From positions 124,001 to 188,000 of the IMG/VR virus record IMGVR_UViG_3300001782_000005: 64,000 bases of DNA. The stretch is one strand, 5' to 3'. The translations under genes were made by a program, and so were the position numbers. Position 1 is the first letter of the stretch; each line of letters opens with the position of its first letter. Positions 1 to 64,000 of the stretch are shown one piece after another. The notes under the pieces were generated by a model. That model was not told where the DNA came from and made no database searches. It saw nothing but the letters and a program-made list of their open reading frames with translations.

Positions 1-97
1 CACCACTTACATCGTGAAACTCAGTGACAAAATCTTCATAGGATAACTCTTTTAACCGCAGTTTATTCTTCCAAACTGCAGCATAATTTATTGCCAT
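1..97 (-). CDS. Hypothetical protein, runs off the window edge (MAINYAAVWKNK...)
   Basis: ATG at 97 with GAGGT RBS and an upstream GAACAAA motif; frame open to position 1; not in the ORF track. Confidence 0.6.
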   Translation of the reverse strand, partial: MAINYAAVWKNKLRLKELSYEDFVTEFHDVSG

Positions 98-164
98 AAA
101 TACCTCAATTCACGATAGTAACATTTTTAATTTGTTCTTAAAGAAACAAAAAAAAGAGTAGTTC

Positions 165-190
165 AAAAAATAAGGGGACAGTGCCCCTTA
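165..190 (-). terminator. Intrinsic terminator for minus-strand transcription
   Basis: TAAGGGG/CCCCTTA stem (171-190) with an A-tract on its left, i.e. a U-tract on the minus strand. Confidence 0.6.
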
Positions 191-517
191 CTTCACTTCG
201 AATCTAATTCTGAGCTAAAACGAACTAGCTGCCCACACAATAAACTTTGATGCCTTAATTGTGCAGAAGCCAATGATAATGATGGTCCATGAGATAACAC
301 CACCCATTATCATGAGTTCAGACAGGAATCCCATCCAATCTCCAAACTTTTCAGACTTAGTTGCTTCTTTCACTTCTATCCTCCTTGAGAATTATCTTAG
401 TATATGCCAGCCGCTCGCCCCATGAACACTCCGATAATGAAAGGCCAGAATATTACAAGAGCGATAACTAGGGATATACTAATGGCAAGAACTGTTGAAA
501 GAACAATCTCTTTGAAT

Positions 518-895
518 TTACTCATCTCTTCCATCTCGATCCTCCTTGAGGATTGGAATCTCATCACCATCAGCCAAAATTTCCAATAGACGACCTAATA
601 CCACATGGTCAAGACCTTCAATAGGAGTATGGATTACTTGAACATCATCTGGAAGTTCAGCTGCACGAGTATGAGGAAGAATTGCTTCCAGGACACTTAT
701 GTGAGTTTCCATCGACTCTAATAGGTTATCTCGTATTGGATGCCTTGATCTACTAGACTCGATAAGGTCTTTAGCATTCTTTACTTCCTCAATTTTATAC
801 TCAAGAGTTGCTGTTAGATCCATAAGCACCTCCTGCGAGAGTTTTCTCTCTTTCTCTTTCAAGGTAAGCATTACGACAGTAATTTGAACACTCAA
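518..895 (-). CDS. Hypothetical protein (true start probably downstream, at MDLTAT)
   Basis: ORF in minus-strand operon; GGAGG RBS before the internal Met. Confidence 0.55.
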   Translation of the reverse strand: MSVQITVVMLTLKEKERKLSQEVLMDLTATLEYKIEEVKNAKDLIESSRSRHPIRDNLLESMETHISVLEAILPHTRAAELPDDVQVIHTPIEGLDHVVLGRLLEILADGDEIPILKEDRDGRDE

Positions 896-1088
896 TATCA
901 GTGGGTTGAAGTTCGCCCTCTACGAAATTAAACCTCTGAGGACAAGTAACTTCAACTCCTTCAAAATAGACCTCTATAAACTTAACTCCGCAGTGACTAC
1001 AATTTCCATTTACATACTTTAATGCTTTCCTAACTCTCTCGATATGACCACACACTAAACAAATCACATAATTAACTTTAATTTCCAT
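801..1088 (-). CDS. Small Zn-ribbon protein
   Basis: CLVC...CSHC; AAGGAGG RBS; first gene after the 14-bp motif. Confidence 0.6.
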   Translation of the reverse strand: MEIKVNYVICLVCGHIERVRKALKYVNGNCSHCGVKFIEVYFEGVEVTCPQRFNFVEGELQPTDIECSNYCRNAYLEREREKTLAGGAYGSNSNS

Positions 1089-1135
1089 TGGTATTATCCT
1101 CCTTTAAAAAGTTTACAAACACAGCCCTATCATTG

Positions 1136-1149
1136 ATTAATATATATAG
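1136..1149 (-). promoter_or_regulatory. Conserved putative early promoter CTATATATATTAAT (copy 1)
   Basis: Exact 14-mer seen five times, always intergenic and upstream of minus-strand genes. Confidence 0.75.
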
Positions 1150-1200
1150 TTTTAGATCGTTATAAGTAGACAAAAAAATAAGCGGCAAAATTAAGCCCGC

Positions 1201-1452
1201 TCATCCTCTATATTTTACATCTTTACGCCAAGTATTTAAATCTGATGTACACCCAGCACCAACATAGATCATTCTTGCAAATGCTCTCTTCTCCCTAGCC
1301 TGTTTACACCAATAACGACCAGCCTCTTCATCCCACATAAGTTTATTACAACGCATATCTTCATCAACCCAATTATGAAAAAGAGCAGCAAAACATGGAA
1401 TTTTAAGGCAGCAATAACCACAACCAACACATGGTTGATAATTTTCATTCAT
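1201..1452 (-). CDS. CxxCxxCC (YkgJ-like) Cys-cluster protein
   Basis: PCVGCGYCC...C...C pattern. Confidence 0.6.
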   Translation of the reverse strand: MNENYQPCVGCGYCCLKIPCFAALFHNWVDEDMRCNKLMWDEEAGRYWCKQAREKRAFARMIYVGAGCTSDLNTWRKDVKYRG

Positions 1453-1476
1453 TAATTAATCTCCTGGAAAAAAATA

Positions 1477-1542
1477 AGGCAGCAACCAAGCAGGGGCATG
1501 GCGGTACCCAAAAAGGGTAACACTTCAACTCAGTTGCTGCCT
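1477..1542 (-). other. Intergenic branched stem-loop element A
   Basis: AGGCAGCAAC (1477-1486) / GTTGCTGCCT (1533-1542) enclosing a TACCC/GGGTA hairpin. Confidence 0.55.
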
Positions 1543-1800
1543 AATTTATTATCTGTGACAAATCGAAGTCCTAGTTCTAGGACCTCTTCTTCTTTTTCTT
1601 TTCTTCTTAAGTCTAATACCGGCCTCACTAGCAAGATCTGGATTTTCTCCCACTATTCTGTAGACTTCCGACCTATCCATGCCCAATTCGCTCGCTGCCC
1701 CCAGTGGCCCGAGTTTAGCCACTAATTGACAAACTCTTTGCGCCCTTATAATTCGAAAATCCTTGGGTTCTTGCATGAGCATTCTCCCAGAAAAAATAAA

Positions 1801-1866
1801 GCAACAACCAGGAGAGGGGGAGGGTTTTTGGACTCATTAAAAACCCTTAACTGTCCCGGTTGTTGC
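1801..1866 (-). other. Intergenic branched stem-loop element B
   Basis: GCAACAACC/GGTTGTTGC outer stem and AGGGTTTTT/AAAAACCCT inner stem; flank resembles element A. Confidence 0.6.
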
Positions 1867-2437
1867 CAATTAGTTAATTTCTGAATTTGATCTCCTTTTC
1901 TTTATGGCCATTCTCAATGGTTTGATCTCCCCCCATAGGGCAACCACACAGTAACCTGTAAAAATTCCAAGGTAATCATGAGCAATATCCATCATATCGA
2001 ATTTACCAACTCCAAGATTGAATTGAATCACCTCAGTTACAAATGGAGCTGCAAGAAGAATGGTAATAAAAAACCAATCTTCGAGAGACCAGATTAAAAT
2101 TGAAACAACAGCGAATATAATCGTGTGATATGCATATGCCTGCGGCACACGACCACCTCCTTTCAAATATATCTACAACACCTCCTTATCTACGATACCA
2201 CGGTATATATTTCCCACCATCCACATTATCTATCCTAACAACATGGCGATAAGGAAATATAACCGTTGGCCTTATCCTTGGATTTCGGTTGGCAGGATTA
2301 TCGACGTTAGAAAGTACTAGACCTTGTTCTCCATAATATGCCTTATCCGCAGTAACTCTTCGAATCTCCTTACCATCCCAATAAGTCACAACAACAGCCA
2401 AGGATAATACCGCTAGAAATGCCATTAATTTCTTCAC

Positions 2438-3181
2438 TTAGTCACCTCCTCTCTTAATTATTGTTGAAGATGAAGAAGATGATCCATCTTGAGTTCCTCT
2501 ACCCGGGTCCGTTGTTGTCGTACCAGTACCTCGACCAGAATCTGGAGGTATAGTACTACCAGGCGGAAGGGTTGAACCAGGATCTTTAGGAATTACTGTT
2601 TCTAATATTTTAGGGTCAATAGATGACTCCTCATCTTCACCTGTTGTAACATCAAAAGGGCACTTTATTTCAAAACAATGAAGTTTTCCATCTATCTCGT
2701 AACAACGCCAGCATGTGGGTCCCTCATCGTCATCGTCACCCATGCTTGTCCCTTGATCATTTATCCCAAGACCACTATAGTCATAAGTCTCAGGTTTTTT
2801 CTCCCCTCCCTTCATCATAGCAGTTATGACACCATTAGGACTTGAATAAACAACAAAAGTTCTACTTACTTTCGGAGTGAAACCAAATTTATAACGATAG
2901 ACGTCAGCTTTTTTCACTTCCGAGGGAAGACGAGAACCTCTTATACCATCACCAAAGCGATACTCTGGTGCATTATCCGGATTATAATCTGGAGCAGGCA
3001 TAAGGATAATCATAATTTCATCCTTATCAGCAGGAGAAATATCATGGTCTCTTACGGTCTTTCGACTATTATCCAGAGGTTCAGTCTCTTTACTAATAAG
3101 ATCGCCCTTAGTCATAGCAATAGCTATACCTACACTTAAAGCGAGAAAGACTGCCAAAAGCAGTATTGTTAATTTCTTCAT
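2438..3181 (-). CDS. Secreted/periplasmic hypothetical protein
   Basis: N-terminal signal peptide; Pro/Ser/Thr/Gly-rich tail; GGAGG RBS. Confidence 0.6.
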   Translation of the reverse strand: MKKLTILLLAVFLALSVGIAIAMTKGDLISKETEPLDNSRKTVRDHDISPADKDEIMIILMPAPDYNPDNAPEYRFGDGIRGSRLPSEVKKADVYRYKFGFTPKVSRTFVVYSSPNGVITAMMKGGEKKPETYDYSGLGINDQGTSMGDDDDEGPTCWRCYEIDGKLHCFEIKCPFDVTTGEDEESSIDPKILETVIPKDPGSTLPPGSTIPPDSGRGTGTTTTDPGRGTQDGSSSSSSTIIKRGGD

Positions 3182-3189
3182 AACACCTC

Positions 3190-3435
3190 CTATAAATCGG
3201 GCGGTTTTCCAATGCCTGGAAAATTAAAATTACCGCTTCTAACGGCTCTTTGATCTGCTTCAAGAGCTTCTTTAAATTTTGGATGTTTCCTTTCCTTCTC
3301 GTCACAATCCATACATAAAGTATCTTCGTTAAAATACGACATAGTAGTTATGCCAGTACCTTTTCCACACCGGTCACATTTAGTCATCACCACTCCTCTT
3401 ATCAAGAAACATATTAACTGATAAAGTAGCATCAC
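3190..3435 (-). CDS. Small Zn-finger phage protein (start probably MTKCDRC)
   Basis: CDRC...CMDC. Confidence 0.55.
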   Translation of the reverse strand: MMLLYQLICFLIRGVVMTKCDRCGKGTGITTMSYFNEDTLCMDCDEKERKHPKFKEALEADQRAVRSGNFNFPGIGKPPDL

Positions 3436-4152
3436 GAACAGTTTTAACTAGTTCATCTTCATCTCGACCATAGAAGATAACAATCTCCAACCAGTCAAAA
3501 CCCAGATCCTTACCTTTAATAAAAATAGGCATCCCCTCTTTAAGTCTTTTAACATTCTCCTCAGAGATTCCGAGACCTACTAAAGTACTCTTTTCTCCTA
3601 TTGAAGTAAATTTAATCAATATACTCCTCCTTATCCCAGTTATGACTGTCATACATATAACAACGTTTATCTTGATACCACTTCTTCCAAGGTTCAGTAT
3701 AGATTTTACACTTTAACTTTCCCCTTACCTCTCTCATGTATGGACATCTTCTGGGACCCAATTTAGGACATTTCTCGGCAACGGTATGTAGAGTATAGGT
3801 TGTTTCTTCATGCCTCTTTTCTTCAGGATCAATATCTGGTACGGATTTCCCAAATTTCTTAGTCTTTCTTGCCAAAATTATCCCCCTACCATTTAGCACC
3901 AAATAAAGGACCAAGCGACCAAATAAAAAGAAAAAAGAGGGCAGTTAGAATTAATGCTTCAATCGCTTTTCTTTTTAGTGATTTCATACTGCCCTCTCTC
4001 CTTTTCTATATCTCACAATTAAATCAACAGCTTCATCTGTAGTAAATCCAGCTAATCGTAAGATATCATACTGTGCTTTGGTCAAAACAGTCATACAAGC
4101 AGGTATCCAGTCGAGGGTCTTTCTCTTTTTACTAGTTTTCACTTTACCCTCC

Positions 4153-4761
4153 TTACTGAATCTCCTTGACTTTATCAACTCCAGTAGGTTTATCTTTCTT
4201 CGGTTTATCTTTTTCAGGAGTTTGGGTATCCCCCAGATTAGGAGCTTGAACTCCAACCGAATCGGCATCACCTACTCCAGCACCAGGTTCTTGTACTGGT
4301 CCAACTCCACCTTTTTCAAGAATATCCTTAACCTGTGGAGGATATTGAGGACCAGGAGTATCCGGTTTATTTGTATCAACTTGAGCAAGAAGCAAAGAAC
4401 TTTCTTGCCAAATCAACTGAATATGCCTATCTTCGGAAACAGACATAAGTAAACGATTTGTACTTACATCTCGGACAATAACTTCCCTTGGATAATATGC
4501 CCAAGATAGATCTTGAGCAAAATTTAACCTTTGCTGATTATTAAGGTTATGATATTGCTCACCAACAAAAACATCCACTCTTTCATCCCTAAGAAGAGTA
4601 TCTCTAATAAGGTAACGATAGGGTTCAAGTCTTTCCTCAATTGTCATAGTATCTGGACTCTTATGAGCACAACCGGGTAAAAAGAAAACCACAAAGGCCA
4701 AAACCAAAACAATTGAAAGAAGCAATAACTCAAAAAATGATGTTTCATTTTTATATGACAT
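4153..4761 (-). CDS. Putative lipoprotein
   Basis: Hydrophobic N-terminus ending in lipobox-like LPGC. Confidence 0.55.
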   Translation of the reverse strand: MSYKNETSFFELLLLSIVLVLAFVVFFLPGCAHKSPDTMTIEERLEPYRYLIRDTLLRDERVDVFVGEQYHNLNNQQRLNFAQDLSWAYYPREVIVRDVSTNRLLMSVSEDRHIQLIWQESSLLLAQVDTNKPDTPGPQYPPQVKDILEKGGVGPVQEPGAGVGDADSVGVQAPNLGDTQTPEKDKPKKDKPTGVDKVKEIQ

Positions 4762-5054
4762 TCTTCCCTCCTTCTCTATAATCTAAGGAGGGCCTCATAT
4801 CTACAAAATCTTCGACCATCCTTAGTTATCACATCTACTAATGCAATTTTTACACCAAGAGGAACAATTTTCTTTGTAAGAAATTTTGCTCTTTCCTTCC
4901 ATTCTTTAGACCAACTTTCCACTTGTGTAGCAATTATATCAATCTGCTTACTAATGGGGTCGTTAGCATCAGCTTCAGCAATAAAAACAGTATTTAGATC
5001 CGAAAATTGATTAACCAATAGAGCGGGAATTTCCCTATGAAAAGAACCCATAAT

Positions 5055-5549
5055 CTATCTTTCTTCCTCCTTAAATCTCGCACCAAAACCTAAACCCATG
5101 TCCTCAATTTTTACACTCACATAATCAGGTTTGACACTTGTAAAATAGGTCACTAACCTCTCCTCTCCTGGTGCAATAGAACACGGATAGACTCCAGTTT
5201 GAGTTACTTGGCCTCCCTCGGTAATCTTAGAGTGAATAAATCCAGTAAAAACTTTTTCATCCCGATTGAGAACAGAAAAATAAACCTTATACCAATTTTC
5301 CCGAATCTCTTTCACAATGGCCGTACCCATAGTTAAGTTCATCGGCCTCACAGATTCAGTAACAGGTTTAGAAATTTTAACAATTGGAACCACTTTTGGT
5401 TCAGGTTTAACCTTCATCCACTTGATAAGATTATTCGCCACAGATATGGCTAAAAGGACAGCTAGTATATAGAGAAGAATCTCAATACTAGATAAATCCT
5501 TATCCAAGTCGTCAGAATAATATTTTCTATATCTTGGTCTTGCCCCCAT
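5055..5549 (-). CDS. Single-pass membrane protein
   Basis: Start reassigned to ATG 5549 (GAGGAG RBS); one TM helix. Confidence 0.55.
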   Translation of the reverse strand: MGARPRYRKYYSDDLDKDLSSIEILLYILAVLLAISVANNLIKWMKVKPEPKVVPIVKISKPVTESVRPMNLTMGTAIVKEIRENWYKVYFSVLNRDEKVFTGFIHSKITEGGQVTQTGVYPCSIAPGEERLVTYFTSVKPDYVSVKIEDMGLGFGARFKEEER

Positions 5550-5571
5550 TTTTAACTCCTCTAAAAAAGAA

Positions 5572-5641
5572 CCCGCCGACAGGAAAAAGTAAGTGGGGGG
5601 CGCACATCCCCACTTACACAAGGAGAGATCCCGCCGGCGGG
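5572..5641 (-). other. Intergenic branched stem-loop element C
   Basis: CCCGCCG/CGGCGGG outer stem extended by G-U pairs on the minus strand; inner 10-bp GTAAGTGGGG/CCCCACTTAC. Confidence 0.6.
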
Positions 5642-5647
5642 AATTGG

Positions 5648-6295
5648 TTATTCTAACGGATCCCCATCAAGTTCATCCATGGGGATAGGAGCATAACGCC
5701 AGTCTGTATTCTGAGAAATGGTCACAATGGGAGCTTTCAGGAGATAAACTTCATTGTTGATCCGAAATCTCAAATTACCACCAGCTTTAAATGCTTCTAT
5801 ATCGTCCTCCGACACCTCCCCAGTAAAGAAATAAAGCGGTCTTCCTCCTGGAGAAAATAATCTAATATCAACCTGCTTACTGAGAACTATTGGCATCTCA
5901 TCTGGAGGCATTATCTGCTCAGAAGAAACACCATAATCTTCCTCTTCAGCTGCTAATATCGCAAAACGATATGGAATAGGTTTCACAATGATAATCGGAG
6001 CATCAATTAACCCCTTCATTGCGGACGCACCGCCATACCTGAGGTCATCTCCATATACAAAAGCTAGCTCATCTTCTCCTGTGATCCATGCTTTTGTATT
6101 CGGTCGGTAAAATATACGACCATGCTCAGTTATAGCCCAGACCTCATAGAAACGGATACGAGGATAATAAATTGTATCAACTGCTTCCGCCTCATCTCCA
6201 CCATCATTGGCAGATGCACCTCCAGTGCAGCCATAAGTGAAGCATAAAGCTACCACCAACAACAGTAAAGCGATAATCTTAGGTATTTGTTTCAT
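5648..6295 (-). CDS. Putative lipoprotein
   Basis: Start at ATG 6295 with AAGGAG RBS; signal peptide ending YGC. Confidence 0.6.
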   Translation of the reverse strand: MKQIPKIIALLLLVVALCFTYGCTGGASANDGGDEAEAVDTIYYPRIRFYEVWAITEHGRIFYRPNTKAWITGEDELAFVYGDDLRYGGASAMKGLIDAPIIIVKPIPYRFAILAAEEEDYGVSSEQIMPPDEMPIVLSKQVDIRLFSPGGRPLYFFTGEVSEDDIEAFKAGGNLRFRINNEVYLLKAPIVTISQNTDWRYAPIPMDELDGDPLE

Positions 6296-6560
6296 AATGC
6301 TACTCCTTACTTTAGTATAGTTTGGTAATTTAGCTCGTCGGAGAGCCTCCGGGGATGAAGATGAATCTATCATCCCAAGCTACCTGCATTTTTAATGGGC
6401 CAAGTCATCCGATACCATTTTCCCACAAGTGCGCTCGCCTCAGAACGAGGTAGATAGAATATCTATATGAGATATCTTGCAATTAGCACAATACTTCTTC
6501 TCAACATCAACCGGGTGGTAACTTGTCTTATTACAAATTAGACACTTGATAGCTAAAGTA

Positions 6561-6755
6561 TCACCCTTCTTGATTATTTCGTAAGTTTTTTCTTTCATAT
6601 ATATTAACCTCTTCATAGAGATCACGTAATTGAGATTTGATTCCAGCAACCACAGCTTGCTGAAGAATTAGTCTATCTTCCTCAACCTTCAATGACTTTT
6701 CAAACTTTTTTATCTGTTCTTTAGTTACTTTATACTGAGTATCATTCTCAATCAT
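6561..6755 (-). CDS. Short helical protein resembling the N-terminal domain of XRE/HigA-like regulators, without an HTH
   Basis: MIENDTQYKVTKEQI...SQLRDL..EV..YE pattern (recalled family). Confidence 0.45.
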   Translation of the reverse strand: MIENDTQYKVTKEQIKKFEKSLKVEEDRLILQQAVVAGIKSQLRDLYEEVNIYERKNLRNNQEG

Positions 6756-6766
6756 TGACTCCCTCT

Positions 6767-7171
6767 CTAAGGTTTTATCACACCATCAGGTGGAGCAACT
6801 CCCCACCTAATATAATGAACTAATGAGCGACAATTTGTTGTTACCTTCTCAAATGCTTGACCACCCCCATAACAATTGACAGAAAACTCAAAGTTTCCCC
6901 TTTTCTCCTCTTTCTTAACGACATAACCAACTGTAACAGAATTTTCAGGCGGTCGGTACGTCTGAATAGTGTCTTCAGTGATCACCTGGATACTAGTAGA
7001 ACTATAATTAGTTATCCAGTTTATGCCTCTATTCCAGGCAGCATCTGCTTTCCTCTTTGGAATTTCAAATACAAAAGGCTCTTGTGCAATAGTATCAATA
7101 TAATTCTGCCTCTCAGGACTCATCACACACCCAACTAGAAATATGATCATAATTGAAAGAATCTTCTTCAT
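6767..7171 (-). CDS. Putative lipoprotein
   Basis: MKK-hydrophobic-LVGC lipobox. Confidence 0.65.
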   Translation of the reverse strand: MKKILSIMIIFLVGCVMSPERQNYIDTIAQEPFVFEIPKRKADAAWNRGINWITNYSSTSIQVITEDTIQTYRPPENSVTVGYVVKKEEKRGNFEFSVNCYGGGQAFEKVTTNCRSLVHYIRWGVAPPDGVIKP

Positions 7172-8077
7172 AGTAATTTTATCCTCCTTTCAAATTAACT
7201 TTTTCTACAGTCACCTCCTAAAAATTAATATTAAAGATATAGTAATTGAGAGTATACAAAACCACATACTTCCAGCGAAGAAATATAAAAGATCAGTACC
7301 ATTCTCAGCCAGATCACTCCACGTCCAATCTTTTACAGGATGATCTTCAGGTAATATAGGTTTTGACGCTCTTGCAATTAACCATGGAAATAAGATAAAT
7401 ATCTTCTTCAACCATAATTCCATGAGTCTATCCTTGCTCAAGATCTTCTGTTCCAATAGGTTCAAGTCTTCCAACTCCTGCTTGAGAGACCCTTTTACAA
7501 TCAAAACAAATGAAGAAAATCGGGAAAGTTCCAGAAGGATTAGCATATTTCTCTATCAGCAAATACACATATTTATCACATTCATAACACCTTGAAGAAT
7601 CTGATTTTTGGAGTACATATTCTGGCGGTCTCACGGTATATCTCCTTTTAAATTAATTACATCTCCTTTCAAGTTGATACCAATACTAGCAAGATCTCTT
7701 TTAAGAAGTCCAAACACTTGAGGTATATTTTTAACAATCGCATAAAGTGACATATAAATATGCTCAGGTTGCATACGAGAAGCTATTGCGTATTGTTTTT
7801 CATGCTCACAGATAAGTAAGGTATTTAAACCATATTCCTCATATAAAAAATCACAGGTTCCTGTAATCATTGGATTATACTTCTCAACAAAATCTTCAGT
7901 GCCAGCTCCTATCTTCTTAACAATCACATAGTGATCTTTTAACTCAGCGGCCAAATCTCTAGCTGCTTCAATTTCTTCACGAACTGACTCAACATATGGA
8001 TTCTCAGCTAATTCCATAAGCATATTAACCAGTTCATAAAATTTATTCATATATTCCACAAGTTACCTCCATAAGAA

Positions 8078-8203
8078 ATCGCTCGGGATCGTGGTCTCCA
8101 ATACCACAGTTACCACTACTCGTTGTTTCTTGGGATAATTTAGTGTTCTGAAGCGGCCACCCTCCCTTCTCCAGAATTTTAGGATTATTCGATCCCGAGC
8201 GAT
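8078..8203 (-). other. Intergenic structured element with a perfect 14-bp closing inverted repeat
   Basis: ATCGCTCGGGATCG (8078-8091) / CGATCCCGAGCGAT (8190-8203), with internal hairpins. Confidence 0.65.
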
Positions 8204-8208
8204 ATTTG

Positions 8209-8544
8209 TTAAAGATACCTCTTTGTCGGAACTCTGAGGGTCTTTATCGTTGAAGGTTTCTTCAAAATACCAACATCGCCCATCTGATATTCAACCCACT
8301 TCTCCTCACCACACGGACGCCAATACTTATACTCAGTAATGCTATGGGTGACAGTTTTTCCATCTGCCTGAGTAACTTTACTCTCTTTTACCTCCATCTT
8401 AAATTCAATACAAGTCCCATCGTCAATCTGAACGCTCAGCACATTTCCTTGACCCTTAATTACAACATCTTGAGCAAATGATACTCCAGAGATTATAAAA
8501 AAGAGTAAGAATAAAAACAGTAACATCCTCCGCAAGTTAATCAC
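8209..8544 (-). CDS. Secreted small beta-rich protein
   Basis: Signal peptide (SFA-Q); AAGGAGG RBS. Confidence 0.55.
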   Translation of the reverse strand: MINLRRMLLFLFLLFFIISGVSFAQDVVIKGQGNVLSVQIDDGTCIEFKMEVKESKVTQADGKTVTHSITEYKYWRPCGEEKWVEYQMGDVGILKKPSTIKTLRVPTKRYL

Positions 8545-9268
8545 CTCCTTTCATCATAACGTACCTTGCTCATAACTAGGCTCTATCAGGTAATATATTT
8601 AGGTGAGAGTGGAAGTAGTTCTGTCCCACTTCAAAGGTTGGATAAGATTAATAGCAGTTGTAATTCTGAGTTCCTCAACCCAGATGTAACAATCATCCAT
8701 ATCTCCCTCGAAACCAAATCTACTTATAATTTCATTTATCACCGCTTTACTAGGTAAAGATTTTGAATCTCCGAGAGATATGGAGATATGTCTACACAGA
8801 CCAATTGCCTGATCCTCTATTGAATAGACAACTCGAAATCCTCTTGGAATACTACAAACGTAGCGTCTGTCATCTCCAATTGGTCTTATATTCTCTGCTT
8901 CCATTGCTTCCAATGTAGCATGAGAAATAATATTTTCTTCAGCAAATTTAATAATTCTTGCTATATTTTTCTCGACTGTTTTATCAATGTATATTCTTCT
9001 CCCACTAGCTCCGTGCCTTTTTCTTATATTCGTTAATGTTGCCATTATATTTCCGTCCCGGTTCAATTGGTTTCGGTATAATATAATCATATGGGTGAGG
9101 TTTTCTAGCTCTCTTCTCCAAAAATTGTTTACGAGTCTCGTCTAATTCGCTATCATTTCTTCCCAACCGTTTACAGTAGAGATACCCGACAACAATAGAA
9201 GAAATAAGAGCAAATGCTAAAAGAGCAAGAAAACTCATTGCAATATCAAAAATACCCATAATCTCTCC

Positions 9269-10711
9269 TTAAAAATCAGAATTCATCAGTTGTTGCATTT
9301 CATTAAATTCATCACCTAATTTATTGGCAAAATATAGAGTATAGAATCTTATCATATCCTCTTCAATCTTTGAAAGAGGAATACCAACAAGTTTCTGACC
9401 ATCAAAAATATTACAAAAACTAACTCTTGATATTCTACCAACAAAATAACTCAAGACTTTATGTGGGTATAACTTTGTTCGAAAACCAAGAAAGTTATCT
9501 GTATCATTCTGTATATTTATATAATTGTGAATCCCTTTCAATTTATATGTTGTGGTAATCGAAGGTTGTTCAAGCGGATAATAATCAAGTAGGGAAAACA
9601 AATTCCCATACTGACTCTTAAATGTCCTCTTTAACAAACCATGTAAATATACAGAAAGAACAGCAGCATGATCAGGTGAAATAGTCTTGAAATGAATATA
9701 GGGTATATTTGTTAACCTTGATAAAACAGGAAAGACAAGACATTCACATAAAGGAGATACGTGTTTTATCTGACCGGCCCTAGTTTGAAATTCTACTATC
9801 GAAGTGTCAGAATTTTTCTTATCATCGAAAGTAGACACAGTTAGTCTCTCTATCATGTCATATATCTGCTTAAATGCAACGCCTTTTAATCTTCCCAACG
9901 TATCATTATAAGAATATGTCTTGAGATTATTAACGCTCTGTGAGTGAATATCCTCAGTTGCAACAGAATCATCATATATAATTGACCCTTTATAAACTGA
10001 TCTCAAAAACCACTTCACAGACTCATCAACAACCCCGACAAAATAAGTAATTGGATTTCTACCATCACAGAGAACAAGAATTGAGTTCATAATAAAATTA
10101 AATATCTCAATCACATGGACATCAATTCCCTTTCCCTGTATCATCTTTATATAATCCCACATATACCGATCTGTAAGATTATATCGAAAAGTTTTTGTTT
10201 TAATCACGTTGAAAATTTTGAAAACTATCTCAGTTTCCAAAATATCATCCGCTAACTGATTATAAATCTTCTTATGCAAACGATCACTCAATCTCATGTT
10301 CTCACTATTCGAAATTAATGCATATAATTTCAAATAGCTAGATAATTGAACTATTCTTTCAATTTCATCTGCGGTAAATAAAATAGAGGTTTTCTTTGCC
10401 TTGGATTCATCAACGAATTGATTAAAATCCATATTCTCCAACTGCATGGTCATATCAACATATTTCTTAATCATTGGAATATTTTCGGATAAACTAACAA
10501 ATCTCTTCTCAGGGTCATCCACATATTTGGAAAGAAAATCATAGAACCAATCATCAAATTCTTGACCACAGAGTTCTGAAACTCTCTTAATAAAACTCGT
10601 AACTATATCAAATTTATTTGTTATAGAAGATGCTGTTAACTCGAGAAAGAACTCACGGTCTCCCACAGTCACAACCCAACTTTTTGAATCCTCTTGTCTG
10701 AAGTCTATCAA
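9269..10711 (-). CDS. Putative promoter-specificity (sigma-like) subunit of phage non-virion RNA polymerase, AR9 gp226 / phiKZ gp68 type
   Basis: 480 aa, helical; segments DFNQ...SSYLKLYALI, KIFNVIKTK...TDRYMWDYIK and NPITYFVGVV...KWFL are collinear with AR9 gp226 as I recall it; alignment not computed. Confidence 0.6.
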   Translation of the reverse strand: MIDFRQEDSKSWVVTVGDREFFLELTASSITNKFDIVTSFIKRVSELCGQEFDDWFYDFLSKYVDDPEKRFVSLSENIPMIKKYVDMTMQLENMDFNQFVDESKAKKTSILFTADEIERIVQLSSYLKLYALISNSENMRLSDRLHKKIYNQLADDILETEIVFKIFNVIKTKTFRYNLTDRYMWDYIKMIQGKGIDVHVIEIFNFIMNSILVLCDGRNPITYFVGVVDESVKWFLRSVYKGSIIYDDSVATEDIHSQSVNNLKTYSYNDTLGRLKGVAFKQIYDMIERLTVSTFDDKKNSDTSIVEFQTRAGQIKHVSPLCECLVFPVLSRLTNIPYIHFKTISPDHAAVLSVYLHGLLKRTFKSQYGNLFSLLDYYPLEQPSITTTYKLKGIHNYINIQNDTDNFLGFRTKLYPHKVLSYFVGRISRVSFCNIFDGQKLVGIPLSKIEEDMIRFYTLYFANKLGDEFNEMQQLMNSDF

Positions 10712-11313
10712 CTTTTTTTCCTCCCCCTAATCTTCGAGATTATATCCCTTATCCTCTTGAGTTTCGTCTTATCCCCTTCATTAATTTCAATAAATTCTGG
10801 AAGCGCAGATTCATCTAAAATGAGAGCTTCAATTTCATCTACTTCTTTCTGCTCTTCTGCCTTTCTTCGATCATCTACACTTCTATAAATTTTTATACTA
10901 CTCTCCAGTTTGTCTTTCTTATACTGAAAATAAAGTTGAACATCGACAGGATCAGTAAGTCGCCCCATAACTTCATTATCATCTCGAATTTGTGTACAAT
11001 AGTTTAATACCCACTCCGATTCCACAATTTTCTCTCTCATATCAGGTTCATCTCTAACATGCTGACAATACATATATGCCCATTTTGAAGTTGTAATCAT
11101 CTCTTTTAACTCAGGGTCAATCTCTTTATTATCATCGAATTTATCATCTCTAAGTTTAAGGCATTGATAATATGCCCACTGAGAAACTGCATCTTCAGTA
11201 ATCCACATTTTTGTCTCAGTAAGCATAGGGTTAACATCATCTTCTAATAATCCGTATTTCATCATATTCTTACGTTCTTTCACTTCATGATCATCAGACA
11301 TTTCTCTCTCCAA
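10708..11313 (-). CDS. Helical-repeat protein (W/Y-A-x-x-Y-C repeats)
   Basis: Repeats of about 23 aa such as SKWAYMYCQHVRDEPDMREKIVE. Confidence 0.6.
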   Translation of the reverse strand: MEREMSDDHEVKERKNMMKYGLLEDDVNPMLTETKMWITEDAVSQWAYYQCLKLRDDKFDDNKEIDPELKEMITTSKWAYMYCQHVRDEPDMREKIVESEWVLNYCTQIRDDNEVMGRLTDPVDVQLYFQYKKDKLESSIKIYRSVDDRRKAEEQKEVDEIEALILDESALPEFIEINEGDKTKLKRIRDIISKIRGRKKS

Positions 11314-11710
11314 TTATTCGACCCATCACTCCTCTTCTAATTAAGAGTTCAGGATATTTACCTGCATATTCTTCAGCCTTTTTCGTATCTTTCTCAACAA
11401 AACGATAATAATAATACTTCCAAGGTCTTTCAGTAATTCTCTCTTTCATATCTTCGTCATTGGAGACATCTTCACAATAGAACGCTGCAAACTCTGATTC
11501 TGTAATTAAATCTCTAATTTCTGACCGATTCTCAATATATTTACAATAAATAAAAGCATATTTAGATCCTTTAATCATCGACCAAACTTCTGGATCATCC
11601 TCTACGTTATAACAATAATCAAATGCCCATTTATCAATCTGCTCCTGCTCGATCCACACTCCAATTGCTTCTCCTTTCATAAGATAATAAAAAAAACGAA
11701 CAAACCACAT
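11294..11710 (-). CDS. Helical-repeat protein, paralog of the adjacent gene
   Basis: KWAFDYC / KYAFIYC / EFAAFYC repeats. Confidence 0.6.
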   Translation of the reverse strand: MWFVRFFYYLMKGEAIGVWIEQEQIDKWAFDYCYNVEDDPEVWSMIKGSKYAFIYCKYIENRSEIRDLITESEFAAFYCEDVSNDEDMKERITERPWKYYYYRFVEKDTKKAEEYAGKYPELLIRRGVMGRIIGERNV

Positions 11711-11726
11711 ATACCTTAATCTATTA

Positions 11727-11740
11727 ATTAATATATATAG
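11727..11740 (-). promoter_or_regulatory. Putative early promoter CTATATATATTAAT (copy 2)
   Basis: Exact motif upstream of the operon containing the gp226-like gene. Confidence 0.75.
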
Positions 11741-11778
11741 AAAAAGTGTTCAAACTGGAAGGTAATTTGATTGGAAGG

Positions 11779-12309
11779 TTATTTATTTACAGCCTTATCT
11801 ATTCTATTTGCTAAAGTATCCCACCACTTTAACCATTCATTATGTTTAGCACATTTATAATATAGTGGGGCAGCACAGATAATTCTTGGTCTCTTCTGCA
11901 TTCCAATATCCCATCCGGCTCTGGTGTTTTTATCCATATTTAATTTTCTTATAACATCCTCTACTTTATTCTTACTTTCAATATTAGAGGTTAAGCGAAA
12001 ACCAACATAAGTTGGCCAATCCAATTTCATCTCTCCAGGAGGACCATGACCTTCACAACTAGACCTAATCTCCACATTGTCTATTCGATTAATGTCACTC
12101 AACCATTTATCTTTTAAATGCTTATCAATATAATAACCTTTATAAAGTCTCTCCTCTGCATCAGGTGCTCGACCAGATCTCCAACCAGGATACTTCTTAC
12201 CATGCACAAGTTCCCAAGCAAATGTAGGAGCAGGTTTTTTACCAGGCCGAGGGCCCCTAACGTAATGCTGATCCTGAAGATAACTTAAATAACGATCAAT
12301 TATTAACAT
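11779..12309 (-). CDS. Hypothetical protein with SSCEGH motif
   Basis: RSSCEGH, loosely like Tyw3-fold SSCxG proteins; N-terminal IIDRYLSYLQ. Confidence 0.45.
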   Translation of the reverse strand: MLIIDRYLSYLQDQHYVRGPRPGKKPAPTFAWELVHGKKYPGWRSGRAPDAEERLYKGYYIDKHLKDKWLSDINRIDNVEIRSSCEGHGPPGEMKLDWPTYVGFRLTSNIESKNKVEDVIRKLNMDKNTRAGWDIGMQKRPRIICAAPLYYKCAKHNEWLKWWDTLANRIDKAVNK

Positions 12310-12538
12310 CTTTTCACCTGGGATTTAGAACCACAGAGTTCCATGAACTAAAAGGTTGGGTCACTTTAACAGATGTAATACCGGCAGGTTGCTGTAAAAT
12401 CAAGAGACTACCTGAACCCTCTTCTTTCATCCCAAGTACATTTTCCATAAATACCAGAACTTCTTCTCCAGCAGAACCCAAAGTTACATGATCTTCTGCT
12501 AAGACAATCCTCAAATAAAGTGACATTTTGAATACTCC

Positions 12539-13057
12539 TTATATTAATACAAATCTACGTACCATCGCAATGACAACGTTCTTATCCACAAAATCTCCTG
12601 GACAAGTTTTATCCTTAATATTTGAAACCTCATGATGGAACTTAACTCTGTTTACATTCAATTTGAACATCTTAAGCAATGGATTTAAAAGTCTAAAAGC
12701 AAGAACTTCATATAACCTTTTCTCCGGAATTTTGAAATCATATGAACCAAGTAGAGCAACATGAATAGCCGACTTATTCATATTCACATCAATATCATCA
12801 TATTCGCAAAGAGTCACAAATGGCCGACAGGTTATGGGAACATAATCTTCTTTTATCTTATCAATAACAAAATGATAATTCACATCTCCGTGTTTCTGCT
12901 CCAGAACCTGATTATATATGGATTTCATTTGATACTTTGAATTATCAATCTTTGCATCGGTTGCCCCCGGATACTCATCAATAGTGTGGTGTAGGATAAT
13001 CCACTTAACCTTAGTACGCCTCATTTTAAGTATAGATGGTTTAAGTGGTATTCTCAT
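12539..13057 (-). CDS. N-acetylmuramoyl-L-alanine amidase (Amidase_2 / T7 lysozyme type)
   Basis: ILHHT, YHFVI, HHEV and KTCPG zinc-amidase motifs. Confidence 0.85.
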   Translation of the reverse strand: MRIPLKPSILKMRRTKVKWIILHHTIDEYPGATDAKIDNSKYQMKSIYNQVLEQKHGDVNYHFVIDKIKEDYVPITCRPFVTLCEYDDIDVNMNKSAIHVALLGSYDFKIPEKRLYEVLAFRLLNPLLKMFKLNVNRVKFHHEVSNIKDKTCPGDFVDKNVVIAMVRRFVLI

Positions 13058-14070
13058 TATGTATCTCTTTCTCCTTCTGGAGTTGCCTCAGTAGCATCCT
13101 CTGCTGTACCAGCTGCACCTGCTGGACCTGCCTGTCCAGATTGATCATATATTGTTGCTGCATCCGAATTAATATTGCCTGTAGCTAAATCATTAATATC
13201 TTGAAATGATTGCCTGTTTAAATTTCCACTGGCCCTAATATTAAAATCATCTACTGATTCTTGGTTAATATTTGCATCTGACAATAAATTCATATCTCCA
13301 GCAGACTCTTGATTAAGTTTAGCTCCACTCTTCACATTCATATCTTCACCAGACTGTTTATTAAATTTCTTTCCTGCTTTAATATGAATATCTTCAGCAG
13401 CAGTCAAATAGAAAGATTTATCAGTTTTTATTTCAATATCCTGAGCAAAATATGCTTGTAACTTCTGCTCATCTATATCAATGTGAAAGAAATCCCCTTT
13501 ATAAGTCCTTATAAGGACTTTCTCCTTACCAATCCTCTCATCAAAGAGAATAGTCGTCTGGTTGCCATCAATTTGGTAGACCGAAGCGACGTCCCCAGAA
13601 GGGGGCGTTGTAATCTGACGCTTCTTTCCAGTAATCTCAATCCTAGCATCGAACGGATCGTCCGAAATAACGACACATCTTCCTTCATGTGATTTGAAGA
13701 TGACCCACTTGTGCTCATATTCAGATCCTTCTTGAGATTCAGCTTGACATTCGGCCAAAACTTTTGCACTTTCGATATCTAGAGCAGCAAAGTAATACGG
13801 TCTATTTATATTTCCAGCCTCAAAAAATACCCAAACCCATGATCCTTTTCTGGGTATATAAGAAGTACCCATATAATTTTGTGAAGGATCATCTCTTTCA
13901 TTTCTACCGCCAACCGGATTATTTGCAGGGCGTGCCCATAACCCAGTATCTTCCTCAATTAAAGGCATTAAATCAGGAATCCAAACGAGAACTCTCCCAA
14001 ACTTCCCAGCATCTTTATTATCTACGACTTTCGCTCTATACATGCCGAGCATTGGGGTCTCTACTTCCAA
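13057..14070 (-). CDS. Baseplate hub/spike protein (T4 gp5 / VgrG-like OB fold plus beta-helix)
   Basis: YRAKVVDNKD..GRV, WARP, P..GS.VWVFFEAG..NRPYY; 8-residue beta-helix repeats. Confidence 0.85.
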   Translation of the reverse strand: MEVETPMLGMYRAKVVDNKDAGKFGRVLVWIPDLMPLIEEDTGLWARPANNPVGGRNERDDPSQNYMGTSYIPRKGSWVWVFFEAGNINRPYYFAALDIESAKVLAECQAESQEGSEYEHKWVIFKSHEGRCVVISDDPFDARIEITGKKRQITTPPSGDVASVYQIDGNQTTILFDERIGKEKVLIRTYKGDFFHIDIDEQKLQAYFAQDIEIKTDKSFYLTAAEDIHIKAGKKFNKQSGEDMNVKSGAKLNQESAGDMNLLSDANINQESVDDFNIRASGNLNRQSFQDINDLATGNINSDAATIYDQSGQAGPAGAAGTAEDATEATPEGERDT

Positions 14071-14080
14071 TTTTATCTCC

Positions 14081-14575
14081 TTACTTTAACCTAGTTAAAT
14101 AGACCTCTTCTCCTCTTCTAGAAAACCCACCTTGTATTCTCCACCCACTCTTTCCCAAACCGGGAACCACATCAGTTACAAATTTAAAATCAGCTGAATC
14201 TAAAAAGGGTCTTCCAAGAGGACTCGAGGGTGTTGCTTTTATATGTCCCTCAGCTTTAAATTTTCCAAACTTTAATAGCTTATATGTTGGATGTCTAGAG
14301 TGCTTCTTCACCCAGTCATCATATGACTTGGCATTTGGATGTATTATTCCCACATCTAATTTTTGTCTCTTTTTTACTTCTCCTGCACTTGAGGGTTTCT
14401 GTTTCTCACGAGTCTCGATTTCAAAAGGACCTCCTTCAAATAGACCAGTATCTAAATCAAATATAAAACCAAAATTATTTAATGGCCGATCATGCTCAAA
14501 ATATATAATTCGGCCGCTCGCTCTACCAGCGAAATCTTCTCTCAGAGTAGTCAGATAGCTACCCAATAACTTCAT
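14081..14575 (-). CDS. Hypothetical, probably virion-associated
   Basis: Within structural cluster; LLGSYLTTLRE N-terminus. Confidence 0.45.
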   Translation of the reverse strand: MKLLGSYLTTLREDFAGRASGRIIYFEHDRPLNNFGFIFDLDTGLFEGGPFEIETREKQKPSSAGEVKKRQKLDVGIIHPNAKSYDDWVKKHSRHPTYKLLKFGKFKAEGHIKATPSSPLGRPFLDSADFKFVTDVVPGLGKSGWRIQGGFSRRGEEVYLTRLK

Positions 14576-14576
14576 C

Positions 14577-15473
14577 TTATCTCCTTCTAAAAGCTATTCT
14601 TGCAATCTCTACAATATTATTAAAAGCTGTACTATTATATGTATGGATGAAAGTAGGGACAATAGTAGAACCAGTCAACGTACTAACTGTAAGTATAGAG
14701 ATACACCTTGATAAATCTTCAATAGCTGGGATAAAGTTTATAGTTAAATGTCTTAAGAGTTTAGCAGTAAAAGTATGCTGATTTATACCTGGCATTACTC
14801 TAAGATCAGACAAAGATCTAATAAAACTTAAAATATTAGAAAAATCATACTTATCTAAATCAGTAATTATATCCTCAGGATTAAATGTTGCAATAGCTGC
14901 TGATTTCTTATAAACATCTTTTCCACTTTTTAATCCAAAGAAAGAAGATAGAATATAACAACTCAGCAAAAATTTCAACTTGGGAATTTCAGTCGCATAT
15001 GCTCCAACCAAACCATATTCCTTCCCAAACAATCTAACAAATACTGCAAGAAAATAACTCACAAAATTAGCAGCATGGGAATCTTTAACTTTCACTGCCT
15101 TTGTTACCAAATCACCAAATAATATTGTATAAACAGTCGATGCATAGATGTTCCTAGGGTCAACCCTAGACATGTCATCTGTACCAAATGCTCTAAGATT
15201 GACAATGTTCCCTCTGGTCTTTTTATTATATGAAGCAGGAAGATTATACTCTGTAAAACTTACAACATGAATTTTTCTCAATTTAGGTGGATCCGAAATA
15301 ATTTTATAAACTCTCTCTTTCGTGAAATGATTAATTCTTCTCTCAATAAGATTTAGTGTAGCAGCAAGAGTACGTGGACCATCTTCAATAGAATTTGTTT
15401 TTATGACAGATGCTGACAAATCTAGTATATTTGGCACATCTTTTAATAAAGTGAACTTATCTTTTATTACCAT
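14577..15473 (-). CDS. Hypothetical protein
   Basis: 298-aa ORF in the structural operon. Confidence 0.5.
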   Translation of the reverse strand: MVIKDKFTLLKDVPNILDLSASVIKTNSIEDGPRTLAATLNLIERRINHFTKERVYKIISDPPKLRKIHVVSFTEYNLPASYNKKTRGNIVNLRAFGTDDMSRVDPRNIYASTVYTILFGDLVTKAVKVKDSHAANFVSYFLAVFVRLFGKEYGLVGAYATEIPKLKFLLSCYILSSFFGLKSGKDVYKKSAAIATFNPEDIITDLDKYDFSNILSFIRSLSDLRVMPGINQHTFTAKLLRHLTINFIPAIEDLSRCISILTVSTLTGSTIVPTFIHTYNSTAFNNIVEIARIAFRRR

Positions 15474-15476
15474 ATT

Positions 15477-15842
15477 TTACCTTCCGGCTCTTGCACGATA
15501 CATTGATAAATTCTGATTTAATTTTCTCAGTTTCTCCTCCTGACGAGCAATCTTTTTATTCATCATTTCACGGCATTTATTTGGATTATTCGCTTGAGTG
15601 CATTTGGACATACTCCTCCTCATTTCACCAATCAATCGCCTCATACCAGTTATCTTTACTGAGGTATCACAAATAGAGGCTTCTAATCCTTCCAGTCCTT
15701 CACAAGCTCTCTGAGCAACTGAAAGGTAATCTTGATATAACTTTCTTGCTGCAGAACTTAACATTGACGCAGTATACGCACTAACTCTTTCGGATAAACC
15801 CTTTTGAAGATAAATCAAGTAACTCTCAAGTAATTTATTCAT
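15477..15842 (-). CDS. Four-Cys helical protein, paralog of the C-terminus of 15847-16503
   Basis: YLS.A.RAC...C...KC....NP..C...NKK in both. Confidence 0.55.
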   Translation of the reverse strand: MNKLLESYLIYLQKGLSERVSAYTASMLSSAARKLYQDYLSVAQRACEGLEGLEASICDTSVKITGMRRLIGEMRRSMSKCTQANNPNKCREMMNKKIARQEEKLRKLNQNLSMYRARAGR

Positions 15843-15846
15843 GTAT

Positions 15847-16503
15847 CTATAGCTCTCCCAATTTAGCTTTGAGTTTTATAACCTTCTTGTTAATTTTTCC
15901 AACACATAATTCTGGATTTGAAGTAACTTTACATTTGACTTTAGTCCTGTCTAAAAGAGCAATACGAGCTCTAATGCCATCTCTCTTAAACTTTACCATA
16001 CAAGACTTTTTCTCAGGTCCCTTTTTACCTTTACATGCTCTAGCAGCTTTTGAAAGATAATTCTTATATACATAATAACCAGCAGTTAAGATTAAAGCAG
16101 CAAGAGCAGCATAACCAATAACCCCCACCGGCATAGCCCCAGTATCGGCCGCTGGTGCCGTTCTCTCCCCATATTCTATGGCTTTATTCACCAGTTTATC
16201 TACAAAATTCATTATTTGTTGAGGACTCTTATCCGCAAAATCTCTTATAGAATATACAAGTTCTGGATGATCCCCACGACTCATAAAAATTTTCACCAAG
16301 GGAGCATCCCGTTCAAATATAATCCTTATATAAGATAGCTCTGTCTCAGTTAAAGGTTCAGTCATAGAACCATATAAAAGGAGATGCTTAATTTGACCTT
16401 CATCCGCTTCCTTCACATAATTCAACAACTGAATCTTATCTTTATTTGAAAGATTTTCTTGTAGGTCAATGTAATATGCTGTAAATATTTTCAGACTTTC
16501 CAT
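15847..16503 (-). CDS. Membrane-anchored four-Cys helical protein
   Basis: One hydrophobic helix followed by the shared Cys domain. Confidence 0.55.
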   Translation of the reverse strand: MESLKIFTAYYIDLQENLSNKDKIQLLNYVKEADEGQIKHLLLYGSMTEPLTETELSYIRIIFERDAPLVKIFMSRGDHPELVYSIRDFADKSPQQIMNFVDKLVNKAIEYGERTAPAADTGAMPVGVIGYAALAALILTAGYYVYKNYLSKAARACKGKKGPEKKSCMVKFKRDGIRARIALLDRTKVKCKVTSNPELCVGKINKKVIKLKAKLGEL

Positions 16504-16512
16504 AACTACCTC

Positions 16513-16905
16513 CTACCAATTGGCAGTCTCTAAATCAGATACTGCTTTCTGAGAAAATTTATCTTTAACAACTTCTACTACTGACTGGAATGATGGAATA
16601 ATCACTGTACTCAAATCAAACTGCTCAATACAAAAAACTCCATTAACATACATCAAAACCGGAGCAAGAATAACAGTTCCATATTCATCAAATGATAAAT
16701 AATCCGGTCTCATCTTATATTTTGGTTCAAAGGTCTTCTCTTCCGAATTCTTCAATAAATAAAAGAGATGTTTTTCCAAAGTCCACAAACTAGGAGAGGT
16801 AAACGTATAAAGGCCATTATCCGTTGCATATCTTTCAGCAAAAAAATCAAGATCAACTGGTAACCTTATATTTTCTCTTGCCTCAGTACTAACCAATTCT
16901 GCCAT
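16513..16905 (-). CDS. Baseplate wedge protein (T4 gp53 / LysM-like)
   Basis: RPDYLSFDEYG...LMYVN motif. Confidence 0.65.
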   Translation of the reverse strand: MAELVSTEARENIRLPVDLDFFAERYATDNGLYTFTSPSLWTLEKHLFYLLKNSEEKTFEPKYKMRPDYLSFDEYGTVILAPVLMYVNGVFCIEQFDLSTVIIPSFQSVVEVVKDKFSQKAVSDLETANW

Positions 16906-17513
16906 TATCTAGTTACCTCTTCAAGTCCCGGATATTCATCTCTAGACCATTGACAATTTGAGACATTAATTCCAAGGAGATAATTAATTCTCTCAACATC
17001 ATCCTCATCTAAATAACCACTATAATTATCAATGAACCAACTATAATTTCCTCTAATTATTTCCATAGGAATAGCTAGATATCCATTATGATATTTCTCG
17101 TGCATACTTTTCAACAAAACGGCATACCCAACTCTATTGGCATAATGAATTTCAATCGCTTCAAGAGCAATATCAAATGTTGAAAATTCCTGCTCCTTCT
17201 CAATTCTTTTATTAACTAATGCTTTCACTAAAGTATATAAACTAGGAACGTGATGGTGAACATCAATCGTAACTTCATCCATCCTTTCTTGAGTCAACAT
17301 ACAACAATTTATCTGAAGTATATCTTTAATATATGAAGACCATAGACGATACTCAATACTACGTCTAATTAAAGCTTCCACATTACGAATAAACTTCTTA
17401 TACTCAGCTTCCGATTCAAAATTCTTAATTCTTAATGAAAGTCGAAATGGATAAAGATCACTATATAATTCTAGCGCTTCAATATTTGATTGAATTTCAG
17501 TATTTTGTGTCAT
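16905..17513 (-). CDS. HNH-like conserved jumbo-phage protein
   Basis: C..T, DVHHH, L.KSMHEKYH. Confidence 0.5.
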   Translation of the reverse strand: MTQNTEIQSNIEALELYSDLYPFRLSLRIKNFESEAEYKKFIRNVEALIRRSIEYRLWSSYIKDILQINCCMLTQERMDEVTIDVHHHVPSLYTLVKALVNKRIEKEQEFSTFDIALEAIEIHYANRVGYAVLLKSMHEKYHNGYLAIPMEIIRGNYSWFIDNYSGYLDEDDVERINYLLGINVSNCQWSRDEYPGLEEVTR

Positions 17514-17525
17514 AATAATTTCCTC

Positions 17526-19262
17526 TTATACAACTTCCTCTGGAGGCATCCTTGTTACTCCGAACTCAGCAGATACAAATGCTAAAAGGGCCATTATTAT
17601 TGTAAAAACGAGTCCTGCAACTATCCACCCCTCAGAAATAGCAGTAAGTAATGTAATTCCAATAGTACCCGCTGCAAATAACGAACTGAGTACAACCACA
17701 ATAGCTTTCTCAGTCTTTATCTGTTTTTGTGCCTCAGGAGTTCGTAAACGAGAAACTACATCTTTTAAATTCTTTCTAGTTTCTCCCATGACATCTTCTT
17801 TTTTCAGAGATGATTTAATAGCAATAGCCGCAGAAACCGGTTCAACTAACCTACTTGGCAAATTGGGTAGGGAGTTTGAGATAACCTTTTTAGATAATTC
17901 ATAACTCTTTCTAAAACCTGACAAATTCTTATGTGCTACTTGCTCTATACTGGACATACTAACTTCTGGAATCTTCAATTTACTCACTATATTTTTAATC
18001 TTGCTCACATTCTTGCTCAAAACTGCTTTATCTAATTCTTCCCCAACTCTTTTAACAATTGTGGGGGTTAACCTCCTGGCAAAAGATTTTATATCTTCTT
18101 CTAAAACCTGAGGTTCAGGAAGGTACTCCTCCATCTTTGAGGTAGCGAGACACTCTCCAACCAAACGACTTGCTTTAGTTGTCATTTTAAAGAAGGGACT
18201 TGCAGCACGCCGAACATCTTCTAAATCTTCATAGACTTTAGATTGTTCTAAGGAAGAGTATATAAATGAATACTGAACTGTAGAGCAAAGTCCTCTAAAT
18301 GGTTTCATACAGAACGTTGCTCTCTTATTTACGTCGTCAGCAACAACAAACGAATTCCAACCTAATTTATATAATTTTGTGATTCCACCAGCTGATTGAA
18401 AAAACTCATTATCAAAATCCATCATACTAAAGCATACAAAGACATTATCTCGATGGATTGAACGATTAAAAATAACGTCCCTTCTTATATCTCCAGTAAT
18501 AGGAGAACGCTTGAGGAAGGGCAATTTGCCAACAGTAGCATACCACAATTTATAAAGATTCTTTATAATTTTCCTATAAGTCGAAATCGTTTCAGACATT
18601 ATAAAACCGAGTTGTCTATCACTCATAACCAACTCAGCTAAAGTAGCATCTGATCTCACCGGAAAGGGAATTACTTTAACTCCAATTAAACTAGGTCCAA
18701 TATGAGTATCAATTTTTACCCATGTAGGTTCTGCAGTTATCGTACCGCCCAATTGAGTTGTTCTTACATCTACCTTAGCCCTTTCCCTTCTATCTTTAGC
18801 AATCTCCCTTTCTCGCTCCTCTTTTTCCCTCTGTCCCCTTGCACGATCTAAATCCTTTTTTGTTCTGTCATAATCTCGTCTAGAATCACGCAACTCCCTT
18901 TCAAGATCTCTTATCTTCTCCTGGTCTGCCTTCCCTTTAGCCCTTTCTAATTCCTTCTCTAGTCGTTCACTCTTCTTTCTCTCAGCAGCCAATTGAGTTT
19001 CAAGATCTTTCTCAGTAGCAGATTTAGATATCTTCTGCTCCTCAAGAAAATCATCAAGAAAAAGCAAACCACCGTCTTCTTTTAACCGAAGCCTCTGACC
19101 AGTAGTTATCTGGATAGTCTGTTTAGTTCTGACTTTAGAGACCTTCATAATATGATCAAACCAGTATATTAAGACATATCTCTCCAAAACCTTAGCAATT
19201 CCAGGTAGAGCTGCTGGTGAAACTGCCGAAGATGATAGCATTGGATAAACAAAAATAGCCAT
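17526..19262 (-). CDS. Large coiled-coil protein with two C-terminal hydrophobic helices, probably virion-associated
   Basis: Charged heptad region; hydrophobic hairpin at the C-terminus. Confidence 0.5.
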   Translation of the reverse strand: MAIFVYPMLSSSAVSPAALPGIAKVLERYVLIYWFDHIMKVSKVRTKQTIQITTGQRLRLKEDGGLLFLDDFLEEQKISKSATEKDLETQLAAERKKSERLEKELERAKGKADQEKIRDLERELRDSRRDYDRTKKDLDRARGQREKEEREREIAKDRRERAKVDVRTTQLGGTITAEPTWVKIDTHIGPSLIGVKVIPFPVRSDATLAELVMSDRQLGFIMSETISTYRKIIKNLYKLWYATVGKLPFLKRSPITGDIRRDVIFNRSIHRDNVFVCFSMMDFDNEFFQSAGGITKLYKLGWNSFVVADDVNKRATFCMKPFRGLCSTVQYSFIYSSLEQSKVYEDLEDVRRAASPFFKMTTKASRLVGECLATSKMEEYLPEPQVLEEDIKSFARRLTPTIVKRVGEELDKAVLSKNVSKIKNIVSKLKIPEVSMSSIEQVAHKNLSGFRKSYELSKKVISNSLPNLPSRLVEPVSAAIAIKSSLKKEDVMGETRKNLKDVVSRLRTPEAQKQIKTEKAIVVVLSSLFAAGTIGITLLTAISEGWIVAGLVFTIIMALLAFVSAEFGVTRMPPEEVV

Positions 19263-19279
19263 TTGTATTTACCTCCAAA

Positions 19280-20200
19280 CTACATAAGAAAGACGGGTGC
19301 CTTATCTTGTTCTTTCTTCTCTTTGTCTTTTATATATGGTAATTTCATTTTCGTTGAATCTTTCTCGCAATATTCTTTATAAGGACAATATTTACACTGA
19401 TCGCTAGTTGCCCCTATAGGGTCAGGAACAATATTTTCCGAAATTGATTTTTGGAGAAGAAGTGAATTGTCAAGGAAGGATTTTGCTAGATTGTTATCCA
19501 TCGGAAGGTCGAACGGAACAACTCTCTTCAGACTTCTAGGAACATAAACAAGGGTAATCGTATGAATTTTATATTTATACTCATTATTGAGAATATAAGC
19601 ATAGATCAACCCCTGGTTATAATCCTTAATTTGATAAGTATTTTTAAATTTCTTATCATCAACCGATTTAATATCAATCAAAAATCCTTCCCTAATACCA
19701 TCAACTCTTCCCTTAACTTTATACTTCTCACTAATTACCGTCTTCTCAACTTCTTGAAAATCATAAAGATTTTCAATAAAATCGTGGATCGCTCCTCCAA
19801 CATGGTTAATTAGTGATAAATAAGCAAATCTATATTGCTCATTTATATCTATTGAGTATCTTTTCCTCGTATAATAAACTTTTCTAATACAAATAACCAG
19901 TTCACTAACCCAAACATACGGCCGATCATAACTTTGTAATCGTTTAAATTCGTCAATCAGTTTTGCTCTCATAAGGGATTCAAATTTAAGTAAATCAAAA
20001 CCCTCAGATTGTGGAAATGGTTTTAAACGAGGAATGTCCGAGTGAATATTAGTTGAACATTCCTCAATCAACTTCTTAGTCTGTTTTTCAACTAATTTTC
20101 TATCTTGAGTCTTAGCATCCTCTTGCGGACTAACTCCACCTTCAAGAAAATGTTCTAGATAATCGAGTAATCTTGAATATTCATGGTCAAGTTTAGACAT
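19280..20200 (-). CDS. Cas4-like PD-(D/E)xK exonuclease with Fe-S cysteines
   Basis: VSEL..C.RK, H, GRVDG, DIKS, Q..IY, CKYCPYKEYC. Confidence 0.8.
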   Translation of the reverse strand: MSKLDHEYSRLLDYLEHFLEGGVSPQEDAKTQDRKLVEKQTKKLIEECSTNIHSDIPRLKPFPQSEGFDLLKFESLMRAKLIDEFKRLQSYDRPYVWVSELVICIRKVYYTRKRYSIDINEQYRFAYLSLINHVGGAIHDFIENLYDFQEVEKTVISEKYKVKGRVDGIREGFLIDIKSVDDKKFKNTYQIKDYNQGLIYAYILNNEYKYKIHTITLVYVPRSLKRVVPFDLPMDNNLAKSFLDNSLLLQKSISENIVPDPIGATSDQCKYCPYKEYCEKDSTKMKLPYIKDKEKKEQDKAPVFLM

Positions 20201-20750
20201 CTTCTAAAATTAGTATAGCCTGCTCAACCAAGCTATCCCTAAGAATCTTATAAGCATCTTCAATAATTCTTCCTTCCCACTCATTCATCTTCTTATACTC
20301 AGCAGATTCAGAGATAGTCTTAGCGATCAGTAGGTTGTCAACAGCAAGGCGATAAGCCTTTTCCCTAATCTTCGTCTTTACTAATTGTTCAATGTCAACA
20401 TTTTTCTGTTCTTCAATGGTTTCTCTCAACTCAGCTTTGATGTCTGCTCTTCCCTTACTTGAGGTCACCAGATTTTGACTATTTTCTCTAGCAACCTTGG
20501 CGCTTTCACGTGCCATCTTTGTGAGCACCTTAGTATTGATGGACTCAGCAACTGCTTCAGGTTGATGACCTACCAGTTTGTATAACTCAATCAACACCGA
20601 GAGCAGAGCACCTTTGATTGACGTATATTCATCAATCAAACCTTCACAGCAAACTTCTTTCAATTTGCTCGCCGGTTTACCAAAGAGAACATAATCTACG
20701 GCGTAAAAGTTTTCAAGTATCCTAATTTTTGACTCTTTACTTAGGTTCAT
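20193..20750 (-). CDS. Hypothetical helical protein
   Basis: ORF with AGGAGG RBS. Confidence 0.5.
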   Translation of the reverse strand: MNLSKESKIRILENFYAVDYVLFGKPASKLKEVCCEGLIDEYTSIKGALLSVLIELYKLVGHQPEAVAESINTKVLTKMARESAKVARENSQNLVTSSKGRADIKAELRETIEEQKNVDIEQLVKTKIREKAYRLAVDNLLIAKTISESAEYKKMNEWEGRIIEDAYKILRDSLVEQAILILEDV

Positions 20751-20767
20751 AACTTTTCCTCCTAATA

Positions 20768-21088
20768 TTAATCTGTCTCACAAACTGGTTCTCTGGTGTG
20801 AGGTTCATCCTCAATCAACTCCAAGGAAACCTTCCTTGTATCCTGACAGAAATGTGTATTTTTAATAGCCAAAGCAATAGTTTTTAATGAATCTATTGTT
20901 CTTCCCTTTTTACCTATTATCTTGCCAAAATCTTCCTTCTTTACTTTTATTTGAACAATAATAGATTTAGTTGAAGTTACAATACTAATTTCAACTTCAT
21001 CTGGATTATCAACTAATCTTTTGGCCGTCTGTGTAACAAACTCCTCTAGCATATTTTTCATCTGTTGAACAGTATTATTAATTGCCAT
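20768..21088 (-). CDS. khpA: KH-domain RNA-binding protein (KhpA family)
   Basis: LVDNPDEV, DFGKIIGKKGRTIDSL GxxG loop. Confidence 0.85.
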   Translation of the reverse strand: MAINNTVQQMKNMLEEFVTQTAKRLVDNPDEVEISIVTSTKSIIVQIKVKKEDFGKIIGKKGRTIDSLKTIALAIKNTHFCQDTRKVSLELIEDEPHTREPVCETD

Positions 21089-21182
21089 CTTATATCAGCT
21101 CCTCCAATTGGCCAAACTCGTGTGAACTGGTGGCATCCAATTTTAATTTTGTTCTAAATCTAAACAAGTATTAGTTGTCTAA

Positions 21183-22439
21183 CTAAAAAACTTTCGGATT
21201 ATATGCCTCAATTATATCCCTTTGAATTGCATCCTTAACTGCTGCATCAAATGCTTTCTTGAAATCACCATTCTCCATATATAACTGAGTTGCATCTTTT
21301 GTTCTAAATTTCTTTTCTGGTAATGAAGTAAGATAATTCCATGCTCCAGAGTTTAATCTCTTAGTCTCCTTCAAAAATTCATAATTAGTCCAGAAATTAC
21401 TAAAACCTTTAACAAAATCTCCAACTAACTCAATCTCAACATTGGGAGGAAAAAGTTTATTCTTTACACATTTCACACTCGCCTTTATACCTTCAAAACC
21501 ATACATCTCAGGTTTAAGAGCACCTTTAACTTTCATTTCTAAAAGTTGAAAAGCGTTGAACTTCAAAACATTACCACCTGGCATATCTTTATGAGAACTC
21601 ATAAACCTAAGGTCTCTTGGAGTCTGAAATTGACCCATCTGTAAAACATCACGAAGTTGATTAACAGCAACAAGGCATATATTATAAGTTCCAATTTTTG
21701 ATACATACTTAGGTATAAGAATAGAAAATAAACGTGCTCTATATCCAATGACAGAATTTGGATCCTCTGCCTCCCTTTCTTTAATACTAAGCGTATTTGC
21801 AATAGAATCCCATACAATAAATGACGGTACACTAACAATTTTCTTCTGATGTTTAAAGATACATAAACCCTCAATAAATCTAAACACTTTTTCAACTGTT
21901 ATATCAGTATAGGGTTTTATCATTGGATTCCGAACTCCAAGGTTCGCCAATCTTATAGTTGTTGTTGCCTCCTCCGAATCGAGATATGATGCCAATAACT
22001 TACCTCTATAAATTCTTTGAGCATTACCTTGTGCCTGCATTGCAAGCATAGACTTACCACTACCGGGCTGACCAACTATAATATTTAATGATCCAACAGC
22101 AAACCCTCCCCCCAGAATAGCATCTAAAATATCAATACCAGTTGGAATAACTTGCTTTAGACCAGTATCCTCTGTTATCTCAACTTTCTGCTCCAGAAAT
22201 ATATTAAATTCCTTATATAACATCACTGCTTCTTCTTCAATAGATCCAATTTCAGGTTCGCCAGGAGCAGGAGGTTCTATAACGTCGGGTGGACTTGGTG
22301 GAATAGAGGATATATCTGGAGCGACCTCACCATCAATCTTTACACTCTCCATAACTTCTTTGAGATCAACTTGCTCAACCTTTTGGTCAGCTTGCTTTTC
22401 CTCTACATCTTCTATAACTTCATTGTTTTCCTCTGACAT
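21183..22439 (-). CDS. uvsX: RecA/UvsX recombinase
   Basis: PTG...LD..LGGG, Walker A GQPGSGKS, DSE, WDS, NQLR, PGG, KNK. Confidence 0.9.
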   Translation of the reverse strand: MSEENNEVIEDVEEKQADQKVEQVDLKEVMESVKIDGEVAPDISSIPPSPPDVIEPPAPGEPEIGSIEEEAVMLYKEFNIFLEQKVEITEDTGLKQVIPTGIDILDAILGGGFAVGSLNIIVGQPGSGKSMLAMQAQGNAQRIYRGKLLASYLDSEEATTTIRLANLGVRNPMIKPYTDITVEKVFRFIEGLCIFKHQKKIVSVPSFIVWDSIANTLSIKEREAEDPNSVIGYRARLFSILIPKYVSKIGTYNICLVAVNQLRDVLQMGQFQTPRDLRFMSSHKDMPGGNVLKFNAFQLLEMKVKGALKPEMYGFEGIKASVKCVKNKLFPPNVEIELVGDFVKGFSNFWTNYEFLKETKRLNSGAWNYLTSLPEKKFRTKDATQLYMENGDFKKAFDAAVKDAIQRDIIEAYNPKVF

Positions 22440-22812
22440 TCATCCCTCCTGACCTTTTAATTTTTGTTACTTCCTGCAGTGATTCTATCTTGCTCTTTCT
22501 GAGCTCTTTCAACTCTTTCTGCTAATGCTCCAATATCAAGAAGATCTGCAAGATCTCCAGCACCGCCTCCAGACAATTTTCTTCTTAAATCCATTTCATC
22601 TTTAAGACTCCTAGATATTTCCTTTCTTATATCAAGTAAACTATTAAAAAATGCTGTCGCCGTCTTAATTTTCTCCTCAAAAAGATATCTAAATCTTTTA
22701 TCAATTTTCTCCGGAAAAATACTACCCACCTCGGCCTGGATGGATTCAAGATTAGTTAGAAGTTCTTTGAGCGCCTCACGATTCTGCTTATACTCCTCCA
22801 GGAGCTGAATAA

Positions 22813-23052
22813 TTACCGCCTCATGGCCACTCCTATCTGAAATTCCGGACATATTTCTGGCCTCCATGCATAAAAAATCATCCTTGTTTCGTAAGATATA
22901 CAAGGATTACACTTCTCGCTACAATTAGACATTAGTAAACAACCATCACATGGATTAGGGATGGTTTTTTGAAACTCTTTTAACCTTTCTTGAGAGAAAT
23001 TCTTCTGACGTAACTTTTCTGTCTTCATCTGTATACCTGCATATAAACTCAC
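22813..23052 (-). CDS. Small Cx2Cx5Cx3C protein
   Basis: NPCDGCLLMSNCSEKC; overlaps neighbouring ORFs. Confidence 0.45.
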   Translation of the reverse strand: MSLYAGIQMKTEKLRQKNFSQERLKEFQKTIPNPCDGCLLMSNCSEKCNPCISYETRMIFYAWRPEICPEFQIGVAMRR

Positions 23053-23161
23053 AATCTCTAGTTACAGTACCACGACAGTAATTAATCTTATCATGTTTCT
23101 CAGCAAAAGGGCACGTCTCAGTATAGGGACACACCTCATTCGATTTTAGCCTCAAAGTCAT

Positions 23162-24898
23162 TTATTCCCCACAACTATTATCCCCAAGGTTACAAACCAT
23201 ATCTGATGCAGAGAGGTTTCTTATAATATTCCTTCCATTCTCTTTCAGATATTCAATTACTTCATCTTTATCCATTTTGTTATAAATCTGACCTTGCCGA
23301 ACACCATCTACATAAACAGTTACTCCCTTCAAATCTTTTATATACTCAAGAAGTAAATCACTCAATTGTTGATCCGTCGTCCCTGCTGGCATATTAATCG
23401 TCTTACTAACTGCACCATCAACAAACCTTTGAACTGCCGCTTGAATATTAAAATGATCTTTTGGTTCAAGTTCAAAAGAATCAACATACCAATCAGGTAT
23501 ATCAATTCCTTCTGAAAGAAACCTTTCATAAAGCGGATGAACATAAACCCGACTACCGACCCGATCATTTCTTACATATGATTTGGCAAATAGAGGTTCA
23601 ATTCCACTAGTTACATCAGCTATAAGAGAAATCGTTCCGGTTGGGGCAATTGCCATTGCCGTAACACAACGAGAACCATATTTCTTTATATCCATTCGTA
23701 ATTCACCAGGAAGCTTTTTAACAAACGAAGCATTTACATAAGGCATTTTCTCAAACTTTGGAAATGCGCCTTTCTCATCCGCCAATTTTACTAAAGTCTG
23801 ATAAATTATATTTCTAATAAATCTCATTACTTTCTCAGCCTCTTCTATAGATTTATCAGAACCATATCTTACACCCTTGGAAAATAAATATTCAGCTAAA
23901 CCCATAACTCCAATACCTATTCTCCTTGAATTATGGGCCTTAATATCAATCTCCTTTAACGAGTATTTATTTACATCAATAACATTATCAAGAAAACGTA
24001 CCGCTAGTTCGACAGTAGATTCAAGTTTTCTCCAATTTGTATAGACATTTCCTGTGATAAAACTAGGTAGGACAAGTGAACCTAAATTACAGACATCATA
24101 GGGAGCGAGAACTGCTTCCCCACAAGGATTTGTACCCGTGACTGGATCATAATAGTAGGAATTATTTTTTCTCAAATAATCCCAATTTAGAAGGCCAGGT
24201 TCAGCACACTCAATCATATTTTTTATGATCTTATCCCATATCAATCTAGCCTTCACTTTTCCATAGGATCTCTGTTTAAATTTGAATTCCCACTGTTTAT
24301 CTTCTTCGACGGCATTGAGAAATTCTTGATTAACAGCAACTGAAATATTGAAATGTGGTAATATCCCATGCTGCAACTTAGCATCTATAAAATCACAAAC
24401 CTCTGGGTGTCTAACATCAACAGAAGCAAGAGCTGCTGCCCTCCTAGCACCGCCACTCTCAATTGTTTCAGCGACTCCATCTGCTGCTTTAATAAAACTA
24501 ACTAACCCAGATGATTGACCACCCTTTCCCAGAATAATATCACCTTTTGGTCTTAACTGGGAAAAATTGCACCCGACCCCTCCTCCATCACTCCATAGAA
24601 TCAGAGCATCTTTTATAAATTGACCTATTTCTTCTATGGAGTCTCCACAAGGGAGATGATAACAGTTAAACAATGATCCGCTAGGTCTTCCACAATTTCT
24701 CAAAATCCTCCCGCCTGGCAAAAAGTCCCTATTGTAGATCATATCAAAGAATAGATCATAATATTTCTTATCACTCTCAACACTAGAAACAGTTCGTGCA
24801 ACTCTTTTGCAACACTCCTGCCAGTCCTCTCCTTCCATAAAATACCTAGCTTCGGCAACCGCTTGCGCGTTCGACGACAAAATAACTTCTTTGCCCAT
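23162..24898 (-). CDS. nrdJ: Adenosylcobalamin-dependent (class II) ribonucleotide reductase
   Basis: PGGRIL, NCY, TNPCGE, CNLGS, IAPTGTIS, SKTIN; compact, no beta subunit nearby. Confidence 0.88.
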   Translation of the reverse strand: MGKEVILSSNAQAVAEARYFMEGEDWQECCKRVARTVSSVESDKKYYDLFFDMIYNRDFLPGGRILRNCGRPSGSLFNCYHLPCGDSIEEIGQFIKDALILWSDGGGVGCNFSQLRPKGDIILGKGGQSSGLVSFIKAADGVAETIESGGARRAAALASVDVRHPEVCDFIDAKLQHGILPHFNISVAVNQEFLNAVEEDKQWEFKFKQRSYGKVKARLIWDKIIKNMIECAEPGLLNWDYLRKNNSYYYDPVTGTNPCGEAVLAPYDVCNLGSLVLPSFITGNVYTNWRKLESTVELAVRFLDNVIDVNKYSLKEIDIKAHNSRRIGIGVMGLAEYLFSKGVRYGSDKSIEEAEKVMRFIRNIIYQTLVKLADEKGAFPKFEKMPYVNASFVKKLPGELRMDIKKYGSRCVTAMAIAPTGTISLIADVTSGIEPLFAKSYVRNDRVGSRVYVHPLYERFLSEGIDIPDWYVDSFELEPKDHFNIQAAVQRFVDGAVSKTINMPAGTTDQQLSDLLLEYIKDLKGVTVYVDGVRQGQIYNKMDKDEVIEYLKENGRNIIRNLSASDMVCNLGDNSCGE

Positions 24899-24900
24899 CT

Positions 24901-25299
24901 TTATTTCTCCTTGCCTTTAAAAAGTAAGTATGTCTCACCTTTTGTATCTTTAAATACTGACAAAAAATGATATATCCCTTTAATTTTCCTCCCCTTAAAA
25001 TCAACTACTATGTGCCTTTTTGGTTCATATTTTAAAATTACACAACTCCCTCCATCCCATTTTTTTAATGTCCCTGCACCATAACCAGTTTTGATTTCTC
25101 CAGTAAATAATGCTTCTTCCTCAGTATGATCGTGAGTCCGGGTTACCATTACTCGAACTGCCTCTTTAGTTGGGATTTCTTTTCTAGATGCAAAGGATAT
25201 CCATTTTGTACCCCTAGGTATTTTAAAGCGAATATCATAATGAAGACCAGCCTTTTTGGCCCTATGTTCTATTACTACAAATTTGCTACTTACTTTCAT
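24901..25299 (-). CDS. Stand-alone LigD 3'-phosphoesterase domain
   Basis: FVVIEH.A...HYDIR, DH, YGAG....WD.G. Confidence 0.8.
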   Translation of the reverse strand: MKVSSKFVVIEHRAKKAGLHYDIRFKIPRGTKWISFASRKEIPTKEAVRVMVTRTHDHTEEEALFTGEIKTGYGAGTLKKWDGGSCVILKYEPKRHIVVDFKGRKIKGIYHFLSVFKDTKGETYLLFKGKEK

Positions 25300-25771
25300 C
25301 TTTAAATTCCTCCAATGCTAATCTAGCTAAGCAATAAGCATCACAAATATTATCGTCTTCAAAAGATTCGCCCCACCTCTTATAACACTTGAGAAGCATT
25401 AGATTCTTCTTTGCATTACCATTATTTGTGACAAATTTCTTTAAAGTTTTTGGTGGGATTATTTTGATTTGAATGTTGGTTTTAAAAAAGTAAGTTCTAA
25501 TTAAGAAATGTAATCCAGCCAATTCAAACAATCGACTAGATTTTGAGAAATAGGCAAGGTCCTCCATATAAACTTTTACTAAACGAGGGACTTTTTTTAT
25601 AAAAGAAAGATTTTCCAAAATATCCAGAAGTCGTTTTTCTGTCGGAGTATCAGAACTTGTAGAAATAAGTTTTTGCTCAACGATCTCCCCATCTTCATTA
25701 ATCATTACAATTCCGGTACCAATAAGACTCGGGTCGATACCAACGAAGTAATTACTCCCCCCTTCAACCAT
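25286..25771 (-). CDS. ruvC: RuvC-like Holliday junction resolvase
   Basis: VGIDPS...TG, E, P.TLKK..T.NG.A.K, DD..DAY. Confidence 0.85.
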   Translation of the reverse strand: MVEGGSNYFVGIDPSLIGTGIVMINEDGEIVEQKLISTSSDTPTEKRLLDILENLSFIKKVPRLVKVYMEDLAYFSKSSRLFELAGLHFLIRTYFFKTNIQIKIIPPKTLKKFVTNNGNAKKNLMLLKCYKRWGESFEDDNICDAYCLARLALEEFKDESK

Positions 25772-25786
25772 TTAGGTATTCTCCTC

Positions 25787-26512
25787 TTATCCATGATCAA
25801 TAATTACATTCGGTATTGCTCCAGCAGTTAATTTTTCAACAATCTCCCGCTTCTTCTCTTTTCCCTCATCCATAATTTCAGAACTCAAGGGTATCTCACC
25901 AAACGGGGTCCTTAGAGTTCCATCACCGTATTTCTTTCTAATTCTGCCTAACAGCATCATAATATCTGCAAGAGCCATTTCACAAAATAAAACCTGAAAT
26001 TCATTGGGAATACCTCTAAAATCTGGAGGTTGAATACGCTCATATTCTATGGTTACATATGGACCAGCATTTGTAACCACAGGAGAAATCCTTATCCTAT
26101 TGGGATGTATAAACTCATGAGTATAATCCCAACTAGAAAACATTTTTATCTGCATAGAAGTTGCAACGGCCAATGCCCAATCTTTTATCTCTCCTTGTGA
26201 TAGAGGACCCATTGGCGGATGACCATGTAGAATCAAATTACCTTCATCAAAATAAACATCAACAACATTCAGAATTTCGTACCCCTCGGGTTCATGAATA
26301 TAATACTCGTTACTTCTGCCAGGAACTTTATTTTGGTCAAGAGTCACATTTAGACCCATTCTCTTTACCTGCGGAATATAATACGAAAATTCTCGCAGAG
26401 TATAATCTGTGACATACTCCATGATCTTGCTATCTTCAATCTCAATAAAATTAAACGGGAAAGCAAGATTATCTTTTATATATTTCAAAACTCTAGATGG
26501 ATTTAACATCAT
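25787..26512 (-). CDS. Neck / head-tail adaptor protein (T4 gp13-like)
   Basis: LG.IR.KY, G....EG......E.L...P.....G C-terminal pattern. Confidence 0.6.
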   Translation of the reverse strand: MMLNPSRVLKYIKDNLAFPFNFIEIEDSKIMEYVTDYTLREFSYYIPQVKRMGLNVTLDQNKVPGRSNEYYIHEPEGYEILNVVDVYFDEGNLILHGHPPMGPLSQGEIKDWALAVATSMQIKMFSSWDYTHEFIHPNRIRISPVVTNAGPYVTIEYERIQPPDFRGIPNEFQVLFCEMALADIMMLLGRIRKKYGDGTLRTPFGEIPLSSEIMDEGKEKKREIVEKLTAGAIPNVIIDHG

Positions 26513-27651
26513 TTTCCTCCGTTATAATATATAACCTCCAAAATATCTTTATCAATAAACACTCGATTCATCTCTAATGCTTTCTTCATACTCTCTAATC
26601 TTGCTCGACTATCATTTTCTAAAATTTGTAATATCCTTTTTCTTTTCTCAATCATTTCAGTAGTTGTGGGTTCATCAACTTCTCTTGACAATAACTCAAA
26701 TGAAACTAACTTTAAGTTGTTGGAAATTAAACTCTTTTTCTCTTCTTGTTCTATTATTTGATTTATATATTTGTTCTTAAATTTGAGGTCGCCAAACTGA
26801 AAAATTGGTCTACAATTAAACACATCATCATATAATTTTTCCATTCCGCCAACCAACTTAACTATCTCATCCAATAGAGATGCGACCCTCTTCTGACCAA
26901 TGCCGGGGATTCCGTCAACATCATCCCCAGTATCACCAACTATTGCCATAGCAAGTGGAAGATATTCATCAGGAAAATTATTCTTGAATTTAAGATATCT
27001 GGTCATTACCTCATTCTTCTTTATTATCCTCTTCCTTCGCCCAGTCTTACAAAATATATAGACATTATCATTCACACACTGAAAAAGATCATGATCATTG
27101 GAATAAACAACATGGACAACATTTGGACTTGTATCAACTAAAGAATTTCTTATAAGATAATACGGGATAAAATCAGTTTCCAAATTAGGAATTCTGATAA
27201 TCTTTATATTTGGCATCAAATTGCAAGCTCTATCAATAAGTTGAAAATTCTTCTGAACTATTTCAGCAAATAATTCTCTCTTATCTCTCTCCAATCCATA
27301 AAGATCATCAATCTGCCTAGAGATTTTATATTTCTTACTTATATTTGTATGATAGTATGATTTTCCCGTCTCAAAAAAGATATAAAAATTTATATTAACT
27401 TTTCTTTTAACAGAGTATAGTTTATGAAACCAAAGAAATGATAATAAAGATTCAAAAACTGCAGTATTTATATAATTTGATTTAAGGGTACTCTCAACTA
27501 GATTTATAATCGCATGCTGCATATATAAAGATTGAAGATTATTTTTCAAATCCAAATAGAGATTCAAAGTATCATAATCAGAATATGATAGAATTTCATC
27601 AAGTATAGAATATGTCGGGTAATAACTAAGAATTGACGACGGGTGCATCAT
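26509..27651 (-). CDS. 5'-3' exonuclease / flap endonuclease (T4 RNase H-like)
   Basis: ETDF, SNDHDLFQ, GDTGDDVDGIPGIG; start reassigned to ATG 27651. Confidence 0.8.
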   Translation of the reverse strand: MMHPSSILSYYPTYSILDEILSYSDYDTLNLYLDLKNNLQSLYMQHAIINLVESTLKSNYINTAVFESLLSFLWFHKLYSVKRKVNINFYIFFETGKSYYHTNISKKYKISRQIDDLYGLERDKRELFAEIVQKNFQLIDRACNLMPNIKIIRIPNLETDFIPYYLIRNSLVDTSPNVVHVVYSNDHDLFQCVNDNVYIFCKTGRRKRIIKKNEVMTRYLKFKNNFPDEYLPLAMAIVGDTGDDVDGIPGIGQKRVASLLDEIVKLVGGMEKLYDDVFNCRPIFQFGDLKFKNKYINQIIEQEEKKSLISNNLKLVSFELLSREVDEPTTTEMIEKRKRILQILENDSRARLESMKKALEMNRVFIDKDILEVIYYNGGK

Positions 27652-28134
27652 TATCTCCCAAAGAATGATATTTCTTTCCAACTTCCATAATTTTTTTGTC
27701 AATATCATATATTTGTTCTCGAATTTGACCCATTTCTCCTTCTTTTCTTTTTAATTCTTGTTCGTGGAAATCTCTTCTTCTAATCAGGTCAACCATCTCG
27801 AGTGGTTGGTTAACCTTCTCATCACCCAAGTAAATATCCCACTCTTGCTTATCTCCCACAAACCACATAAAATATTTTATTTTCTTCATCTTAGATTTAT
27901 AAGAATCATAGTGTGCTTTCCAACCTGCCAGAAGATTTCCATCTAAATCATAAACATTAAGCTCTATAACTGCATAGGGCGGCTGACGCTTATTCCATAC
28001 CTCAAGAGACTTAGGAAACCTATCAACTATATCTTCCAGACTATCATACTCATAAACGTCCGTATGTGTATCTTTATGCTGGCAGCAACCACACCAATAT
28101 CCATTATGACTTATTTCTTCTACCTTGAAATACA

Positions 28135-28875
28135 TCAGTCACCCTCAGGATTTACAAGGCTAGATCTACAATAGACATTTATATCAATGTCAGATATAGC
28201 AGTTGATATTCTATTTAAGCAAACATTTTCTTGAATATTATACATCGTAAAATTCATATCACCATCGTGATCAATAATAAACGGAATTGAAACAATATTC
28301 GTTACAAAATTCATATCACGGTTAGACATAATACCACTTACCAGTTTTGCATACTGATCTTTAGATTGAGCCTCAGTTGATATAGAAGCACTATCTCCTT
28401 CAAATATTACTCGAATATTATTAACATTAAAATTAGAAGTAATAACTCTTATTCTATCCGAGATTATTTTCTCAATACTACAATTTAGAATACAATCAGA
28501 CTCATCAGCTACAAGTATACTTTCAGCTTCCTCATCTGGCATAAACTTATTATTCATAAACTCTAAATTCGGCGTAGTAAATCTAAATGAAGAATACTGA
28601 TCTGTAAATGAGTAATCTCTTTCATTTACAGTTATTTCAACTTCCTGCTCAGAAAAACATTTTAATAAATCTATCTTCTGCTTCAAATTTGTTAAAGGTA
28701 TATTCAATGCAGGTATAATAGGATTCAAATCCATTTCAAAAACAGCCGAGTTATCATTAGTCCTCTGACGCACTACACCATTACGAATATCTACGTCATC
28801 AAAATCTTCCTTAAGAAGAGAAATACATCTAAGAAATTCATCATACCTTTCCGCACTAAGATTTACAGTAACCAT
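28135..28875 (-). CDS. DNA sliding clamp (gp45/PCNA-like)
   Basis: 246 aa, acidic, two-domain alpha/beta pattern, near the clamp loader. Confidence 0.55.
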   Translation of the reverse strand: MVTVNLSAERYDEFLRCISLLKEDFDDVDIRNGVVRQRTNDNSAVFEMDLNPIIPALNIPLTNLKQKIDLLKCFSEQEVEITVNERDYSFTDQYSSFRFTTPNLEFMNNKFMPDEEAESILVADESDCILNCSIEKIISDRIRVITSNFNVNNIRVIFEGDSASISTEAQSKDQYAKLVSGIMSNRDMNFVTNIVSIPFIIDHDGDMNFTMYNIQENVCLNRISTAISDIDINVYCRSSLVNPEGD

Positions 28876-29275
28876 TCAAACTCTCCTTTCTATCCAACCT
28901 TTTTCACGACAACCATATACACAAACTTATCCTCTTTTACTTCTATAGAACTAGAGAAGTCAATAGTTGTAAAACATTCCTCCACATTTTCAATTACTTC
29001 CATAACTCTCTCAGAAATATGTTTACTTCCTATTTCTTTAGAATTTATAGGAATTGAAAAAAGCATCAAGACAGCATCGTTATCATTATACTTACAGTTG
29101 AACATACACATATTGTTTCCCATAAGTTTAAATAAACGATCTTTCGATGCCGATTTACAAAGAAGTGCATAATAATCTATCTCAGTAACAGACCCGGTAT
29201 ATTTAGCATCAGAGTCAATTGTGGCCTCAAAAATCTCTTTTAATTTCTCTCTCACAACTTCTTTTCCCATATTAT

Positions 29276-30274
29276 CTACCCTCTACTAATATTTAAATAT
29301 TCATACTGGGGAATTATAGGAGTAATGTTAAAATCTTTACCTGTTTTATTATAAACAACAACTAACTTATTAATATAACGACCAACATTTCTTGTCATCC
29401 GCTTATAATAATCAATAGTAACATCGTTATCAGACAATATATAAATATCTGGCATTAAAACTCTCTCATTTTTCATAAGACTAACTATTAGGGATGTATA
29501 AGAGGTAGAGAATGCACAAGCATACAATCTAGCAGATTTTTTTATGTTTAAAGAATCAAATATATGTTCTGTGAATATATCAAAAATTCCCTCTGATATT
29601 ACAACTTCATTACCAAAAGGGTTACCACCATCTAGTTTATAATAGTCAAGAAATTTAGAAGCATAGAGATTATACTTCCAATGATCAAATTCTTGTGACT
29701 CATCTATATTTCTAAAATATAACCTACTTTGATTATTTGCTATAAAACAAATAAAATTCTCTTGAAGATAATCTTTAAGACGAAACAACGTTGGACTAAC
29801 TGGAATCTCATTCAATCTTATCAACTCATTAATATCAAAAACTAAACCTCTAATAGACTGAAGATCAACATTTCTAAATTTTAACCTTTGTTTAACATAG
29901 AGAGATTTTGCCTTAAACCTATCTTCTTCAATTTTCGGTCTTATCAACTTCTTTACTTGAACTTGCTGTCTAGCTAATTTTGTCCTTCTCTTTTTCCTTT
30001 CTTTAACCTCCTTTTCATCAACAAAATCATTTGAGATATCTTTTCCTTCTATTCTTCGTATTAGTTTAGGAATCACTCCACTAACATTACAATCTCCAAA
30101 AAAACAATGAAAAATCGGAGCTTCTAAAGATATATACATATGATAATGCTTCTTCTGCTTTCCATATTCGCACCAAGGACAACGACAGATAATATTACTC
30201 GATGAAACCTTAACAGGTTCACCAAGTCTATCTCTTAGAAAATCTATAAAACTGTCCTGATAAATACCAATCAT
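29276..30274 (-). CDS. DNA primase (T4 gp61-like)
   Basis: CPWC...H...C..C Zn finger; TOPRIM EGIFD, DND; KDFN. Confidence 0.8.
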   Translation of the reverse strand: MIGIYQDSFIDFLRDRLGEPVKVSSSNIICRCPWCEYGKQKKHYHMYISLEAPIFHCFFGDCNVSGVIPKLIRRIEGKDISNDFVDEKEVKERKKRRTKLARQQVQVKKLIRPKIEEDRFKAKSLYVKQRLKFRNVDLQSIRGLVFDINELIRLNEIPVSPTLFRLKDYLQENFICFIANNQSRLYFRNIDESQEFDHWKYNLYASKFLDYYKLDGGNPFGNEVVISEGIFDIFTEHIFDSLNIKKSARLYACAFSTSYTSLIVSLMKNERVLMPDIYILSDNDVTIDYYKRMTRNVGRYINKLVVVYNKTGKDFNITPIIPQYEYLNISRG

Positions 30275-30768
30275 TATTACTCCTAAATAGTCATTAACCC
30301 ACCAGATAATGACTCTTTAATATCGAGTTCCATCATCTTCTTAAAATCCTCCAAAGGAATCCAAAGGCAAACCTCTTGTAACTCAGGATTTATCTGATCA
30401 TCAATCCTATAATCTTTTCCCCTACCTACATAAACTTTAAGAACAACTCTTTTCCCTCTAGCATATGGGTGTGCTAACTCATTATCTTGTTCAACATAAC
30501 ATATACCGCACGGAACATCATTTGCTCTAACACATTGTTTACCAGTCAAAAGTTGAAAACCTTTACTATTAAACATCTTCCATCCAAGATTTTTATTTCT
30601 CACTTTTGATTTCATTCATTTCTCCAAGGACCCAAAGGTTCAAACCTATCCTCATCAACATAATAAACTGCGCTAAGACTCTCATCATCTAAACACTCAA
30701 AAATTACCTTCCTCTCTTCTTCATAAACTTTCAGAGCAAAAAGGTAACCATCAATATCTCTGAGTTCT

Positions 30769-31044
30769 CTAGTACGAATCCAAGTCATCTAATTTCTTAT
30801 AATCCCCACCTGTCATTAAGTGATCAATCCAATAAACTAATCCCCTACCTTCACACTTATCACAATATGAACCATCCCATGCCATATGGGTATTGTTGCC
30901 ATCAGTCCATTCTTGAATTCCGGCCAAACCTGTACCATCACAATGTTCACACTTAGTAGTAGCCTCTGGAGGTAATTTTTGAAGTTCTGTATATCTTCTT
31001 CTTAAAGAAATCATTCTCTTCGCAGAATGTCTAATTGCCATCAT
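30769..31044 (-). CDS. DnaJ-type zinc-finger protein
   Basis: CEHCDGTG and CDKCEGRG. Confidence 0.65.
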   Translation of the reverse strand: MMAIRHSAKRMISLRRRYTELQKLPPEATTKCEHCDGTGLAGIQEWTDGNNTHMAWDGSYCDKCEGRGLVYWIDHLMTGGDYKKLDDLDSY

Positions 31045-32027
31045 TTGCTCCCAACTGCTTTTCGATAATCCATTAGCACTTTAATAATTTCATATACACA
31101 GGCCATAAAATGCATTGAGGGAACCAAACAACTTCCATGACTATTTGAATATTTATTTACAACAATCTTTGCTGGAGCAGGAATGCCCTTCTTAAAAAAT
31201 AAATTTGAATATAAACTCCTATATTCAAGATCCCTCTCATCCAATCTCGAGATGATCATATTTACCGATTTACCTATCTTATGTTGTTGATCATTCTTTA
31301 AAGCATCAATTATCTCAGTAATACAACCAGCAATAACTCTCTCACTTGTTAGGGCAATATCTTTACTTACCCTCAAAGTATTAGTCCTTGAACTTCTCTG
31401 TAAATTATTGACGATCTTTCTAACATCTGGATAAAAACTATCAATAACAAATTTCAAATCATCTTCATTATACTTAATCTGCTCTCCACCGAGAATATTC
31501 TTACAATATTCAAGTACAAACTCAAGCGGCAATTGCTTAAAAAAATACTCTTGGGTTCTACTTTGAATTGCCTCAGGAAGTTTAGAAATATAATTACAAG
31601 TAAATAAAAAGCGACCATATTTCTCATATCTTTCGATTATTGACCTTAATGAGTGAAAACTAGCATCCGTCAGATAATCCGCTTCATCAATGAAAACAAC
31701 ACGAAAAGGATCGTTACCTGCTGGAGGGATTTTCAAGAAAGGTTCAATAACATCTTCAACAAATGATATACCTCTTGTTCTCTTTGATGAACCATTTATC
31801 TCAAGAAGATTATCATTTGCATTATTGAGAATTCCATTTTTCGAAACTAATATTCTAGCAACCGTTGTCTTGCCCCCACCCGGAGGACCATGAAATAAAA
31901 AATTTGCTATATCTCTCTGCTCAATACATTTCTTAAAATCTTCTTTATAATCATCTGGCAACACTAAATCATCAATAATTCTAGGTCTATACTTTTCAAC
32001 CCAAAGTCTTCCAAGAACTTGCTCCAT
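31041..32027 (-). CDS. Clamp loader AAA+ subunit (T4 gp44 / RFC-like)
   Basis: WVEKYRP, GPPGGGKTT, DEAD, SR; start reassigned to ATG 32027. Confidence 0.9.
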   Translation of the reverse strand: MEQVLGRLWVEKYRPRIIDDLVLPDDYKEDFKKCIEQRDIANFLFHGPPGGGKTTVARILVSKNGILNNANDNLLEINGSSKRTRGISFVEDVIEPFLKIPPAGNDPFRVVFIDEADYLTDASFHSLRSIIERYEKYGRFLFTCNYISKLPEAIQSRTQEYFFKQLPLEFVLEYCKNILGGEQIKYNEDDLKFVIDSFYPDVRKIVNNLQRSSRTNTLRVSKDIALTSERVIAGCITEIIDALKNDQQHKIGKSVNMIISRLDERDLEYRSLYSNLFFKKGIPAPAKIVVNKYSNSHGSCLVPSMHFMACVYEIIKVLMDYRKAVGSK

Positions 32028-32521
32028 CGCGACTCCATTAGCAATGATATCCTTCAACAGCATGAAGAAGCTGAAGTTGTTTCTGTGTTTCAATAAATTT
32101 GCCTATAGCTTCTTCACCTATAGCTTCTATGAAAGCATCTAAGGCTCTCCCGCCTGTTACTAATTTAACGTTTCCATCTTCTCCAAGTTTATGAAAATAT
32201 GGTTCAGCAATTTCTATATTTAACTTCTTTATTTGTTTAAAAATGAGTATATCAGCGGCTGCTCTAGTTGGGGCTGTAGCAGCATTAAACGAAATATATA
32301 ATCTTTCCTCATTTTCTTTATAAACTAAAATAAAATAATCACAAACAAATGTATGTATACCCGCTTTAGCTGGATCCCCCTGGTAAGTAAAGTCTGTTCC
32401 ATACTCATCTAATTTTTTAATTATTTTTTTAATCATGCTGTTCATATTAATTTCTCCAGCACTATTTATTTTTTATTTGTTCCATATCAAAAAAATTTAT
32501 ACTCATATGGTATGAAACCAA

Positions 32522-32549
32522 AAAAAAGAGTTGTGAACAACTCTTTTTT
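32522..32549. terminator. Intrinsic terminator (symmetric hairpin)
   Basis: AAAAAAGAGTTG-TGAA-CAACTCTTTTTT. Confidence 0.7.
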
Positions 32550-32764
32550 CTACATTTTACCAAGGGTTATTTTTAGGGTCTCAAATAATTGATCCATTGC
32601 GTGCTGTATTTCATCATTAGATATACAATTACGACCAAAACAGATCGAACAAATGGCAACCCCAATAAAATCACCATCCTCAACAATCATTCCTGTTGGA
32701 CGCTGACAGAGATTACACATAATCTCTGTGTCATCTATTGTTATGAAATCTTTATACTGTGCCA

Positions 32765-33355
32765 TTAATGTACCCCATTTAGTTTTGGTATAAGTATAGG
32801 ATCTCCTCTCCTACATCCAGGACACATCTTTACTTGCCACTCCATTATCCTCTCTTCAATAAGTGATTTTGTCTGAATGTATGGATGTTTCCAATATGTT
32901 CTATTCCAAATTGCAAATATTCCCGCAATAAAGGCCCCATCTTGCTCAGCCTTAAATGCTAAAGCACTAACAGAACTTCCGGTGGTAATTACGTCTTCAA
33001 TTATAATAAGGTTACACCCTGAAAGGTTATGCACTGAAGTTGATCTAAATCTAAATGGATCATTCCATTCATTAACTTTCTCTGCAAATATAAACCTCAC
33101 ACCCAGTTTGTAGGCTAACATGCCTGCCAAAATCCCTCCAGCGTCTGGTGGGCCAGTAATTGTATCAAACTTATATTCAAAGAGAGAGAGTTGAGTAGCT
33201 AACGCATCAACAACTTTTGTTCTCAATATTTCATCATACAGTATCAAGTCTTTATTTACATATTTGAGTGTATGATTTCCTGAACTAAGCTGAAAATGAC
33301 CTTCTACTACAACTCCCCTCTTAACCAAAAGATCCCTAAGGTTTGTTTTTACCAT
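32765..33355 (-). CDS. pyrE: Orotate phosphoribosyltransferase
   Basis: GHFQLSSG.H, PRPP loop IIIEDVITTGSS, C-terminal CPGC. Confidence 0.8.
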   Translation of the reverse strand: MVKTNLRDLLVKRGVVVEGHFQLSSGNHTLKYVNKDLILYDEILRTKVVDALATQLSLFEYKFDTITGPPDAGGILAGMLAYKLGVRFIFAEKVNEWNDPFRFRSTSVHNLSGCNLIIIEDVITTGSSVSALAFKAEQDGAFIAGIFAIWNRTYWKHPYIQTKSLIEERIMEWQVKMCPGCRRGDPILIPKLNGVH

Positions 33356-33770
33356 TCCCTTTCCTTACCATGTTATCAACTACATTTTCAATAAGTTCTT
33401 TATTCAACATAGGAAATGAGTCAATAAAATATTTCTCAGTCCTAATTCGGCATTCTTCACATCTACTAACTAAATCACACCATGCCTTGTTTATAGCGAA
33501 AGAATTCATTTTGATACCTTTCATCCAGGTATCCAAATAAGGAGTAACATCCTCAAGTGGAGATTTATGATTATATCCTCTATATTTCATTTCCTCGACA
33601 ATTTCATCATGCCTATCTCCCAGATATTGAGGAACGAGAAAATGTTTTTGAATATAACCCTTAACTGAGCGACCTCCCCTAATAGTTCCAACAAACATAT
33701 GATGTTCGAGATGCTCTCCAAGTAAGTGTTGTCTGCACATTAATCTAGGTGGTAAAAACCATTGTCTCAT
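33336..33770 (-). CDS. denV: Pyrimidine-dimer DNA glycosylase (endonuclease V family)
   Basis: L.RQHLLGEH.E, EM..RGY.H.SPL. Confidence 0.7.
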   Translation of the reverse strand: MRQWFLPPRLMCRQHLLGEHLEHHMFVGTIRGGRSVKGYIQKHFLVPQYLGDRHDEIVEEMKYRGYNHKSPLEDVTPYLDTWMKGIKMNSFAINKAWCDLVSRCEECRIRTEKYFIDSFPMLNKELIENVVDNMVRKGNGKNKP

Positions 33771-33786
33771 TTGATCTCCTTATCAA

Positions 33787-34158
33787 TTAGAATATGCAGA
33801 GGTATGTAATTACAAAACCATAAATGAGAAGGCTAATAAAAGGAGAGAGAACCTTTAGATCATCAATAGCTGATTTAGTTTTTGTTCTCTTCTGAGTATA
33901 ATTACTATACTTAATACACCCTTCTGTACATATAGCTCCAATAATACATTCTCTACATGGATTTTTACAAAGAGAATCAAGCAACCACGAAGAGCTTCTC
34001 CTTCGCTCTAGTAACTCCTGTGTATAACCACCTTCGGTAATAGTCATCGTCCCAATATCGACTCCTTTCCTCAAATAAAACAACTTTTTTCCACTCACTC
34101 CCCTGTGCTCTATGGACAGAAATAGCATAACCAAAATCAAAAAGGTCAATACTATCAA
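33787..34158 (-). CDS. Cx2Cx5Cx3C protein with C-terminal TM (true start likely near 34049)
   Basis: NPCRECIIGAICTEGC. Confidence 0.5.
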   Translation of the reverse strand: MIVLTFLILVMLFLSIEHRGVSGKKLFYLRKGVDIGTMTITEGGYTQELLERRRSSSWLLDSLCKNPCRECIIGAICTEGCIKYSNYTQKRTKTKSAIDDLKVLSPFISLLIYGFVITYLCIF

Positions 34159-35251
34159 ATCCCGTTCCTTTTATCCTTTCCCTATTCTTCTTAAAGTCCG
34201 CTTTATCAACAACATCACCATATGACTCAACACCAAAACAGCAATTATGAACCAGTCCAGTATACATATCGTTAAAATCATCCATCTCAATAGTGACATT
34301 ATACATATCATCAGAAACGGGCAGCAACCACATAAGGGTTCCAAGTTGGCCATTCATTATCTTAGTAACATAATTATTTCGTAGACAAATAAGTCTCTCA
34401 CCAGGATACGGATCAGGAGCATCAAAACCAAACTTTTGCCTGATCATACTATTTATCAATACCCTAGACTTATTCATCCCACATAAGGCAATGACATCCT
34501 CATTAAAATCAATTGCTTCAAAAATTTCTCGTGATTTCCTTTCACGCCAAGCAATCTTAAAAACGCCCGGATCATGAACTCCATATGGAATTGATCCATT
34601 ATTTCTAACAATCATTGATAATTTTATAATTGGATTTCCCAATGCCTGCCTGTGAATATCTCTGAGAATATAATCTGGTTTCTTCATCAGATAAAAATCT
34701 TCCCCAACAGGAGGCAATTGTCCATGATCTCCAAAAGCAACAATTGGTACCTGGTAACTGTTTAGATCTTTCCATATCTCTTCATTGACCATAGATGCCT
34801 CATCAATTATGATCATATCACAAGGGATCTCAAGTTTCTTTTTCCAACCACTAATTACTTTCTTTCCCCATTTATCTATTTTATATATTGGTTGGTATAC
34901 TAAAGAATGAATAGTCCCAATAAAATCTGCGGAATAGACTGCGTCAGCATCTCGTAACCTTGTAGCAAGAACTGAAGATGCTTTGCCTGTAAATGCACAA
35001 AAAGCAACAGTATATCCTCTTCCAATTTTATAAATTTCATTTCTGAGATGTGGAATAAGGTGAGTCTTGCCAGTACCTGCATATCCACCAACTAGTCTAT
35101 AATTATCCGGTTTTGGAACAACCAAACCTTCAAAATCAGAACTGGCAAATACTCTAACATAACTGGGTTTGATTACATACCTAACCCAATCTACTAACTC
35201 CTTTAAAACATGGGATTGTTCAGAACTTAGATTATTCACTGTAGTCCTCAA
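33977..35251 (-). CDS. dda: SF1B helicase (Dda/RecD-like)
   Basis: GYAGTGKT, DEASM, GD..QLPP, HRQ, NG..G, YA.SVH.AQGSE, YT..TRA. Confidence 0.9.
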   Translation of the reverse strand: MRTTVNNLSSEQSHVLKELVDWVRYVIKPSYVRVFASSDFEGLVVPKPDNYRLVGGYAGTGKTHLIPHLRNEIYKIGRGYTVAFCAFTGKASSVLATRLRDADAVYSADFIGTIHSLVYQPIYKIDKWGKKVISGWKKKLEIPCDMIIIDEASMVNEEIWKDLNSYQVPIVAFGDHGQLPPVGEDFYLMKKPDYILRDIHRQALGNPIIKLSMIVRNNGSIPYGVHDPGVFKIAWRERKSREIFEAIDFNEDVIALCGMNKSRVLINSMIRQKFGFDAPDPYPGERLICLRNNYVTKIMNGQLGTLMWLLPVSDDMYNVTIEMDDFNDMYTGLVHNCCFGVESYGDVVDKADFKKNRERIKGTGFDSIDLFDFGYAISVHRAQGSEWKKVVLFEERSRYWDDDYYRRWLYTGVTRAKEKLFVVA

Positions 35252-35501
35252 GTAATTTTGTTATTTTAACTAACACATGACCAAGAAATTTTCTCGGATC
35301 CTTAATATTCTTTAACTCAATCTGACTAAGAAGTATGGTCTTTAAATCAGTAAAAAATGAATCAAATCCAATAGCGATACCCGATGGTGTCTTCTCTTTG
35401 GCCATCAAACACTTCTTACCTGGAGTAATTGGATGTATAAAACCACACTCAGGACATGTATCGCCTCTAGTCTGAATGTCGCCTGTTTTCATAGACCACC
35501 T

Positions 35502-35654
35502 CTAAAAGAAAATCCATTTAATGTATTTACTAATCCCAATCAACCAAGGGATTAAACCAAATAAAATAAATACCAAAAGTGCCCCCCAAACAATAACCTT
35601 AGCAGAAAGGTCATCTCCTTCACGCTTCCAATATTCAATTGCTCTTTCTATCAT
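35502..35654 (-). CDS. Small membrane protein (50 aa, not in ORF track)
   Basis: ATG with GGAG RBS; TM helix; GAACAAA motif upstream. Confidence 0.5.
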   Translation of the reverse strand: MIERAIEYWKREGDDLSAKVIVWGALLVFILFGLIPWLIGISKYIKWIFF

Positions 35655-36728
35655 GACTACTCCAATCTTTTTATTTATTTTTTGTTCCCCCCCAGGATTA
35701 AAGTATCCCGGGAGGGGACAAATGTTATAGAAAAATTTCAGACCACCCCATCTCCTCTTTCTTCAAAACTGCTCTAGCATTTCTAATAGCTTCGGGTAAT
35801 ATAAGTATAGGTTTAACACAGGCCCAACAACGATGTATTCCCGACACGGGCGGTTGATTATGGGTTTTGTTACCACAGTCTCCACACTCAAAACTCATAA
35901 ACTCCTGACCACCTTTCATAGTTAAGGTTATCTCTCTCATGACCGAATTCTTGTTGTAACGAATTTTCGTGTGACAAGTCATTTTTTGTGCCTCCTCATT
36001 ATTTTTAGAACTTTCTCTGTAAGGATCATCCAACCGTCATCATATCTATGTTTAATATTATGATCCTCAAACCCGCGCGGTCTTACAATTTTATAAGTAT
36101 AAATTTTCCTCCTCTTGCTTCTACTTTCTTGTCTCCTCACTTGAATTTGACCTATTCTCTCAAAATCCACATATGCACATATTATTAACAAGTTATCCGT
36201 CCTCCCTCAAAACTTTAAAATCAAAAGGACCCAAATTCCCACTATAAACCTGATCAATAAAATTCTGCTCCTGAGTCATGAGAAGATTTATTGCCTTCTT
36301 GTCATTCGTATATCCTATATGATTAGGATCAATATATTCAAGAGTCATTATCCGCTCACTATCAGTTACAGGAAAGAACCTAAGACCTTTCTCTTCTGAA
36401 GCATCAATTATGCTCGGTATCCCATCAGTAAGTCTAAGTCCACACTCTTTAGCAATCCATTCAACATAAACTTTATCCTCAATAGGAATAGACATAACTC
36501 CCCATATCATCTCTTCCCACTTGACCATGACAAGTTGAAATAAATCATTCTTAGGAGTATCTGGAGGATAATGTCTATATTCCAAAATAGACCCAAATAG
36601 ACCTACACCAATCCTAATAGGTATCAACATACCAATTATAAAAAATCTACTCTCATCTTTAGTCATCTCCCTGAGTTCATCATCGTTCATTGGACGACTT
36701 ATCTCTGGTATTGGCATATATCCTCCCT

Positions 36729-37757
36729 CTACTTTTTTATTTTCCCTATCTTATAATCTTTCTCAATAATGCCTACCTTCTTATCTCCCCTAGTATGCAT
36801 TGGAACCCAATATACACCTTTATGACGTCCAAAAAGACCTCGTCCCTCTCGACAATCTCGAAAGTGACCTCGACAAATATGAAGAGCTCGTCTCAAACCT
36901 ACTTTATCACTCTTCCCCTCATATTTCAAAATTTTCCTTGCTGCATCTATTTCGAGAGTTTTAAATTTCATTAGAGGTCTTTTTCCCTTTTTCTCTCGAT
37001 ATTTGTTAATTCTCACTTCACTTTTTCTCTCAACTGCTTCAACATTCTTACAGTGTAGTAAAGATACTCCAAAGAGAGAAGGAAGTATAGTTGTGAAGAA
37101 AATAAGATTATTAACATCTTCACCATCATCGAATCCTGCTAATGTAGGAGCAGGTTTTACAACTGGAAGGTGATCAAATTCACTAACTCTCTTAGTCGCA
37201 AACAGTTCTTGACCTTGATCATCAAGGTAACTATTATATATACCGGCACAACTATAACCTTCCTTGAATTTCATACTTTTTAAAAAGATTATATGAATAA
37301 CAACCCAATTAATTAAGCTATCATCCATATGAACTAATCTTCCTTCTACTTCTAGTTGATGACTCCAAAGACCAATTCTAGAGATTCGTCGAAATAATTT
37401 CCCATGATCTTTTTTTGAAAGGCCAAGCGAAAATGCACCAACTCTCTTTACCCTAGAGAAATAATTCTTTACCAGTTCATTAGCAATTGATATAGTAGGA
37501 ACTGTAAACTCAAACCAACTAAATGGCCACGGTGGCGATAAGCAAGGAAATATTTTACTATCCCACCAAGACCACACATCCTTCTCGCCAGTATATATCC
37601 ATTTTGAGACGTTAGATAACTCAACAAAGGTAGTATGACCAAGTAGAACTTCCTCTACATCTATACTTATCTCATGGAAAATATAAGCACTAAGTTGCTC
37701 AATTAAAAACTTTATATCATAGATAATATCATCTAGATATTCATCAATAAACATCAC
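36729..37757 (-). CDS. Conserved phage protein with C-terminal H..RGH.R motif
   Basis: LHICRGHFR...WV..H.RG...G...KDY pattern common in phage hypotheticals. Confidence 0.55.
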   Translation of the reverse strand: MMFIDEYLDDIIYDIKFLIEQLSAYIFHEISIDVEEVLLGHTTFVELSNVSKWIYTGEKDVWSWWDSKIFPCLSPPWPFSWFEFTVPTISIANELVKNYFSRVKRVGAFSLGLSKKDHGKLFRRISRIGLWSHQLEVEGRLVHMDDSLINWVVIHIIFLKSMKFKEGYSCAGIYNSYLDDQGQELFATKRVSEFDHLPVVKPAPTLAGFDDGEDVNNLIFFTTILPSLFGVSLLHCKNVEAVERKSEVRINKYREKKGKRPLMKFKTLEIDAARKILKYEGKSDKVGLRRALHICRGHFRDCREGRGLFGRHKGVYWVPMHTRGDKKVGIIEKDYKIGKIKK

Positions 37758-37766
37758 AATCTCCTT

Positions 37767-38159
37767 TCATATACCAATTCTCTCAAGTCCAAATGGACTG
37801 GCATTAAATCTATGCCTACATTTAGCACACATTATATTAGTACAAAGTCCTCCTTGAGGTCCCTCAAGAAATTCCCGACCACCACAATCCGGACAGCAAT
37901 TATACTTTCTAGCTATCCTTGTTAATTCTTCATCATCCATCACAACCTTATCACATATTTCAGTACAATTAGTTGTAACTATACAATCAGTGCAGGGAAA
38001 TAATTCTCTTTCAATTCTCATAACTACATTTGTTGGTTTAACCATTTCATAGGTAACTTCTGATGGATGCTCATATTCTCCATCTTTCAAAAACCCAAAA
38101 AGTTTAAACATCTGAGTACAGAAATCCCAAACGAATGACATTTTTTTCCTTTCTACCAA
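37767..38159 (-). CDS. Cx2Cx5Cx3C plus Zn-ribbon protein
   Basis: FPCTDCIVTTNCTEIC; CPDC...CAKC. Confidence 0.6.
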   Translation of the reverse strand: MVERKKMSFVWDFCTQMFKLFGFLKDGEYEHPSEVTYEMVKPTNVVMRIERELFPCTDCIVTTNCTEICDKVVMDDEELTRIARKYNCCPDCGGREFLEGPQGGLCTNIMCAKCRHRFNASPFGLERIGI

Positions 38160-38461
38160 CCAGGTCCAGCTACAGAATATTTATAACTACAACCTTTACA
38201 TCTATAAATATTTCCCAATGCTGGCGGTTGACAATCACGAAACCATTCGGTTTCTCCGGTTCTTTGAATAATTCCCCCACAGTATGGACACATACCCGGA
38301 TATATATCACTTATGTAGCTAACTTGTGCCTGGTCAACTTTATCACACCTCTCTTGGCAAGTCTGAATCAATATGCATCCGGTACATGGATATTTGAATC
38401 TTCTAATTTCCCACTCGTATTTTAACTTCTTTATCCACATTCTAAACCGATAACCCACCAT
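38153..38461 (-). CDS. Cx2Cx5Cx3C plus Zn-ribbon protein (tandem paralog)
   Basis: YPCTGCILIQTCQERC; CPYC...CKGC; start at ATG 38461 after AAGGAGG. Confidence 0.6.
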   Translation of the reverse strand: MVGYRFRMWIKKLKYEWEIRRFKYPCTGCILIQTCQERCDKVDQAQVSYISDIYPGMCPYCGGIIQRTGETEWFRDCQPPALGNIYRCKGCSYKYSVAGPGW

Positions 38462-38505
38462 ACCCTCCTTCCAATTAAAAAAATCAACAAGTCTATTATT
38501 CATAA

Positions 38506-38519
38506 ATTAATATATATAG
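38506..38519 (-). promoter_or_regulatory. Putative early promoter CTATATATATTAAT (copy 3)
   Basis: Exact motif at the major strand switch. Confidence 0.75.
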
Positions 38520-38624
38520 TGGATTGAAGGTTTAAAAATAAGAAAATTTCTACTGAATGAGATACTTTTTTAGAATATAGTAACAAATGAATGATAGAAT
38601 CAGTTTGGAGGGAGTAGTGCAAAT

Positions 38625-39569
38625 ATGAATATAAAAATTGAACGATCTATACGACAAGCATTGTGTCCATGTAGGTATGGTTCGTGGGGTAGTAAATTCA
38701 AATGTAGCTCCTTAAATGGTTCAAAACCATTATTTAATATAGATCATATGCTACTAGTTAACATTATTCAAGATATGTTAATTCAGAATTATTGGGATGG
38801 GAGGAACAACGGAGAAATACCCAAATCCTGGAAAAATCCAATAGTTTGGAAAGGTATTAAACCATTGATACATAGAGGAGATTGGTTCAATATATATAAT
38901 GGTACATCAACTGAGCGTTCAAAAGATTATACTTATACCTATCTATATAATAAATATCCCTTTCTAAAGGAGCGTATAAAACATGCCGGATCATTGAAAA
39001 AGTTGATTCTAGAGCTTAATAATATGAGATTCAACTTAGTTATGAGAGTAAGAGCAGTATATCATGCGAAAAAGAAGATGTACAATTATCAAACTCATAA
39101 AGATTATAATAAAGAATATCCTGAATACGATAGTTTCTTTATGAATACAATGAATAAACCAGCATCAAAATTATTTAACTTTGAGATAACCAAGGAAGAA
39201 AAATTTAGTAGAGGTGGTATATCAGATATTGAATTTCATATAAAGATGAACAATATATACTTCTATTCAATGTACCAGGGTGCCATGTATGTAACTATCG
39301 ACTGGATACCCGAGGAGATATATACCCTGAAGATGAACAATTATAGTAAATTTCTTTATATACTAATGCTAGCAGGGAAGGTAAAAAAGGACTATGAGTA
39401 TAACTTGGGTGAAATAGTTGAAAAACTACAGCTGAAACCTAATCAAAAGAAGAGTCAATTATGTATGCTCATTGATAGGTACTTAGATGATCTGGTGCAA
39501 AATAACTTTATCGAAGTAGAATCAAGGGGTGGATTTAAGAATAGAAGATATATTATAAATAGAAAGTGA
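38625..39569 (+). CDS. Putative replication initiator / winged-helix DNA-binding protein
   Basis: Basic; C-terminal wHTH-like (L.EI.EKL...YLDDLV...FIEV...G....Y.I); directly followed by tandem repeats. Confidence 0.5.
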   Translation: MNIKIERSIRQALCPCRYGSWGSKFKCSSLNGSKPLFNIDHMLLVNIIQDMLIQNYWDGRNNGEIPKSWKNPIVWKGIKPLIHRGDWFNIYNGTSTERSKDYTYTYLYNKYPFLKERIKHAGSLKKLILELNNMRFNLVMRVRAVYHAKKKMYNYQTHKDYNKEYPEYDSFFMNTMNKPASKLFNFEITKEEKFSRGGISDIEFHIKMNNIYFYSMYQGAMYVTIDWIPEEIYTLKMNNYSKFLYILMLAGKVKKDYEYNLGEIVEKLQLKPNQKKSQLCMLIDRYLDDLVQNNFIEVESRGGFKNRRYIINRK

Positions 39570-39572
39570 GGT

Positions 39573-39666
39573 AAAAAGTATATTCATTACCCAAAAAGTA
39601 TATTCATTACCCAAAAAGTATATTCATTACCCAAAAAGTATATTCATTACCCAAAAAGTATATTCA
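39573..39666 (+). repeat. Perfect 20-bp tandem direct repeats (iteron/centromere-like)
   Basis: AAAAAGTATATTCATTACCC x4 plus a 14-bp partial copy, no spacers. Confidence 0.95.
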
Positions 39667-39848
39667 AGAGGCCATAAAAATTTGAATAAAATTAAAGATT
39701 TACAGAACCACATTTTCCCTGATTTATGATAATGATTTATGACACTCCGGTGTGGTTCATTGGTTTCACCACACCAAAGTGCTTTTGGGCATACGCCTTA
39801 TACGTTAAAGAACAAATCAAAAAGAAAAACAAAAAAGGAGATCAACGA

Positions 39849-41840
39849 ATGTACAATGGAGAAGAAACAGTATGGGTTAATCAAAAGGAATTTCAGTACA
39901 AAGATGTAGAATATGGTTCAGCTTCAACAATGGATATTTCAACTTCAATTAATACGAAAGATTTCAAATATTTTTCACAGGTGACTCTAAACATCTCAAT
40001 TACTTCAGATTCGGATAGAAGTAGGAGAAATTGTAATTTAAATATTAATGATGTTAGGAGTTTGTTCAACTCTTTCTTAGAGGTTTCAAGAGATTATAAG
40101 GCCGCTTATGAAAAAGAAGAACCATTCAAAATCTCAAATAAATATGGTAATAAATACCTTGAGATTATGTATAAACTTTCAAGAACTCAAGTAAGATGTG
40201 TCGTGTTAACTATTATCCACAGTGAGAATGATTATGGTCAAATAGTAATTCCTTTAGAAGAATTTGAGACAATAGTTCATATATTCTCATTGTTTCGTCA
40301 TAGTTATCACATATTTAGAAAAGAACTCAAAGATCAAATCATTAATCATAAGATAGTTGAAAATACTTCAGCAATGGAAAGAGCTATTAGGACTTTACCT
40401 TCCTCAATTTCCACATCTCAGGTAGAATTTCCAAGTTTTAATATTGAAACACCAATCGAGTCTACTGAAGAGCAGAATGATTTTGAGAAATATGTTAAAG
40501 ATGAAGAGGTTCTAGAAAAACCTCTTCCGGAAGAAAAGAGGATAGAACAACAACAAGAGGTAGAGGCACCTCCAGAAATAAATAGTGAATTTATTCGTGA
40601 TGTTTTAAAGTTGGATATGGGAAATTATGAGAGATTACTTGCAGCAGCATCTGGAGAGTATAATACAACTGAGGCGATATTAGAAAGGTTAAAAGAAACT
40701 ATAACACAATCTGAAGATTATGAATTTTTGCCGGGAATATCTGAGAGTGATTATAAATCTGCTCTATATATTTCAAGGTTTAATTATTTAACTGGATTCA
40801 AATTATATTCCAGAGATAAAATTCAAATTCCAACTTCTATCGCTCCGATTAAATATAGACCCGATAAATCCAAAGTTCAAGATTTAAACGTTGAAGTAGC
40901 TTATGATCTATTGACAATAAGTGCTTTTGTAAAATGTTTAGTTCAGAAACTAGGTCAAAAGATTGCAGATAGTCAGAGTAATAAATCACTATTCTATTAT
41001 GCACATAGGTGCTTTACTGATATTTTATGCTTTAGTTTTCTGACTGATGTGGAAGGAAGTATTGTAAAGAATTGTGTAATGACAAGATTTCGAGATTATG
41101 AGAAGATAGGATTTTTCAAGCAATATCAAGATCTTCTTCTTGTAAATAATTGTACTTCTGTCGTTGAGCAGGATATACAGTCATTTCTGGATCTTTTAGT
41201 TGAGAAGGTTTTACCTGCTGAGCTCTATATTAATAATTTACATAATAAACTCCATGAAGATAAATTATTGCTACCTGCTACAAATAAGGTTAGTTTAGAA
41301 CAAATTACAAATGAGGTAGTTAAGATTAACGTTCTTCATTTTGTTAAGGAATTGAATGTTTATGAGATTGATTTAGCACAACTAAATCAGACTATTAATA
41401 TGCAAATTCCTCCTGAGTTATTTGATTTATTACGTGCTCCGAAAAGTTTGAGAAAACCGGTGGAGAAGACAAAATATAACTCTAATCTCCATTGGTATTT
41501 TAATAAATATCAAGGTGACCTTCCAAAGGGTCATGAAGATAAATTAATTAGTTATTTTGAACAACTTGGAGATAATGATTTTCCATTTGATAATCCTCCT
41601 ATAAATTTGGAAGATTTAGAGGAGAGATATATACGAGCAATATATCATCATAATAGTTTGGAGAAGGATCAGAGGAACTTAAAACGAAATGACTTTATCA
41701 CGTATGTTCATGAAGAATGTACTATGTCGAAAAGGAATATTCTTGATATATATAAGGCCAAAGAAGAAGAAGAAGAAAAAGAATTGAAAAAAGATATAGT
41801 TGAAGATTTTGGTGCTATGTTGGAGGCCATGGAAGAATAG
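39849..41840 (+). CDS. Large hypothetical protein; N-terminus possibly a Whirly/PC4-like ssDNA-binding fold; acidic tail
   Basis: Start reassigned to ATG 39849 (AAAGGAG RBS); two strands-then-helix units; EEEEE...MEE end. Confidence 0.45.
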   Translation: MYNGEETVWVNQKEFQYKDVEYGSASTMDISTSINTKDFKYFSQVTLNISITSDSDRSRRNCNLNINDVRSLFNSFLEVSRDYKAAYEKEEPFKISNKYGNKYLEIMYKLSRTQVRCVVLTIIHSENDYGQIVIPLEEFETIVHIFSLFRHSYHIFRKELKDQIINHKIVENTSAMERAIRTLPSSISTSQVEFPSFNIETPIESTEEQNDFEKYVKDEEVLEKPLPEEKRIEQQQEVEAPPEINSEFIRDVLKLDMGNYERLLAAASGEYNTTEAILERLKETITQSEDYEFLPGISESDYKSALYISRFNYLTGFKLYSRDKIQIPTSIAPIKYRPDKSKVQDLNVEVAYDLLTISAFVKCLVQKLGQKIADSQSNKSLFYYAHRCFTDILCFSFLTDVEGSIVKNCVMTRFRDYEKIGFFKQYQDLLLVNNCTSVVEQDIQSFLDLLVEKVLPAELYINNLHNKLHEDKLLLPATNKVSLEQITNEVVKINVLHFVKELNVYEIDLAQLNQTINMQIPPELFDLLRAPKSLRKPVEKTKYNSNLHWYFNKYQGDLPKGHEDKLISYFEQLGDNDFPFDNPPINLEDLEERYIRAIYHHNSLEKDQRNLKRNDFITYVHEECTMSKRNILDIYKAKEEEEEKELKKDIVEDFGAMLEAMEE

Positions 41841-41851
41841 GAGAATCGTGA

Positions 41852-42463
41852 ATGGGATTAACTTTAGGAAAATCTCTTGATCGTTGTTTCAGTATGAGAT
41901 TGCCATTTCTCGATGGATATTATAATATAGGTGTATTTTTTAATAAGAAATCTACTTTCTTACTATTTAAAGTTGATTCTGATTTTCCTAAGGGAGATAG
42001 AAGCGTTCATGGTATAAAGATAAATATGTTTAAAAATATTGAATCATCTAAATTTTGTGAAACTTTTTTGAGTTTACACAGTTACCGAGGAGATAATCTA
42101 GATATATTAAATCAATTTGATTCGATCAGAGATGAATATTACTCGGAAATAAATTTTATCTTGAATGAGACAATAGTTCTTTCAAAAGTCAAAACTGGAG
42201 AAAAAACATTTTTTGATCAACTAATGATATATGGTTTTACTCTCTCTGCATTTCAATCGGAGATAATTTTTCTTCTAGCTGAGAGGCAGAACATTGTTAG
42301 GCGTTTTAGTAAGAAGATCGTGAGAACGACGGGTATCCAAATTGCTACGACTTCAGCATTAGAGATGATAAATGAATTTCACGAAGATTTTAAGGTAGGT
42401 GGTAAAGTGGGGCTAGAACCAAAGTTCCCAATAGATGAGGTAATAAAACTAGAGGAAGAATAA
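41852..42463 (+). CDS. Hypothetical protein
   Basis: ORF with AGGAG RBS. Confidence 0.5.
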   Translation: MGLTLGKSLDRCFSMRLPFLDGYYNIGVFFNKKSTFLLFKVDSDFPKGDRSVHGIKINMFKNIESSKFCETFLSLHSYRGDNLDILNQFDSIRDEYYSEINFILNETIVLSKVKTGEKTFFDQLMIYGFTLSAFQSEIIFLLAERQNIVRRFSKKIVRTTGIQIATTSALEMINEFHEDFKVGGKVGLEPKFPIDEVIKLEEE

Positions 42464-43683
42464 TGCCTACTAAACCAGATAGATATGAGTATACGTTCAT
42501 ACACAATGTTTACGCTCACTTTTTTAGTTCTACTGCTGATTACTTTTCGAAGCATGTATGGCCCAGATTTCTGTGGGTAACCATTGGTACATATGATAAG
42601 GCAGTTGAGTACATTGCTAAAAAACAGCAAGAGGCAAGAGAAACAGACAAACCATTACTCCCTGCTCTCATTTTGAATCCTGCTGGCGATTGGAATGTAT
42701 CTGACTACGGCGGTAAACAATATTGGAGATTTCCAAACCTTCAACCGGGTTTTGTAGATAAGCTATTTGATCCTATCTATCAAGATCAGAATGTTTTGAT
42801 AACTCCCGCATTTACAAGGATATCTGGTGAGTTAGAGCTGATAATGCTCTTAAATTCATTTTATGAGTATTGTGATGTTAGAACTTTAATGCTACTTATT
42901 TTTGGAGGCATGGAAAGAATAATATATCCAAAATGGTTTCATAGTTTTATAATACTTCCAGAAGAACTAATTAATTATAGATATAACAATCCGGTTACTG
43001 GTGTTTCATATAATCTGAATTGGGAATCTGCTAATGCAAACCCAGAATTAGTCAAAAGCACTGCAAGAAATGAACTTGTAGTTCCGTGTAATATTAGACC
43101 GTGGTATAAATTAACTTCGATAAGTGATGCTAGCACAAAGTATGGTGGAGATAAACTTGCAGACTGGAGATTATCAGCACAGATTCAATATGAAGTTGAG
43201 TTGCCCACATTTTTAGTTATTAAATCTGATTACCTACTTGAAAATATTGAGTATGAGCTAAGGTATGGAGCAGTTTATACTGAATATGAAGATTATAATA
43301 ACCCCGCCAACAGGCAGTATTGGAGGACTAGTTGGGACTGGGGTCTTGATACTACTGCGTCTATGACAATTGATCTTTCTCTACTTCAGGAACAGGTTGA
43401 TATAGTAGAGGAAAAAGATTTTGTTTTCAAAACTAGATATTTTCATGTTGTAACCGCTGCTGAAGCAGATTCAACAGCTGATATTATAATTGATATGCCG
43501 GAGCAAATAACGGATGAAAAGAGGTTGATTGTAAATTCCTATGCCGGTCATTTAGATTACTGGGATCACTATGAATTAATTGATAATGGTACGAAATTAT
43601 TAATCAAAATTCCTCAAGTTAGACTTAGAGAGGGAGATGTTCTTGAATTATATGTATATGAGGTAACTTATGAAAATCCTTGA
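42463..43683 (+). CDS. Putative virion structural protein (tail-completion-like)
   Basis: 406 aa, beta-rich, LPALIL segment; weak assignment. Confidence 0.35.
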   Translation: MPTKPDRYEYTFIHNVYAHFFSSTADYFSKHVWPRFLWVTIGTYDKAVEYIAKKQQEARETDKPLLPALILNPAGDWNVSDYGGKQYWRFPNLQPGFVDKLFDPIYQDQNVLITPAFTRISGELELIMLLNSFYEYCDVRTLMLLIFGGMERIIYPKWFHSFIILPEELINYRYNNPVTGVSYNLNWESANANPELVKSTARNELVVPCNIRPWYKLTSISDASTKYGGDKLADWRLSAQIQYEVELPTFLVIKSDYLLENIEYELRYGAVYTEYEDYNNPANRQYWRTSWDWGLDTTASMTIDLSLLQEQVDIVEEKDFVFKTRYFHVVTAAEADSTADIIIDMPEQITDEKRLIVNSYAGHLDYWDHYELIDNGTKLLIKIPQVRLREGDVLELYVYEVTYENP

Positions 43684-44227
43684 CAAATATCTTGAAGGTT
43701 TGATGATAGGGCAAACTAATAAGGTAGAATTTGAAGTAGATGTCGCTGCTGGAGTTATAGTTCGTCTAGATGAGAATGGAGTTCCCGAAATTCTACTTAT
43801 TCAGAGAGCTAAAGAAGATCACTGGCCAAGTCATTGGGAGTTTCCAAGAGGAAAATGTGATCAAGGTTCAGATGAGAATTTATATCCTTGCCTAAAAAGA
43901 GAGATTAAAGAAGAAACTGGTCTTGATATAATTCCTCTTAGATTTATTGATCAATTTGAATATTTGGCTATGGGAGGTAAAAGAAAATCAACACAATATA
44001 ATTATCTTTGTAAGTTAGAAAAACCAGACCAGATAGTTAAGTTATCAAAAGAGCATCAAGATTATAGATGGGTAAGAACTGCTGGAGAAGTTGAACTAAT
44101 GGTTAACGCTGGTGAAATGAAAAGAACTCTTGTAAAAGTATTTGATTTTGACCATAGAATGGTTGCATATCCAGAAGATGGTTCAATTGAAAAAATTAAG
44201 GAATCGAAGAAAATTTGGGGTAAATAA
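43670..44227 (+). CDS. NUDIX hydrolase
   Basis: WEFPRG...E......REIKEETGL Nudix box; LS.EH..Y.W. Confidence 0.9.
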   Translation: MKILDKYLEGLMIGQTNKVEFEVDVAAGVIVRLDENGVPEILLIQRAKEDHWPSHWEFPRGKCDQGSDENLYPCLKREIKEETGLDIIPLRFIDQFEYLAMGGKRKSTQYNYLCKLEKPDQIVKLSKEHQDYRWVRTAGEVELMVNAGEMKRTLVKVFDFDHRMVAYPEDGSIEKIKESKKIWGK

Positions 44228-44700
44228 TGAAACTTACTATTAAGCAGGCTGGCCTATTCTTAACATTAACAGGGATTAAACCATTTAGGACTCCCGCTGT
44301 AGTTGATATATCGAAGGTAGACTTAAATACCCTTAGAATGGAATTAAAGCAGTATGGTGTGATAAACTATGAGATAGTTGAGGAGATAATTTCAGAATCA
44401 GTACAACCAAGGCGAAAACCTCAGAAGAATCCATTAGCAGAGAAAGTAGATGCAATATATAAAATGATGCAACAACTGATAGAGAGAGAACCAACGGTTG
44501 AGCATCACTACCATTCTGCTGTACAGACTTTAGATAGGTTAGTGGAGGAAAAATTTGATGAACCCGATGTAGAAGAGTTCATCCCCGGAATTGATATTAG
44601 TGATCTTAGTGATGTTGAATTAGATTATAGAACTGAACAGGCAGAAGATGTTATGGACGCAGCAGAGAAACTAAGGAAACTAAAAGGAGGAGATACATAG
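44227..44700 (+). CDS. Hypothetical protein abutting the actin-like gene (candidate adaptor)
   Basis: Ends at 44700 and the next gene starts at 44701; central helix and acidic C-terminal half. Confidence 0.5.
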   Translation: MKLTIKQAGLFLTLTGIKPFRTPAVVDISKVDLNTLRMELKQYGVINYEIVEEIISESVQPRRKPQKNPLAEKVDAIYKMMQQLIEREPTVEHHYHSAVQTLDRLVEEKFDEPDVEEFIPGIDISDLSDVELDYRTEQAEDVMDAAEKLRKLKGGDT

Positions 44701-45804
44701 ATGAGTGATGAAGAAAAGAAAGAGGAGATAGTTGAGCAGCCTGAGATAGTACCTCACCCGCCTCCACCTCGACCAGAGAAAAAAGATAATAGATTATTTA
44801 TTGGTCTTGATTGTGGGACAATGAATATCTGCTGTGCCAGAAATGATGTAGACCAGATTAGAATTACAAGAAATGTCTTTCTGCCAATTAGCGACGATTC
44901 TGTTTCAATGTCTGAGTTATCAAATATTAGCTATGTGAAATCAGATGATGGAGAATTGTTTATTATAGGAGAAGATGCGTTTAAATTTGCAAATATATTT
45001 GGTCAAGCAGTTTCTCGACCAATGGAGAAGGGTTTAATCTCTCCAAAAGAGATATCTGCAATTGATGTTCTCACATTAATAGTCAAAGATCTAATAGGTC
45101 CAGTGCAGAATAGAGATGTTTATTGTGCTTATAGTATCCCTGCTGAAGCGATTGACGAAACTAGATCTGTTATCTATCATACAAGAGTATTTGGTCGAAT
45201 TTTGGGTGCCCTTGGCGTCAATCATCGCCCAGTTAACGAAGGTGCAGCAATTATATACTCAGAGTGTAGTAAGGAGAGGTTTTCTGGAGTTGGAATATCT
45301 TTTGGTGCAGGTATGTGTAATGTTGCAATAATGTATAAGGGAGTGGAAGTTTTAAAGTTCTCTACTTCTAGAAGTGGGGATTATATTGATAATTCCGTTT
45401 CCGAATCTCTAAATATAGTTCCAAACAGAGTGACTTCAATAAAAGAAAGACGTCTTGATCTAACTAAAGGTTTTATGCAAGAGAAGGACAAAAAAATAAG
45501 GCGAGTTATTGAGGCACTTGAGTATTATTATTCTGCTCTTATAAACTATACAATAAAAAAGATAATTAATGAATTTAATGAGAAGGTTGACATTGAAGTT
45601 GACGAGAATTTGCCAGTTATTATATCTGGAGGAACGTCAATGCCGAATGGTTTTCTTGAGTTGTTTAAGTCTATGATATCTCAATATGAGTTGCCATTTG
45701 GTGTTAGTGAAGTAAGGAGGGCTAAGAATCCACTTACTTCTGTTGCAAACGGTTTACTTGTTTTAACTGTTGCTGATTTCTCAGGAACAAAAATAAAAAG
45801 ATAG
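44701..45804 (+). CDS. Actin-fold ATPase (MreB/ParM/MamK superfamily)
   Basis: Phosphate-1 IGLDCGT, connect-1 NEGAA, phosphate-2 SFGAG, adenosine ISGGTS, connect-2 NPLTSVANG. Confidence 0.85.
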   Translation: MSDEEKKEEIVEQPEIVPHPPPPRPEKKDNRLFIGLDCGTMNICCARNDVDQIRITRNVFLPISDDSVSMSELSNISYVKSDDGELFIIGEDAFKFANIFGQAVSRPMEKGLISPKEISAIDVLTLIVKDLIGPVQNRDVYCAYSIPAEAIDETRSVIYHTRVFGRILGALGVNHRPVNEGAAIIYSECSKERFSGVGISFGAGMCNVAIMYKGVEVLKFSTSRSGDYIDNSVSESLNIVPNRVTSIKERRLDLTKGFMQEKDKKIRRVIEALEYYYSALINYTIKKIINEFNEKVDIEVDENLPVIISGGTSMPNGFLELFKSMISQYELPFGVSEVRRAKNPLTSVANGLLVLTVADFSGTKIKR

Positions 45805-45816
45805 GAGGCAGTTACA

Positions 45817-46377
45817 ATGAAGTCAGATAAATTAGTAGACCTTGTACTTGACGGAAAGTACAATAAAGTTAAAGAAGCGGAGAGATTAGTAGACCAGCTA
45901 CTTGAGAGCTGTGGTAAGAAGCATGTAAAAGAAGGCGATGGTGGTGAAGAAGTTGAAACTGTGACTGGTACTGACGTTGGTGATGCATCAGGTCATCTCT
46001 CATCTGTTCCAAAAGAGAAGGAACAAAGAAAGGAAGAGATTGCAAAAGAACAAACTGACCTCGAACCGGCAAAAGAACCTGAGAAAGTAGAAAATGAACT
46101 GGATTCAGGTGACGTTGATCAGAATGTTGGGAGTTTAAAGAAAGATGTTAAAGCTGATGTCGCTAAAGAGGTAGAGGGTGCTCTCTCCGAGGCTAAAGAA
46201 CTTGGTCCAGAAGATTTCAAAGACTATTTTGAAGACCTGAAGAAAAAAGGCCTAACGGATGAAAAGAAATTATATGGAATGTTGAATCGAGCGAAAGAGA
46301 TTGCGAAGAATCAAGGGAAAGAGAATGACAAAAGAGCTATAACGGGGATTATGCAGGGATTCCTAGGTGGCAAATAA
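45817..46377 (+). CDS. Acidic, low-complexity protein (possibly internal head protein)
   Basis: E/K/D-rich; AGGAGG RBS. Confidence 0.45.
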   Translation: MKSDKLVDLVLDGKYNKVKEAERLVDQLLESCGKKHVKEGDGGEEVETVTGTDVGDASGHLSSVPKEKEQRKEEIAKEQTDLEPAKEPEKVENELDSGDVDQNVGSLKKDVKADVAKEVEGALSEAKELGPEDFKDYFEDLKKKGLTDEKKLYGMLNRAKEIAKNQGKENDKRAITGIMQGFLGGK

Positions 46378-46402
46378 TCGAACTCTCGAAAGGTTTTGAA
46401 AA

Positions 46403-47659
46403 GTGAAAAGAGCAAGATTTTCGAGGCAACCGGTAGCTAAACAGATAACTCCACTCGAACTAAGAATGTTTGGTCTTTCTGAAGATTCAATAAAATTAGT
46501 TGACAAGATAGAAGAATTGAGGTCAGACCCTCCGAATATTGTGATTGCGGAATGTCTGAAAACTGCTCATTTTATTCAAAATAAATTTAAGCAACAAGTT
46601 GTGAAAAAGAAAAGTAAATATGTAATGGGTTTGGGGGTATATGAGCAGTTAAAATTTGAACCAAAGATGAATGCCAAAATATTGAGACCCGCTAAAGTAA
46701 AATTTAAAAACATATATAATCCATATATAGGTCATGATCTTGAAGATGAAACCCTTATAGTATGGAGAACCGGGGGTATCGGCGACCTTTTATTTATCCA
46801 ACCAAACCTAAATTATCTCAAAGAAATATATCCAACTTGTGAAATCATTTTAGCCTGTGGTCCTCAGTATCAAGCAATGGTTGAAGATTGGCCAGCGGTT
46901 GATATGGTTCTTGATCTTCCTTTCCTATTTCAATACTTAATTAGAGCTGATTACCATGCAGTTTTTGAAGGAGTTATCGAAAGATGTAAAGAAGCACAAA
47001 CTACAAATGCATATGAGTTATTTACTAGATGGTTAGGTTTAGATCTCCCAAAAGATAGATTAGTACCTACACAAGATGTAAAACTAGACAAACTTGAAGA
47101 GTGTAAGAAGATTTTGGAAGATGAATGGAACTTAGAAGGGATAGATTTTATTATTATTCAATTAAGGGCTAGTTCTCCAATTAGGTCTCCAAGGTTAGGT
47201 CTTTGGGGAGATATAATAAATCGTTTGACTAAAAATGATCATGTGGTAATAATTACTGATGCACCTCATTATGCAAAAGAAATAGATTTTCTAATTGATA
47301 AATTTATAAAAGATAAAGATCTTGTGTTTAATTTTGCGCATCATTCAAAGAGTTTGGATTATACCATTGCTCTAACTTCATTAGCAAAGATGGCATTATC
47401 TACTGATACTGCTATGATGCACCTTGCTGCTGCTTTAGATATTAAAGGATTTGGACTTTATGGTCCTTTTCCTGGAGAAATAAGACTTACTACATATCCA
47501 AAAAGTCGTTGGATAAATGCTGAGTATCATTGTGCTCCATGTTTTTTACATGGCCATAAACCTTGCCCCGGTGCTGCTGCAGATGGAACTCCAAGATGCT
47601 ATGAGCAAATAAATTTAGATGAACTTATTGAAAGGATTGAGGAGTTGTACAATGATTAA
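46403..47659 (+). CDS. Glycosyltransferase family 9 (heptosyltransferase-like)
   Basis: GGIGDLL, DTAMMHLAAAL, LYGP, CAPC...C. Confidence 0.85.
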   Translation: MKRARFSRQPVAKQITPLELRMFGLSEDSIKLVDKIEELRSDPPNIVIAECLKTAHFIQNKFKQQVVKKKSKYVMGLGVYEQLKFEPKMNAKILRPAKVKFKNIYNPYIGHDLEDETLIVWRTGGIGDLLFIQPNLNYLKEIYPTCEIILACGPQYQAMVEDWPAVDMVLDLPFLFQYLIRADYHAVFEGVIERCKEAQTTNAYELFTRWLGLDLPKDRLVPTQDVKLDKLEECKKILEDEWNLEGIDFIIIQLRASSPIRSPRLGLWGDIINRLTKNDHVVIITDAPHYAKEIDFLIDKFIKDKDLVFNFAHHSKSLDYTIALTSLAKMALSTDTAMMHLAAALDIKGFGLYGPFPGEIRLTTYPKSRWINAEYHCAPCFLHGHKPCPGAAADGTPRCYEQINLDELIERIEELYND

Positions 47660-48482
47660 AATTGCAGTCACTATTCGTAATAGACTTGCAATTACTAAAA
47701 AGTGTATAGCAGCGATTAAAAAGCATTCAAAGATTCCCCACCAGTTATATTTATATAATAATTCAACTAATCATCTAATAAAGGAACATTTTGAATATGC
47801 TTATAATCTCTATAAGAATGGATTAGTAACGCAAATAACCTTCAATACTGATGCTAGTACATATAAGGCATTTAGTAAAGCATCTGCTCTAAATGCTTTT
47901 GGGTTAGCACATGAGCAAGACCCTGCTAAAGATAGTTATCATTTTTTAGTATTTCTTGATAACGATGTTATTGTTGTACCTGGTTGGGACCAAGTTTTTT
48001 ATGAAGGTTGGAAATTTGTTAATAATCAAAAATTGAGTAATATAAAAGTAATTGGCCAATTGCCAGGGGGGATTAAAGAAAGAAAAAATTTGAAAAGTCA
48101 AATTGCAGGATGTACTGCAGCGATGGGAAAGTTAGGCGGGTCTGGACTTTGGACTGTTAGGACAAACTTTTTTAGAGATATTGGATATTTAGATATAAAA
48201 CAATTAGTTGGACATAATAAACGCCATGACCAAATGTATTGGTCTTTAATGAATAGAAAGACTAATGGTAAGGAATATATTTTAGGTATTAGGAAAAAAC
48301 TTGGATACCATTGTGGTCCATTTGCTGGTTCCGTATGCAATATTCTCACGAAGCAAAAGGATAGCAAGATAAGTATGGAGGCAATAAAATTTAAGGAACA
48401 AGAGAAGAAAATCGAAGCAATGTCATTCGATGAATTTTATGAAAAGGTTATTACGGATCCAAGAGTTCAGCGAGGTTGGTAA
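47652..48482 (+). CDS. GT-A (GT2-like) glycosyltransferase
   Basis: RNRL..TKKC, FLDND DxD motif; start at ATG 47652. Confidence 0.75.
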   Translation: MIKIAVTIRNRLAITKKCIAAIKKHSKIPHQLYLYNNSTNHLIKEHFEYAYNLYKNGLVTQITFNTDASTYKAFSKASALNAFGLAHEQDPAKDSYHFLVFLDNDVIVVPGWDQVFYEGWKFVNNQKLSNIKVIGQLPGGIKERKNLKSQIAGCTAAMGKLGGSGLWTVRTNFFRDIGYLDIKQLVGHNKRHDQMYWSLMNRKTNGKEYILGIRKKLGYHCGPFAGSVCNILTKQKDSKISMEAIKFKEQEKKIEAMSFDEFYEKVITDPRVQRGW

Positions 48483-49402
48483 TGCAGAAAGCAGTCTTAA
48501 TGGGTCCTTTCATTGGGGAAATGGGGTGGGAATTGCTGAGGTTTGCTCCAATGCTTCCCTATATGAAGACAAAAAAGTATAAAGGTCAAAATGTAAAATT
48601 TATTGTTTTTACGAGGCCAGAGAGGTTTGACCTGTATGGTGTATGGGCAGACACTCTAGTGCCTCTTCGATTAAAGGGCGATTATCACAATTATAAACCT
48701 GAATGTTTCCGAGCAATAGGTTTTTCAGCTAAAACTTATAATAAACTTGCAGAATCTTTTAGGAAACAATTTTCTGCTAAATATAATATTATAGAACATA
48801 TATATCCAAAGATTACAAAACCTGCATATTTAAATAAGAATCAATATCCACAAAAAATTATGATTTATGATTACCGGCCTAGAAAGTCTAATAGAATTCT
48901 AGTTGGAAAGTATGTACCTAATGATAAACCAGTTGTTGTTTTGGGACCAAGATTTAGGAAGGGTTTCAGAAGAAATTGGCCTCATTGGCAGAAATTCTAT
49001 AGCATACTGTCAGCAAATAGTTGGTTAGTAAATAATTTTCATTTTGTGATTTGTGGAAAGGAACCTGAATATGTCCCGGATGAGCGACAGAGATTTTTCG
49101 ATATTAATAGTATCGAAAGGCATGAAAATAGCTCTCTTATTGGTCTTACTATTGAAACTATAAGAAGGTCAATGCTCGTTGTTGGGTCCCAGTCTGCTAT
49201 ACCAAATGTTGGCATGATATTAAGAGTTGAAGTTTTAGAGTGGGGTAATGAACCAAGAGAACATACAAAAACTTATAATGTCTTTAATACTAAAGTTAAC
49301 TTCATCACTGATAAATTTTATAAAACTCCGCCAGAGGCGATCATTAAAGACATGACGAAAATCCTGAAAAGAAAACTCAAAGAAGGAGCGAAAAATGAAT
49401 GA
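48476..49402 (+). CDS. Putative GT-B fold glycosyltransferase
   Basis: GPFIGEMGWE, RRNWPHW, VVGSQSA; context. Confidence 0.55.
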   Translation: MVMQKAVLMGPFIGEMGWELLRFAPMLPYMKTKKYKGQNVKFIVFTRPERFDLYGVWADTLVPLRLKGDYHNYKPECFRAIGFSAKTYNKLAESFRKQFSAKYNIIEHIYPKITKPAYLNKNQYPQKIMIYDYRPRKSNRILVGKYVPNDKPVVVLGPRFRKGFRRNWPHWQKFYSILSANSWLVNNFHFVICGKEPEYVPDERQRFFDINSIERHENSSLIGLTIETIRRSMLVVGSQSAIPNVGMILRVEVLEWGNEPREHTKTYNVFNTKVNFITDKFYKTPPEAIIKDMTKILKRKLKEGAKNE

Positions 49403-49682
49403 GAATGTTTGGTTAATTTCGAATAGAAAGAAGGTCAAAGCATTACTTCGCCAATTTGAAGAACACCGAATGAAGGGTTCTTATGGAGGAGATATAAATC
49501 TTGGTGAAGCAATCATGCTTACGAGTGGTTTAATAAACGAGATAGAAAGACTGAATAGAGAAAATGTGGAATTAAAGTCGAAACCAGAAGTAGATATTAG
49601 TAAGTTGAAAGCCAAAATTGAAACCCTTGAGATTGAGAATAAACACCTAAAGGGCAAGATATCGACTTTAAAGGGAGAATAA
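49395..49682 (+). CDS. Small coiled-coil protein
   Basis: Heptad-rich C-terminus. Confidence 0.5.
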   Translation: MNENVWLISNRKKVKALLRQFEEHRMKGSYGGDINLGEAIMLTSGLINEIERLNRENVELKSKPEVDISKLKAKIETLEIENKHLKGKISTLKGE

Positions 49683-49683
49683 A

Positions 49684-50436
49684 ATGGCCCTTCCAATTGA
49701 TGCAGTTTACGCAGGGACTAATGCCAAGATAGCAGATGTACAGGCAAAATATAATGATTGTCTTACCTTATTCCCCGATATTCAAACACAATTAGCAATA
49801 GTCTCAGCAAATGTGACAACTATATATAATACTGCTGTTGATATGATCAGTGAAGAATTTAGTACTCTACTAGAGAAATACGGAATTAATTGTGCATCCA
49901 GAGCATATTTTGGTCAAGATGCTGATGACTTAATAACTGATAGATATGACATATTTGAGAAAGCACAAAGCGGTGACATATATAATCCAATTAATGATCA
50001 ACTACAGTATATGCTAGATCAAACAGGACCTTTTGACTGTAGTATACCTGCTATAGAAGCTTGGGTGAGAAGTTTATTTGATAATTTATCTGATAAGACA
50101 GATGACCGTAAAGATCTTATTGATGCAGCAAAACAATTTGTAGATGATGCAAAAGAATTTGTCGATGATGTAAACCGTGCTTTAGGTTTCCTTGGTGAGT
50201 GGATAGGATGTGGAGTACAGATGTTTAATAATTTCTATGATCTTGGACCTGCTATGGAAACTTATAATACATATGCCAATCAAACTTTTACTGCAGTTGA
50301 TAATGCAAAACAAATAACCGATAATCCAACTGAAATTTATAATTTATCAGTAGAGGAAACAAAATCCACTCTAGGTTTACAAACTAGAATGGATAACCTC
50401 AAGAGTGAAGCTAGTTCTATACTAAGTTTATTTTAG
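49684..50436 (+). CDS. Helical hypothetical protein, probably virion-associated
   Basis: Acidic and helical; adjacent to the PAAR gene. Confidence 0.4.
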   Translation: MALPIDAVYAGTNAKIADVQAKYNDCLTLFPDIQTQLAIVSANVTTIYNTAVDMISEEFSTLLEKYGINCASRAYFGQDADDLITDRYDIFEKAQSGDIYNPINDQLQYMLDQTGPFDCSIPAIEAWVRSLFDNLSDKTDDRKDLIDAAKQFVDDAKEFVDDVNRALGFLGEWIGCGVQMFNNFYDLGPAMETYNTYANQTFTAVDNAKQITDNPTEIYNLSVEETKSTLGLQTRMDNLKSEASSILSLF

Positions 50437-50444
50437 GAGAAAAC

Positions 50445-50747
50445 ATGCCCGGAACAGCATTCCTTACATCAATTGGAGTAGGTACTTGCTGCTGCCACCA
50501 CGATCCGGATTGTAGACCAAAAACTGGTATGATTGTTTCTGGATCTCCGGATAAGATTACGAATGGATTACCAACCGCAAGAATTGGGGACGTATTTTTA
50601 GGAACTTGTGGTCATACTTCTATAATGGCAAGTGGGTCTCCAAATGTGATTACAAATGGAAGGGGTCAATGTAGAATTGGCGATGTTTTTTCCGGCTGTA
50701 TAGTAGGAGTGATTGTTACAGGTTCTCCAGATTCTATCACTAACTAG
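50445..50747 (+). CDS. PAAR-repeat spike-tip protein (T4 gp5.4-like)
   Basis: SGSP....NG.PTARIGD repeats with Cys/His. Confidence 0.85.
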   Translation: MPGTAFLTSIGVGTCCCHHDPDCRPKTGMIVSGSPDKITNGLPTARIGDVFLGTCGHTSIMASGSPNVITNGRGQCRIGDVFSGCIVGVIVTGSPDSITN

Positions 50748-50749
50748 AT

Positions 50750-50778
50750 AAAAAAAGGGAGGTCAGACCTCCCAATTT
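50750..50778. terminator. Terminator between convergent genes
   Basis: A-tract then GGGAGGT-CAG-ACCTCCC hairpin. Confidence 0.7.
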
Positions 50779-50796
50779 CCAGAACACAGCTCTCCT

Positions 50797-51168
50797 TTAC
50801 TTAAGATCGGACGCTGAAACCTTTTCTTTCCTCACGGTATCTAGCTGAACGACCTTGATGGGTTTTGGAGTTGTTCTGAACTTCCCTTTCCTCATATCTA
50901 CCAAATGTTTCCTGACCATCTCGACTTTTGGGTCTTCACTTTCAATGTAATGAATTATGAATACGCCAGTTGTTGATGTACATTTTGGACAGCAGCGGTG
51001 TTCTAGTGCATCATATACTGCGCTACAATTTCCACAAAGTTTTGTATCATCAACTCTAAAGATTACGGAGACAAATGTTTCCTTCTTTTCCATTCTATAA
51101 TCATAGAAACCGGCGAATATGAAGCATCCTAAAGCGAGACCAACAATTAATGCTACAAGAATTTCCAT
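50797..51168 (-). CDS. Membrane-anchored Zn-ribbon protein
   Basis: N-terminal TM; CGNC...CPKC. Confidence 0.55.
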   Translation of the reverse strand: MEILVALIVGLALGCFIFAGFYDYRMEKKETFVSVIFRVDDTKLCGNCSAVYDALEHRCCPKCTSTTGVFIIHYIESEDPKVEMVRKHLVDMRKGKFRTTPKPIKVVQLDTVRKEKVSASDLK

Positions 51169-51406
51169 CTTTATCGACCCCCTTCGATAATTTGGCTAAG
51201 TTCTCCGATGCACTTAACACAGAGACCTGTTTTTCGAAATTTCTCAATTTCGATATTTGTTTGGAATTGGTCAAGAGTAATATTACTTGAGCAGGCCAGG
51301 CATCGACCCTGTTTAATCAAACCATATGTGTCGATGCCTCTTAGAAACATTGCTGACCTAATTGAACTTATGCATCTAACAGTTTTTATTGGATATTTGT
51401 TCTCGG

Positions 51407-51880
51407 TCATATTGGGTACTCCCCTGAGTAATCAAGTTCTAATTTTAACCCACCTTCTTTAGGGACAATTTCGCCTATTCCTTTCTCAACTTCTTTCATT
51501 TGTTTTTTAATTTTTTCCAACTCTTGTTCAAGTTTAGATAAGATCTCCATCTCAACCATACCAAACATTTGTTTATGTTGTTCATAGAGTTCTGGACTTC
51601 GAGCAATTATTTGTATTTGCATCCCTTCAAGAATATCTAATTGGAGTTTGAGGGCTCTTAAATCTTGAGATACTTTAGATGATTGTTTAGCAATAGTGAC
51701 ACTAGAAGAAATAGCTTTATCGGTACCATCTATTACAACTAACATCTGATCTTTAGTTCTTATCATTCCCCAAAGCATCACAATTATAAGCGCCGCAAAT
51801 ATTATGTTGAGAGCGGTTTGGGCACAAAGGAAATTGTATGTAATCTTGAATGGATCCTTTTTGAATTTTTCAGCATGCAT
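51407..51880 (-). CDS. Membrane-anchored coiled-coil protein
   Basis: One TM followed by heptads; GGAGG RBS. Confidence 0.5.
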   Translation of the reverse strand: MHAEKFKKDPFKITYNFLCAQTALNIIFAALIIVMLWGMIRTKDQMLVVIDGTDKAISSSVTIAKQSSKVSQDLRALKLQLDILEGMQIQIIARSPELYEQHKQMFGMVEMEILSKLEQELEKIKKQMKEVEKGIGEIVPKEGGLKLELDYSGEYPI

Positions 51881-52210
51881 TAGTGCCTCCTTTATCTAGC
51901 TTGCTGCTGTAACTGACGTATTTCTTGAGCGCTTAATGCTCGTATCTGCATCACGTGTTCAGTTGGAATAGCCAACCAGAGACTTCGGTGATAGAGGTCC
52001 CCTCCGGGGTTCTCCATGTAACAAAGAGTATATTTTTCCTCTTCAGAAATTTTGAAATAGGGAGTATTGATATTCTGTATTACTGTCATAAATTGAGAAT
52101 CACCTCCTCTTGTATCAGGATTAGGTAACCAGAACTTATAAGTAATATTAAACATCAATACTAAACTTATAACAAATCCTAAAAGTTTTTTACCCACGAT
52201 ATCCTCCTCT

Positions 52211-52699
52211 TTAGTTCATTAAATAGAAACCGATGATTTTCTGGTTATGGATACTTAGGATTATAAACTCAGCAGCAACTTTTCTGTCTTCTGTTCTCTT
52301 TACCAACATCCATTCATGTATCCAAATCAGATTTCCATTATTAAGAGCAAATGAAACTTTGATTCGGTCTCCTTTGTTGAGATTTACATTACTACTTGAT
52401 AGAAACGAGATTCCAGTCCTTGATAGGTCCTCGACAATCATACCATGCTCTTTCCCGAATCCGTCTATCCACGAACCAGGGAGACTCACCTTTTTTCTAT
52501 ACCAAGATCTGGTACAGAAAATTACGTTCCATTTTTCACCACAAGTACAACTAGCTCTAAGTTGCTTATTTAGTTTTCCATTTGTGAGTCTCATATGGTA
52601 TATTCTTGAACATTTAGGACATTCGATTTTAGTACCCCCGGATGGACCAACTGGAATAACCTCATATTCCTGATATGTTTCCAGATTTAGACCATTCAC
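52211..52699 (-). CDS. Zn-ribbon plus PilZ domain protein (putative c-di-GMP receptor)
   Basis: CPKC...CTC; RSWYR (RxxxR) and DLSRTG (DxSxxG). Confidence 0.8.
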   Translation of the reverse strand: MNGLNLETYQEYEVIPVGPSGGTKIECPKCSRIYHMRLTNGKLNKQLRASCTCGEKWNVIFCTRSWYRKKVSLPGSWIDGFGKEHGMIVEDLSRTGISFLSSSNVNLNKGDRIKVSFALNNGNLIWIHEWMLVKRTEDRKVAAEFIILSIHNQKIIGFYLMN

Positions 52700-52904
52700 C
52701 TTAACTCCTCCTTGATTTATCTATTCATATCTTGGCAAAACTTCCTCTGTAAACTCTTTTGCTTTCTTAAAAAGTTCATCTAATGATTCAAAATCTCTTA
52801 TTTCAAAGGTTTTCATATGTGTTACTTTATTAGTATCAACTATCACCTCGACTCTTAATTCTCTTAATATCTCTGCCACCCTCAGGTCTCCTTTCAACTT
52901 AGGG

Positions 52905-53222
52905 TTATTTAGTTTTACTTAATTCTTCGAATTCTTTCCTATATCTCATATAAGTTTGTGGATCGGTTGGCACAAATTTTCCACCCTTAGCTAATCTAGT
53001 CTGCGCTATAGGTAAGATAGCTAGGGCGACGGCTAATCCGAAAGTCTTACTGTTTGCGACCCAGATAACTACTCCAGCTTCTTCGTCTATAACTCGACTT
53101 ATTGTGGTTTCACCATCATGTAAGCTAATTTCAAAAGTTGTGACAGAGTCCGGATTAGCATAACACAGCGCAGAGGAAAGAAATAGAATTATTACTGATA
53201 AAACTAAAATTTTTGTCTTCAT
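52905..53222 (-). CDS. Secreted small protein
   Basis: Signal peptide; AAGGAGG RBS. Confidence 0.55.
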   Translation of the reverse strand: MKTKILVLSVIILFLSSALCYANPDSVTTFEISLHDGETTISRVIDEEAGVVIWVANSKTFGLAVALAILPIAQTRLAKGGKFVPTDPQTYMRYRKEFEELSKTK

Positions 53223-53300
53223 AGGTTACCCCTCCTTTTCAAAAATTACTTTTATATTTGGCATTAAAATCACTCACAAACATATTGTTCTGCTTCAGAT

Positions 53301-53314
53301 ATTAATATATATAG
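53301..53314 (-). promoter_or_regulatory. Putative early promoter CTATATATATTAAT (copy 4)
   Basis: Exact motif heading the 50.8-53.2 kb minus-strand island. Confidence 0.75.
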
Positions 53315-53336
53315 AGTACATTTTATTATCCAAATA

Positions 53337-53343
53337 GAACAAA
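53337..53343 (+). promoter_or_regulatory. Putative middle/late promoter element GAACAAA
   Basis: About 28 nt before the first GT gene; similar position before six other genes. Confidence 0.45.
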
Positions 53344-53370
53344 ATAACAATATATACCGAAGGAGCGAAC

Positions 53371-54366
53371 ATGAGAATTCTTTTCAATCTGGTTAATTGT
53401 GGACTAGGTAATAATGGAGGGTCATCTACAATAATTCATTCAGCTAATACTCTACTTGAAATGGGCCATAATGTAAAAATTATTGATAGTATGAAAAATA
53501 AGTTTACTTGGTTTCCATTAAAAGCAGATCATATAATATTGAGAGATTTAGACGATTGCCCAGATGCAGATGTGGTCATTGCAACAGGTTTCAAAACTGT
53601 AGCTCCTACTCTCAAGTTACCTAATAGGTGTGGAATTAAAGCACATTGGATAAGAGCATGGGAACACTGGCAAATGCCACATGATCAAATTCTTAGTAGA
53701 GTTCTTAATGTGCCAACCATCAAACTTGTTAATAGTTTATGTCTTCAAAGGAAACTTGAACAGTATCAAATTCCATCTCATATTGTAAGACCAGGATATG
53801 ATTTTGGAAAGTTATATCCTCTCAATCTTAGAAACTACAGAGATAAACAAATCATTATAGGCGCTCTTTACCGTGAGGGAGTCCATGGTCAGAGAAAGAG
53901 AACAAACTGGGCTCTTGATGTTGCAAAACAGTTACATACAACTAAGAAAATAAAATTTTGGATGTTTGGATCAGAATCAAAACCAAACCTTCCCTTCATT
54001 GATAATTATCTTAGAATGCCCTCATTTCAACAAAAGAATGAATTCTATAATAAAATTCATTTATGGATTGCACCCACTATGTCAGAAGGTCTACATCTTC
54101 CTCCTGCTGAAGCAATGATGACTGAATGTCCAGTTGTAGGTACTGATGCACAAATGAGCGGCATGCAGGATTATTTGATAGATGGTAAAACCGGTAGAGT
54201 ATCGGGAGACAGTTTTATGTCATTTTTTCATATTGTTAGAGAATTAATTAACCAACCTGGGGTCATGCAAACATTGGGAAAGAATGGTAGATTAAAGATT
54301 ATGGAATTGGGTGACCGGAAAACCAATATGTATCTAATGATTAACTATCTAAAGAGTTTAATATGA
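53371..54366 (+). CDS. Glycosyltransferase family 4 (GT-B)
   Basis: GG near the N-terminus; EGLHLPPAEAM Ex7E motif. Confidence 0.85.
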   Translation: MRILFNLVNCGLGNNGGSSTIIHSANTLLEMGHNVKIIDSMKNKFTWFPLKADHIILRDLDDCPDADVVIATGFKTVAPTLKLPNRCGIKAHWIRAWEHWQMPHDQILSRVLNVPTIKLVNSLCLQRKLEQYQIPSHIVRPGYDFGKLYPLNLRNYRDKQIIIGALYREGVHGQRKRTNWALDVAKQLHTTKKIKFWMFGSESKPNLPFIDNYLRMPSFQQKNEFYNKIHLWIAPTMSEGLHLPPAEAMMTECPVVGTDAQMSGMQDYLIDGKTGRVSGDSFMSFFHIVRELINQPGVMQTLGKNGRLKIMELGDRKTNMYLMINYLKSLI

Positions 54367-55196
54367 GCCTAAAAGTATATAAAGTAGCAGAAATACTAAA
54401 AGATCTTGAAAGTTCTATAGAAGAGAAGAGACCATTTTCTCTAATACGTTTTGGAGATGGTGGTATTAAATTAATTCATTCATACTACTTTCATGATCAT
54501 AAGCAATTATATGCAATCTGTAAGAAAGAAGGATTGCCAGGAGATAGAGTTAAATACATTATTGATTTATGGGCAAGATATGCAAATGAAGCTGATTATA
54601 TAGATTGCCTTGATGTTTATTTTTCAAAGCGTTTCTGGGGTAAGTATAGGAAGGGATTTGTTCAAGCATCTGATAAAACTTTGATGAGAATGAGAATGTG
54701 GAAAGAGTTATATAGTCGTGCAGGATTTGATATTCATAACGCTAAATACTGTAACCCAGAAGTTAATTATTTAATGTGTGTGGTTTTTCCTGGAAAGAAG
54801 ACTATCTTTGAGATAATGAAGGATAAGAAGGTATGTTGTATAACCTCTTGCCCACAAGCTATAAATAAGCTTCCCAATTATAATATTGACGTTATAGAAA
54901 TTGTTGGTCATTATGAGAGGCATTTTGCAAAATCTTTTTCTAAAGTTGTTAGTCTCATTGAAGGTCGTGCAAACCTCTATGATTTTTGGATTGTGGGAGC
55001 TGGAGAATTGGGTAGAATATATTCCGGATTAATCAAGGCTAGAGGAGGGAGAACGATTGATATGGGTTTTGTTATTGATTATTGGCACAATCAAGAAATC
55101 CCATCCCGACTTAATCAATTTATAGATCCCCATCCTCTAGATAAATTAAAGTTAGTATTGACAAAGTATGGGAAACCTTATGCAGAACACCTCTAA
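54363..55196 (+). CDS. GT-D fold (DUF1792-like) glycosyltransferase
   Basis: PFSLIRFGDG, VGAG..G, IDMG. Confidence 0.7.
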   Translation: MSLKVYKVAEILKDLESSIEEKRPFSLIRFGDGGIKLIHSYYFHDHKQLYAICKKEGLPGDRVKYIIDLWARYANEADYIDCLDVYFSKRFWGKYRKGFVQASDKTLMRMRMWKELYSRAGFDIHNAKYCNPEVNYLMCVVFPGKKTIFEIMKDKKVCCITSCPQAINKLPNYNIDVIEIVGHYERHFAKSFSKVVSLIEGRANLYDFWIVGAGELGRIYSGLIKARGGRTIDMGFVIDYWHNQEIPSRLNQFIDPHPLDKLKLVLTKYGKPYAEHL

Positions 55197-55926
55197 GAAA
55201 ATAGATATTACGATGACTAGTGTCCTTCGACCAAGTATAGTCGATGCGACTCTTAGGTCGTTCTGTGAAAAAATGTTGACTGATCGAGATAGATATCGTT
55301 TAATTATCAATATTGATCCAGTCGGTGAAAATATAAAACCAAAAGAAGTAATAAAAGTTTGTGAAAATTACTTTGATGATATTATTTATAATGTGGCTGA
55401 TAAACCATCATTCCCAGCTGCTGTAATATGGACTTGGAGAAAGGCAAGATCTGAGTGGATCTTTCACCTTGAAGATGACTGGAAAGTTTCTCGTGAAGTT
55501 AGCATAAATCATATGATCAACATTCTTAAAAAATATGAAGATATCGCATGCCTTAGACTTCCAAAACACCCCATTCCAAATAAAAGATTAATTATGATGT
55601 TTCGGTCTAGATATAAGTATAATCCCGATGGATTTTATATCGCTGATGATAGAAAAGCACAATTTGGCCTAAATCCGGTTTTGATAAGAGGAACTTTTGT
55701 TAGAAGAGCAGTTCCATTGATGGTTACATCTAAAAATCCTGAAAAACAATTTAGATATGGAAATATAGTAATGAGAGAGTTTATTATGAAATGGAAATAT
55801 GCAATTTATGGAACACCGGGTCAACCTACTCTTGCAATTGATAATGGTTTAGTATGGAGACAGACTCTAGGTTTCAATAAACCTGAACCAGAAGAAGGGC
55901 CATTTTTGGTATGGAAAAAGAAATAA
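55168..55926 (+). CDS. GT-A fold glycosyltransferase
   Basis: TS..RP, FHLEDDW, LNP. Confidence 0.7.
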   Translation: MGNLMQNTSKKIDITMTSVLRPSIVDATLRSFCEKMLTDRDRYRLIINIDPVGENIKPKEVIKVCENYFDDIIYNVADKPSFPAAVIWTWRKARSEWIFHLEDDWKVSREVSINHMINILKKYEDIACLRLPKHPIPNKRLIMMFRSRYKYNPDGFYIADDRKAQFGLNPVLIRGTFVRRAVPLMVTSKNPEKQFRYGNIVMREFIMKWKYAIYGTPGQPTLAIDNGLVWRQTLGFNKPEPEEGPFLVWKKK

Positions 55927-56678
55927 ATTTATTTTGGCAACACAAAGATGGAAATTTTGGAGATGAATTATCTCCTTATATTGTCAGCAAAATATCTGGA
56001 AAAAAAGTTAAGTTTTCTAATAGCCCTACTCCAACAAAAGTTATATATCTAGCTGTAGGTAGTATTCTCCATCATTTAGCTGCTGGAATGAAATGGTGTG
56101 AGATTTGGGGTTCTGGTTTAATGGACCAAAACCATACATTAGTTTCTCCAAAAAAGATTCATGCTGTTAGAGGACCATTAACTAGACAATTCCTAATAAG
56201 ACAAGGGATAGATTGTCCCGCTATTTATGGAGATCCAGCCCTTTTATTACCTCGTTTATTCAATCCAAAAGTTGAGAAGAAATATAGAGTGGGTATAGTT
56301 CCACATTTTATTGATCAGAAAGATAGTTGGATAAAAATTCAGAATGCCAAAGATGATGTTTTGATAATAAATGTTTATGATCCAATCGAAAAAGTTATCA
56401 TAGATATTTTGTCTTGTAAAGCAATTCTTTCTAGTTCTTTGCATGGCCTAATTGTAGCTGATGCGTATGAAATTCCATCGTTATGGATTAAACTATCCGA
56501 CAAGGTAAAGGGAAAGGGTTTTAAATTTAGAGATTATCTCTTATCAATTGGTGTTGAACCCTATAAACCATATTATCCAGCAATCCCATACCAAGACATT
56601 GATGCACCATTAAGATTTGTAAAAAAATATAAACTGAAATTAAATCTGGACAGACTTCTAGAAAGTCACCCCTTTTAA
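55911..56678 (+). CDS. Polysaccharide pyruvyl transferase
   Basis: NFGD.L, GSIL, WGSG, AVRGPLT, GDPALL, SSSLHGLI.ADAY. Confidence 0.88.
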   Translation: MEKEINLFWQHKDGNFGDELSPYIVSKISGKKVKFSNSPTPTKVIYLAVGSILHHLAAGMKWCEIWGSGLMDQNHTLVSPKKIHAVRGPLTRQFLIRQGIDCPAIYGDPALLLPRLFNPKVEKKYRVGIVPHFIDQKDSWIKIQNAKDDVLIINVYDPIEKVIIDILSCKAILSSSLHGLIVADAYEIPSLWIKLSDKVKGKGFKFRDYLLSIGVEPYKPYYPAIPYQDIDAPLRFVKKYKLKLNLDRLLESHPF

Positions 56679-56687
56679 GGAGATAAG

Positions 56688-57965
56688 ATGAAAGTTATTC
56701 TAATTTATTTACCGCACCCATATTTTAAGCAACCGGATTCACAAGCTCCATTAGGACTCTTATATTTGGGTGCAGTATTGGAGGAAGAGGGAATTGAAGT
56801 GGAGATGAAAAATTATTCAAGTTATTCAAATGAACAGGCAATTGAAGATCTACCTTTTGCTGACATCTATGGCCTTACTACAACTAGTCTTGAATTGCTC
56901 CAAAGTAATAGATTTGCTAAATCTATAAAGGAGAAGTATCCTAATTCAACTGTATTTGTAGGTGGACCCGGAACATATACAGATGAATATATTGATTGGA
57001 AATATATAGATTCAATTTGTAAAGGTGAAGCTGAGCATACAATTTTTGATATGATAAATGATTCTAATAAAGGTGCTCTAAGAAGAATATATAATGGTAA
57101 TTTTATTAAAGATTTAGATTCTCTACCTTTACCTGCCCGCCATTTATTAAAAGACAAACAAGGTGGCAAGATCTTTGCATATGACAGAGATTATAAGGGT
57201 ACAGGGAGTACTGTACTCATGACAAGTAGGGGTTGCCCTTTTAATTGTTCTTTTTGTTCTTCTCCCTGTTTCAATAATCGAGTTGTAAGGTGGCGAACTC
57301 CTGAGAAAGTAGCAGAGGAAGTCAGGCATGTAATAGATAGTTACAATATCCGCCAATTTAGATTTTCAGATGATACGATTACAGTAAATAAAAAGCATTG
57401 TCTAAGAGTAGCCGAATTATTTGGAGAATTAGATGTTGCTTGGAGAATATCAACTCGAGTCAAACCATTTGATTATGATGTCTTTAAAGCGATGCATGAG
57501 GCCGGTTTAAAAGAGATATCTTTTGGAGTTGAGAGTTTTGACGACGATATACTTAAGATATTAAATAAAGGTGCGACTGTTGCTGATAATGTTAGAGCTT
57601 TAGAATTGTCTGATAAAATTGGAATAAAAGCAAGAATCTTAATGATGATCGGAACGCCAGGGCAGACAAGAAAAACTATTGAGAGAAATAAATACTGGAT
57701 TCCGAAAGTTCCATTTAATATGGTTGCTTGTAAAAGATTTGTTCCAATGCCCGGGAGCGACATTTGGAATAATCCTGATCATTATAACATTGAAATTCTA
57801 AATAGAAATTTAGATGATTATAATTTCTATTTCTTCGGCCCGGAAGGAATGAATGAACATATTGATTTTATCAGACTTAAAGATAGGAATATGGATGAAG
57901 TCAATAAAGAAAATTTAGAGTTTTTAGACTTTTTAGATGAAACTGGAAAATTAAATAAGGGGTAA
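56688..57965 (+). CDS. Cobalamin-binding radical SAM enzyme (class B methyltransferase-like)
   Basis: PLGLLYL, VGGP, GEAE; SRGCPFNCSFC; GVES. Confidence 0.9.
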   Translation: MKVILIYLPHPYFKQPDSQAPLGLLYLGAVLEEEGIEVEMKNYSSYSNEQAIEDLPFADIYGLTTTSLELLQSNRFAKSIKEKYPNSTVFVGGPGTYTDEYIDWKYIDSICKGEAEHTIFDMINDSNKGALRRIYNGNFIKDLDSLPLPARHLLKDKQGGKIFAYDRDYKGTGSTVLMTSRGCPFNCSFCSSPCFNNRVVRWRTPEKVAEEVRHVIDSYNIRQFRFSDDTITVNKKHCLRVAELFGELDVAWRISTRVKPFDYDVFKAMHEAGLKEISFGVESFDDDILKILNKGATVADNVRALELSDKIGIKARILMMIGTPGQTRKTIERNKYWIPKVPFNMVACKRFVPMPGSDIWNNPDHYNIEILNRNLDDYNFYFFGPEGMNEHIDFIRLKDRNMDEVNKENLEFLDFLDETGKLNKG

Positions 57966-57969
57966 AAGT

Positions 57970-58662
57970 ATGATACTCAAAGAGAGTCAAGAGCAGCGAG
58001 ATGGAGAACTTTCTAAATTGACTGGGATCTCTATAGATATAATTAGGAAACTCGATATAACAAAACCTAGATGTGGTTATGAAGAACCAGAAACCGAGAA
58101 TGGATATATAGAACTTTACTCAAAGGACTATGGATTGAAAACTGTTGAGTATATGAGAATCCTAATGTGTACTAGTATTAACGCGAGAGATGAGGAGCTT
58201 TATCAACTTATAAATAGAACTTCAGGAAAGAAGTGTCTTGATTTTGGTTGTGGAGTTGGAACTCATGCAATTGCTTTGTTAGAGAGAGGTAATGATGTTT
58301 CAATTTTAGATGTGCCTAGTCCACTTTTGGATCTAACTGTAAAAAGAGCTGCTTTAAGAAAGTTGTCGTTTGAGAAGGTTTATTCTAATGATGATAAACT
58401 CCCAAATTCTAAATTTGATATAGTTATATGTACTAACGTCCTCGAGCATGTATATGATCCAATTAGAGAAGTAGATAGGATAACTAAAAGCCTAAGGAAA
58501 CATGGAGAATTACATTTAGTTGTTAGTAACAAAATCAAACCATCTTCTGGGCATTTCAGAAGAACTGTTGAGATGTGGAGAAAAGAAGGTAGTGCTTTTA
58601 TGAAGAAATATTATGTTAAAAAGGGAAAAACTATGTATCAGAAGAGAAAAAGGCCACTATGA
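57970..58662 (+). CDS. Class I SAM-dependent methyltransferase
   Basis: LDFGCGVG, FDIVIC..VLEH. Confidence 0.85.
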   Translation: MILKESQEQRDGELSKLTGISIDIIRKLDITKPRCGYEEPETENGYIELYSKDYGLKTVEYMRILMCTSINARDEELYQLINRTSGKKCLDFGCGVGTHAIALLERGNDVSILDVPSPLLDLTVKRAALRKLSFEKVYSNDDKLPNSKFDIVICTNVLEHVYDPIREVDRITKSLRKHGELHLVVSNKIKPSSGHFRRTVEMWRKEGSAFMKKYYVKKGKTMYQKRKRPL

Positions 58663-59246
58663 AAAAATTGAAGAACATTCCAGTTATTGCTAAATGGACT
58701 CATTGGAGAGTTGCAGAAGAATTGAAACATCATAAACCTTCGACAGTTATTGATATGGGAGGGGTCGGGAGATTAGGAAAACTTACATCTTTTAAGGTGA
58801 CAGATGCTAATATAAAACAAGGGATAGATGCAACCAATATGCCATTTGAAGATAAGTCATTTGACGCATCTGTTTCTATTAATACACTTGAGCATGTGAA
58901 ACTTAAGAAGAATTTTCTTCTTGAGGCTATCAGAGTAGCAAGGATTGTATCAATACATGAATTCCCATTTGGTCCACATGCTAGGCAGGTTGAGGAACTA
59001 AAAGAAAAATTAGGCCATAAGCATCCTTGTAAACTTCCAAATTATCGAGACCATATTTTACCTTTTATGACTAATTCATCATTAGATTGTAAATTTAAAC
59101 CTGCCATGAGTTGTCAAATTTGCCTTTTATTGTTAGCATCTATGAATGAAAAAATGAATGTGAATGAGACATTTGAACTTGCTAGATCATGTGGGAGTGC
59201 ACCATATAGCTATATATTAGTTATAAAATCGAAAGGTGAGAAATGA
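58659..59246 (+). CDS. Class I SAM-dependent methyltransferase (type 11-like)
   Basis: IDMGG, DA..MPF.D.SFD.....TLEH, EA.RV. Confidence 0.8.
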   Translation: MKKLKNIPVIAKWTHWRVAEELKHHKPSTVIDMGGVGRLGKLTSFKVTDANIKQGIDATNMPFEDKSFDASVSINTLEHVKLKKNFLLEAIRVARIVSIHEFPFGPHARQVEELKEKLGHKHPCKLPNYRDHILPFMTNSSLDCKFKPAMSCQICLLLLASMNEKMNVNETFELARSCGSAPYSYILVIKSKGEK

Positions 59247-60127
59247 GAATCTTATATTTTTCGGACGGTTATTCATGGAATGTAATGGGAGTTAAGCGCT
59301 CAATTTCTGAAGAATTGCAAAGGAAAGGTCATGATGTTATTTATTTGGATAAAGGTTTGATATGGAAGATTTCGGACTTTATATTTGAGTATGATCCAGA
59401 TCAGATATGGTTAGCACATACAGGTTTATTTTTCTCAAATGAGGTTAGAAAGAAAATAAAGAAACCAATTATCGGTTTTGGTTTTAGTGATCCCTATTAC
59501 ACACAGTTGTATCCAGAGAAATATGACGTTTATATAACTAATCATTATAAAACTTACCTTAGTCTTAAAGATAAAATAAAGTGTATTTATAACCCGCCTT
59601 CATGCGATTTTAAATTTCACCAAAAATTAAACCTTCAAAAAACAGTCGATCTTTCAATGATTGGTACAGCAGTACATTCCCGCTTTAAAAATCAAAAATT
59701 AAGAATAGAGACAATCAACAAACTTAGAAAAGATACTAACTGGATTATTGTAGCATATGGAAAGAAATGGCCTAAAAACTTGAGAAATCGTGGCCATATT
59801 GAAGGTCAAGAATTTTTGGTTGCTATAAATAGTACAAAGTTAGGTCTGGATCCAGTCGAGAAACGCTTCATTTTAACAAGAAGGATATTTGAGTTTTCTG
59901 CTTGTGGAGTACCTATTATAACCAGACATAGAGAAGAACCATTACTACATTTTGAAAAAGACAAAGAAATTCTTACTTATCATAACTACGATGACCTTTT
60001 GGAACAAGTAAATTATTATCTTAGTAACTCATCTGAGTTAGAACAAATAGGTACAAGAGCATTAGAGAGGTGTGTGAGAGACCATAATATAAGTAATAGG
60101 GTTGATCACATATTGGCAGAACTTTAA
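59243..60127 (+). CDS. CgeB-like GT-B glycosyltransferase
   Basis: DP motif; R.FE..ACG; F..DKEI; H....R. Confidence 0.8.
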   Translation: MRILYFSDGYSWNVMGVKRSISEELQRKGHDVIYLDKGLIWKISDFIFEYDPDQIWLAHTGLFFSNEVRKKIKKPIIGFGFSDPYYTQLYPEKYDVYITNHYKTYLSLKDKIKCIYNPPSCDFKFHQKLNLQKTVDLSMIGTAVHSRFKNQKLRIETINKLRKDTNWIIVAYGKKWPKNLRNRGHIEGQEFLVAINSTKLGLDPVEKRFILTRRIFEFSACGVPIITRHREEPLLHFEKDKEILTYHNYDDLLEQVNYYLSNSSELEQIGTRALERCVRDHNISNRVDHILAEL

Positions 60128-60139
60128 CGAGGATGGTAA

Positions 60140-61171
60140 ATGAGTAAAAACTTTTGGTTGTTCAGAACAAATTTGAGGCCATTAGAGTATTACCATCAAT
60201 ATAAGAGTTTAGAGAATTTTGAAAAGAATTGCCACGATTTTTATTTATTAATGGGCGTTTGGTTTCTGAGAAATAGAATATATGATAATTTTATAATATG
60301 GAGGTTGAATCCGAAGAGACAGAAATTGGAAGATATAGTTTTCGATATAGATGGTAAGAAATTTATTCAGAGATGGGTAAATAGTTTTAACGAAGTATTC
60401 AAATATGACCCACCAAAAATCTCCTTTTTTCGAGGAGGATTCCCCGAGTACTGTCAGATTACAAATTCCAACCCGGGTTATCTAGGTAAGAAATTATATC
60501 TTGGAGCTGGTAGGAGAGTCTATCCTCAACATGGAGGAAAGTATGACTTAGTACTCCTAGAAGACGAAGAAGATCAAAGAACTGACTATAAAACAGCTCC
60601 GTTTTATAAAACTGCTAATAGTGAAATATTTAAACCCCTTGATATGCCAAAAAAATATAACCTATGTTGGATTTGTAATTTTGTACAGATAAGACATAAG
60701 GGTCAAGAATTCTTTATAAATGAGGTTTCGAAATCATCTCATCTTAAGCAATTAGCTATTGTTCATGTAGGAAATAAATCCGAAGATGGCCGAAAGATGT
60801 GTAGGAAATATGGAGTTAATAATATTGAATTTGCTGGTTGGGTTGAAAGACCAATTCTAAATGAGTATTTGAATTCTAGCTATTTCGGTATAGTAACATC
60901 AAATGAAGTTGATGGATGTCCAAGAGTTATAACTGAAGTAATGATGTCCGGCACTCCTCTATTACTAAGAAAACGAACCCGTCTTTTAAGTTTCTATAAG
61001 AAATCTGGAATTATAATATTTGATGATAAAAGTTTAAAAGTTAAATTACAACATGGTATGTATAAATACGATGAGTATAAGAATCAAGCGAAAAAAAATA
61101 TTGAGGAGAGAATATCTATGAGTAAAGTTTGTAATATGAACTTAAATATATGGAGTAATTCAAAAAAATGA
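60140..61171 (+). CDS. GT4-like glycosyltransferase
   Basis: HKG, F.GW, DGCPRVITE..MSGTP. Confidence 0.75.
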   Translation: MSKNFWLFRTNLRPLEYYHQYKSLENFEKNCHDFYLLMGVWFLRNRIYDNFIIWRLNPKRQKLEDIVFDIDGKKFIQRWVNSFNEVFKYDPPKISFFRGGFPEYCQITNSNPGYLGKKLYLGAGRRVYPQHGGKYDLVLLEDEEDQRTDYKTAPFYKTANSEIFKPLDMPKKYNLCWICNFVQIRHKGQEFFINEVSKSSHLKQLAIVHVGNKSEDGRKMCRKYGVNNIEFAGWVERPILNEYLNSSYFGIVTSNEVDGCPRVITEVMMSGTPLLLRKRTRLLSFYKKSGIIIFDDKSLKVKLQHGMYKYDEYKNQAKKNIEERISMSKVCNMNLNIWSNSKK

Positions 61172-61196
61172 GGTACATATAAATCATGTACCTCAT
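61162..61196. terminator. Hairpin terminator between convergent genes
   Basis: ATGAGGTACAT (61168-78) / ATGTACCTCAT (61186-96), A-tract on the left. Confidence 0.65.
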
Positions 61197-61222
61197 CCGG
61201 AGAATGGCGGGGGAGTTAAGTC

Positions 61223-62308
61223 TTATTCGACTCTATCGAGAGCCCATTTCCAGCCAGCCTTAATTCTGTCTTTGACATAATTATAGGATCTGACAATTCG
61301 ACCTGGGTTCTCTTTCTCCTTCTCCTTTTGTTTCATTTGATACTGTTGAATCTGTTCAAGGGGAATTTCTTTCATTTTTGCTTTCAGTACACTACCCTTA
61401 AGTTGCCCCTTGAAATTATCAGAATGGAAGGTAATCTTCTTTTGCCCTGTCCTCCAAAGGATAGATGCACGTCGGACCTCAACTTGTTCAATTTTTAGAG
61501 GGCCTTGTACATAATTCTTTATTGGATGAGGCATTGCTCGATGGTCTGGATTGCCCATAAAAGCAAAGCAATTCTTAAGACCTTTTTCACGCATTGCATT
61601 GACCATTACTTCCATGTCAGTTTCGGTTCCGCCTTTGAAATCTCTATAGACGAATGGGCCGCTCATGGAAGTATAGCCATCGCCGATTAGAATACTGTCA
61701 TACCCCCATTCTTTTGCTCGTTTTGACATAGCCTCTGCTAACTCTTTATTGATACCTTCTATGTTAGCGGGTCGGATTGTGACAAATCCATCTTTGTCTT
61801 CAATTACTTCGATGCCGTCAAAGTTGGGGTTTTTGAGTGTTTGGATTCTTCCTACTAGGGCATCCTTGATTTCTTCCAGAACAGATGCTTGCCTTGAGTA
61901 ATCTTCGACAGCTTGCTTGATGACTTGTGGTCCAGTCTCATATAGAACCACTCCAGCTATCCCGCCGAATACTATAGCAAGTACTAGGATCACACCTGCT
62001 AGAACTTTGGCTGTATATACTAACGGATTTGTCTTCAACTCCTCTGGTTCTAGTTCTTTGGCTTTCTTACCAAACATCTTTCCCAAGGTTTCAAAGAAAC
62101 CTGTTCTTTTGGTGAAGGCCACTTTTTCTTCAATCTCGGCAAGTTTGGAACTAATTTCAACTAGCTCCTCTTTAGCCTTAAGCAACCTTGCTTTGTCACC
62201 ATCGGTGGCTACTCCTTGGGTGATCCGATCCTCAATTGCTGCACATTCTCGCATCAATGATGCTCGGTTTTGACGAAGTTGCTTTTCTTTTTCGTCCATA
62301 AGTAACAT
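61223..62308 (-). CDS. Coiled-coil single-pass membrane protein
   Basis: N-terminal coiled coil, TM, soluble domain; AAGGAGG RBS. Confidence 0.55.
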   Translation of the reverse strand: MLLMDEKEKQLRQNRASLMRECAAIEDRITQGVATDGDKARLLKAKEELVEISSKLAEIEEKVAFTKRTGFFETLGKMFGKKAKELEPEELKTNPLVYTAKVLAGVILVLAIVFGGIAGVVLYETGPQVIKQAVEDYSRQASVLEEIKDALVGRIQTLKNPNFDGIEVIEDKDGFVTIRPANIEGINKELAEAMSKRAKEWGYDSILIGDGYTSMSGPFVYRDFKGGTETDMEVMVNAMREKGLKNCFAFMGNPDHRAMPHPIKNYVQGPLKIEQVEVRRASILWRTGQKKITFHSDNFKGQLKGSVLKAKMKEIPLEQIQQYQMKQKEKEKENPGRIVRSYNYVKDRIKAGWKWALDRVE

Positions 62309-62332
62309 CCTCCTTTTTTCTTCGTTCGGTAA

Positions 62333-62521
62333 TTATACTATTTCTTCCCTTTCAATTTCCGAACTTCCATAACCTTTAATGATTTTGAAACCATATGCGG
62401 GAAATGCTACTAATCCCACAAGACCTCCTGCCGCCATTCCAAAGAAGAAGCCTATTACTGCTAAGGCTATCAAAATTAGAACGAACCCGACCACCGTCAT
62501 TACGTCGATCGCCAATTGCAT
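62333..62521 (-). CDS. Small membrane protein
   Basis: Gly-rich hydrophobic hairpin; AAGGAGG RBS. Confidence 0.55.
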   Translation of the reverse strand: MQLAIDVMTVVGFVLILIALAVIGFFFGMAAGGLVGLVAFPAYGFKIIKGYGSSEIEREEIV

Positions 62522-62576
62522 CTGCTAGCCTCCTTCCACAAGTAAATTTTCGACGCACAATAATTATATTCCAGTA

Positions 62577-62590
62577 ATTAATATATATAG
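62577..62590 (-). promoter_or_regulatory. Putative early promoter CTATATATATTAAT (copy 5)
   Basis: Exact motif heading the 61.2-62.5 kb island. Confidence 0.75.
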
Positions 62591-62670
62591 ACACAGATGA
62601 TTAACCAAGAATCATGTGAGATAAAATTTTTGGATATGAGAACATATATTAAAAATGAAGGGAGAAACGA

Positions 62671-63270
62671 ATGGTGAATATTGGACCAATAAGTGAAGAA
62701 GTTAGGGATCTATTGATACTTTATAGTGGCGGAGCAGACAGTCGATTGATGTTAGAAATTGCTCTTAGATTGGGCAGAAAACCACATTGCCTATTAATTC
62801 ATTATGGTCAACTACATAAAGAGGAACTTGATTTTGCAATAAATCAACTTGATAAACTTAAGGTTCCGTGGCAGATGGTTACGGTCCAAGGACTTTTGTA
62901 TGAGAGTGCATTAACAGGTAGTGGCGAGCAAGGTACATTCGGAGATAAAGACGAGATTAGTATATGGCATGTTCCTGGTCGAAATACAATGTTCGCTGGA
63001 ATTGCATTGGGAATTGCTGAAAATAAAAGGATTGATGAAATATGGCATGGGGCTGATTTTTCAGATCGTCTAAATTTATTTCCAGATTGTTACCAAGAAT
63101 ATGTTGTCAAAGTAAATGAATTATTTGCAATTGCTGGCCCAAAACCAATTAAATATATGGCACCTTTAGCCGGTATGACAAAAGAGATGATAATAGGTTT
63201 GTTGAAAGAGTATGAAATTTCTGAGCATGAAATCTTTTCAGGATATGGGGATATACAGGCAGAAGTTTAG
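62671..63270 (+). CDS. queC: QueC-family PP-loop ATPase (7-cyano-7-deazaguanine synthase-like), lacking the C-terminal Zn cysteines
   Basis: SGGADS, YGQ, VPGRN, FPDC, APL..MTK. Confidence 0.85.
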   Translation: MVNIGPISEEVRDLLILYSGGADSRLMLEIALRLGRKPHCLLIHYGQLHKEELDFAINQLDKLKVPWQMVTVQGLLYESALTGSGEQGTFGDKDEISIWHVPGRNTMFAGIALGIAENKRIDEIWHGADFSDRLNLFPDCYQEYVVKVNELFAIAGPKPIKYMAPLAGMTKEMIIGLLKEYEISEHEIFSGYGDIQAEV

Positions 63271-63294
63271 ACAAAAAAATAAATCGAAGAAAAA

Positions 63295-63326
63295 CAAAAA
63301 GGCATTAGAGTTAATATGCCTTTTTG
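63295..63326. terminator. Bidirectional terminator
   Basis: CAAAAAGGCAT / ATGCCTTTTTG between convergent genes. Confidence 0.7.
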
Positions 63327-63362
63327 ACTATCTGGTTCATTGGAAGATTTCAACAGATAGTT

Positions 63363-63923
63363 TTAGTAGAATTCTCGCCAACGATTATTTTTCCACATAA
63401 GTTGACGATCAGCCTGGATGCTTGTATTTTTGGTTTTGGCAACATTTGCTGCCATCAGACCGATTGAATCATGACGATGGTGTGTGAAAGTATGACCAAG
63501 TTCATGAGCAGTGACAATACCACTACCTCTCATGGTCGACCTAATCAGAATATAGCGACCAGCACATTTTGCCATGAATGGTCTATTTGGAAGGTTCAGA
63601 TAGGCGATTGCAACATCAAAAGGATATTTCTTCTCGAAGCGTTTGGCCTTATGCTTAAGTTGGACCATTAACCTTGATCCCACTTTTTTGTTCCAATGAA
63701 CCTTCTTGACCGCCACGATTTCGAGATCCATATAGACTTGACCTTCCATGATTCTACTTGCATTTGAAATCGCTTGGTAAATCCGATCTTGTTTAAATAC
63801 ACCATCAGTCAGTACCAGAACCTTTAAGGTTCGGACATTGAAGTTCTCAGCGAGCACTGGACTTGCTAAACTAAGAACTAACACTATAGCCAATAGCCAC
63901 CTTAACATTGTTTTTTGTTTCAT
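63363..63923 (-). CDS. Secreted zinc metallopeptidase (metzincin-like)
   Basis: Signal peptide; AHELGH...H followed by a GLM Met-turn. Confidence 0.75.
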   Translation of the reverse strand: MKQKTMLRWLLAIVLVLSLASPVLAENFNVRTLKVLVLTDGVFKQDRIYQAISNASRIMEGQVYMDLEIVAVKKVHWNKKVGSRLMVQLKHKAKRFEKKYPFDVAIAYLNLPNRPFMAKCAGRYILIRSTMRGSGIVTAHELGHTFTHHRHDSIGLMAANVAKTKNTSIQADRQLMWKNNRWREFY

Positions 63924-64000
63924 GATATTATCCTCCTTTTAGGTCATGGCCTGACCTATTTCTTTTTCTTTTTTGCAGGTTTACAACTTCCTTTACCTTT

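Follow-up and report, generated by a model that had tools for sequence, protein, structure and literature searches.

A GAACAAA motif in an uncultivated 277-kb marine jumbo phage is a real, strand-specific and evolutionarily conserved promoter-like signal that resembles the late promoter of Bacillus phage AR9, and the same phage encodes a 480-aa protein whose predicted structure has the fold of AR9's promoter-recognition subunit, gp226. We analysed a 64,000-nucleotide stretch of the genome (positions 124,001 to 188,000 of IMG/VR record IMGVR_UViG_3300001782_000005; hereafter the window) together with the full genome and related contigs. Our favored interpretation, held with moderate confidence and inferred from homology, synteny and regulatory logic rather than from start-site or binding data, is an AR9-like two-polymerase cascade in a new lineage with unsplit polymerase genes, in which GAACAAA forms the core of the middle/late promoter class (P2) and is read with the gp226-like factor.

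The GAACAAA motif and its conservation

We first examined whether the motif is enriched beyond background. The original prediction had named eight sites in the window, and all eight exist on the strands it gave, 24-59 nt before a start codon preceded by a Shine-Dalgarno sequence. In the window, GAACAAA occurs 28 times against 15.7±3.9 in shuffles, with 0 of 100 shuffles reaching 28, and genome-wide there are 87 copies against 39 for the reversed control. Intergenic DNA makes up 9% of the genome yet holds 35 of the 87 copies, of which 26 lie within 80 nt upstream of a same-strand start, against 4 for the reverse complement. In the 100 nt before all 370 called starts, the sense strand carries 34 copies against 6.1±2.5 in 300 dinucleotide shuffles (maximum 16), and for the window's 108 genes the count is 9 against 1.8±1.3 (maximum 7); the reverse complement, at 5 against 2.5, is not enriched. 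Unguided analyses returned the same signal: GAACAA is the top 6-mer upstream of genes after the complement of the ribosome-binding site, and expectation-maximization (EM) recovered the extended motif T-N-R-GAACAAA-W-W-A-W-A-R-A, 16-65 nt before starts. The resulting position weight matrix gives 40 hits of at least 14 bits, against 2-4 in Markov-shuffled genomes. The sites in the window, including four that the original prediction missed, are as follows.

131..137 (-): P2 site (GAACAAA; 24.1 bits), 33 nt before the DNA-ligase-like gene (genome 123069-124097), following a hairpin plus T-run; its operon runs on to the set-B polymerase genes.
21148..21154 (-): P2 site (22.1 bits), 59 nt before the 106-aa gene 20768-21088, heading a long minus-strand operon that includes a Cas4-like exonuclease and baseplate-hub-like genes.
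22463..22469 (-): candidate weaker P2 (TAACAAA), missed originally, 23 nt before the UvsX-like recombinase gene 21183-22439 and inside the end of the upstream ORF.
32476..32482 (-): P2 site (26.6 bits), 30 nt before gene 32038-32445, following a terminator-like hairpin and heading the clamp-loader and primase operon.
33881..33887 (-): P2 site (19.6 bits), missed originally, intergenic, 110 nt before gene 33336-33770.
35681..35687 (-): P2 site (16.9 bits), 26 nt before gene 35502-35654 and directly after a G+C hairpin; its operon holds the Dda-like helicase.
38581..38587 (+): P2 variant (TAACAAA; 14.8 bits), 37 nt before gene 38625-39569, the first of the plus-strand arm; back-to-back with the P1 site at 38507-38519.
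39810..39816 (+): P2 site (20.0 bits), 32 nt before the 663-aa gene 39849-41840, following a hairpin.
41298..41304 (+): P2-like site (15.6 bits), missed originally, inside ORF 39849-41840; an internal promoter or a chance match.
45785..45791 (+): P2 site, missed originally, 25 nt before gene 45817-46377 and overlapping the end of the upstream ORF.
53337..53343 (+): P2 site (20.2 bits), 27 nt before the glycosyltransferase gene 53371-54366, an operon head; back-to-back with the P1 site at 53302-53314.
62640..62646 (+): P2 variant (GAACATA; 22.0 bits), 24 nt before the QueC-like gene 62671-63270, an operon head; back-to-back with the P1 site at 62578-62590.

The motif is also maintained across diverged relatives. 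In 31 of 32 terminase loci, including orthologues at 57-60% identity, GAACAAA is kept 14-40 nt before the start although the flanks have diverged, and it is the top upstream 7-mer in relatives (72 against 4.4 expected). Counts of GAACAAANNNNARA in four related contigs are 36, 37, 25 and 16, against 5, 11, 9 and 1 for the reversed control. AACA is invariant within the recovered motif, both in this genome (35 sites) and in relatives (64 sites).

Consistent with a promoter class, 6 of 28 P2 sites follow a strong hairpin, against 7.5% of random places, and 12 of 27 first genes after a strand switch carry P2. Calling these promoters late is too narrow: P2 precedes the terminase, the tail-sheath operon and a virion structural protein, but also replication operons and both polymerase operons, such that middle/late fits better.

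We next asked whether the geometry of the motif matches that of AR9 promoters, given that the original prediction had noted a mismatch to the AR9 N6-TA spacing. The A/T tract described there proved more specific, with positions +11 to +13, counted from the G, being A, A/G and A. Position +12 is never a pyrimidine in this genome (86% A, 14% G) and lies 8 nt after AACA, as does AR9's +1, although the seventh base after AACA is A (69-91%) rather than AR9's T at -1, and a T is favored one base earlier in relatives (58%). In 77 of 79 sites the Shine-Dalgarno sequence begins at +12 or later, with a pile-up at +12/+13. The spacing discrepancy may thus be resolved in part, and the conserved purine could represent +1, which would place GAACAAA at about -12 to -6.

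A predicted gp226-like factor and an early-type motif

The 480-aa protein yielded no phmmer, PHROG, Pfam or tblastn hits, and profile comparison with gp226 showed no sequence similarity (hhalign probability 1.9%), although gp226 and gp68, its phiKZ counterpart, themselves share only 8.6% identity. In contrast, the five best Foldseek PDB matches of its AF2 model are all gp68 or gp226 chains, the fifth subunits of the phiKZ and AR9 non-virion RNA polymerases, the top three with E 3e-5 to 4e-4. The model is only moderate (pLDDT 69, pTM 0.46), and its sigma2-like middle part (residues 174-269) is poorly modelled. Structural comparison with VIA gave Z 14.9 to 7s01_A, which is AR9 g226, over the whole length (396 residues aligned), and Z 9.1 (rmsd 4.0 over 166 residues, the C-terminal domain) to 7ogp_B, whereas the next unrelated match has Z 4.7. 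The 16 best BFVD matches, at probability 1.00, are proteins of 464-581 aa, and the named ones come from phiKZ-like phages.

We also identified a second, 16-nt AT-rich motif, CTATATATATTAATTA (P1), which shares ten bases with AR9's early consensus and heads small-gene operons, one of which holds the 480-aa gene. Of the 27 first genes after a strand switch, 10 beyond those with P2 carry P1 in the gene's orientation, and in about ten intergenic regions the two motifs stand back-to-back and point outward. The factor gene and the P1 motifs in the window are as follows.

9269..10711 (-): gene for the 480-aa protein with the predicted gp226/gp68 fold, the candidate promoter-specificity subunit.
11728..11740 (-): P1 (early-type) motif CTATATATATTAA, 68 nt before the operon 121 aa, 197 aa, 480 aa.
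1137..1149 (-): P1 motif, 48 nt before the small gene 801-1088.
38507..38519 (-): P1 motif, 48 nt before gene 38153-38458, pointing away from the P2 site at 38581.
53302..53314 (-): P1 motif, 79 nt before gene 52905-53222, pointing away from the P2 site at 53337.
62578..62590 (-): P1 motif, 56 nt before gene 62333-62521, pointing away from the P2 site at 62640.

The phage carries two complete sets of RNA-polymerase beta and beta′ genes (sets A and B). In 9 of 12 related loci the factor gene stands directly before the set-B beta′ gene, and a P1-type motif lies 50-80 nt upstream, before the operon here and directly before the factor gene in relatives; the AR9 record likewise annotates an early promoter before g226. 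No sigma-70 region 2 was detected in the genome, and sigma-70-type promoter matches are not enriched (49 against 53.9±8.9 in shuffles over 12 kb).

A proposed transcription cascade and its alternatives

The computational tests agree with the proposal, made in the original prediction, that these are cognate promoters for the 480-aa protein, although this link is itself inferred from homology, synteny and regulatory logic. In the cascade that we propose, a polymerase brought in with the virion reads P1, and one P1 operon makes the gp226-like factor, with the same operon in most relatives also carrying the set-B polymerase genes. A phage polymerase carrying this factor would then start transcription at P2, and the resulting short-leader mRNAs would cover replication, nucleotide-metabolism, glycosyltransferase/QueC, virion and polymerase genes. 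Two further points count against this model. Both polymerase operons are themselves headed by P2 in this genome, leaving unexplained how the P2-reading enzyme is first made here. Moreover, synteny and regulatory logic pair the factor with set B, yet the N-terminus of set-B beta′ resembles AR9's virion subunit g145 (100 bits) more than the non-virion g270 (49 bits), set A shows the opposite pattern, and the phylogenetic tree did not resolve the assignment.

A less likely but still possible alternative is that P2 is a genuine promoter read by something other than the 480-aa protein: the other phage polymerase on its own, a polymerase with another unrecognized factor, or the host polymerase redirected by a phage protein. 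The 480-aa protein might instead serve the P1 class, or be needed only for assembly, as phiKZ gp68 partly is, being required for core assembly (PMC9209446). No direct link between protein and motif was obtained; the complex prediction gave no answer, and if the factor pairs with set B, whose beta′ N-terminus is nearer to AR9's virion subunit, that pair could be the virion enzyme that reads P1. However, in both studied systems the gp226/gp68 protein belongs to the enzyme that reads middle/late promoters, and the AACA core and the position of the conserved purine match AR9's gp226-dependent promoters, albeit without the T at -1. The lack of a detectable sigma-70 region 2 and of sigma-70-like promoter enrichment, together with a factor gene under an early-type promoter, as expected for an enzyme acting after early transcription, also weigh against this alternative.

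It is unlikely that GAACAAA is instead an element of the transcribed leader, such as an RNA-processing site, a translation enhancer or an operator next to the ribosome-binding site. The motif does lie close to the Shine-Dalgarno sequence (16-40 nt before the start in most cases), is followed by an A-rich tract, and often sits between genes of one operon. Yet ten plus-strand operon heads, which need a promoter, have P2 as the only conserved signal pointing their way, and several sites directly follow terminator-like hairpins. The distance to the Shine-Dalgarno sequence varies from 12 to 34 nt with only a sharp lower bound, which suits a start site better than a fixed translational element, and no Rfam family matches in the window.

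Equally doubtful is a mechanism identical to that of AR9, in which the genome would carry deoxyuridine in place of thymidine and the factor would read 3′-UUGU-5′ in the template strand through uracil-only pockets; the question of non-canonical bases, raised in the original prediction, finds no support. The AACA core and gp226-like predicted fold are present, no dUTPase-family or dCTP-deaminase-family gene was found, and a dCMP-deaminase-like frame is present. However, the genome has a ThyA-family gene that matches an archaeal-type thymidylate synthase model along its whole length at 88 bits, and the replicative family-B polymerase carries a family-4 UDG-like domain with SENPG and HPSF motifs and a cysteine cluster, although Ugi was not among the genes searched for. 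The residue equivalent to gp226 V206 could not be placed. As a weaker argument, the genome was assembled to full length from several ordinary metagenome runs, whereas dU phage DNA is reported to resist standard library amplification.

Finally, although an A-rich 7-mer is common in DNA of 37% G+C and about half of the 87 copies lie inside genes and probably do nothing, a chance or compositional origin is refuted by the dinucleotide-preserving shuffles, which never reach the observed upstream count, by the lack of reverse-complement enrichment, and by conservation in front of orthologues with diverged flanks.

Relation to known promoter systems

Among the closest known systems is the AR9 non-virion RNA polymerase with gp226. 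Both share an invariant AACA core, a purine 8 nt after AACA, a factor with the gp226 fold (predicted here) of similar length (480 against 464 aa) whose gene follows an AT-rich early-type promoter, a long AT-rich early motif sharing ATATATATTA with AR9's early consensus, and a two-polymerase genome. The conserved core here is longer, with G before AACA and AA after it and A rather than T at the predicted -1, making the motif detectable from sequence alone. The polymerase genes are unsplit and much closer to bacterial beta′ (E 5e-98 and 2e-65), the factor has no detectable sequence similarity to gp226, and the ThyA-family gene and UDG-like domain make dU DNA unlikely.

With the phiKZ non-virion RNA polymerase and gp68 (PMC7598289, PMC7618050), the phage shares the fold match to gp68 chains 8que_B and 7ogp_B, probably thymine-type DNA, and an early AT-rich promoter class. 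In contrast, phiKZ late promoters (T-3 ATG+1) have only TATG at the start site and no AACA element, and the phiKZ polymerase genes are split.

If +1 is the conserved purine, GAACAAA occupies the place of the bacterial sigma-70 -10 element (T-12 ATAAT-7), with A at -11, and gp226 is described as a distant sigma relative; however, no -35 partner is seen. The T4 late promoter, probably TATAAATA used with gp55/gp33, would likewise be a short A/T-rich element close to the start, with short leaders, in front of late genes, but the invariant part here is GAACAAA rather than TATAAATA, and no sigma-70 region 2 match, the kind that might detect a gp55-like protein, was found.

Sequence signature and conservation of the GAACAAA motif

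The 277,131-bp IMG/VR virus record has direct terminal repeats and 36.7% G+C, and Megablast against known phages returned no match at the DNA level. Near-identical DNA was found only in marine-sediment and seawater metagenome runs, none of them RNA. Our gene calls gave 370 genes covering 91% of the genome, mostly with GGAGG-type ribosome-binding sites. The original prediction proposed GAACAAA as a second promoter class, and all eight of its sites are present on the strand it gave, 24-59 nt before a start codon. The window contains 28 copies of GAACAAA against 15.7±3.9 in shuffles, and the genome 87 against 39 for the reversed control. Intergenic DNA makes up 9% of the genome but holds 35 copies, of which 26 lie within 80 nt upstream of a same-strand start, against 4 for the reverse complement. 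Positional enrichment, which the original prediction had asked to be tested, is clear: in the 100 nt before all starts there are 34 copies against 6.1±2.5 in dinucleotide-preserving shuffles (maximum 16 in 300), and for the window alone 9 against 1.8±1.3, whereas the reverse complement is not enriched.

The same motif was recovered without guidance. Among 6-mers in intergenic upstream regions, GAACAA ranks first after the complement of the ribosome-binding site, and EM from that seed yields a T-rich stretch followed by a-GAACAAA-t-N-aaAAA, placed 16-65 nt before the start in most of the 35 regions selected. The resulting matrix finds 40 genome sites of at least 14 bits, against 2-4 in Markov-shuffled genomes, and 28 of these are intergenic and within 120 nt of a same-strand start. 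One high-scoring site (genome 189208-189214) instead lies inside a called 273-aa ORF and is followed 20 nt later by a strong ribosome-binding site and an ATG, suggesting an internal promoter and start or a mis-called gene. Three further sites, at genome 15185, 18295 and 23027, share nearly identical contexts (gttgGAACAAA) and precede giant genes of 992, 1564 and 1404 aa; the last two genes begin with almost the same codons, so they are paralogous giant genes, presumably virion genes, each with its own putative promoter. Another, at window 21148, begins an operon that contains a Cas4/RecB-like exonuclease gene (window 19280-20200, minus strand; PHROG 1706, E 2.5e-25).

We next asked whether the motif, hereafter P2, behaves as a promoter. 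Of 27 first genes after a strand switch, 12 have P2 within 100 nt, and ten of the others have a second, AT-rich motif (P1, below) pointing their way; in about ten divergent intergenic regions the two stand back-to-back, each facing its own gene. Six of 28 P2 sites follow a strong hairpin, some with a T-run, against 7.5% of random places. A sigma-70-type promoter is not supported, as sigma-70-like matches are not enriched over 12 kb and the genome has no detectable sigma-70 region 2, and a T4-type late promoter is likewise not supported. Reading the reverse complement (TTTGTTC) as a Bacteroidota-type -7 element fails, because the orientation is wrong, the spacing does not fit, and the genome uses strong GGAGG ribosome-binding sites. 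No Rfam family or tRNA lies in the window, and no literature on GAACAAA as a phage promoter was found.

The motif is conserved across diverged relatives. In 31 of 32 loci carrying terminase orthologues at 57-60% identity, fetched from IMG/VR, GAACAAA lies 14-40 nt before the start, while the surrounding DNA has diverged beyond recognition. In 48 related loci, which are not all independent, it is the most enriched 7-mer in the 70 nt before called genes (72 against 4.4 expected), ranking ahead of the ribosome-binding site. In four related contigs of 149-269 kb, GAACAAANNNNARA occurs 36, 37, 25 and 16 times, against 5, 11, 9 and 1 for the reversed control, and its strand follows blocks of the contigs.

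Aligned on the G as position 0, sites in this genome show R at -1, GAACAAA at 0-6 and W at 7-8; position 12 is 86% A and 14% G with no pyrimidine, and position 13 is 91% A. The AR9 late consensus is A(-11)ACA-N6-T-A/G(+1), so that the purine-only position 12, the eighth base after AACA, occupies the same place as the AR9 +1. The T at -1 in AR9 is not kept; it is A here, with a T favoured one base earlier in relatives. Among 79 sites here and in relatives, the first base of the Shine-Dalgarno sequence lies at +12 or later in 77, with a pile-up at +12 and +13; in the other two the motif sits between the ribosome-binding site and the start codon, and these are surely not promoters. This sharp lower bound is what a start at about +12 predicts, although without RNA data the start site is inferred. 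Such a start implies very short leaders and would place GAACAAA at -12 to -6, the position of a -10 element.

A 480-aa protein with a predicted gp226/gp68 fold

The original prediction inferred that these promoters are cognate to a 480-aa protein encoded in the window. This protein has no match in PDB sequences, PHROGs, Pfam or known phages, and PHROGs and Pfam also left many P2-driven genes unnamed. Relatives at 42-87% identity exist in IMG/VR; we aligned 16 of them and folded the alignment, obtaining a mean pLDDT of 69.3. The five best Foldseek matches in the PDB are all chains of the fifth subunit of the phiKZ or AR9 non-virion polymerase (8que_B, 7s01_A, 7um0_A, 9rjs_B and 7ogp_B). An independent all-against-representatives alignment gave Z 14.9 to 7s01_A, which we confirmed to be AR9 g226, over residues 1-460, and Z 9.1 (rmsd 4.0 over 166 residues) to 7ogp_B, before dropping to Z 4.7. 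In a viral model library, the 16 best matches are uncharacterised proteins of 464-581 aa, and the named ones come from phiKZ-like phages. Profile comparison of the 480-aa family with gp226 revealed no sequence similarity (hhalign probability 1.9%), in keeping with the 8.6% identity between gp226 and gp68 themselves, and a protein-atlas search gave nothing usable. The densest block of invariant residues in the family (about 173-255) falls where gp226 has its sigma2-like domain (184-264), but it is also the worst-modelled part, so the residue equivalent to V206, which makes AR9 uracil-specific, could not be placed.

An early-type motif and a proposed transcription cascade

The second motif, P1, is a 16-nt AT-rich element, CTATATATATTAATTA, that occurs in about 19 intergenic places with at most two mismatches, in most of them 38-79 nt before a same-strand start, typically that of a small gene. 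Read in the opposite orientation, as TTAATATATATAG, it would lie in tandem upstream of P2, implying early and late promoters on the same gene; we rejected this reading because three copies were then antisense to all neighbouring genes and ten operon heads had no signal. The 13-mer CTATATATATTAA occurs five times in the window against 0.04 expected, and P1 shares ATATATATTA with the AR9 early consensus AAATATATATTAT and is probably the early promoter class. The window copies and the polymerase loci discussed below are as follows.

Window 1137-1149, minus strand: P1 motif
Window 11728-11740, minus strand: P1 motif heading the operon that contains the 480-aa gene
Window 38507-38519, minus strand: P1 motif
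Window 53302-53314, minus strand: P1 motif
Window 62578-62590, minus strand: P1 motif
Genome 81080-84076: set-A beta gene
Genome 84302-87007: set-A beta' gene
Genome 113878-117972: set-B beta gene (1364 aa)
Genome 118309-121314: set-B beta' gene

In distant relatives an exact or variant P1 copy lies 50-80 nt before the factor gene (that for the 480-aa protein) itself, and AR9 g226 likewise has an annotated early promoter. In 9 of 12 related loci the order is baseplate genes, factor gene, one or two small genes, set-B beta', and in four relatives a P2 site lies between the factor gene and set-B beta'. By contrast, this genome and its two closest relatives have about 12 kb of mostly small, unnamed minus-strand genes (here window 215-9259, genome 124215-133259) separating the factor gene from the set-B polymerase genes, which are adjacent in nine more distant relatives.

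In the simplest scheme, the injected enzyme would read P1; P1 operons would make the factor, and in most relatives set B too; that enzyme would read P2; and P2 would drive everything else, including the other polymerase. However, several results do not fit. Both polymerase operons in this genome are headed only by P2, at genome 88227 and 124137, and no P1 copy with up to three mismatches precedes them, although a 165-nt gap before the genes that lead into set-B beta' (genome 122215-122379, minus strand) holds an AT-rich stretch resembling the variant P1 motifs of distant relatives and may be the missing early promoter for set B. Comparison with AR9 also cuts across the scheme and conflicts with synteny: the set-B beta' N-terminus matches the virion subunit g145 better (100 bits) than the non-virion g270 (49 bits), set A shows the reverse (68 against 19 bits), and the C-terminal parts are ambiguous. 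A beta' C-terminal tree left the very long AR9 branches (length above 4) unplaced, an annotation hint from Staphylococcus jumbo phages ('non-viral' beta') contradicted the AR9 annotation and was not relied on, and complex prediction of set-B beta' residues 1-480 with the 480-aa protein gave no answer, counting neither for nor against binding. The assignment of the factor to either core therefore remains unresolved.

DNA bases and relation to known jumbo-phage systems

The original prediction also raised the question of non-canonical DNA bases, which gene content can partly answer. The genome has a divergent ThyA-family gene (201192-202055) that matches the archaeal-type thymidylate synthase model along its whole length at 88 bits, below that model's cut-off. 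The family-B DNA polymerase (genome 195443-198700) is fused at its N-terminus to a family-4 UDG/UdgX-like domain with SENPG and HPSF motifs and a cysteine cluster. A dCMP-deaminase-like frame (genome 192450-192905, plus strand) carries one in-frame TGA, which could reflect an assembly error, a broken gene or recoding; no other genetic code was assumed. No ThyX, dUTPase-family gene, dCTP-deaminase-family gene or TGT/DpdA match was found. Together, these features lean against replacement of thymine by uracil. They do not exclude another modification, since the ThyA-family enzyme could be a hydroxymethylase, and QueE-like, GroES-like and ThyA-family genes form a P2-driven cluster (genome 199698-202055), with a QueC-like gene elsewhere (window 62671-63270).

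Collectively, the original observation is confirmed, and its interpretation is supported as far as sequence and structure prediction can go, although the link between the 480-aa protein and the motif is inferred. Reviews of jumbo-phage transcription state that middle and late promoters cannot be predicted by bioinformatics (PMC7598289), and a MEME search in AR9-like Staphylococcus phages also failed to find them; in this genome, the late-type motif is long and conserved enough to map transcription units in a whole uncultivated clade. The clade offers a handle on how the fragmented, sigma-less phage polymerases arose, and on whether AACA recognition requires uracil or can work on thymine DNA, as the engineered gp226 V206G mutant does. 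A tentative and broader possibility is that the gp226/gp68-type sigma-like factor and its AACA-centred element are ancient and widespread, and not a peculiarity of uracil-DNA Bacillus phages. This marine-sediment lineage would pair them with unsplit, bacterial-like beta and beta' subunits and with ordinary, or at least non-uracil, DNA, and would then be a living intermediate between bacterial polymerases with sigma and the fragmented polymerases of phiKZ and AR9, and the first jumbo-phage group whose middle/late promoters can be read straight from the sequence.

Both complete beta and beta' sets, which relatives also carry, are unsplit and much nearer to bacterial subunits than AR9 or phiKZ subunits are: both beta' proteins are closest to bacterial beta' in the PDB (E 5e-98 for set A and 2e-65 for set B). 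The system resembles the two-polymerase programmes of AR9 and phiKZ, with a factor of predicted gp226 fold and an AACA-centred putative promoter, but occurs in a lineage with unsplit, bacterial-like polymerase genes and probably no uracil DNA.

What the first reader, a model, noticed from the sequence alone, without database searches (positions are those of the whole stretch)
1468..5645. Family of branched intergenic RNA elements in the accessory operon
Seen: elements at 1477-1542, 1801-1866 and 5572-5641 share one design: a long outer stem, an inner hairpin, then on the minus strand a U-tract and the next RBS. In B and C the outer stems extend through G-U pairs only on the minus strand and end in GGA/UCC. 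A and B share the flank AAAAAATAA(G/A)GCA(G/A)CAACCA. B and C carry CUCUCCU, an anti-Shine-Dalgarno-like sequence. Inference: RNase III-type processing sites, attenuators or excised small RNAs, possibly an undescribed phage RNA motif.
Basis: partly seen in the sequence, partly recalled or inferred. Interest (0 to 1): 0.65.

Follow-up and report, generated by a model that had tools for sequence, protein, structure and literature searches.

The report
Compound terminator-like hairpins between phage genes
Three unusually long two-storey RNA hairpins, each followed by a U-run, sit between small genes of an uncultured marine jumbo phage and most likely act as leaky transcription stops; one of them is conserved in related phages, with compensating base changes and an invariant loop that a plain stop signal does not explain.

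Summary
On the minus (coding) strand, A (1477-1542), B (1800-1867) and C (5572-5641) each fold into a 13-15 bp lower stem, an asymmetric internal loop and an upper hairpin. A U-run follows, then the next gene's ribosome site about 10-20 nt on. None of the three is truly branched.

The window lies in a 277-kb phage that carries two sets of multisubunit RNA polymerase genes, as phiKZ-like phages do.

C is a real conserved RNA structure. In the 8 aligned variants, 97% of cells pair and 12 of 22 pairs show compensatory change. The stem base and loop core GUGCGCC are invariant in those 8, and the loop core and a U-run of at least 6 recur in all 11 lineages.

A and B are paralogues that share the outer stem GCAGCAAC/GUUGCUGC, which also occurs in two related phage lineages. 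Each element stays with its upstream gene when gene order is shuffled. A and B carry the phage's general terminator tail (stem + UUAUUUUU).

No Rfam family matches. No RNA data exist.

Best reading: gene-end intrinsic terminators or attenuators with compound hairpins that also cap mRNA 3' ends. RNase III processing is not excluded.

Unexplained: the exact complement of C's loop core is invariant about 0.8 kb upstream, at the head of the same cistron's leader.

The parts
1477..1542 (-). Element A: a two-storey hairpin at the 3' end of the small HTH gene. It has a 15-bp lower stem with G-U pairs, a 4/9-nt internal loop and an upper hairpin with a U5 loop.
   Evidence: Folds. An orthologue follows the HTH gene in L149 (3841-3916), with the same outer stem and one compensatory change in the upper stem.
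1468..1476 (-). U-run of A (UAUUUUUUU; with base 1477, the last of the hairpin, it reads UUAUUUUUUU). It is followed by GGAG (1464-1461) and the ATG at 1452.
   Evidence: Sequence. Stem + UUAUUUUU is the phage's generic terminator tail: 12 intergenic hairpin-preceded copies.
1800..1867 (-). Element B: a two-storey hairpin at the 3' end of the VanZ-like gene. It has a 14-bp lower stem, a short middle helix and a 9-bp upper stem.
   Evidence: The same slot after the VanZ-like gene holds an A/B-type hairpin in L012 (8329-8412) and a larger branched element in L149 and L016.
1791..1799 (-). U-run of B (UUAUUUUUU). It is followed by GGGAGA and the ATG at 1776 (75 aa; the ATG at 1782 lies too close to the ribosome site).
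   Evidence: One metagenome (X6) has one extra A/U in this run; there is no other variation.
5572..5641 (-). Element C: 13-bp lower stem (5641-5629 with 5584-5572), an 11/4-nt pyrimidine-rich internal loop, a 10-bp upper stem and a 9-nt apical loop (5607-5599).
   Evidence: Folds. 8 aligned variants give 97.2% paired cells, 12 of 22 pairs compensatory, and 0 of 500 shuffles as good. RNAalifold gives the same structure. Three further variants were found.
5599..5607 (-). Apical loop of C, A(U/A)GUGCGCC. The core GUGCGCC is invariant in all 11 lineages.
   Evidence: Neutral yardstick: only 20% of third codon positions in the adjacent gene are invariant, and the longest invariant run there is 8 nt.
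5563..5571 (-). U-run of C (UUCUUUUUU). It is followed by GAGGAG and the ATG at 5549.
   Evidence: A run of at least 6 U lies 0-3 nt after the stem in all 11 variants.
6429..6434 (-). Leader motif GCGCAC, the exact complement of C's loop core. It lies 0-8 nt after, or within the last codons of, the small Zn-finger gene upstream of the lipoprotein gene, about 0.8 kb upstream of C.
   Evidence: It is the only invariant 6-nt run in the leader alignment of 9 lineages. Predicted duplexes are -11.6 to -15.5 kcal/mol in the seven lineages scored with the true loop.
5648..6295 (-). Lipoprotein-like gene (215 aa), bracketed by the leader motif and element C.
   Evidence: ORF. No Pfam or PHROG family. 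Homologues are 41-48% identical to the window protein.
1549..1776 (-). Small HTH-like gene flanked by B (upstream) and A (downstream).
   Evidence: Its orthologue in L149 (54% identity) is again followed by an A-type hairpin, but at a different place in the gene order.
1170..1200 (-). Ordinary short terminator (hairpin + UUAUUUUUUU) that ends the stretch. A promoter-like 14-mer follows at 1136-1149.
11727..11740 (-). Nearest upstream copy of the promoter-like 14-mer CTATATATATTAAT. C, B and A all lie inside the 10.5 kb between this copy and the one at 1136.
   Evidence: 15 exact copies genome-wide, all intergenic. No copy of the second upstream motif GAACAAA lies in an intergenic spot within the stretch.

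Best explanation
A, B and C are gene-end intrinsic terminators of a phiKZ-like jumbo phage, built with an unusually long compound hairpin.

Proposed mechanism:
1. As the phage or host RNA polymerase leaves a cistron, the upper hairpin forms first.
2. The GC-rich lower stem then closes right next to the U-run.
3. Part of the polymerases release there.
4. The rest read on into the next gene, whose ribosome site begins a few bases after the U-run.

The elements would therefore work as attenuators that step expression down, or gate it in time, along a roughly 10-kb early transcription unit. The released or processed RNAs would end in a very stable hairpin that shields them from 3' exonucleases.

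Shown here: the structures, their conservation and covariation, the terminator hallmarks, and their attachment to the upstream gene.

Inferred: actual termination, its leakiness and the stabilising effect.

In C, the invariant loop suggests an extra layer of recognition by a protein or by another RNA segment.
For: Structure and terminator hallmarks:
- A GC-rich stem base abuts a U-run in all three elements.
- In all 11 C variants the U-run is kept, and in the 8 aligned variants the stem base CCCGC/GCGGG is invariant, while the rest of both stems covaries.
- A and B carry the tail UUAUUUUU. In this genome that tail follows 12 intergenic hairpins, including ordinary short and bidirectional terminators.
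- phiKZ's mapped intrinsic terminators likewise share a stem followed by TTAT (PMC10914365). In 201phi2-1, conserved terminator motifs combine into elongated hairpins (PMC11512511).

Phage type:
- The phage encodes two beta and two beta' homologues.

Position and linkage:
- The elements start 2-6 nt after stop codons.
- They travel with their upstream gene when gene order changes between relatives.

Leakiness:
- The only recognisable promoter copies bracket the whole stretch, at 11727 and 1136.
- About 17 genes lie downstream of C and have no recognisable promoter of their own, so they would need read-through.
- Several other compound hairpins in the genome (37008-37083, 69132-69185, 77733-77793, 244111-244153) are also followed directly by a ribosome site.
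Against: - No transcript ends are available. No RNA run holds this phage.
- Hairpins of 66-70 nt with 23-25 stacked pairs are far outside the usual terminator range. Reported means are stems of 7-9 bp and loops of 3-5 nt (PMC10325885).
- A plain terminator does not need an invariant 9-nt loop, a conserved unpaired pyrimidine strand or a conserved G-U pair.
- Promoter classes that I did not recognise could lie between the elements. That would remove the argument for leakiness.
- My genome-wide comparison of hairpin length with distance to the next gene was too noisy to show any association.
Confidence: 0.55

Rival explanations
1. The elements are RNase III-type processing sites, like the intercistronic sites of T7 early mRNA. 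A host double-strand RNase cuts in or near the internal loop. This splits the polycistronic RNA and leaves a protective hairpin on the upstream piece.
For: - The stacked helices span 23-25 bp (about two turns) with an asymmetric internal loop between two roughly 10-bp helices. From my own knowledge, that is the layout of T7 R1.1-type sites.
- In C the internal loop is kept unpaired and asymmetric (9-13 nt against 2-5 nt) across variants.
- The elements lie exactly between cistrons.
Against: - The conserved U-run and the GC clamp beside it are not needed for RNase III.
- The phage has no RNase III domain, and the host is unknown.
- If this phage secludes transcription as phiKZ does, cutting could happen only after export.
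- No cleavage data exist.
- This reading is compatible with termination rather than exclusive of it.
Confidence: 0.15
2. C is a recognition element, not just a stop signal. Its invariant loop is read by a phage or host factor, or it base-pairs with the invariant GCGCAC at the head of the lipoprotein gene's leader. That pairing would close the cistron into a loop and so tune termination, translation or decay of that mRNA.
For: - The loop core is invariant in 11 lineages while both stems covary. The neutral yardstick is 20% invariance at third codon positions.
- The exact complement is the only invariant 6-mer in the leader of all 9 lineages that reach it, whether it lies in coding or in non-coding sequence there.
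- It is the only such site on that strand in each locus.
- Predicted duplexes are 6-8 bp, -11.6 to -15.5 kcal/mol, in the seven lineages scored with the true loop.
Against: - Both partners are invariant, so no covariation proves the pairing.
- A 6-7 nt complement within 1.5 kb is at chance level in a single genome. For A, B, E and C, upstream complements by length alone match the background.
- On double-stranded DNA the two motifs are the same site in opposite orientation, so a DNA-level reading fits equally well.
- No analogous partner was found for A or B.
Confidence: 0.18
3. The A/B-type hairpins are chiefly recombination junctions, like the PeSL cassettes of T4-type phages. They would be short conserved sequences at the borders of small accessory genes that let the phage swap, insert or delete genes.
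For: - The same outer stem sits after different genes in different phages: the VanZ-like gene in the window and L012, the HTH gene in the window and L149.
- Gene order differs between relatives exactly around these elements.
- B and A flank a single small gene as direct repeats.
- PeSLs are terminator-containing repeats that flank ORFans in hyperplastic regions (PMC2839356, PMC4122927).
Against: - There are only two copies in 277 kb.
- No promoter half is attached.
- No recombinase was found: no tyrosine recombinase in the genome.
- C is single-copy and syntenic.
- Recombination at conserved terminators may be a by-product rather than the function.
Confidence: 0.08

Closest known systems
Conserved intrinsic terminators of phiKZ and 201phi2-1 (PMC10914365, PMC11512511)
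   Same: - The phages have their own multisubunit RNA polymerases.
- The terminators are intergenic hairpins followed by a TTAT-type tail.
- Sequence motifs are shared between terminators of different genes.
- Some hairpins are elongated by a second motif.
   Different: - The stem sequences are unrelated to the phiKZ motif.
- The hairpins here are two-storey, 66-70 nt long, with large internal loops.
- C has an invariant apical loop, and its tail is UUCU, not UUAU.
- No transcript mapping exists for this phage.
Long-stem, antitermination-resistant terminator TerR of plasmid pLS20 (PMC10325885)
   Same: An intrinsic terminator whose stem (15 bp) is far longer than average, and whose length has a regulatory meaning.
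   Different: - TerR is a single continuous stem with a 7-nt loop at the end of an operon.
- The elements here lie inside a transcription unit, are interrupted by large loops, and are followed at once by the next gene.
- No antitermination system was identified here: there is no NusG-like gene.
RNase III processing sites of T7 early mRNA (own knowledge, not tested here)
   Same: They are intercistronic, consist of two helices of about 10 bp separated by an asymmetric internal loop, and leave a 3' hairpin on the upstream RNA.
   Different: T7 sites have no U-run and no GC clamp beside one. No RNase III is encoded here, and the host is unknown.
PeSL promoter-terminator cassettes of T4-type phages (PMC2839356, PMC4122927)
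   Same: They are conserved intergenic stem-loops that act as terminators or attenuators. They flank small ORFans in a variable region and mark the points where gene content differs between relatives.
   Different: - PeSLs include a strong early promoter and occur in many copies.
- A and B have no promoter and occur as two copies.
- The nearest thing to a PeSL in the window is the short terminator plus promoter 14-mer at 1136-1200.
Intercistronic UUCG-type hairpins of phage T4 (own knowledge)
   Same: They are very stable hairpins between phage cistrons with a conserved loop sequence. C's loop can be read as G(UGCG)C, a UNCG-like tetraloop with flanking unpaired bases.
   Different: The T4 hairpins are short. 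RNAfold does not predict the tetraloop form here. In C the invariance extends beyond the six bases of the tetraloop.

Membership tests
Intrinsic (factor-independent) terminator | GC-rich hairpin whose base lies within a few nt of a U-run | tested here: met
   For C, the U-run recurs in 11 of 11 variants and the stem base is invariant in the 8 aligned.
Intrinsic (factor-independent) terminator | Lies downstream of a stop codon on the coding strand | tested here: met
   The elements lie 2-6 nt after the stops at 1549, 1870 and 5648.
Intrinsic (factor-independent) terminator | Usual size (stem about 7-9 bp, loop 3-5 nt; PMC10325885) | tested here: not met
   The hairpins are 66-70 nt with 23-25 pairs in two or three tiers.
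Intrinsic (factor-independent) terminator | RNA 3' ends form in the U-run | not testable with these tools
   No RNA run holds the phage. The laid runs were DNA contigs.
phiKZ-type conserved terminator motif | Stem-loop followed by TTAT | tested here: met
   A and B have UUAU directly after the stem. 12 intergenic hairpins in the genome have the same tail. C has UUCU.
phiKZ-type conserved terminator motif | Stem sequence of the CCYCCCC...GGGRRGG type (PMC10914365) | tested here: not met
   The outer stems are GCAGCAAC/GUUGCUGC (A, B) and CCCGCCGGCGGG (C).
RNase III processing site | About two turns of stacked double-stranded RNA, often with an internal loop | tested here: met
   23-25 stacked pairs with an asymmetric internal loop.
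RNase III processing site | Site-specific cleavage by RNase III | not testable with these tools
   No RNA data. There is no phage RNase III.
PeSL cassette | Early promoter joined to the stem-loop | tested here: not met
   Neither promoter-like motif is adjacent to A, B or C.
PeSL cassette | Repeated motif at the borders of variable small genes | tested here: inconclusive
   The A/B outer stem recurs at gene-order breakpoints in relatives, but there are only 2 copies per genome.
Integron attC site | Integron integrase, plus RYYYAAC / GTTRRRY core sites | tested here: not met
   No tyrosine recombinase in the genome. The stems share only AAC...GTT with the cores, and C lacks even that.
Any Rfam family | Score at or above the gathering threshold | tested here: not met
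   0 hits in the window. In 1-7000, only sub-threshold chance hits.

The most novel reading that the evidence does not exclude
Element C is half of a conserved long-range RNA contact. Its invariant apical loop (GUGCGCC), displayed on a terminator hairpin at the 3' end of the lipoprotein cistron, would kiss the invariant GCGCAC at the very start of that cistron's leader, about 0.8 kb upstream. This would close the cistron into a loop and couple termination, decay or translation of this mRNA to its own 5' end. It would do so in a phage that brings its own RNA polymerases.
Probability: 0.17. Interest if true: 0.7.

Novelty: new variant of a known kind. Interest (0 to 1): 0.45.

Why it matters
Transcription stop and processing signals of phiKZ-like jumbo phages have been mapped in only a few cultured Pseudomonas and Bacillus phages.

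This work gives three things for an uncultured marine branch:
- a set of conserved, covarying gene-end RNA structures;
- a general terminator tail;
- two promoter-like motifs.

If the compound hairpins are tunable stops, they show how such phages grade expression along long early units without internal promoters.

C offers a compact, testable case of a terminator hairpin that carries a sequence-specific loop.

The A/B type shows conserved terminators acting as seams where accessory genes are reshuffled.

Tried and rejected
Searches that found nothing useful:
- The shared A/B 20-mer in IMG/VR gave 5 hits, none with a hairpin.
- The A-type stem pattern in IMG/VR gave at least 119 loci, all coding-sequence chance matches. 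None combined a strong hairpin with a U-run.
- A stricter pattern in JGI metagenomes returned only the same phage at 100% identity.
- Single-protein scans of IMG/VR with four proteins found no relatives.
- blastn against deposited phages found nothing.

Population variation:
- Contigs of four metagenomes were laid on 1100-6400 (5,301 letters). The population is clonal, so there is no covariation from microdiversity.

Ideas tested and dropped:
- Integron attC or MITE: no recombinase, no core sites, only two copies.
- Anti-Shine-Dalgarno regulation: the heptamer is rare on the sense strand but is not conserved in C's relatives.
- A general rule that hairpin interiors pair with upstream sequence: matches are at background level for A, B, C and E and marginal for D and H.
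- An association between hairpin length and closeness of the next gene: my crude gene calls made the test uninformative.
- tRNA-like or known RNA families: none.
- A small ORF starting in C's loop: the spacing is wrong, and the stems covary as RNA, not as codons.


Full report
**Setting**

The window is bases 124001-188000 of a 277,131-bp IMG/VR virus record with direct terminal repeats. The same phage occurs in marine sediment and seawater metagenomes from several studies; none of the listed runs is RNA.

The genome encodes two beta-like and two beta'-like RNA polymerase subunits. This is the hallmark of phiKZ/AR9-type jumbo phages, which transcribe with a virion and a non-virion polymerase (PMC10612078, PMC5312081). 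It has no RNase III domain, no NusG-like gene and no tyrosine recombinase.

In window 1-38000 all genes lie on the minus strand. The stretch that holds the finding is a run of small genes, many with signal-peptide, lipoprotein or membrane character. None matches a Pfam or PHROG family apart from a weak VanZ-like hit.

**The observation**

| Element | Window | Energy (kcal/mol) | z-score | Lower stem |
|---|---|---|---|---|
| A | 1477-1542 | -33.8 | -4.5 | 15 bp |
| B | 1800-1867 | -33.6 | -3.7 | 14 bp |
| C | 5572-5641 | -44.1 | -5.2 | 13 bp |

- The energies and z-scores are for 90-100-nt stretches that include each hairpin's flanks.
- In each, the lower stem is followed by an asymmetric internal loop and an upper hairpin. 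The centroid equals the MFE.
- None has a multiloop, so they are two-storey hairpins, not branched structures.
- Each starts 2-6 nt after a stop codon. A U-run follows, then a GGAG-type ribosome site and the next start.
- In a scan of the whole genome for hairpins that end at a T-run, C, B and A rank second to fourth.
- The shared A/B flank is exact and unique in the window.
- The strand asymmetry holds in energy for A and C but not for B.

**They carry the phage's terminator signature**

The tail UUAUUUUU occurs 68 times in the genome. 23 copies are intergenic, although only about 10% of the genome is intergenic. 12 of those intergenic copies directly follow a hairpin. That group includes short, ordinary and bidirectional terminators as well as A and B.

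So the first half of the 'shared flank' of A and B is a general signal. phiKZ's mapped intrinsic terminators likewise share a stem followed by TTAT (PMC10914365). In 201phi2-1, terminator motifs combine into elongated hairpins (PMC11512511).

Ordinary terminators of this phage are 24-45 nt long. The window has two: one at 172-188 and one at about 1170-1200.

**Transcription units**

Two upstream motifs stand out:
- A 14-mer, CTATATATATTAAT, occurs 15 times exactly. Every copy is intergenic and lies 40-60 nt upstream of a ribosome site.
- A second motif, GAACAAA followed by an A-rich run, is 9-fold enriched upstream of genes and has 35 intergenic copies.

On the minus strand of window 1-12000, the only intergenic copies are the 14-mers at 11727 and 1136 and a GAACAAA at 137. 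C, B and A therefore lie inside a roughly 10.5-kb stretch with one recognisable promoter at its head and an ordinary terminator at its tail.

If the three were tight stops, about 17 downstream genes would have no recognised promoter. This is my reason for reading them as leaky stops. It is an inference, because promoter classes I did not recognise may exist.

Several other compound hairpins elsewhere in the genome are also followed at once by a ribosome site.

**C is a conserved RNA structure**

The 164-aa protein downstream of C has homologues at 62-68% identity. The lipoprotein upstream has homologues at 41-48% identity to the window protein.

Contigs that encode them carry a C-like element at the same place. 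Across 8 aligned distinct variants:
- 97.2% of cells form pairs.
- 12 of 22 pairs show changes on both sides.
- No shuffle out of 500 reaches the observed values.
- Sliding the partner by 1-3 columns drops pairing to 37-55% (on the MAFFT alignment).
- RNAalifold predicts the same structure independently.

Invariant in the 8 aligned variants: the stem base CCCGC/GCGGG and the loop core GUGCGCC. The loop core and a U-run of at least 6 U are also kept in the three further variants, 11 lineages in all. The following ribosome-site region is conserved in most. A G-U pair near the top of the lower stem is kept in 6 of the 8 aligned variants. The internal loop stays asymmetric and pyrimidine-rich, but its sequence drifts. 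The anti-Shine-Dalgarno heptamer survives in only 3 of the 8 aligned variants.

For scale, only 20% of third codon positions in the adjacent gene are invariant across the same 8 variants, and the longest invariant run there is 8 nt. The loop is therefore under selection for its sequence, which a plain terminator does not require.

C is single-copy in the genome.

**A and B**

The identity between A and B is confined to the outer stem arms and the tail; the interiors are unrelated. One stem position shows a G-C to A-U exchange.

The same outer stem occurs in two related lineages:
- L012-L014 (8329-8412 in L012);
- L149-L151 (3841-3916 in L149).

Orthology of the neighbouring genes gives these gene orders (Sec = secreted-protein gene, Cys = Cys-rich gene; numbers are lengths in aa):
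- Window: Sec83 - VanZ - B - HTH - A - Cys83.
- L149: Sec83 - VanZ - X - Cys80 - sigma-r4-like - HTH - A-type - 124.
- L012: Sec86 - VanZ - A/B-type - Lar-like - 133 - Cys84.

An A-type hairpin therefore always follows the HTH gene, and some structured element always follows the VanZ-like gene, while the order of these modules differs. A and its L149 orthologue also share the upper-stem sequence, with one compensatory U-A to A-U change.

The elements behave as 3' parts of their upstream genes. They coincide with the seams of gene shuffling, much like the terminator halves of PeSL cassettes in T4-type phages (PMC2839356, PMC4122927), but without the promoter half and with only two copies.

X is a roughly 110-nt, truly branched element with a covarying 10-13 bp outer stem, a U-run and a ribosome site. 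It occupies B's slot in L149 and L016.

**An unexplained partner for C's loop**

The exact complement of the loop core, GCGCAC (GGCGCAC in most lineages), lies about 760-830 nt upstream on the same strand in every lineage whose contig reaches that far.
- It sits at the end of, or just after, the small Zn-finger gene. That is the head of the leader of the lipoprotein gene whose 3' end carries C.
- It is the only invariant 6-nt run in the leader alignment of 9 lineages. It is invariant whether it falls in coding or in non-coding sequence.
- Predicted loop-leader duplexes are 6-8 bp at -11.6 to -15.5 kcal/mol in the seven lineages scored with the true loop; for L019 and L022 the script picked another site.

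Because both partners never vary, there is no covariation to prove pairing. The same pattern would arise if one double-stranded DNA site were kept in opposite orientation at both ends of the gene. A control showed that upstream complements of hairpin interiors are at background level for the other elements. This is therefore specific to C and rests on conservation alone.

**Verdict**

- The elements are best read as gene-end intrinsic terminators or attenuators with compound hairpins. This is a variant of a known kind in phiKZ-like phages.
- RNase III processing is a compatible alternative that I could not test.
- They do not form one family by sequence. A/B-type and C-type are separate; the C model scores the L012 A/B-type element at 22.5 bits and A at 14.5 bits.
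- C's invariant loop and its conserved complementary leader motif are the part that remains unexplained and is worth an experiment.

Noticed in passing
window 1136-1149, 11727-11740, 38506-38519, 53301-53314, 62577-62590 (minus strand): A promoter-like 14-mer, CTATATATATTAAT, has 15 exact copies genome-wide. All are intergenic and lie 40-60 nt upstream of a ribosome site. This is probably one promoter class of the phage's own polymerases, comparable to the AT-rich early promoters of phiKZ.
   Followed up: partly
window 137 (minus), 21154, 32482, 33887, 35687 (minus), 39810, 53337 (plus) and elsewhere in the genome: A second upstream motif, GAACAAA followed by an A-rich run, lies 20-35 nt before ribosome sites. 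It is 9-fold enriched upstream of genes, and 35 of its 87 copies are intergenic. It may be a second promoter class.
   Followed up: partly
window 3926-4005 (minus strand): A conserved hairpin pairs the ribosome site and start region of a small membrane ORF (about 33 aa) with a segment inside that ORF (GAGAGGGCAG with CUGCCCUCUU). It recurs in L012, L019 and L021 with compensatory changes. It looks like ribosome-site sequestration.
   Followed up: partly
L149 2832-2944; L016 8683-8800: A roughly 110-nt, truly branched element with 2-3 inner hairpins follows the VanZ-like gene in related phages. Its outer stem is 10-13 bp and covaries, and a U-run and ribosome site follow. It occupies the slot that B holds in the window.
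   Followed up: partly
genome 37008-37083, 69132-69185, 77733-77793, 244111-244153 (outside the window): These are further compound hairpins with a U-run followed directly by a ribosome site. The one at 37008-37083 is the most stable in the genome (-44 kcal/mol).
   Followed up: no
genome 81320-82543, 114109-115425, 85772-86200, 120136-120636 (just upstream of the window): Two beta-like and two beta'-like RNA polymerase genes are present. They indicate a phiKZ/AR9-type transcription system in this uncultured marine phage.
   Followed up: partly
window 1-6400: This is a dense run of small genes for secreted, lipoprotein-like or membrane proteins and Cys-rich mini-proteins. Nearly all have no family match. 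Gene content and order vary between related phages; examples are a Lar-like gene and a sigma-70 region 4-like gene found only in relatives.
   Followed up: partly
window 1790: One metagenome (X6) has one extra A in the A-run, which is the U-run of B. This is the only difference seen inside A, B or C in the four laid runs; the only other differences are three substitutions at 4914-4948 in X7.
   Followed up: no
window 6440-6500 (minus strand) and homologous places in L016 and L152: The 3' end of the small Zn-finger gene contains a near-perfect palindrome (stems of up to about 10 bp in L016 and L152). It lies just before the conserved GCGCAC motif.
   Followed up: no

What the first reader, a model, noticed from the sequence alone, without database searches (positions are those of the whole stretch)
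22813..38461. Four small proteins with a stand-alone P-Cx2Cx5Cx3C motif (SPASM-like spacing)
Seen: NPCDGCLLMSNCSEKC (22813), NPCRECIIGAICTEGC (33787), FPCTDCIVTTNCTEIC (37767) and YPCTGCILIQTCQERC (38153), all with identical spacing and a conserved Glu. Two add a Zn ribbon and one adds a TM helix. Known: Cx2Cx5Cx3C is the auxiliary [4Fe-4S] motif of SPASM domains. Inference: an expanded family of miniature Fe-S or Zn proteins, two of them first behind an early promoter, possibly redox sensors or host-takeover factors.
Basis: partly seen in the sequence, partly recalled or inferred. Interest (0 to 1): 0.62.

Follow-up and report, generated by a model that had tools for sequence, protein, structure and literature searches.

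The report
Expanded phage family of Cys4 mini-proteins
The four small proteins are real, conserved members of a large, so far unannotated family of tiny proteins from uncultured giant phages. They are built around a four-cysteine metal-binding knuckle that shares SPASM's cysteine spacing but is not a SPASM domain, and which metal it binds and what it does are still open.

Summary
The window lies in a complete 277-kb jumbo phage genome. All four P-Cx2Cx5Cx3C motifs sit at the stated places, against 0.05 bare motifs expected by chance. The genome holds 18 such small ORFs. An HMM trained only on foreign sequences recovers exactly these 18.

A profile search of 1.84 billion proteins found 265 clusters. 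The 149 listed that were checked are 44-218 aa long and all carry the motif, often as MK[ND]PCxxC[LI][VI]xxxC[ST]xxC at the N-terminus. About a third add a C-terminal TM helix and some add a Zn ribbon. Contexts are phage-like, mostly jumbo-size contigs, with up to 12 copies per 12.7 kb.

Pfam, PHROGs, NCBIfam, PDB sequences and GenBank phages do not cover the domain, and fold searches gave no match. Orthologues show purifying selection (dN/dS 0.09-0.23 for the two Zn-ribbon forms).

SPASM membership fails. There is no radical SAM core, only 4 of the 7 Cys are present, and all profile hits are below threshold.

Best reading: a new metal-knuckle head on modular small phage proteins, with Zn slightly favoured over Fe-S. 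The phage carries five radical SAM genes, which keeps the Fe-S reading alive. The "early promoter" is unverified.

The parts
22813..23028 (-). W1: 71-aa family member with motif only (motif 22909-22953). It overlaps both neighbouring genes.
   Evidence: The orthologue in a related phage (L014 2025-2222) and P0095 keep the motif and the tail ISYET.xIFYAWRP. dN is 0.33 with dS saturated. The independent HMM gives E 3e-8.
33787..34047 (-). W2: motif (33916-33960) plus a C-terminal TM helix (about 33790-33849). The true start is probably TTG 33984, giving about 65 aa, just before the helicase stop at 33977.
   Evidence: The orthologue in L011 was found. dN/dS is 0.48 downstream of the helicase stop but 31 in the part that overlaps the helicase. 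HMM E 1.7e-10.
37767..38141 (-). W3: 124 aa, with motif (37953-37997), a helix and a Zn ribbon (about 37818-37895).
   Evidence: Seven homologues at 55-81% identity. All eight Cys are invariant. dN/dS is 0.12-0.23. The AF2 model has pLDDT 82.
38153..38461 (-). W4: about 102 aa, with motif (38345-38389) and a Zn ribbon (about 38189-38290). It is the first gene of the leftward block and a paralogue of W3.
   Evidence: The L007 orthologue is 101 aa. dN/dS is 0.09. GGAGG lies in front of ATG 38461 / GTG 38458.
38504..38624 (.). Divergent intergenic region between the leftward replication block and the rightward gene at 38625-39569. It is the presumed promoter region, but this is unverified.
   Evidence: GC skew changes sign here. 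ORF map. Sigma-70-like sites are no more frequent than in shuffles.

Best explanation
The four ORFs are translated members of a large, previously unannotated family of very small phage proteins. The shared part is a head of about 25-30 residues: P-C-x2-C-[LI][VI]-x3-C-[ST]-x2-C, followed by an acidic/Lys stretch with an aromatic residue six positions after the last Cys.

I read this head as a compact four-cysteine metal knuckle that lets a tiny protein fold. A single structural Zn(II) is the most likely metal. The known 14-residue retroviral knuckle and the reversed 3-5-2 spacing of T4 gp32 are my precedents (own knowledge).

The head is modular. It occurs alone (W1), on a C-terminal membrane anchor (W2) or on a Zn ribbon (W3, W4). 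The variable tails would give each paralogue its target. Copy number (18 here, arrays elsewhere) and fast divergence outside the Cys point to small adaptor or regulator proteins of infection. The window copies are co-transcribed with replication and recombination genes.

Shown: the family, its conservation, its modularity and its phage-only distribution. Inferred: metal binding, Zn, and the role.
For: - Motif excess over chance. The DNA pattern occurs 18 times in the genome and 0 times for the reversed control.
- An HMM trained without own-genome sequences finds exactly 18 ORFs at E<=2.4e-5, the next hit at 0.26.
- 265 clusters at E<=1e-3 among 1.84e9 proteins. The 149 listed that were checked are all small and all carry the motif.
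- Column statistics: P 96%, four Cys 100%, L/I/V at the two following positions. 81/148 have the motif in the first 10 aa, 48/148 a downstream TM helix, 11/148 a Zn-ribbon-like pattern.
- Purifying selection.
- Multi-copy in related and unrelated phage contigs.
- In the AF2 model the motif is a coil with one helical turn, next to a helix and a Zn ribbon.
- One subfamily tolerates x6 in place of x5.
- The same 2-5-3 spacing occurs inside a true Zn finger, MYND.
Against: - No metal was measured, and the tool gives no model coordinates with which to check Cys geometry.
- Cx2Cx5C followed by hydrophobic residues is, from my knowledge, a classic three-ligand [4Fe-4S] pattern (SPASM Aux II, EndoIII/MutY, WhiB, FNR, AddB/Cas4).
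- The only recurrent weak profile hits are Fe-S families.
- There is no Gly after the CxxC, unlike typical Zn knuckles.
- The phage carries five radical SAM genes.
- No binding partner or phenotype is known.
Confidence: 0.5

Rival explanations
1. The head binds an Fe-S cluster, [4Fe-4S] or [2Fe-2S], possibly bridged in a dimer. The proteins would then act as oxygen/redox-sensitive regulators or as small electron donors or cluster carriers for the phage's radical SAM enzymes.
For: - The Cx2Cx5C triad plus hydrophobic pair resembles Fe-S ligand loops (own knowledge).
- TIGR04085 SPASM is the top recurrent weak hit (3/18 and 18/150), with PapB, CbpB, anSME, SDH Fe-S and FpoF models behind it.
- hhalign places the profile on the SPASM motif of the phage's own enzyme (E 0.0068, probability 5.6%).
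- The genome has 5 radical SAM genes, four of them SPASM/twitch-like. It has no flavodoxin or Fer4 ferredoxin.
- A related jumbo phage has 16 radical SAM matches.
- Compact 4-Cys Fe-S motifs exist (SoxR, anamorsin; own knowledge).
Against: - All profile hits are below the curated cut-offs.
- The PDB profile search found nothing at E<=10, solved SPASM enzymes included.
- In SPASM the four Cys serve two clusters and need three more Cys.
- Spacing can be x6.
- Eighteen oxygen-labile proteins per genome would be costly.
- The same proteins carry ordinary Zn ribbons.
Confidence: 0.33
2. The small proteins are substrates (RiPP-like precursors or protein targets) of the phage's radical SAM/SPASM enzymes, which would cross-link their cysteines.
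For: - One family gene (genome 96382-96678, minus) ends exactly where a PapB-like radical SAM gene starts. Relatives keep the linkage with one small gene in between.
- 3 of 5 radical SAM genes lie within 2.2 kb of a family gene. My estimate from the coordinates is p about 0.03.
- Subtilosin's donor Cys have Cx2Cx5C spacing (own knowledge).
Against: - None of the four window genes is near a radical SAM gene; the nearest is 18 kb away.
- In three other phage records no family gene lies within 5 kb of a radical SAM gene.
- The motif is mostly at the extreme N-terminus, with no leader, and is fused to TM helices or Zn ribbons.
- The enzymes have no N-terminal RRE-size extension.
- Arrays occur on contig pieces with no radical SAM gene called.
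Confidence: 0.07
3. The cysteines are redox-active thiols (disulfide switch or thiol-disulfide exchange) and not metal ligands.
For: CxxC pairs are typical of thiol oxidoreductases (own knowledge). A weak BFVD similarity to phage thioredoxin-annotated proteins is not significant.
Against: There is no thioredoxin fold and no Pfam hit. All four Cys are invariant together. The Lys-rich head ahead of a TM anchor suggests a cytoplasmic location, which is reducing.
Confidence: 0.06
4. Chance ORFs or untranslated sequence.
For: W1 and W2 overlap neighbouring genes. No expression data could be obtained.
Against: Motif statistics, conserved orthologues, dN/dS well below 1 and 265 clusters worldwide.
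Confidence: 0.02

Closest known systems
SPASM domain of radical SAM enzymes (TIGR04085 / PF13186)
   Same: Identical Cx2Cx5Cx3C spacing. Weak recurrent profile similarity.
   Different: SPASM is a C-terminal domain of a radical SAM enzyme. It has seven Cys that hold two clusters, and the four Cys are split between them. Here four Cys stand alone in 44-218-aa proteins. Pfam SPASM and the family HMM do not cross-hit.
Short Zn knuckles (retroviral CX2CX4HX4C) and the T4 gp32 CX3HX5CX2C site (own knowledge)
   Same: Four ligands within 14 residues. A small structural metal site in viral proteins.
   Different: The ligand set is all-Cys, the spacing is 2-5-3, there is a hydrophobic pair after Cys2, and there is no sequence homology.
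MYND zinc finger
   Same: It contains a C-X2-C-X5-C-X3-C stretch.
   Different: MYND has eight ligands cross-braced on two Zn ions, is eukaryotic and is unrelated in sequence.
WhiB-like proteins, including actinophage WhiB homologues (own knowledge)
   Same: Small phage-borne Cys4 proteins with a Cx2Cx5C triad that bind a [4Fe-4S] cluster and redirect the host.
   Different: The fourth Cys of WhiB lies about 27 residues upstream, not 3 downstream. PF02467 was not among the reported hits for the four proteins or among the families listed for the 150 scanned. These phages are not actinophages.
Small phage Zn-ribbon proteins (Lar-like, NrdR/Trm112-type ribbons)
   Same: The C-terminal halves of W3 and W4.
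   Different: All these matches are weak, and they concern only the ribbon, not the motif head.

Membership tests
SPASM domain | Lies C-terminal to a radical SAM core with CX3CX2C | tested here: not met
   There is no Radical_SAM hit in the four ORFs. They are 65-124 aa long.
SPASM domain | Seven-Cys motif CX9-15GX4C...CX2CX5CX3C...C | tested here: not met
   Only the central four Cys are invariant. The motif definition comes from PMC5715301.
SPASM domain | Profile match above the curated cut-off | tested here: not met
   TIGR04085 gives a best E of 0.0011-0.0023, no better than the 23.4-bit, sub-cut-off (27 bits) match of the phage's own SPASM enzyme. PF13186 hits only three radical SAM ORFs of the genome.
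SPASM domain | Binds auxiliary [4Fe-4S] clusters | not testable with these tools
   This needs metal analysis and spectroscopy.
New phage Cys4-knuckle family (defined here) | P-C-x2-C-[LIV][LIV]-x3-C-x3-C recognised by an HMM trained on foreign members | tested here: met
   All four window ORFs score E 1.7e-10 to 3.9e-8.
Zn ribbon (C-terminal part of W3 and W4) | Two CxxC knuckles on beta hairpins | tested here: met
   CPxCGG...CxxC is invariant. Four strands at pLDDT about 90. Pfam ribbon models match only below threshold.
WhiB-like | C-Xn-C-X2-C-X5-C with PF02467 profile match | tested here: not met
   PF02467 is not among the reported hits at E<=10 for the four ORFs or among the families listed for the 150 scanned at E<=0.1. 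No conserved upstream Cys.
Sacti/ranthipeptide precursor | Short leader-core peptide encoded next to its radical SAM/SPASM maturase | tested here: not met
   The window genes lie at least 18 kb from any radical SAM gene. The motif is usually N-terminal. One non-window paralogue does abut a PapB-like gene.

The most novel reading that the evidence does not exclude
These are stand-alone miniature Fe-S proteins, a phage-specific class whose head derives from or converges on the SPASM/EndoIII/WhiB-type Cx2Cx5C cluster loop. They would be multiplied to dozens of copies in jumbo phages that also carry 5-16 radical SAM enzymes and no ferredoxin or flavodoxin. Their role would be as the phages' own electron donors or cluster carriers, or as oxygen-sensing switches.
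Probability: 0.3. Interest if true: 0.8.

Novelty: new variant of a known kind. Interest (0 to 1): 0.58.

Why it matters
Small Cys-rich phage proteins are usually left as 'hypothetical'. Here one defined head domain accounts for 18 genes of a single jumbo phage and for hundreds of clusters in metagenomes, yet it is missing from Pfam, PHROGs, NCBIfam and the PDB. Defining it would annotate a visible share of jumbo-phage dark matter.

The family is also easy to test: the proteins are 60-120 aa, and metal analysis is a one-week experiment. If the metal is Fe-S, it would link to the unusual wealth of radical SAM enzymes in these phages. It would then be a rare case of a virus bringing its own Fe-S proteins in bulk.

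Tried and rejected
- Near-DNA search of 18 kb and tblastn of two family members against GenBank phages found no relevant match.
- DUF7631 gave a single weak hit (E 0.12, and 0.02 in the genome search). It did not recur among the families listed for the 150 members scanned, and no paper mentions it.
- The ESM Atlas look-alike and shape searches gave only unnamed clusters or Zn-ribbon-like rows.
- The first AF2 run, with 14 sequences, had pLDDT 60 and was unusable.
- Foldseek against PDB and BFVD, and VIA-align wide, gave nothing beyond weak ribbon matches; the best Z was 3.2. The motif head alone was not folded separately.
- The word-based protein search with the 150-sequence alignment returned only 8 hits.
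- Complex prediction on the PapB-like radical SAM enzyme with its abutting family protein gave no verdict. It counts neither for nor against binding.
- A search for relatives of the SPASM enzyme in IMG/VR returned only the same phage.
Full report
**Setting.** The window is bases 124001-188000 of a 277,131-bp IMG/VR virus record with direct terminal repeats, rated complete. GC is about 35%. It has no near relative among GenBank phages. Its recombinase is only about 28% identical to the nearest cultured phages.

The flagged stretch lies in a minus-strand block of replication, recombination and nucleotide-metabolism genes:
- RecA/UvsX-like recombinase, class II-like RNR, LigD-type phosphoesterase and RuvC;
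- 5'-3' exonuclease, a clamp-loader-like AAA protein, a PRTase and a pyrimidine-dimer glycosylase;
- a RecD/Dda-like helicase.

GC skew changes sign at about 38.5 kb, where transcription diverges.

**Observation.** A six-frame regex scan finds P-C-x2-C-x5-C-x3-C exactly four times, at 22909-22953, 33916-33960, 37953-37997 and 38345-38389 on the minus strand. Shuffled windows give 0.05 bare motifs on average and none with the Pro. The Zn ribbons of the last two ORFs and the hydrophobic C-terminus of the second are as described.

**The family is much larger than four.**
- The same scan over the whole genome finds 18 small ORFs with C-x2-C-[ILV][ILV]-x3-C-x3-C. Seven lie in a 6-kb stretch at 251.9-257.6 kb and four at 67-69 kb.
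- It also finds the true SPASM motif of a 325-aa radical SAM enzyme.
- A degenerate DNA pattern matches 18 times, against 0 for the reversed control.
- An HMM trained only on sequences from other sources recovers exactly these 18 ORFs at E<=2.4e-5, with the next hit at 0.26. It does not hit the SPASM enzyme.
- Only the four Cys are invariant among the paralogues; the Pro is common. The flanks share about 20% identity.

**Are the ORFs genes?**
- W3 has homologues at 55-81% identity in metagenomes. Orthologues of all four exist in related phage contigs, in the same positions.
- dN/dS is 0.12-0.23 for W3 and 0.09 for W4. For W1, dN is 0.33 with saturated dS.
- For W2, dN/dS is 0.48 downstream of the helicase stop. 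In the 24 codons that overlap the helicase it is 31, so W2 probably starts near TTG 33984.
- W4 most likely starts at ATG 38461 or GTG 38458, behind GGAGG. This matches the 101-aa orthologue.
- W1 overlaps both neighbours, and this arrangement is kept in the relative.

**Distribution.** A 40-column profile of 29 domain sequences (A4) was searched against 1.84 billion representatives. It gave 265 clusters at E<=1e-3. The 149 listed proteins that were checked are 44-218 aa long and all carry the motif.

Statistics from 148 of them:
- Pro precedes Cys1 in 96%.
- L/I/V fill the two positions after Cys2.
- S/T follows Cys3 in 63%.
- An aromatic residue sits six positions after Cys4 in 66%.
- The motif lies in the first 10 residues in 81, often as MK[ND]PC.
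- 48 have a downstream TM helix, 11 a Zn-ribbon-like pattern, and 11 an extended CPC form with extra upstream Cys.

Contexts are phage-like:
- runs of tiny unannotated genes (12 copies in a 12.7-kb contig);
- a 244-kb contig with six copies in its replication module;
- a 255.6-kb NCBI contig labelled as a Thorarchaeota MAG, with 12 copies in 20 kb.

IMG/VR records of 30-248 kb carry 3-12 copies each, with controls at 0. A stringent pattern over 185,579 species genomes gave three true hits, all on MAG contigs and none in an isolate.

**Known families.**
- Pfam, PHROGs and NCBIfam have no model for the domain. No Pfam family matches more than 2 of 150 members and no PHROG more than 1.
- The only recurrent signal is the NCBIfam SPASM model, in 3/18 and 18/150 members. 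The best E is 0.001, below the cut-off. A few radical SAM maturase and Fe-S subunit models follow.
- hhalign lays the profile on the Cx2Cx5Cx3C of the phage's own SPASM enzyme, at 5.6% probability only.
- Pfam SPASM finds three radical SAM ORFs in the genome and none of the 18.
- A profile search of PDB sequences finds nothing at E<=10.

SPASM is defined by a radical SAM core and seven Cys that hold two clusters (PMC5715301). Both features are absent here, so this is not a SPASM domain. The same 2-5-3 spacing also occurs inside the Zn-binding MYND finger, so spacing alone does not name the metal.

**Structure.** With a 150-sequence alignment, AF2 models W3 residues 40-124 at pLDDT 82. The motif is coil with one helical turn (pLDDT 76-79), followed by a helix and a four-stranded ribbon at about 90. 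Foldseek (PDB, BFVD), VIA-align wide and the Atlas give only weak Zn-ribbon-type matches. Coordinates are not returned, so the Cys geometry could not be measured.

**Radical SAM context.** The genome has five radical SAM genes. One is a B12-type gene in the window (56688-57965). Four are SPASM/twitch-like. There is no flavodoxin or Fer4 ferredoxin. A related jumbo phage has 16 radical SAM matches.

One family gene ends exactly where a PapB-like radical SAM gene starts. Three of the five radical SAM genes lie within 2.2 kb of a family gene, which I estimate at p about 0.03. In three other records, however, no such proximity exists, and the four window genes are far from any radical SAM gene. 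A complex prediction for the abutting pair gave no verdict.

**Explanation.** Metal binding by the four invariant Cys is very likely. I favour a structural Zn knuckle (about 0.5) over an Fe-S cluster (about 0.33).
- For Zn: ligands this close together, the tolerated x6 variant and the Zn-ribbon company fit it.
- For Fe-S: the Cx2Cx5C-plus-hydrophobic pattern, the weak SPASM and Fe-S profile hits and the radical-SAM-rich genomes keep it open.

The head is a module fused to anchors or ribbons. The copy number and divergence suggest small infection-stage adaptors, but no function was shown.

**The 'early promoter'.** It is unverified. W4 and W3 are the first genes after the strand switch, but sigma-70-like sites are no more frequent than in shuffles. 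Relatives place a third, membrane-bound family member ahead of them.

**Novelty.** This is a new, widespread domain family of a known general kind (small Cys4 metal modules of phages). Interest is moderate to high, because the family is large, unannotated and easy to test.

Noticed in passing
window 56688-57965 (+); genome 42187-43188 (-), 95347-96381 (-), 259754-260731 (+), 270138-271061 (+): The phage carries five radical SAM genes. One is B12-binding (HpnJ/BchE-like). Four are SPASM/twitch-class, far below any equivalog cut-off. A related 207-kb record has 16 matches. This is an unusual load for a phage.
   Followed up: partly
L005 1347-2678 (genome 95347-96678, minus): A 98-aa family member with a C-terminal motif ends exactly where a PapB-like radical SAM gene starts. 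Relatives keep the pair with a 68-70-aa gene in between. It may be a substrate or partner pair.
   Followed up: partly
L006 1923-3805 (genome about 39.9-41.8 kb, minus): Four paralogous genes of 122-150 aa all start MK[IV]K.DFVTNSSS. They flank a family member and lie just downstream of a radical SAM gene and a small 131-aa gene. They form an unannotated family.
   Followed up: no
window 22955-23161 (-): Another 68-aa Cys-rich ORF (CPY..CPF...C....C...C) lies between the RNR gene and W1 and overlaps W1 by 74 nt. It is conserved in the related phage (L014 2164-2364).
   Followed up: no
L021 (NCBI GCA_048882605.1, JBHLRM010000001.1, 255.6 kb) and L026 (Thermoplasmatales MAG contig): Contigs binned into archaeal MAGs carry 12 and 4 family copies among runs of tiny genes. 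They look like jumbo-virus contigs. Either they were mis-binned or they hint at archaeal hosts.
   Followed up: partly
L017 (JGI 3300033144 contig, 12.7 kb): There are twelve family genes in 12.7 kb. Most are of an extended eight-Cys form (CxxC ... C ... CPCxxCx5Cx3C followed by Trp-rich helices). Eight Cys would suit two metal centres.
   Followed up: no
window 30769-31044, 32550-32765, 35232-35492, 35725-36033 (-): Several other small CxxC proteins lie in the same block: one DnaJ-like with CxxCxGxG repeats and three ribbon-like. The replication block is rich in mini metal-binding proteins beyond this family.
   Followed up: no
window 16070-16111 (-): A bare Cx2Cx5Cx3C match lies in a 39-codon Cys-rich frame that the family HMM does not recover. 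Similar Cys/Ser/Arg-rich frames occur at genome 2-26 kb. They are taken as chance matches and are not family members.
   Followed up: yes
L007 9070-9654 and L011 9087-9680: Related phages place a third family member of 194-197 aa (TM helices, then motif, then Zn ribbon) ahead of the W4/W3 pair. This phage lacks it.
   Followed up: partly

What the first reader, a model, noticed from the sequence alone, without database searches (positions are those of the whole stretch)
38556..39780. Plasmid-style iteron replicon at the strand switch of a phage with its own T4-like replisome
Seen: a wHTH-like gene is followed 3 bp after its stop by 4.7 perfect 20-bp repeats, then an AT-rich tract and a GGTGTGGT/ACCACACC hairpin. 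A degenerate inverted copy of the repeat core (AATGAGATACTTTTT at 38556-38570, versus reverse complement AATGAATATACTTTTT) lies in the same gene's upstream region. Coding strand flips here. Known: Rep-iteron origins have repeats of about 20 bp, an AT-rich unwinding element and Rep autorepression at related operators. Inference: this is the origin with an autoregulated initiator, suggesting a phage-plasmid-like state. It could instead be the centromere for the actin-like protein.
Basis: partly seen in the sequence, partly recalled or inferred. Interest (0 to 1): 0.75.

Follow-up and report, generated by a model that had tools for sequence, protein, structure and literature searches.

The report
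Rep-iteron replication origin in jumbo phage
A 277-kb uncultured marine phage that carries its own T4-like DNA replication machinery also encodes a very divergent plasmid-type initiator protein next to its own binding-site repeats, which is most likely the phage's replication origin and gives a testable origin candidate for this group of giant phages.

Summary
A unique, perfect 20-bp x 4.7 array (39573-39666) starts 3 bp after the stop of a 314-aa ORF (38625-39569), at the main strand switch of a complete 277-kb phage genome.

The ORF matches no Pfam or PHROG family. An 11-sequence AlphaFold model (pLDDT 92.5) has the two-winged-helix fold of iteron plasmid initiators over its whole length: Z 13.1 to RepE54, 10.5 to pi and to RctB. 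The next unrelated hit scores 5.3.

Relatives at 24-56% identity keep the same synteny. Most carry 20-21-bp repeats at or just after the stop codon, with a different repeat sequence in each lineage. Three features follow in the same order: an AT-rich tract, short GAT-type tandem repeats found in all eight loci, and a hairpin with lineage-specific stems that looks like a terminator.

This is best read as a Rep-iteron origin.

Not supported:
- The upstream "operator": it is conserved whatever the iteron sequence, and is significant only in this phage (p about 0.03).
- A phage-plasmid state: no ParA, ParB or integrase was found.
- An actin centromere.

GC skew bottoms out here, but it follows coding strand in every block, so it is not independent evidence. 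Binding and origin activity are untested.

The parts
38502..38520 (+). Phage promoter-like motif (ATAAATTAATATATATAGT), about 105 bp upstream of the rep-like start codon
   Evidence: The core TTAATATATATAG recurs about 17 times in the genome. Copies are mostly intergenic and lie 16-110 bp upstream of + strand genes, including the PolB gene. It is conserved in L004, L007, L014, L021 and L019.
38556..38570 (.). It lies in the conserved 5' leader and is not supported as a cognate operator.
   Evidence: Shuffle p is 0.026 here, but 0.23-0.88 in relatives. The sequence is conserved regardless of iteron sequence.
38625..39569 (+). Rep-like initiator gene: 314 aa, two winged-helix domains (WH1-WH2) with long beta-ribbon insertions
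   Evidence: AlphaFold2 on an 11-sequence alignment gives pLDDT 92.5 and pTM 0.89. VIA-align gives Z 13.1 to RepE54, 10.5 to pi (2nra) and 10.5 to RctB (5tbf), with the next unrelated hit at 5.3. Foldseek against PDB, Swiss-Prot and AFDB clusters returns almost only replication initiators. The ESM Atlas gives the same answer. No Pfam or PHROG sequence match.
39570..39669 (+). Iteron array: five cores at exact 20-bp spacing (TRF 39573-39666, 4.7 perfect copies)
   Evidence: Analogous 20-21-bp arrays of different sequence begin at or within 11 bp of the stop codon in L007, L015, L004, L009 and L019.
39674..39703 (.). AT-rich, easily melted tract (candidate DNA unwinding element)
   Evidence: Nearest-neighbour stability is in the lowest 0.18% of 30-bp windows genome-wide.
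39720..39742 (+). Short tandem repeats TGATTTA/TGATAA (period 6-7, about 3.4 copies): candidate repeated element of the unwinding region
   Evidence: TRF. A run of at least three GAT spaced 5-9 nt lies 123-196 bp after the stop codon in all 8 loci, including the distant L011, L015 and L019. Background is 0.23 runs per kb per strand.
39743..39789 (+). GC-rich hairpin (14-nt arms, 39743-39781) followed by CTTTTGGG: probable intrinsic terminator of the rep transcript
   Evidence: Most relatives have a stable hairpin here with a different stem sequence and a U-rich tail (z -3.3 to -6.9 in five of six, -1.1 in L021). It is not called by the simple terminator scan and has no Rfam match.
39776..39797 (+). 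Conserved box AAAGTGCTTTTGGGCATACGCC, overlapping the hairpin's 3' arm and a second small stem
   Evidence: Conserved in L004, L007 and L014. Unique in the genome.
39849..41840 (+). 663-aa ORF of unknown function, always the next gene after the origin-like region in the phage relatives
   Evidence: Synteny in L004, L007, L015, L019 and L021. No Pfam or PHROG match. One weak Atlas lead to a Whirly/PurA-like ssDNA-binding fold in the N-terminal 150 aa.

Best explanation
The segment 38.5-39.8 kb is a Rep-iteron replication origin module of a complete 277-kb jumbo phage.

Shown:
- The 314-aa protein has the WH1-WH2 fold of iteron-binding initiators (RepE, pi, RctB core, TrfA, Pgp2). It best matches the monomeric, iteron-bound RepE54 conformation.
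- Five 20-bp-spaced repeats abut its stop codon.
- Relatives keep the gene, its position, and repeats of the same period but lineage-specific sequence.
- An easily melted AT tract, conserved short GAT-type tandem repeats and a structure-conserved hairpin follow in fixed order.

Inferred:
- Rep monomers occupy the five iterons on one face of the helix (20 bp is about two turns) and distort the adjacent AT tract.
- The short repeats are held as single strands by the conserved face of Rep, as described for RepE and TrfA (PMC10602881, PMC4081077).
- The complex recruits a replicative helicase, here probably the phage's own DnaB-like helicase. The phage primase, clamp loader and PolB then follow.
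- The gene is transcribed from a phage promoter class shared with the PolB gene. The transcript runs through the iterons and the AT tract and ends at the hairpin, so transcription may also help opening.
- Nearly all genes point away from this site and converge about 131 and 146 kb away. That layout fits bidirectional replication from here.
For: Fold:
- Model pLDDT 92.5, pTM 0.89.
- Z 13.1 to RepE54 (200 of 216 residues, rmsd 3.2, model 1-314), 10.5 to pi, 10.5 to RctB, then a drop to 5.3.
- All 22 significant Swiss-Prot hits are replication initiators or the initiator-related Pgp2. Nearly all named AFDB cluster hits are Rep, RepB, TrfA or RPA.
- An independent ESM Atlas search by features and by structure points to the RPA, Rep3, RepC and TrfA families.
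- Pgp2 was assigned as an initiator from the same three PDB matches at the same Z range, and that assignment was then supported genetically (PMC11895440).

DNA:
- The array is perfect and unique.
- Arrays of 20-21-bp period but different sequence start at the stop codon in L007, L015, L004, L009 and L019.
- AT tract in the lowest 0.18% of stability.
- GAT-type short repeats 123-196 bp after the stop in 8 of 8 loci, against a background of 0.23 per kb.

Context:
- The gene sits at the divergence from the operon with the Dda-like helicase, clamp loader, primase and UvsX.
- PolB and a DnaB-like helicase lie elsewhere in the genome.
- The cumulative GC-skew minimum is at genome 163 kb.
- Gene orientation diverges here.
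- Its promoter motif is shared with the PolB gene.
Against: - No experiment: neither binding nor origin firing is shown.
- No sequence-level membership in any Rep family.
- GC skew follows coding strand in every block, so the skew minimum is not independent of the strand switch.
- Two relatives (L014, L021) have only weak periodic repeats.
- The four perfect copies could reflect recent slippage.
- There is no conserved DnaA box and no operator-like inverted repeat, both common in iteron plasmids.
- The iterons lie downstream of rep, not upstream as in most plasmids.
- T4-type phages can initiate without any initiator protein.
- Complex prediction returned no usable result.
Confidence: 0.68

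Rival explanations
1. The module is a dedicated plasmid-prophage replicon. It maintains the phage as a low-copy plasmid (phage-plasmid or carrier state), while lytic replication starts elsewhere or by recombination, as with P1 RepA versus RepL.
For: The initiator fold is that of plasmid Reps. No integrase was found, so any lysogeny would have to be extrachromosomal. An actin-like gene of a kind that could in principle segregate DNA lies in the same rightward gene block. The genome has UvsX and Dda for recombination-dependent replication.
Against: No ParA, ParB or StbA/ParM partition genes were found. The protein has no homologue in 72,556 plasmids. The module sits at the head of the replication gene cluster and uses the same promoter motif as the PolB gene. 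Genome-wide gene orientation is centred on it. Only 11 homologues were found in 1.84 billion representative proteins, and every one with enough flanking sequence lies in a phage-like context.
Confidence: 0.12
2. The protein is a Rep-fold transcription regulator and the array is its operator. Bound protein would block or time read-through from the rep gene into the downstream 663-aa gene operon.
For: RepE-type proteins also act as repressors when dimeric. The array lies between two co-oriented genes and upstream of a terminator-like hairpin. The C-terminal domain gives weak hits to repressor-type winged helices.
Against: The model matches monomeric, iteron-bound RepE54 (Z 12-13) much better than the dimeric repressor form (2z9o, Z 6.8). 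Five direct repeats in helical phase, followed by an AT tract and conserved short repeats, is origin architecture rather than operator architecture. No inverted repeats were found.
Confidence: 0.1
3. The array is a centromere, and the protein is the adaptor for the actin-like (Volactin-family) filament encoded 5 kb downstream. This would be a ParMRC-like segregation or positioning system.
For: An actin-like gene at 44701-45804 lies in the same strand block (PF25216, E 1.8e-70). Centromeres are also tandem direct repeats.
Against: The adaptor fold is a full-length Rep initiator, not a ParR-type ribbon-helix-helix. Five genes separate it from the actin gene. No StbA/ParM signature was found. Homologous actins occur in two huge phages where no homologue of this protein is detected.
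Confidence: 0.05
4. The array is a functionless recent slippage expansion, or an assembly artefact, next to an unrelated DNA-binding protein.
For: The four copies are 100% identical, which suggests recent expansion. One close relative (L014) has no clear array. De Bruijn unitigs break inside it.
Against: The same copy number appears in three assemblies. Arrays of the same period and position but different sequence are present in at least five diverged relatives. Unitig depth is consistent with about 4-6 copies in three of four runs.
Confidence: 0.03

Closest known systems
RepE of mini-F with oriS (iteron plasmid initiator; PDB 1REP, 8AAN)
   Same: Two winged-helix domains, with the best structural match over the whole protein (Z 12-13). 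Direct repeats of about 20 bp in helical phase lie next to an AT-rich unwinding region that contains short repeated motifs (8-mers in oriS; PMC10602881).
   Different: About 8% sequence identity and no Pfam Rep_3 match. The phage protein has about 100 extra residues, including long beta-ribbons. The iterons lie downstream of the gene and are contiguous at 20 bp. There is no inverted-repeat operator and no conserved DnaA box. The replicon is a 277-kb phage with its own replisome.
Pgp2 of the Chlamydia plasmid
   Same: An orphan by sequence, recognised as an initiator only from an AlphaFold model that matches pi, RepE and RctB at Z 10.8-13.1 (PMC11895440). It ranks 2nd to 6th in my Swiss-Prot fold search. 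It has extra beta-hairpin elements near the DNA-binding surface and tandem repeats of about 22 bp at its origin (the repeat length is from my own knowledge).
   Different: A small 7.5-kb plasmid that depends on a plasmid-encoded helicase partner. There is no sequence similarity.
Phage lambda O protein with ori-lambda
   Same: A phage-encoded initiator binding four or five iterons of about 19-20 bp next to an AT-rich region. Transcription through or near the origin contributes to firing (established knowledge).
   Different: The lambda iterons lie inside the O gene. O has one N-terminal winged helix plus a P-binding domain and recruits host DnaB. Only weak, single-domain structural hits to GpO-like proteins were found (E 0.036).
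RctB with ori2 of Vibrio chromosome 2
   Same: RctB domains 2-3 are the best Foldseek PDB hit (E 1.5e-5; Z 10.5). This is a plasmid-type initiator controlling a large replicon with replichore-like organisation.
   Different: RctB has four domains, binds 11/12-mers and 39-mers, and is methylation dependent. It is cellular, not viral.
Phage T4 origins (oriF, oriG)
   Same: The same kind of replisome genes are present: PolB, clamp loader, primase, Dda, UvsX. A promoter-driven transcript runs into an unwinding element.
   Different: T4 origins work through R-loops without a sequence-specific initiator protein or iterons (established knowledge).

Membership tests
Iteron-type Rep initiators (WH1-WH2: RepE, pi, pPS10 RepA, TrfA, RctB core, Pgp2) | Two tandem winged-helix domains with the Rep-specific arrangement | tested here: met
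   Model pLDDT 92.5. Z 13.1, 10.5 and 10.5 to RepE54, pi and RctB over residues 1-314, with the next unrelated hit at 5.3. Searches agree.
Iteron-type Rep initiators (WH1-WH2: RepE, pi, pPS10 RepA, TrfA, RctB core, Pgp2) | Sequence match to a curated Rep family model (Rep3_N PF01051, RPA PF10134, TrfA, RepC, RepA_C) | tested here: not met
   No Pfam hit above E 0.03 for any of 11 family members. The PF01051 search of the genome was empty. The PDB profile search was empty. PHROGs gave nothing.
Iteron-type Rep initiators (WH1-WH2: RepE, pi, pPS10 RepA, TrfA, RctB core, Pgp2) | Three or more direct repeats of about 17-22 bp in helical phase next to the gene | tested here: met
   Five cores at 20-bp spacing, 3 bp after the stop codon. 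Relatives have 20-21-bp periods.
Iteron-type Rep initiators (WH1-WH2: RepE, pi, pPS10 RepA, TrfA, RctB core, Pgp2) | Repeat sequence specific to each initiator lineage (protein-site co-variation) | tested here: met
   Each lineage has a different unit: AAAAAGTATATTCATTACCC in the window, GGATTGCTAAATCTCTATTGA in L007, AAAATGTATAAAACGCATATA in L015, CCTGGAAGTTGGAATGAAAAA in L009 and TCAACTTTAATGGATTTGAG in L019. This is qualitative only. L014 and L021 are unclear.
Iteron-type Rep initiators (WH1-WH2: RepE, pi, pPS10 RepA, TrfA, RctB core, Pgp2) | Adjacent AT-rich unwinding element with short repeated motifs | tested here: met
   The 30-bp tract is in the lowest 0.18% of stability. Short GAT-type tandem repeats are conserved in 8 of 8 loci. 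This is sequence evidence only; melting was not shown.
Iteron-type Rep initiators (WH1-WH2: RepE, pi, pPS10 RepA, TrfA, RctB core, Pgp2) | Autorepression at an inverted half-iteron operator in the rep promoter | tested here: not met
   The upstream site is conserved irrespective of iteron sequence. Similarity to the cognate iteron gives p 0.026 here but 0.23-0.88 in three relatives. There is no inverted repeat apart from the palindromic promoter motif.
Iteron-type Rep initiators (WH1-WH2: RepE, pi, pPS10 RepA, TrfA, RctB core, Pgp2) | Host DnaA box(es) in the origin (many but not all members) | tested here: inconclusive
   One perfect TTATCCACA lies 194 bp upstream of the start codon, inside the neighbouring gene. 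It is not conserved in relatives.
Iteron-type Rep initiators (WH1-WH2: RepE, pi, pPS10 RepA, TrfA, RctB core, Pgp2) | Specific binding to the repeats and origin firing | not testable with these tools
EMSA and replication assays are needed.
ParMRC-type actin partition systems | Centromere repeats, a ParM/StbA-family actin and a small ribbon-helix-helix adaptor in one compact operon | tested here: not met
   No StbA_N match in the genome. The actin is Volactin-family and lies 5 kb away. The repeat-adjacent protein has a Rep fold.
Phage-plasmids (P1, N15, SSU5 types) | Plasmid replication module together with partition genes (ParA/ParB or equivalents) | tested here: not met
   The searches for AAA_31 (ParA), ParB_N and StbA_N were all empty in the complete genome. 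Repressor and antirepressor genes were not searched.

The most novel reading that the evidence does not exclude
A clade of marine jumbo phages with a complete T4-type replisome does not start replication the T4 way. It uses a previously unrecognised family of plasmid-type WH1-WH2 initiators at a single iteron origin, and the 277-kb genome is laid out in two replichore-like arms around it. The Rep protein would then have to load a phage-encoded DnaB-like helicase rather than the host one. The same module, with the nearby actin-like gene, could allow an episomal carrier state.
Probability: 0.3. Interest if true: 0.7.

Novelty: new member of a known kind. Interest (0 to 1): 0.55.

Why it matters
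Replication origins of jumbo phages are largely unmapped, and T4-type replisomes are usually discussed without a sequence-specific initiator. Here a compact set of parts can be synthesised and tested directly, even though the host is uncultured: an initiator with a confident model, five cognate sites, an unwinding element and a terminator.

The protein family is invisible to sequence profiles. Only 11 relatives were found in 1.84 billion representative proteins, and none carries a name in the searched databases. It therefore adds a new branch to the Rep superfamily and gives annotators a marker for origins in this phage clade.

The natural series of relatives with different iterons but the same scaffold is a ready-made data set for studying initiator-site specificity.

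Tried and rejected
- Sequence searches for the protein gave no named relative: Pfam, PHROGs, a PDB profile search, tblastn against phages and plasmids, and the word-index search with single sequence and profile.
- The single-sequence AlphaFold model was useless (pLDDT 37). Only the 11-sequence alignment gave a confident model.
- Rfam found nothing in 38300-40000. The consensus terminator scan did not call the hairpin, because its loop is 11 nt and its T run is short.
- Complex prediction with iteron DNA was accepted but not folded, so it gives no evidence either way.
- DnaA boxes: one perfect box is nearby but is not conserved in relatives, so I rejected it as part of the module.
- GC skew as independent origin evidence: rejected, because skew follows coding strand in every block.
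- The upstream 'operator': rejected on comparative grounds.
- Logan contigs cannot resolve the copy number. Unitigs break in the array and only a depth ratio is available.
- The metagenome scan added no new relatives.
- The Atlas lead for the 663-aa neighbour (Whirly-like) is below the reliable score range.
Full report
**Setting**

The window is bases 124001-188000 of a single 277,131-bp virus record. The contig ends overlap by 94 bp, and IMG/VR classes it as complete with direct terminal repeats. GC content is 36.7%.

The genome carries a T4-like set of replication genes:
- In the leftward block next to the finding: a Dda-like helicase, clamp loader, primase, UvsX-like recombinase, ribonucleotide reductase and exonucleases.
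- Elsewhere in the genome: a family-B polymerase and a DnaB-like helicase.

Public runs that hold the sequence are marine sediment and seawater metagenomes.

**Observation check**

- Tandem Repeats Finder reports 39573-39666, period 20, 4.7 copies, 100% identity, score 188. The next best array in the window scores 73.
- The unit is unique in the genome, even with two mismatches.
- The ORF 38625-39569 ends with TGA at 39567-39569, so the array starts 3 bp later. Read in the phase starting at 39570, there are five AAAAAGTATATTCA cores spaced exactly 20 bp apart.
- The array is followed by a 30-bp tract (39674-39703) that is among the 0.18% least stable 30-bp windows of the genome.
- Next comes a short TGATTTA-type tandem repeat at 39720-39742.
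- Then comes a hairpin with 14-nt arms at 39743-39781, which contains the GGTGTGGT/ACCACACC pair.
- The coding strand switches between 38503 and 38625.
- Two further assemblies encoding an identical protein carry the same 4.7 copies.
- In four runs the k-mer unitig of the repeat has about 1.5-5 times the depth of its flanks, and 3-5 times in three of them. That is what about 4-6 copies would give. The unitigs themselves break in the array, and raw reads were not available.

**The protein**

It has no significant Pfam or PHROG match. The only signal is a weak C-terminal winged-helix hit (E 0.036).

An exhaustive HMMER search of 1.84 billion representatives found 11 relatives, all unnamed. tblastn found none in 50,697 phage or 72,556 plasmid records.

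A single-sequence model failed. An 11-sequence alignment (A2) gave a confident AlphaFold2 model with pLDDT 92.5 and pTM 0.89.

Fold comparisons:
- Foldseek against the PDB returned RctB domains 2-3, dozens of RepE54 entries and the Rep-DUE complexes.
- VIA-align gave Z 13.1 to RepE54 (200 of 216 residues, rmsd 3.2 Å, spanning model residues 1-314). It gave 10.5 to the pi-iteron complex and 10.5 to RctB. The dimeric repressor form of RepE scored 6.8.
- After these the scores drop to 5.3, for hits that cover only the last winged helix.
- The 22 significant Swiss-Prot matches are RepE, RepFIB RepA, P1-type RepA, TrfA, chlamydial Pgp2 and similar proteins.
- Named AFDB cluster hits are almost all replication initiators.
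- The ESM Atlas independently pointed to the RPA, Rep3, RepC and TrfA clusters, both by language-model features and by structure.
- Pgp2 was assigned as an initiator on the same three PDB matches at Z 10.8-13.1, and that assignment was then supported genetically (PMC11895440).

I conclude that the protein has the WH1-WH2 initiator fold. At sequence level it is a new family.

**Comparative anatomy**

Contigs encoding relatives at 24-56% identity keep the same layout:
- a leftward operon with the Dda-like helicase;
- a divergent intergenic region;
- the rep-like gene as the first or second rightward gene;
- 150-700 bp of non-coding DNA;
- then a 634-694-aa ORF, a 203-aa ORF and a 406-aa ORF;
- where the contig reaches far enough (L004, L005, L021): NUDIX, a 156-aa ORF and an actin-like gene.

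Repeats begin at or within 11 bp of the stop codon in most relatives, but with a different sequence in each:

| Locus | Repeats after the stop codon |
|---|---|
| L007 | four 21-bp units |
| L015 | five 21-bp cores, the first overlapping the stop |
| L004 | degenerate 20-23-bp units |
| L009 | a 21-bp unit starts again just before the contig ends |
| L019 | two tandem copies plus one 107 bp further on |
| L014, L021 | only weak periodicity |

Two short contigs end at or just after the stop codon, as expected if a repeat breaks assembly.

Three elements downstream are conserved rather than lineage-specific:
- A run of three to six GAT-containing 6-9-bp units lies 123-196 bp after the stop in all eight loci. 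This includes the distant L011, L015 and L019. The background is 0.23 such runs per kb per strand.
- A stable hairpin whose stem sequence differs in every lineage but keeps its position and a U-rich tail. The z-scores are -2.3 to -6.9 in six of the seven loci folded, and -1.1 in L021.
- In the close relatives, the box AAAGTGCTTTTGGCATACGCC.

I read the hairpin as the terminator of the rep transcript. It is not an origin element in itself.

**The upstream site**

The 121-bp leader is more conserved than the coding sequence. It contains a motif, TTAATATATATAG, that recurs about 17 times in the genome. Copies are mostly intergenic and lie 16-110 bp upstream of + strand genes, including the polymerase gene. 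I therefore take it as a phage promoter class.

- It needs a gap and a mismatch to match the iteron.
- Seven other genomic sites match as well.
- Its shuffle p is 0.026.
- The same sequence is present in relatives whose iterons are unrelated. In those relatives, similarity between leader and cognate repeat is at chance level (p 0.23-0.88).
- No operator-like inverted repeat was found.

Autoregulation through this site is therefore not supported, though it is not excluded.

**Skew and genome layout**

Cumulative GC skew has its global minimum at genome 163 kb, exactly at the locus. But skew has the sign of the coding strand in essentially every block, so this is not independent evidence.

Gene orientation itself is organised around the site. 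About 122 of the 131 kb to the left are leftward genes, and about 130 of the 146 kb to the right (wrapping to 31 kb) are rightward. This is compatible with two replichores, or simply with the transcription programme.

**Other readings**

- *Phage-plasmid.* The complete genome has no match to ParA (AAA_31), ParB_N, StbA_N or tyrosine integrase models.
- *Actin centromere.* The actin-like gene (Volactin family, E 1.8e-70) is five genes away. Its only homologues among deposited phages are in two huge uncultured phages in which the rep-like protein is not detectable. The repeat-adjacent protein is an initiator by fold, not a ParR-like adaptor.
- *Regulator.* The model fits the monomeric iteron-bound form far better than the dimeric repressor form, and the DNA architecture is origin-like.
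- *DnaA boxes.* One perfect box lies 194 bp upstream of the start codon but is not conserved.

**Mechanism proposed**

The steps after the fold and the DNA anatomy are inferred.
1. Rep monomers occupy the five in-phase iterons.
2. The adjacent AT tract opens.
3. The conserved short repeats are captured as single strands, as in the loop-back model for RepE and TrfA (PMC10602881; PMC4081077).
4. A helicase is loaded, plausibly the phage's own DnaB-like enzyme, followed by the phage primase, clamp loader and polymerase.

**Verdict**

This is a real and well-defined feature. It is a very divergent new family of a known kind of system (a Rep-iteron origin) in an unusual carrier: a jumbo phage with a T4-type replisome. 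Its extensions (autoregulation, plasmid state, centromere) do not gain support.

Noticed in passing
window 38502-38520, and about 16 other sites genome-wide (e.g. window 1137, 11728, 53302, 62578): A recurrent motif A-n-TTAATATATATAG(A/T). It is mostly intergenic and lies 16-110 bp upstream of + strand genes, including the rep-like gene and the PolB gene. It is conserved in related phages and is probably a phage-specific promoter class. A few copies lie on the + strand inside the long leftward block.
   Followed up: partly
whole genome (G000:C1), divergence at 162.5 kb = window 38.5 kb, convergence near 31 kb: Nearly all genes point away from the rep locus and converge about 131 and 146 kb away on the circular map. 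This is a replichore-like layout. GC skew follows coding strand in every block.
   Followed up: partly
window 44701-45804 (+): Actin-like protein of the Volactin family (PF25216, E 1.8e-70), syntenic in relatives L004, L005 and L021. Its only tblastn homologues among deposited phages are in two huge uncultured phages, LR745208 (485 kb) and LR756511 (595 kb). Its role in a phage is unknown.
   Followed up: partly
window 39849-41840 (+): A 663-aa ORF that is always the next gene after the origin-like region in the phage relatives. It has no family match. A weak Atlas lead suggests a Whirly/PurA-like ssDNA-binding fold in the first 150 residues or so, which would fit a replication role.
   Followed up: partly
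window 38431-38439 and 40213-40221: Two of the genome's eight perfect DnaA boxes (TTATCCACA; about 3.4 expected by composition) flank the locus. The upstream one, and any box within about 600 bp of the rep gene, is not conserved in relatives.
   Followed up: yes
window 39682-39693: An inverted, degenerate copy of the iteron core (TTGAATAAAATT, facing AAGTATATTCAA) lies inside the AT-rich tract. Chance is not excluded in such AT-rich sequence.
   Followed up: no
L011:2890-3300 and L018:4155-4429: Two distant homologues (30-32% identity) lie in different gene contexts. L011 has an 800-bp non-coding stretch with CCATAT/ATATGG motifs, a GATTAA x3 repeat and a 27-bp direct repeat. L018 has a GC-rich flank and an HU-fusion gene upstream. 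So the family is not confined to one phage clade.
   Followed up: no
window 50128-50174: The second-strongest tandem repeat in the window (21 bp x 2.2, 88% matches, TRF score 73). It lies inside the ORF 49684-50436.
   Followed up: no
G000:C1 ends (1-94 and 277038-277131): The last 94 bases repeat the first 94. This is either an assembly-type circular overlap or a short direct terminal repeat, so the true genome ends are not known.
   Followed up: no
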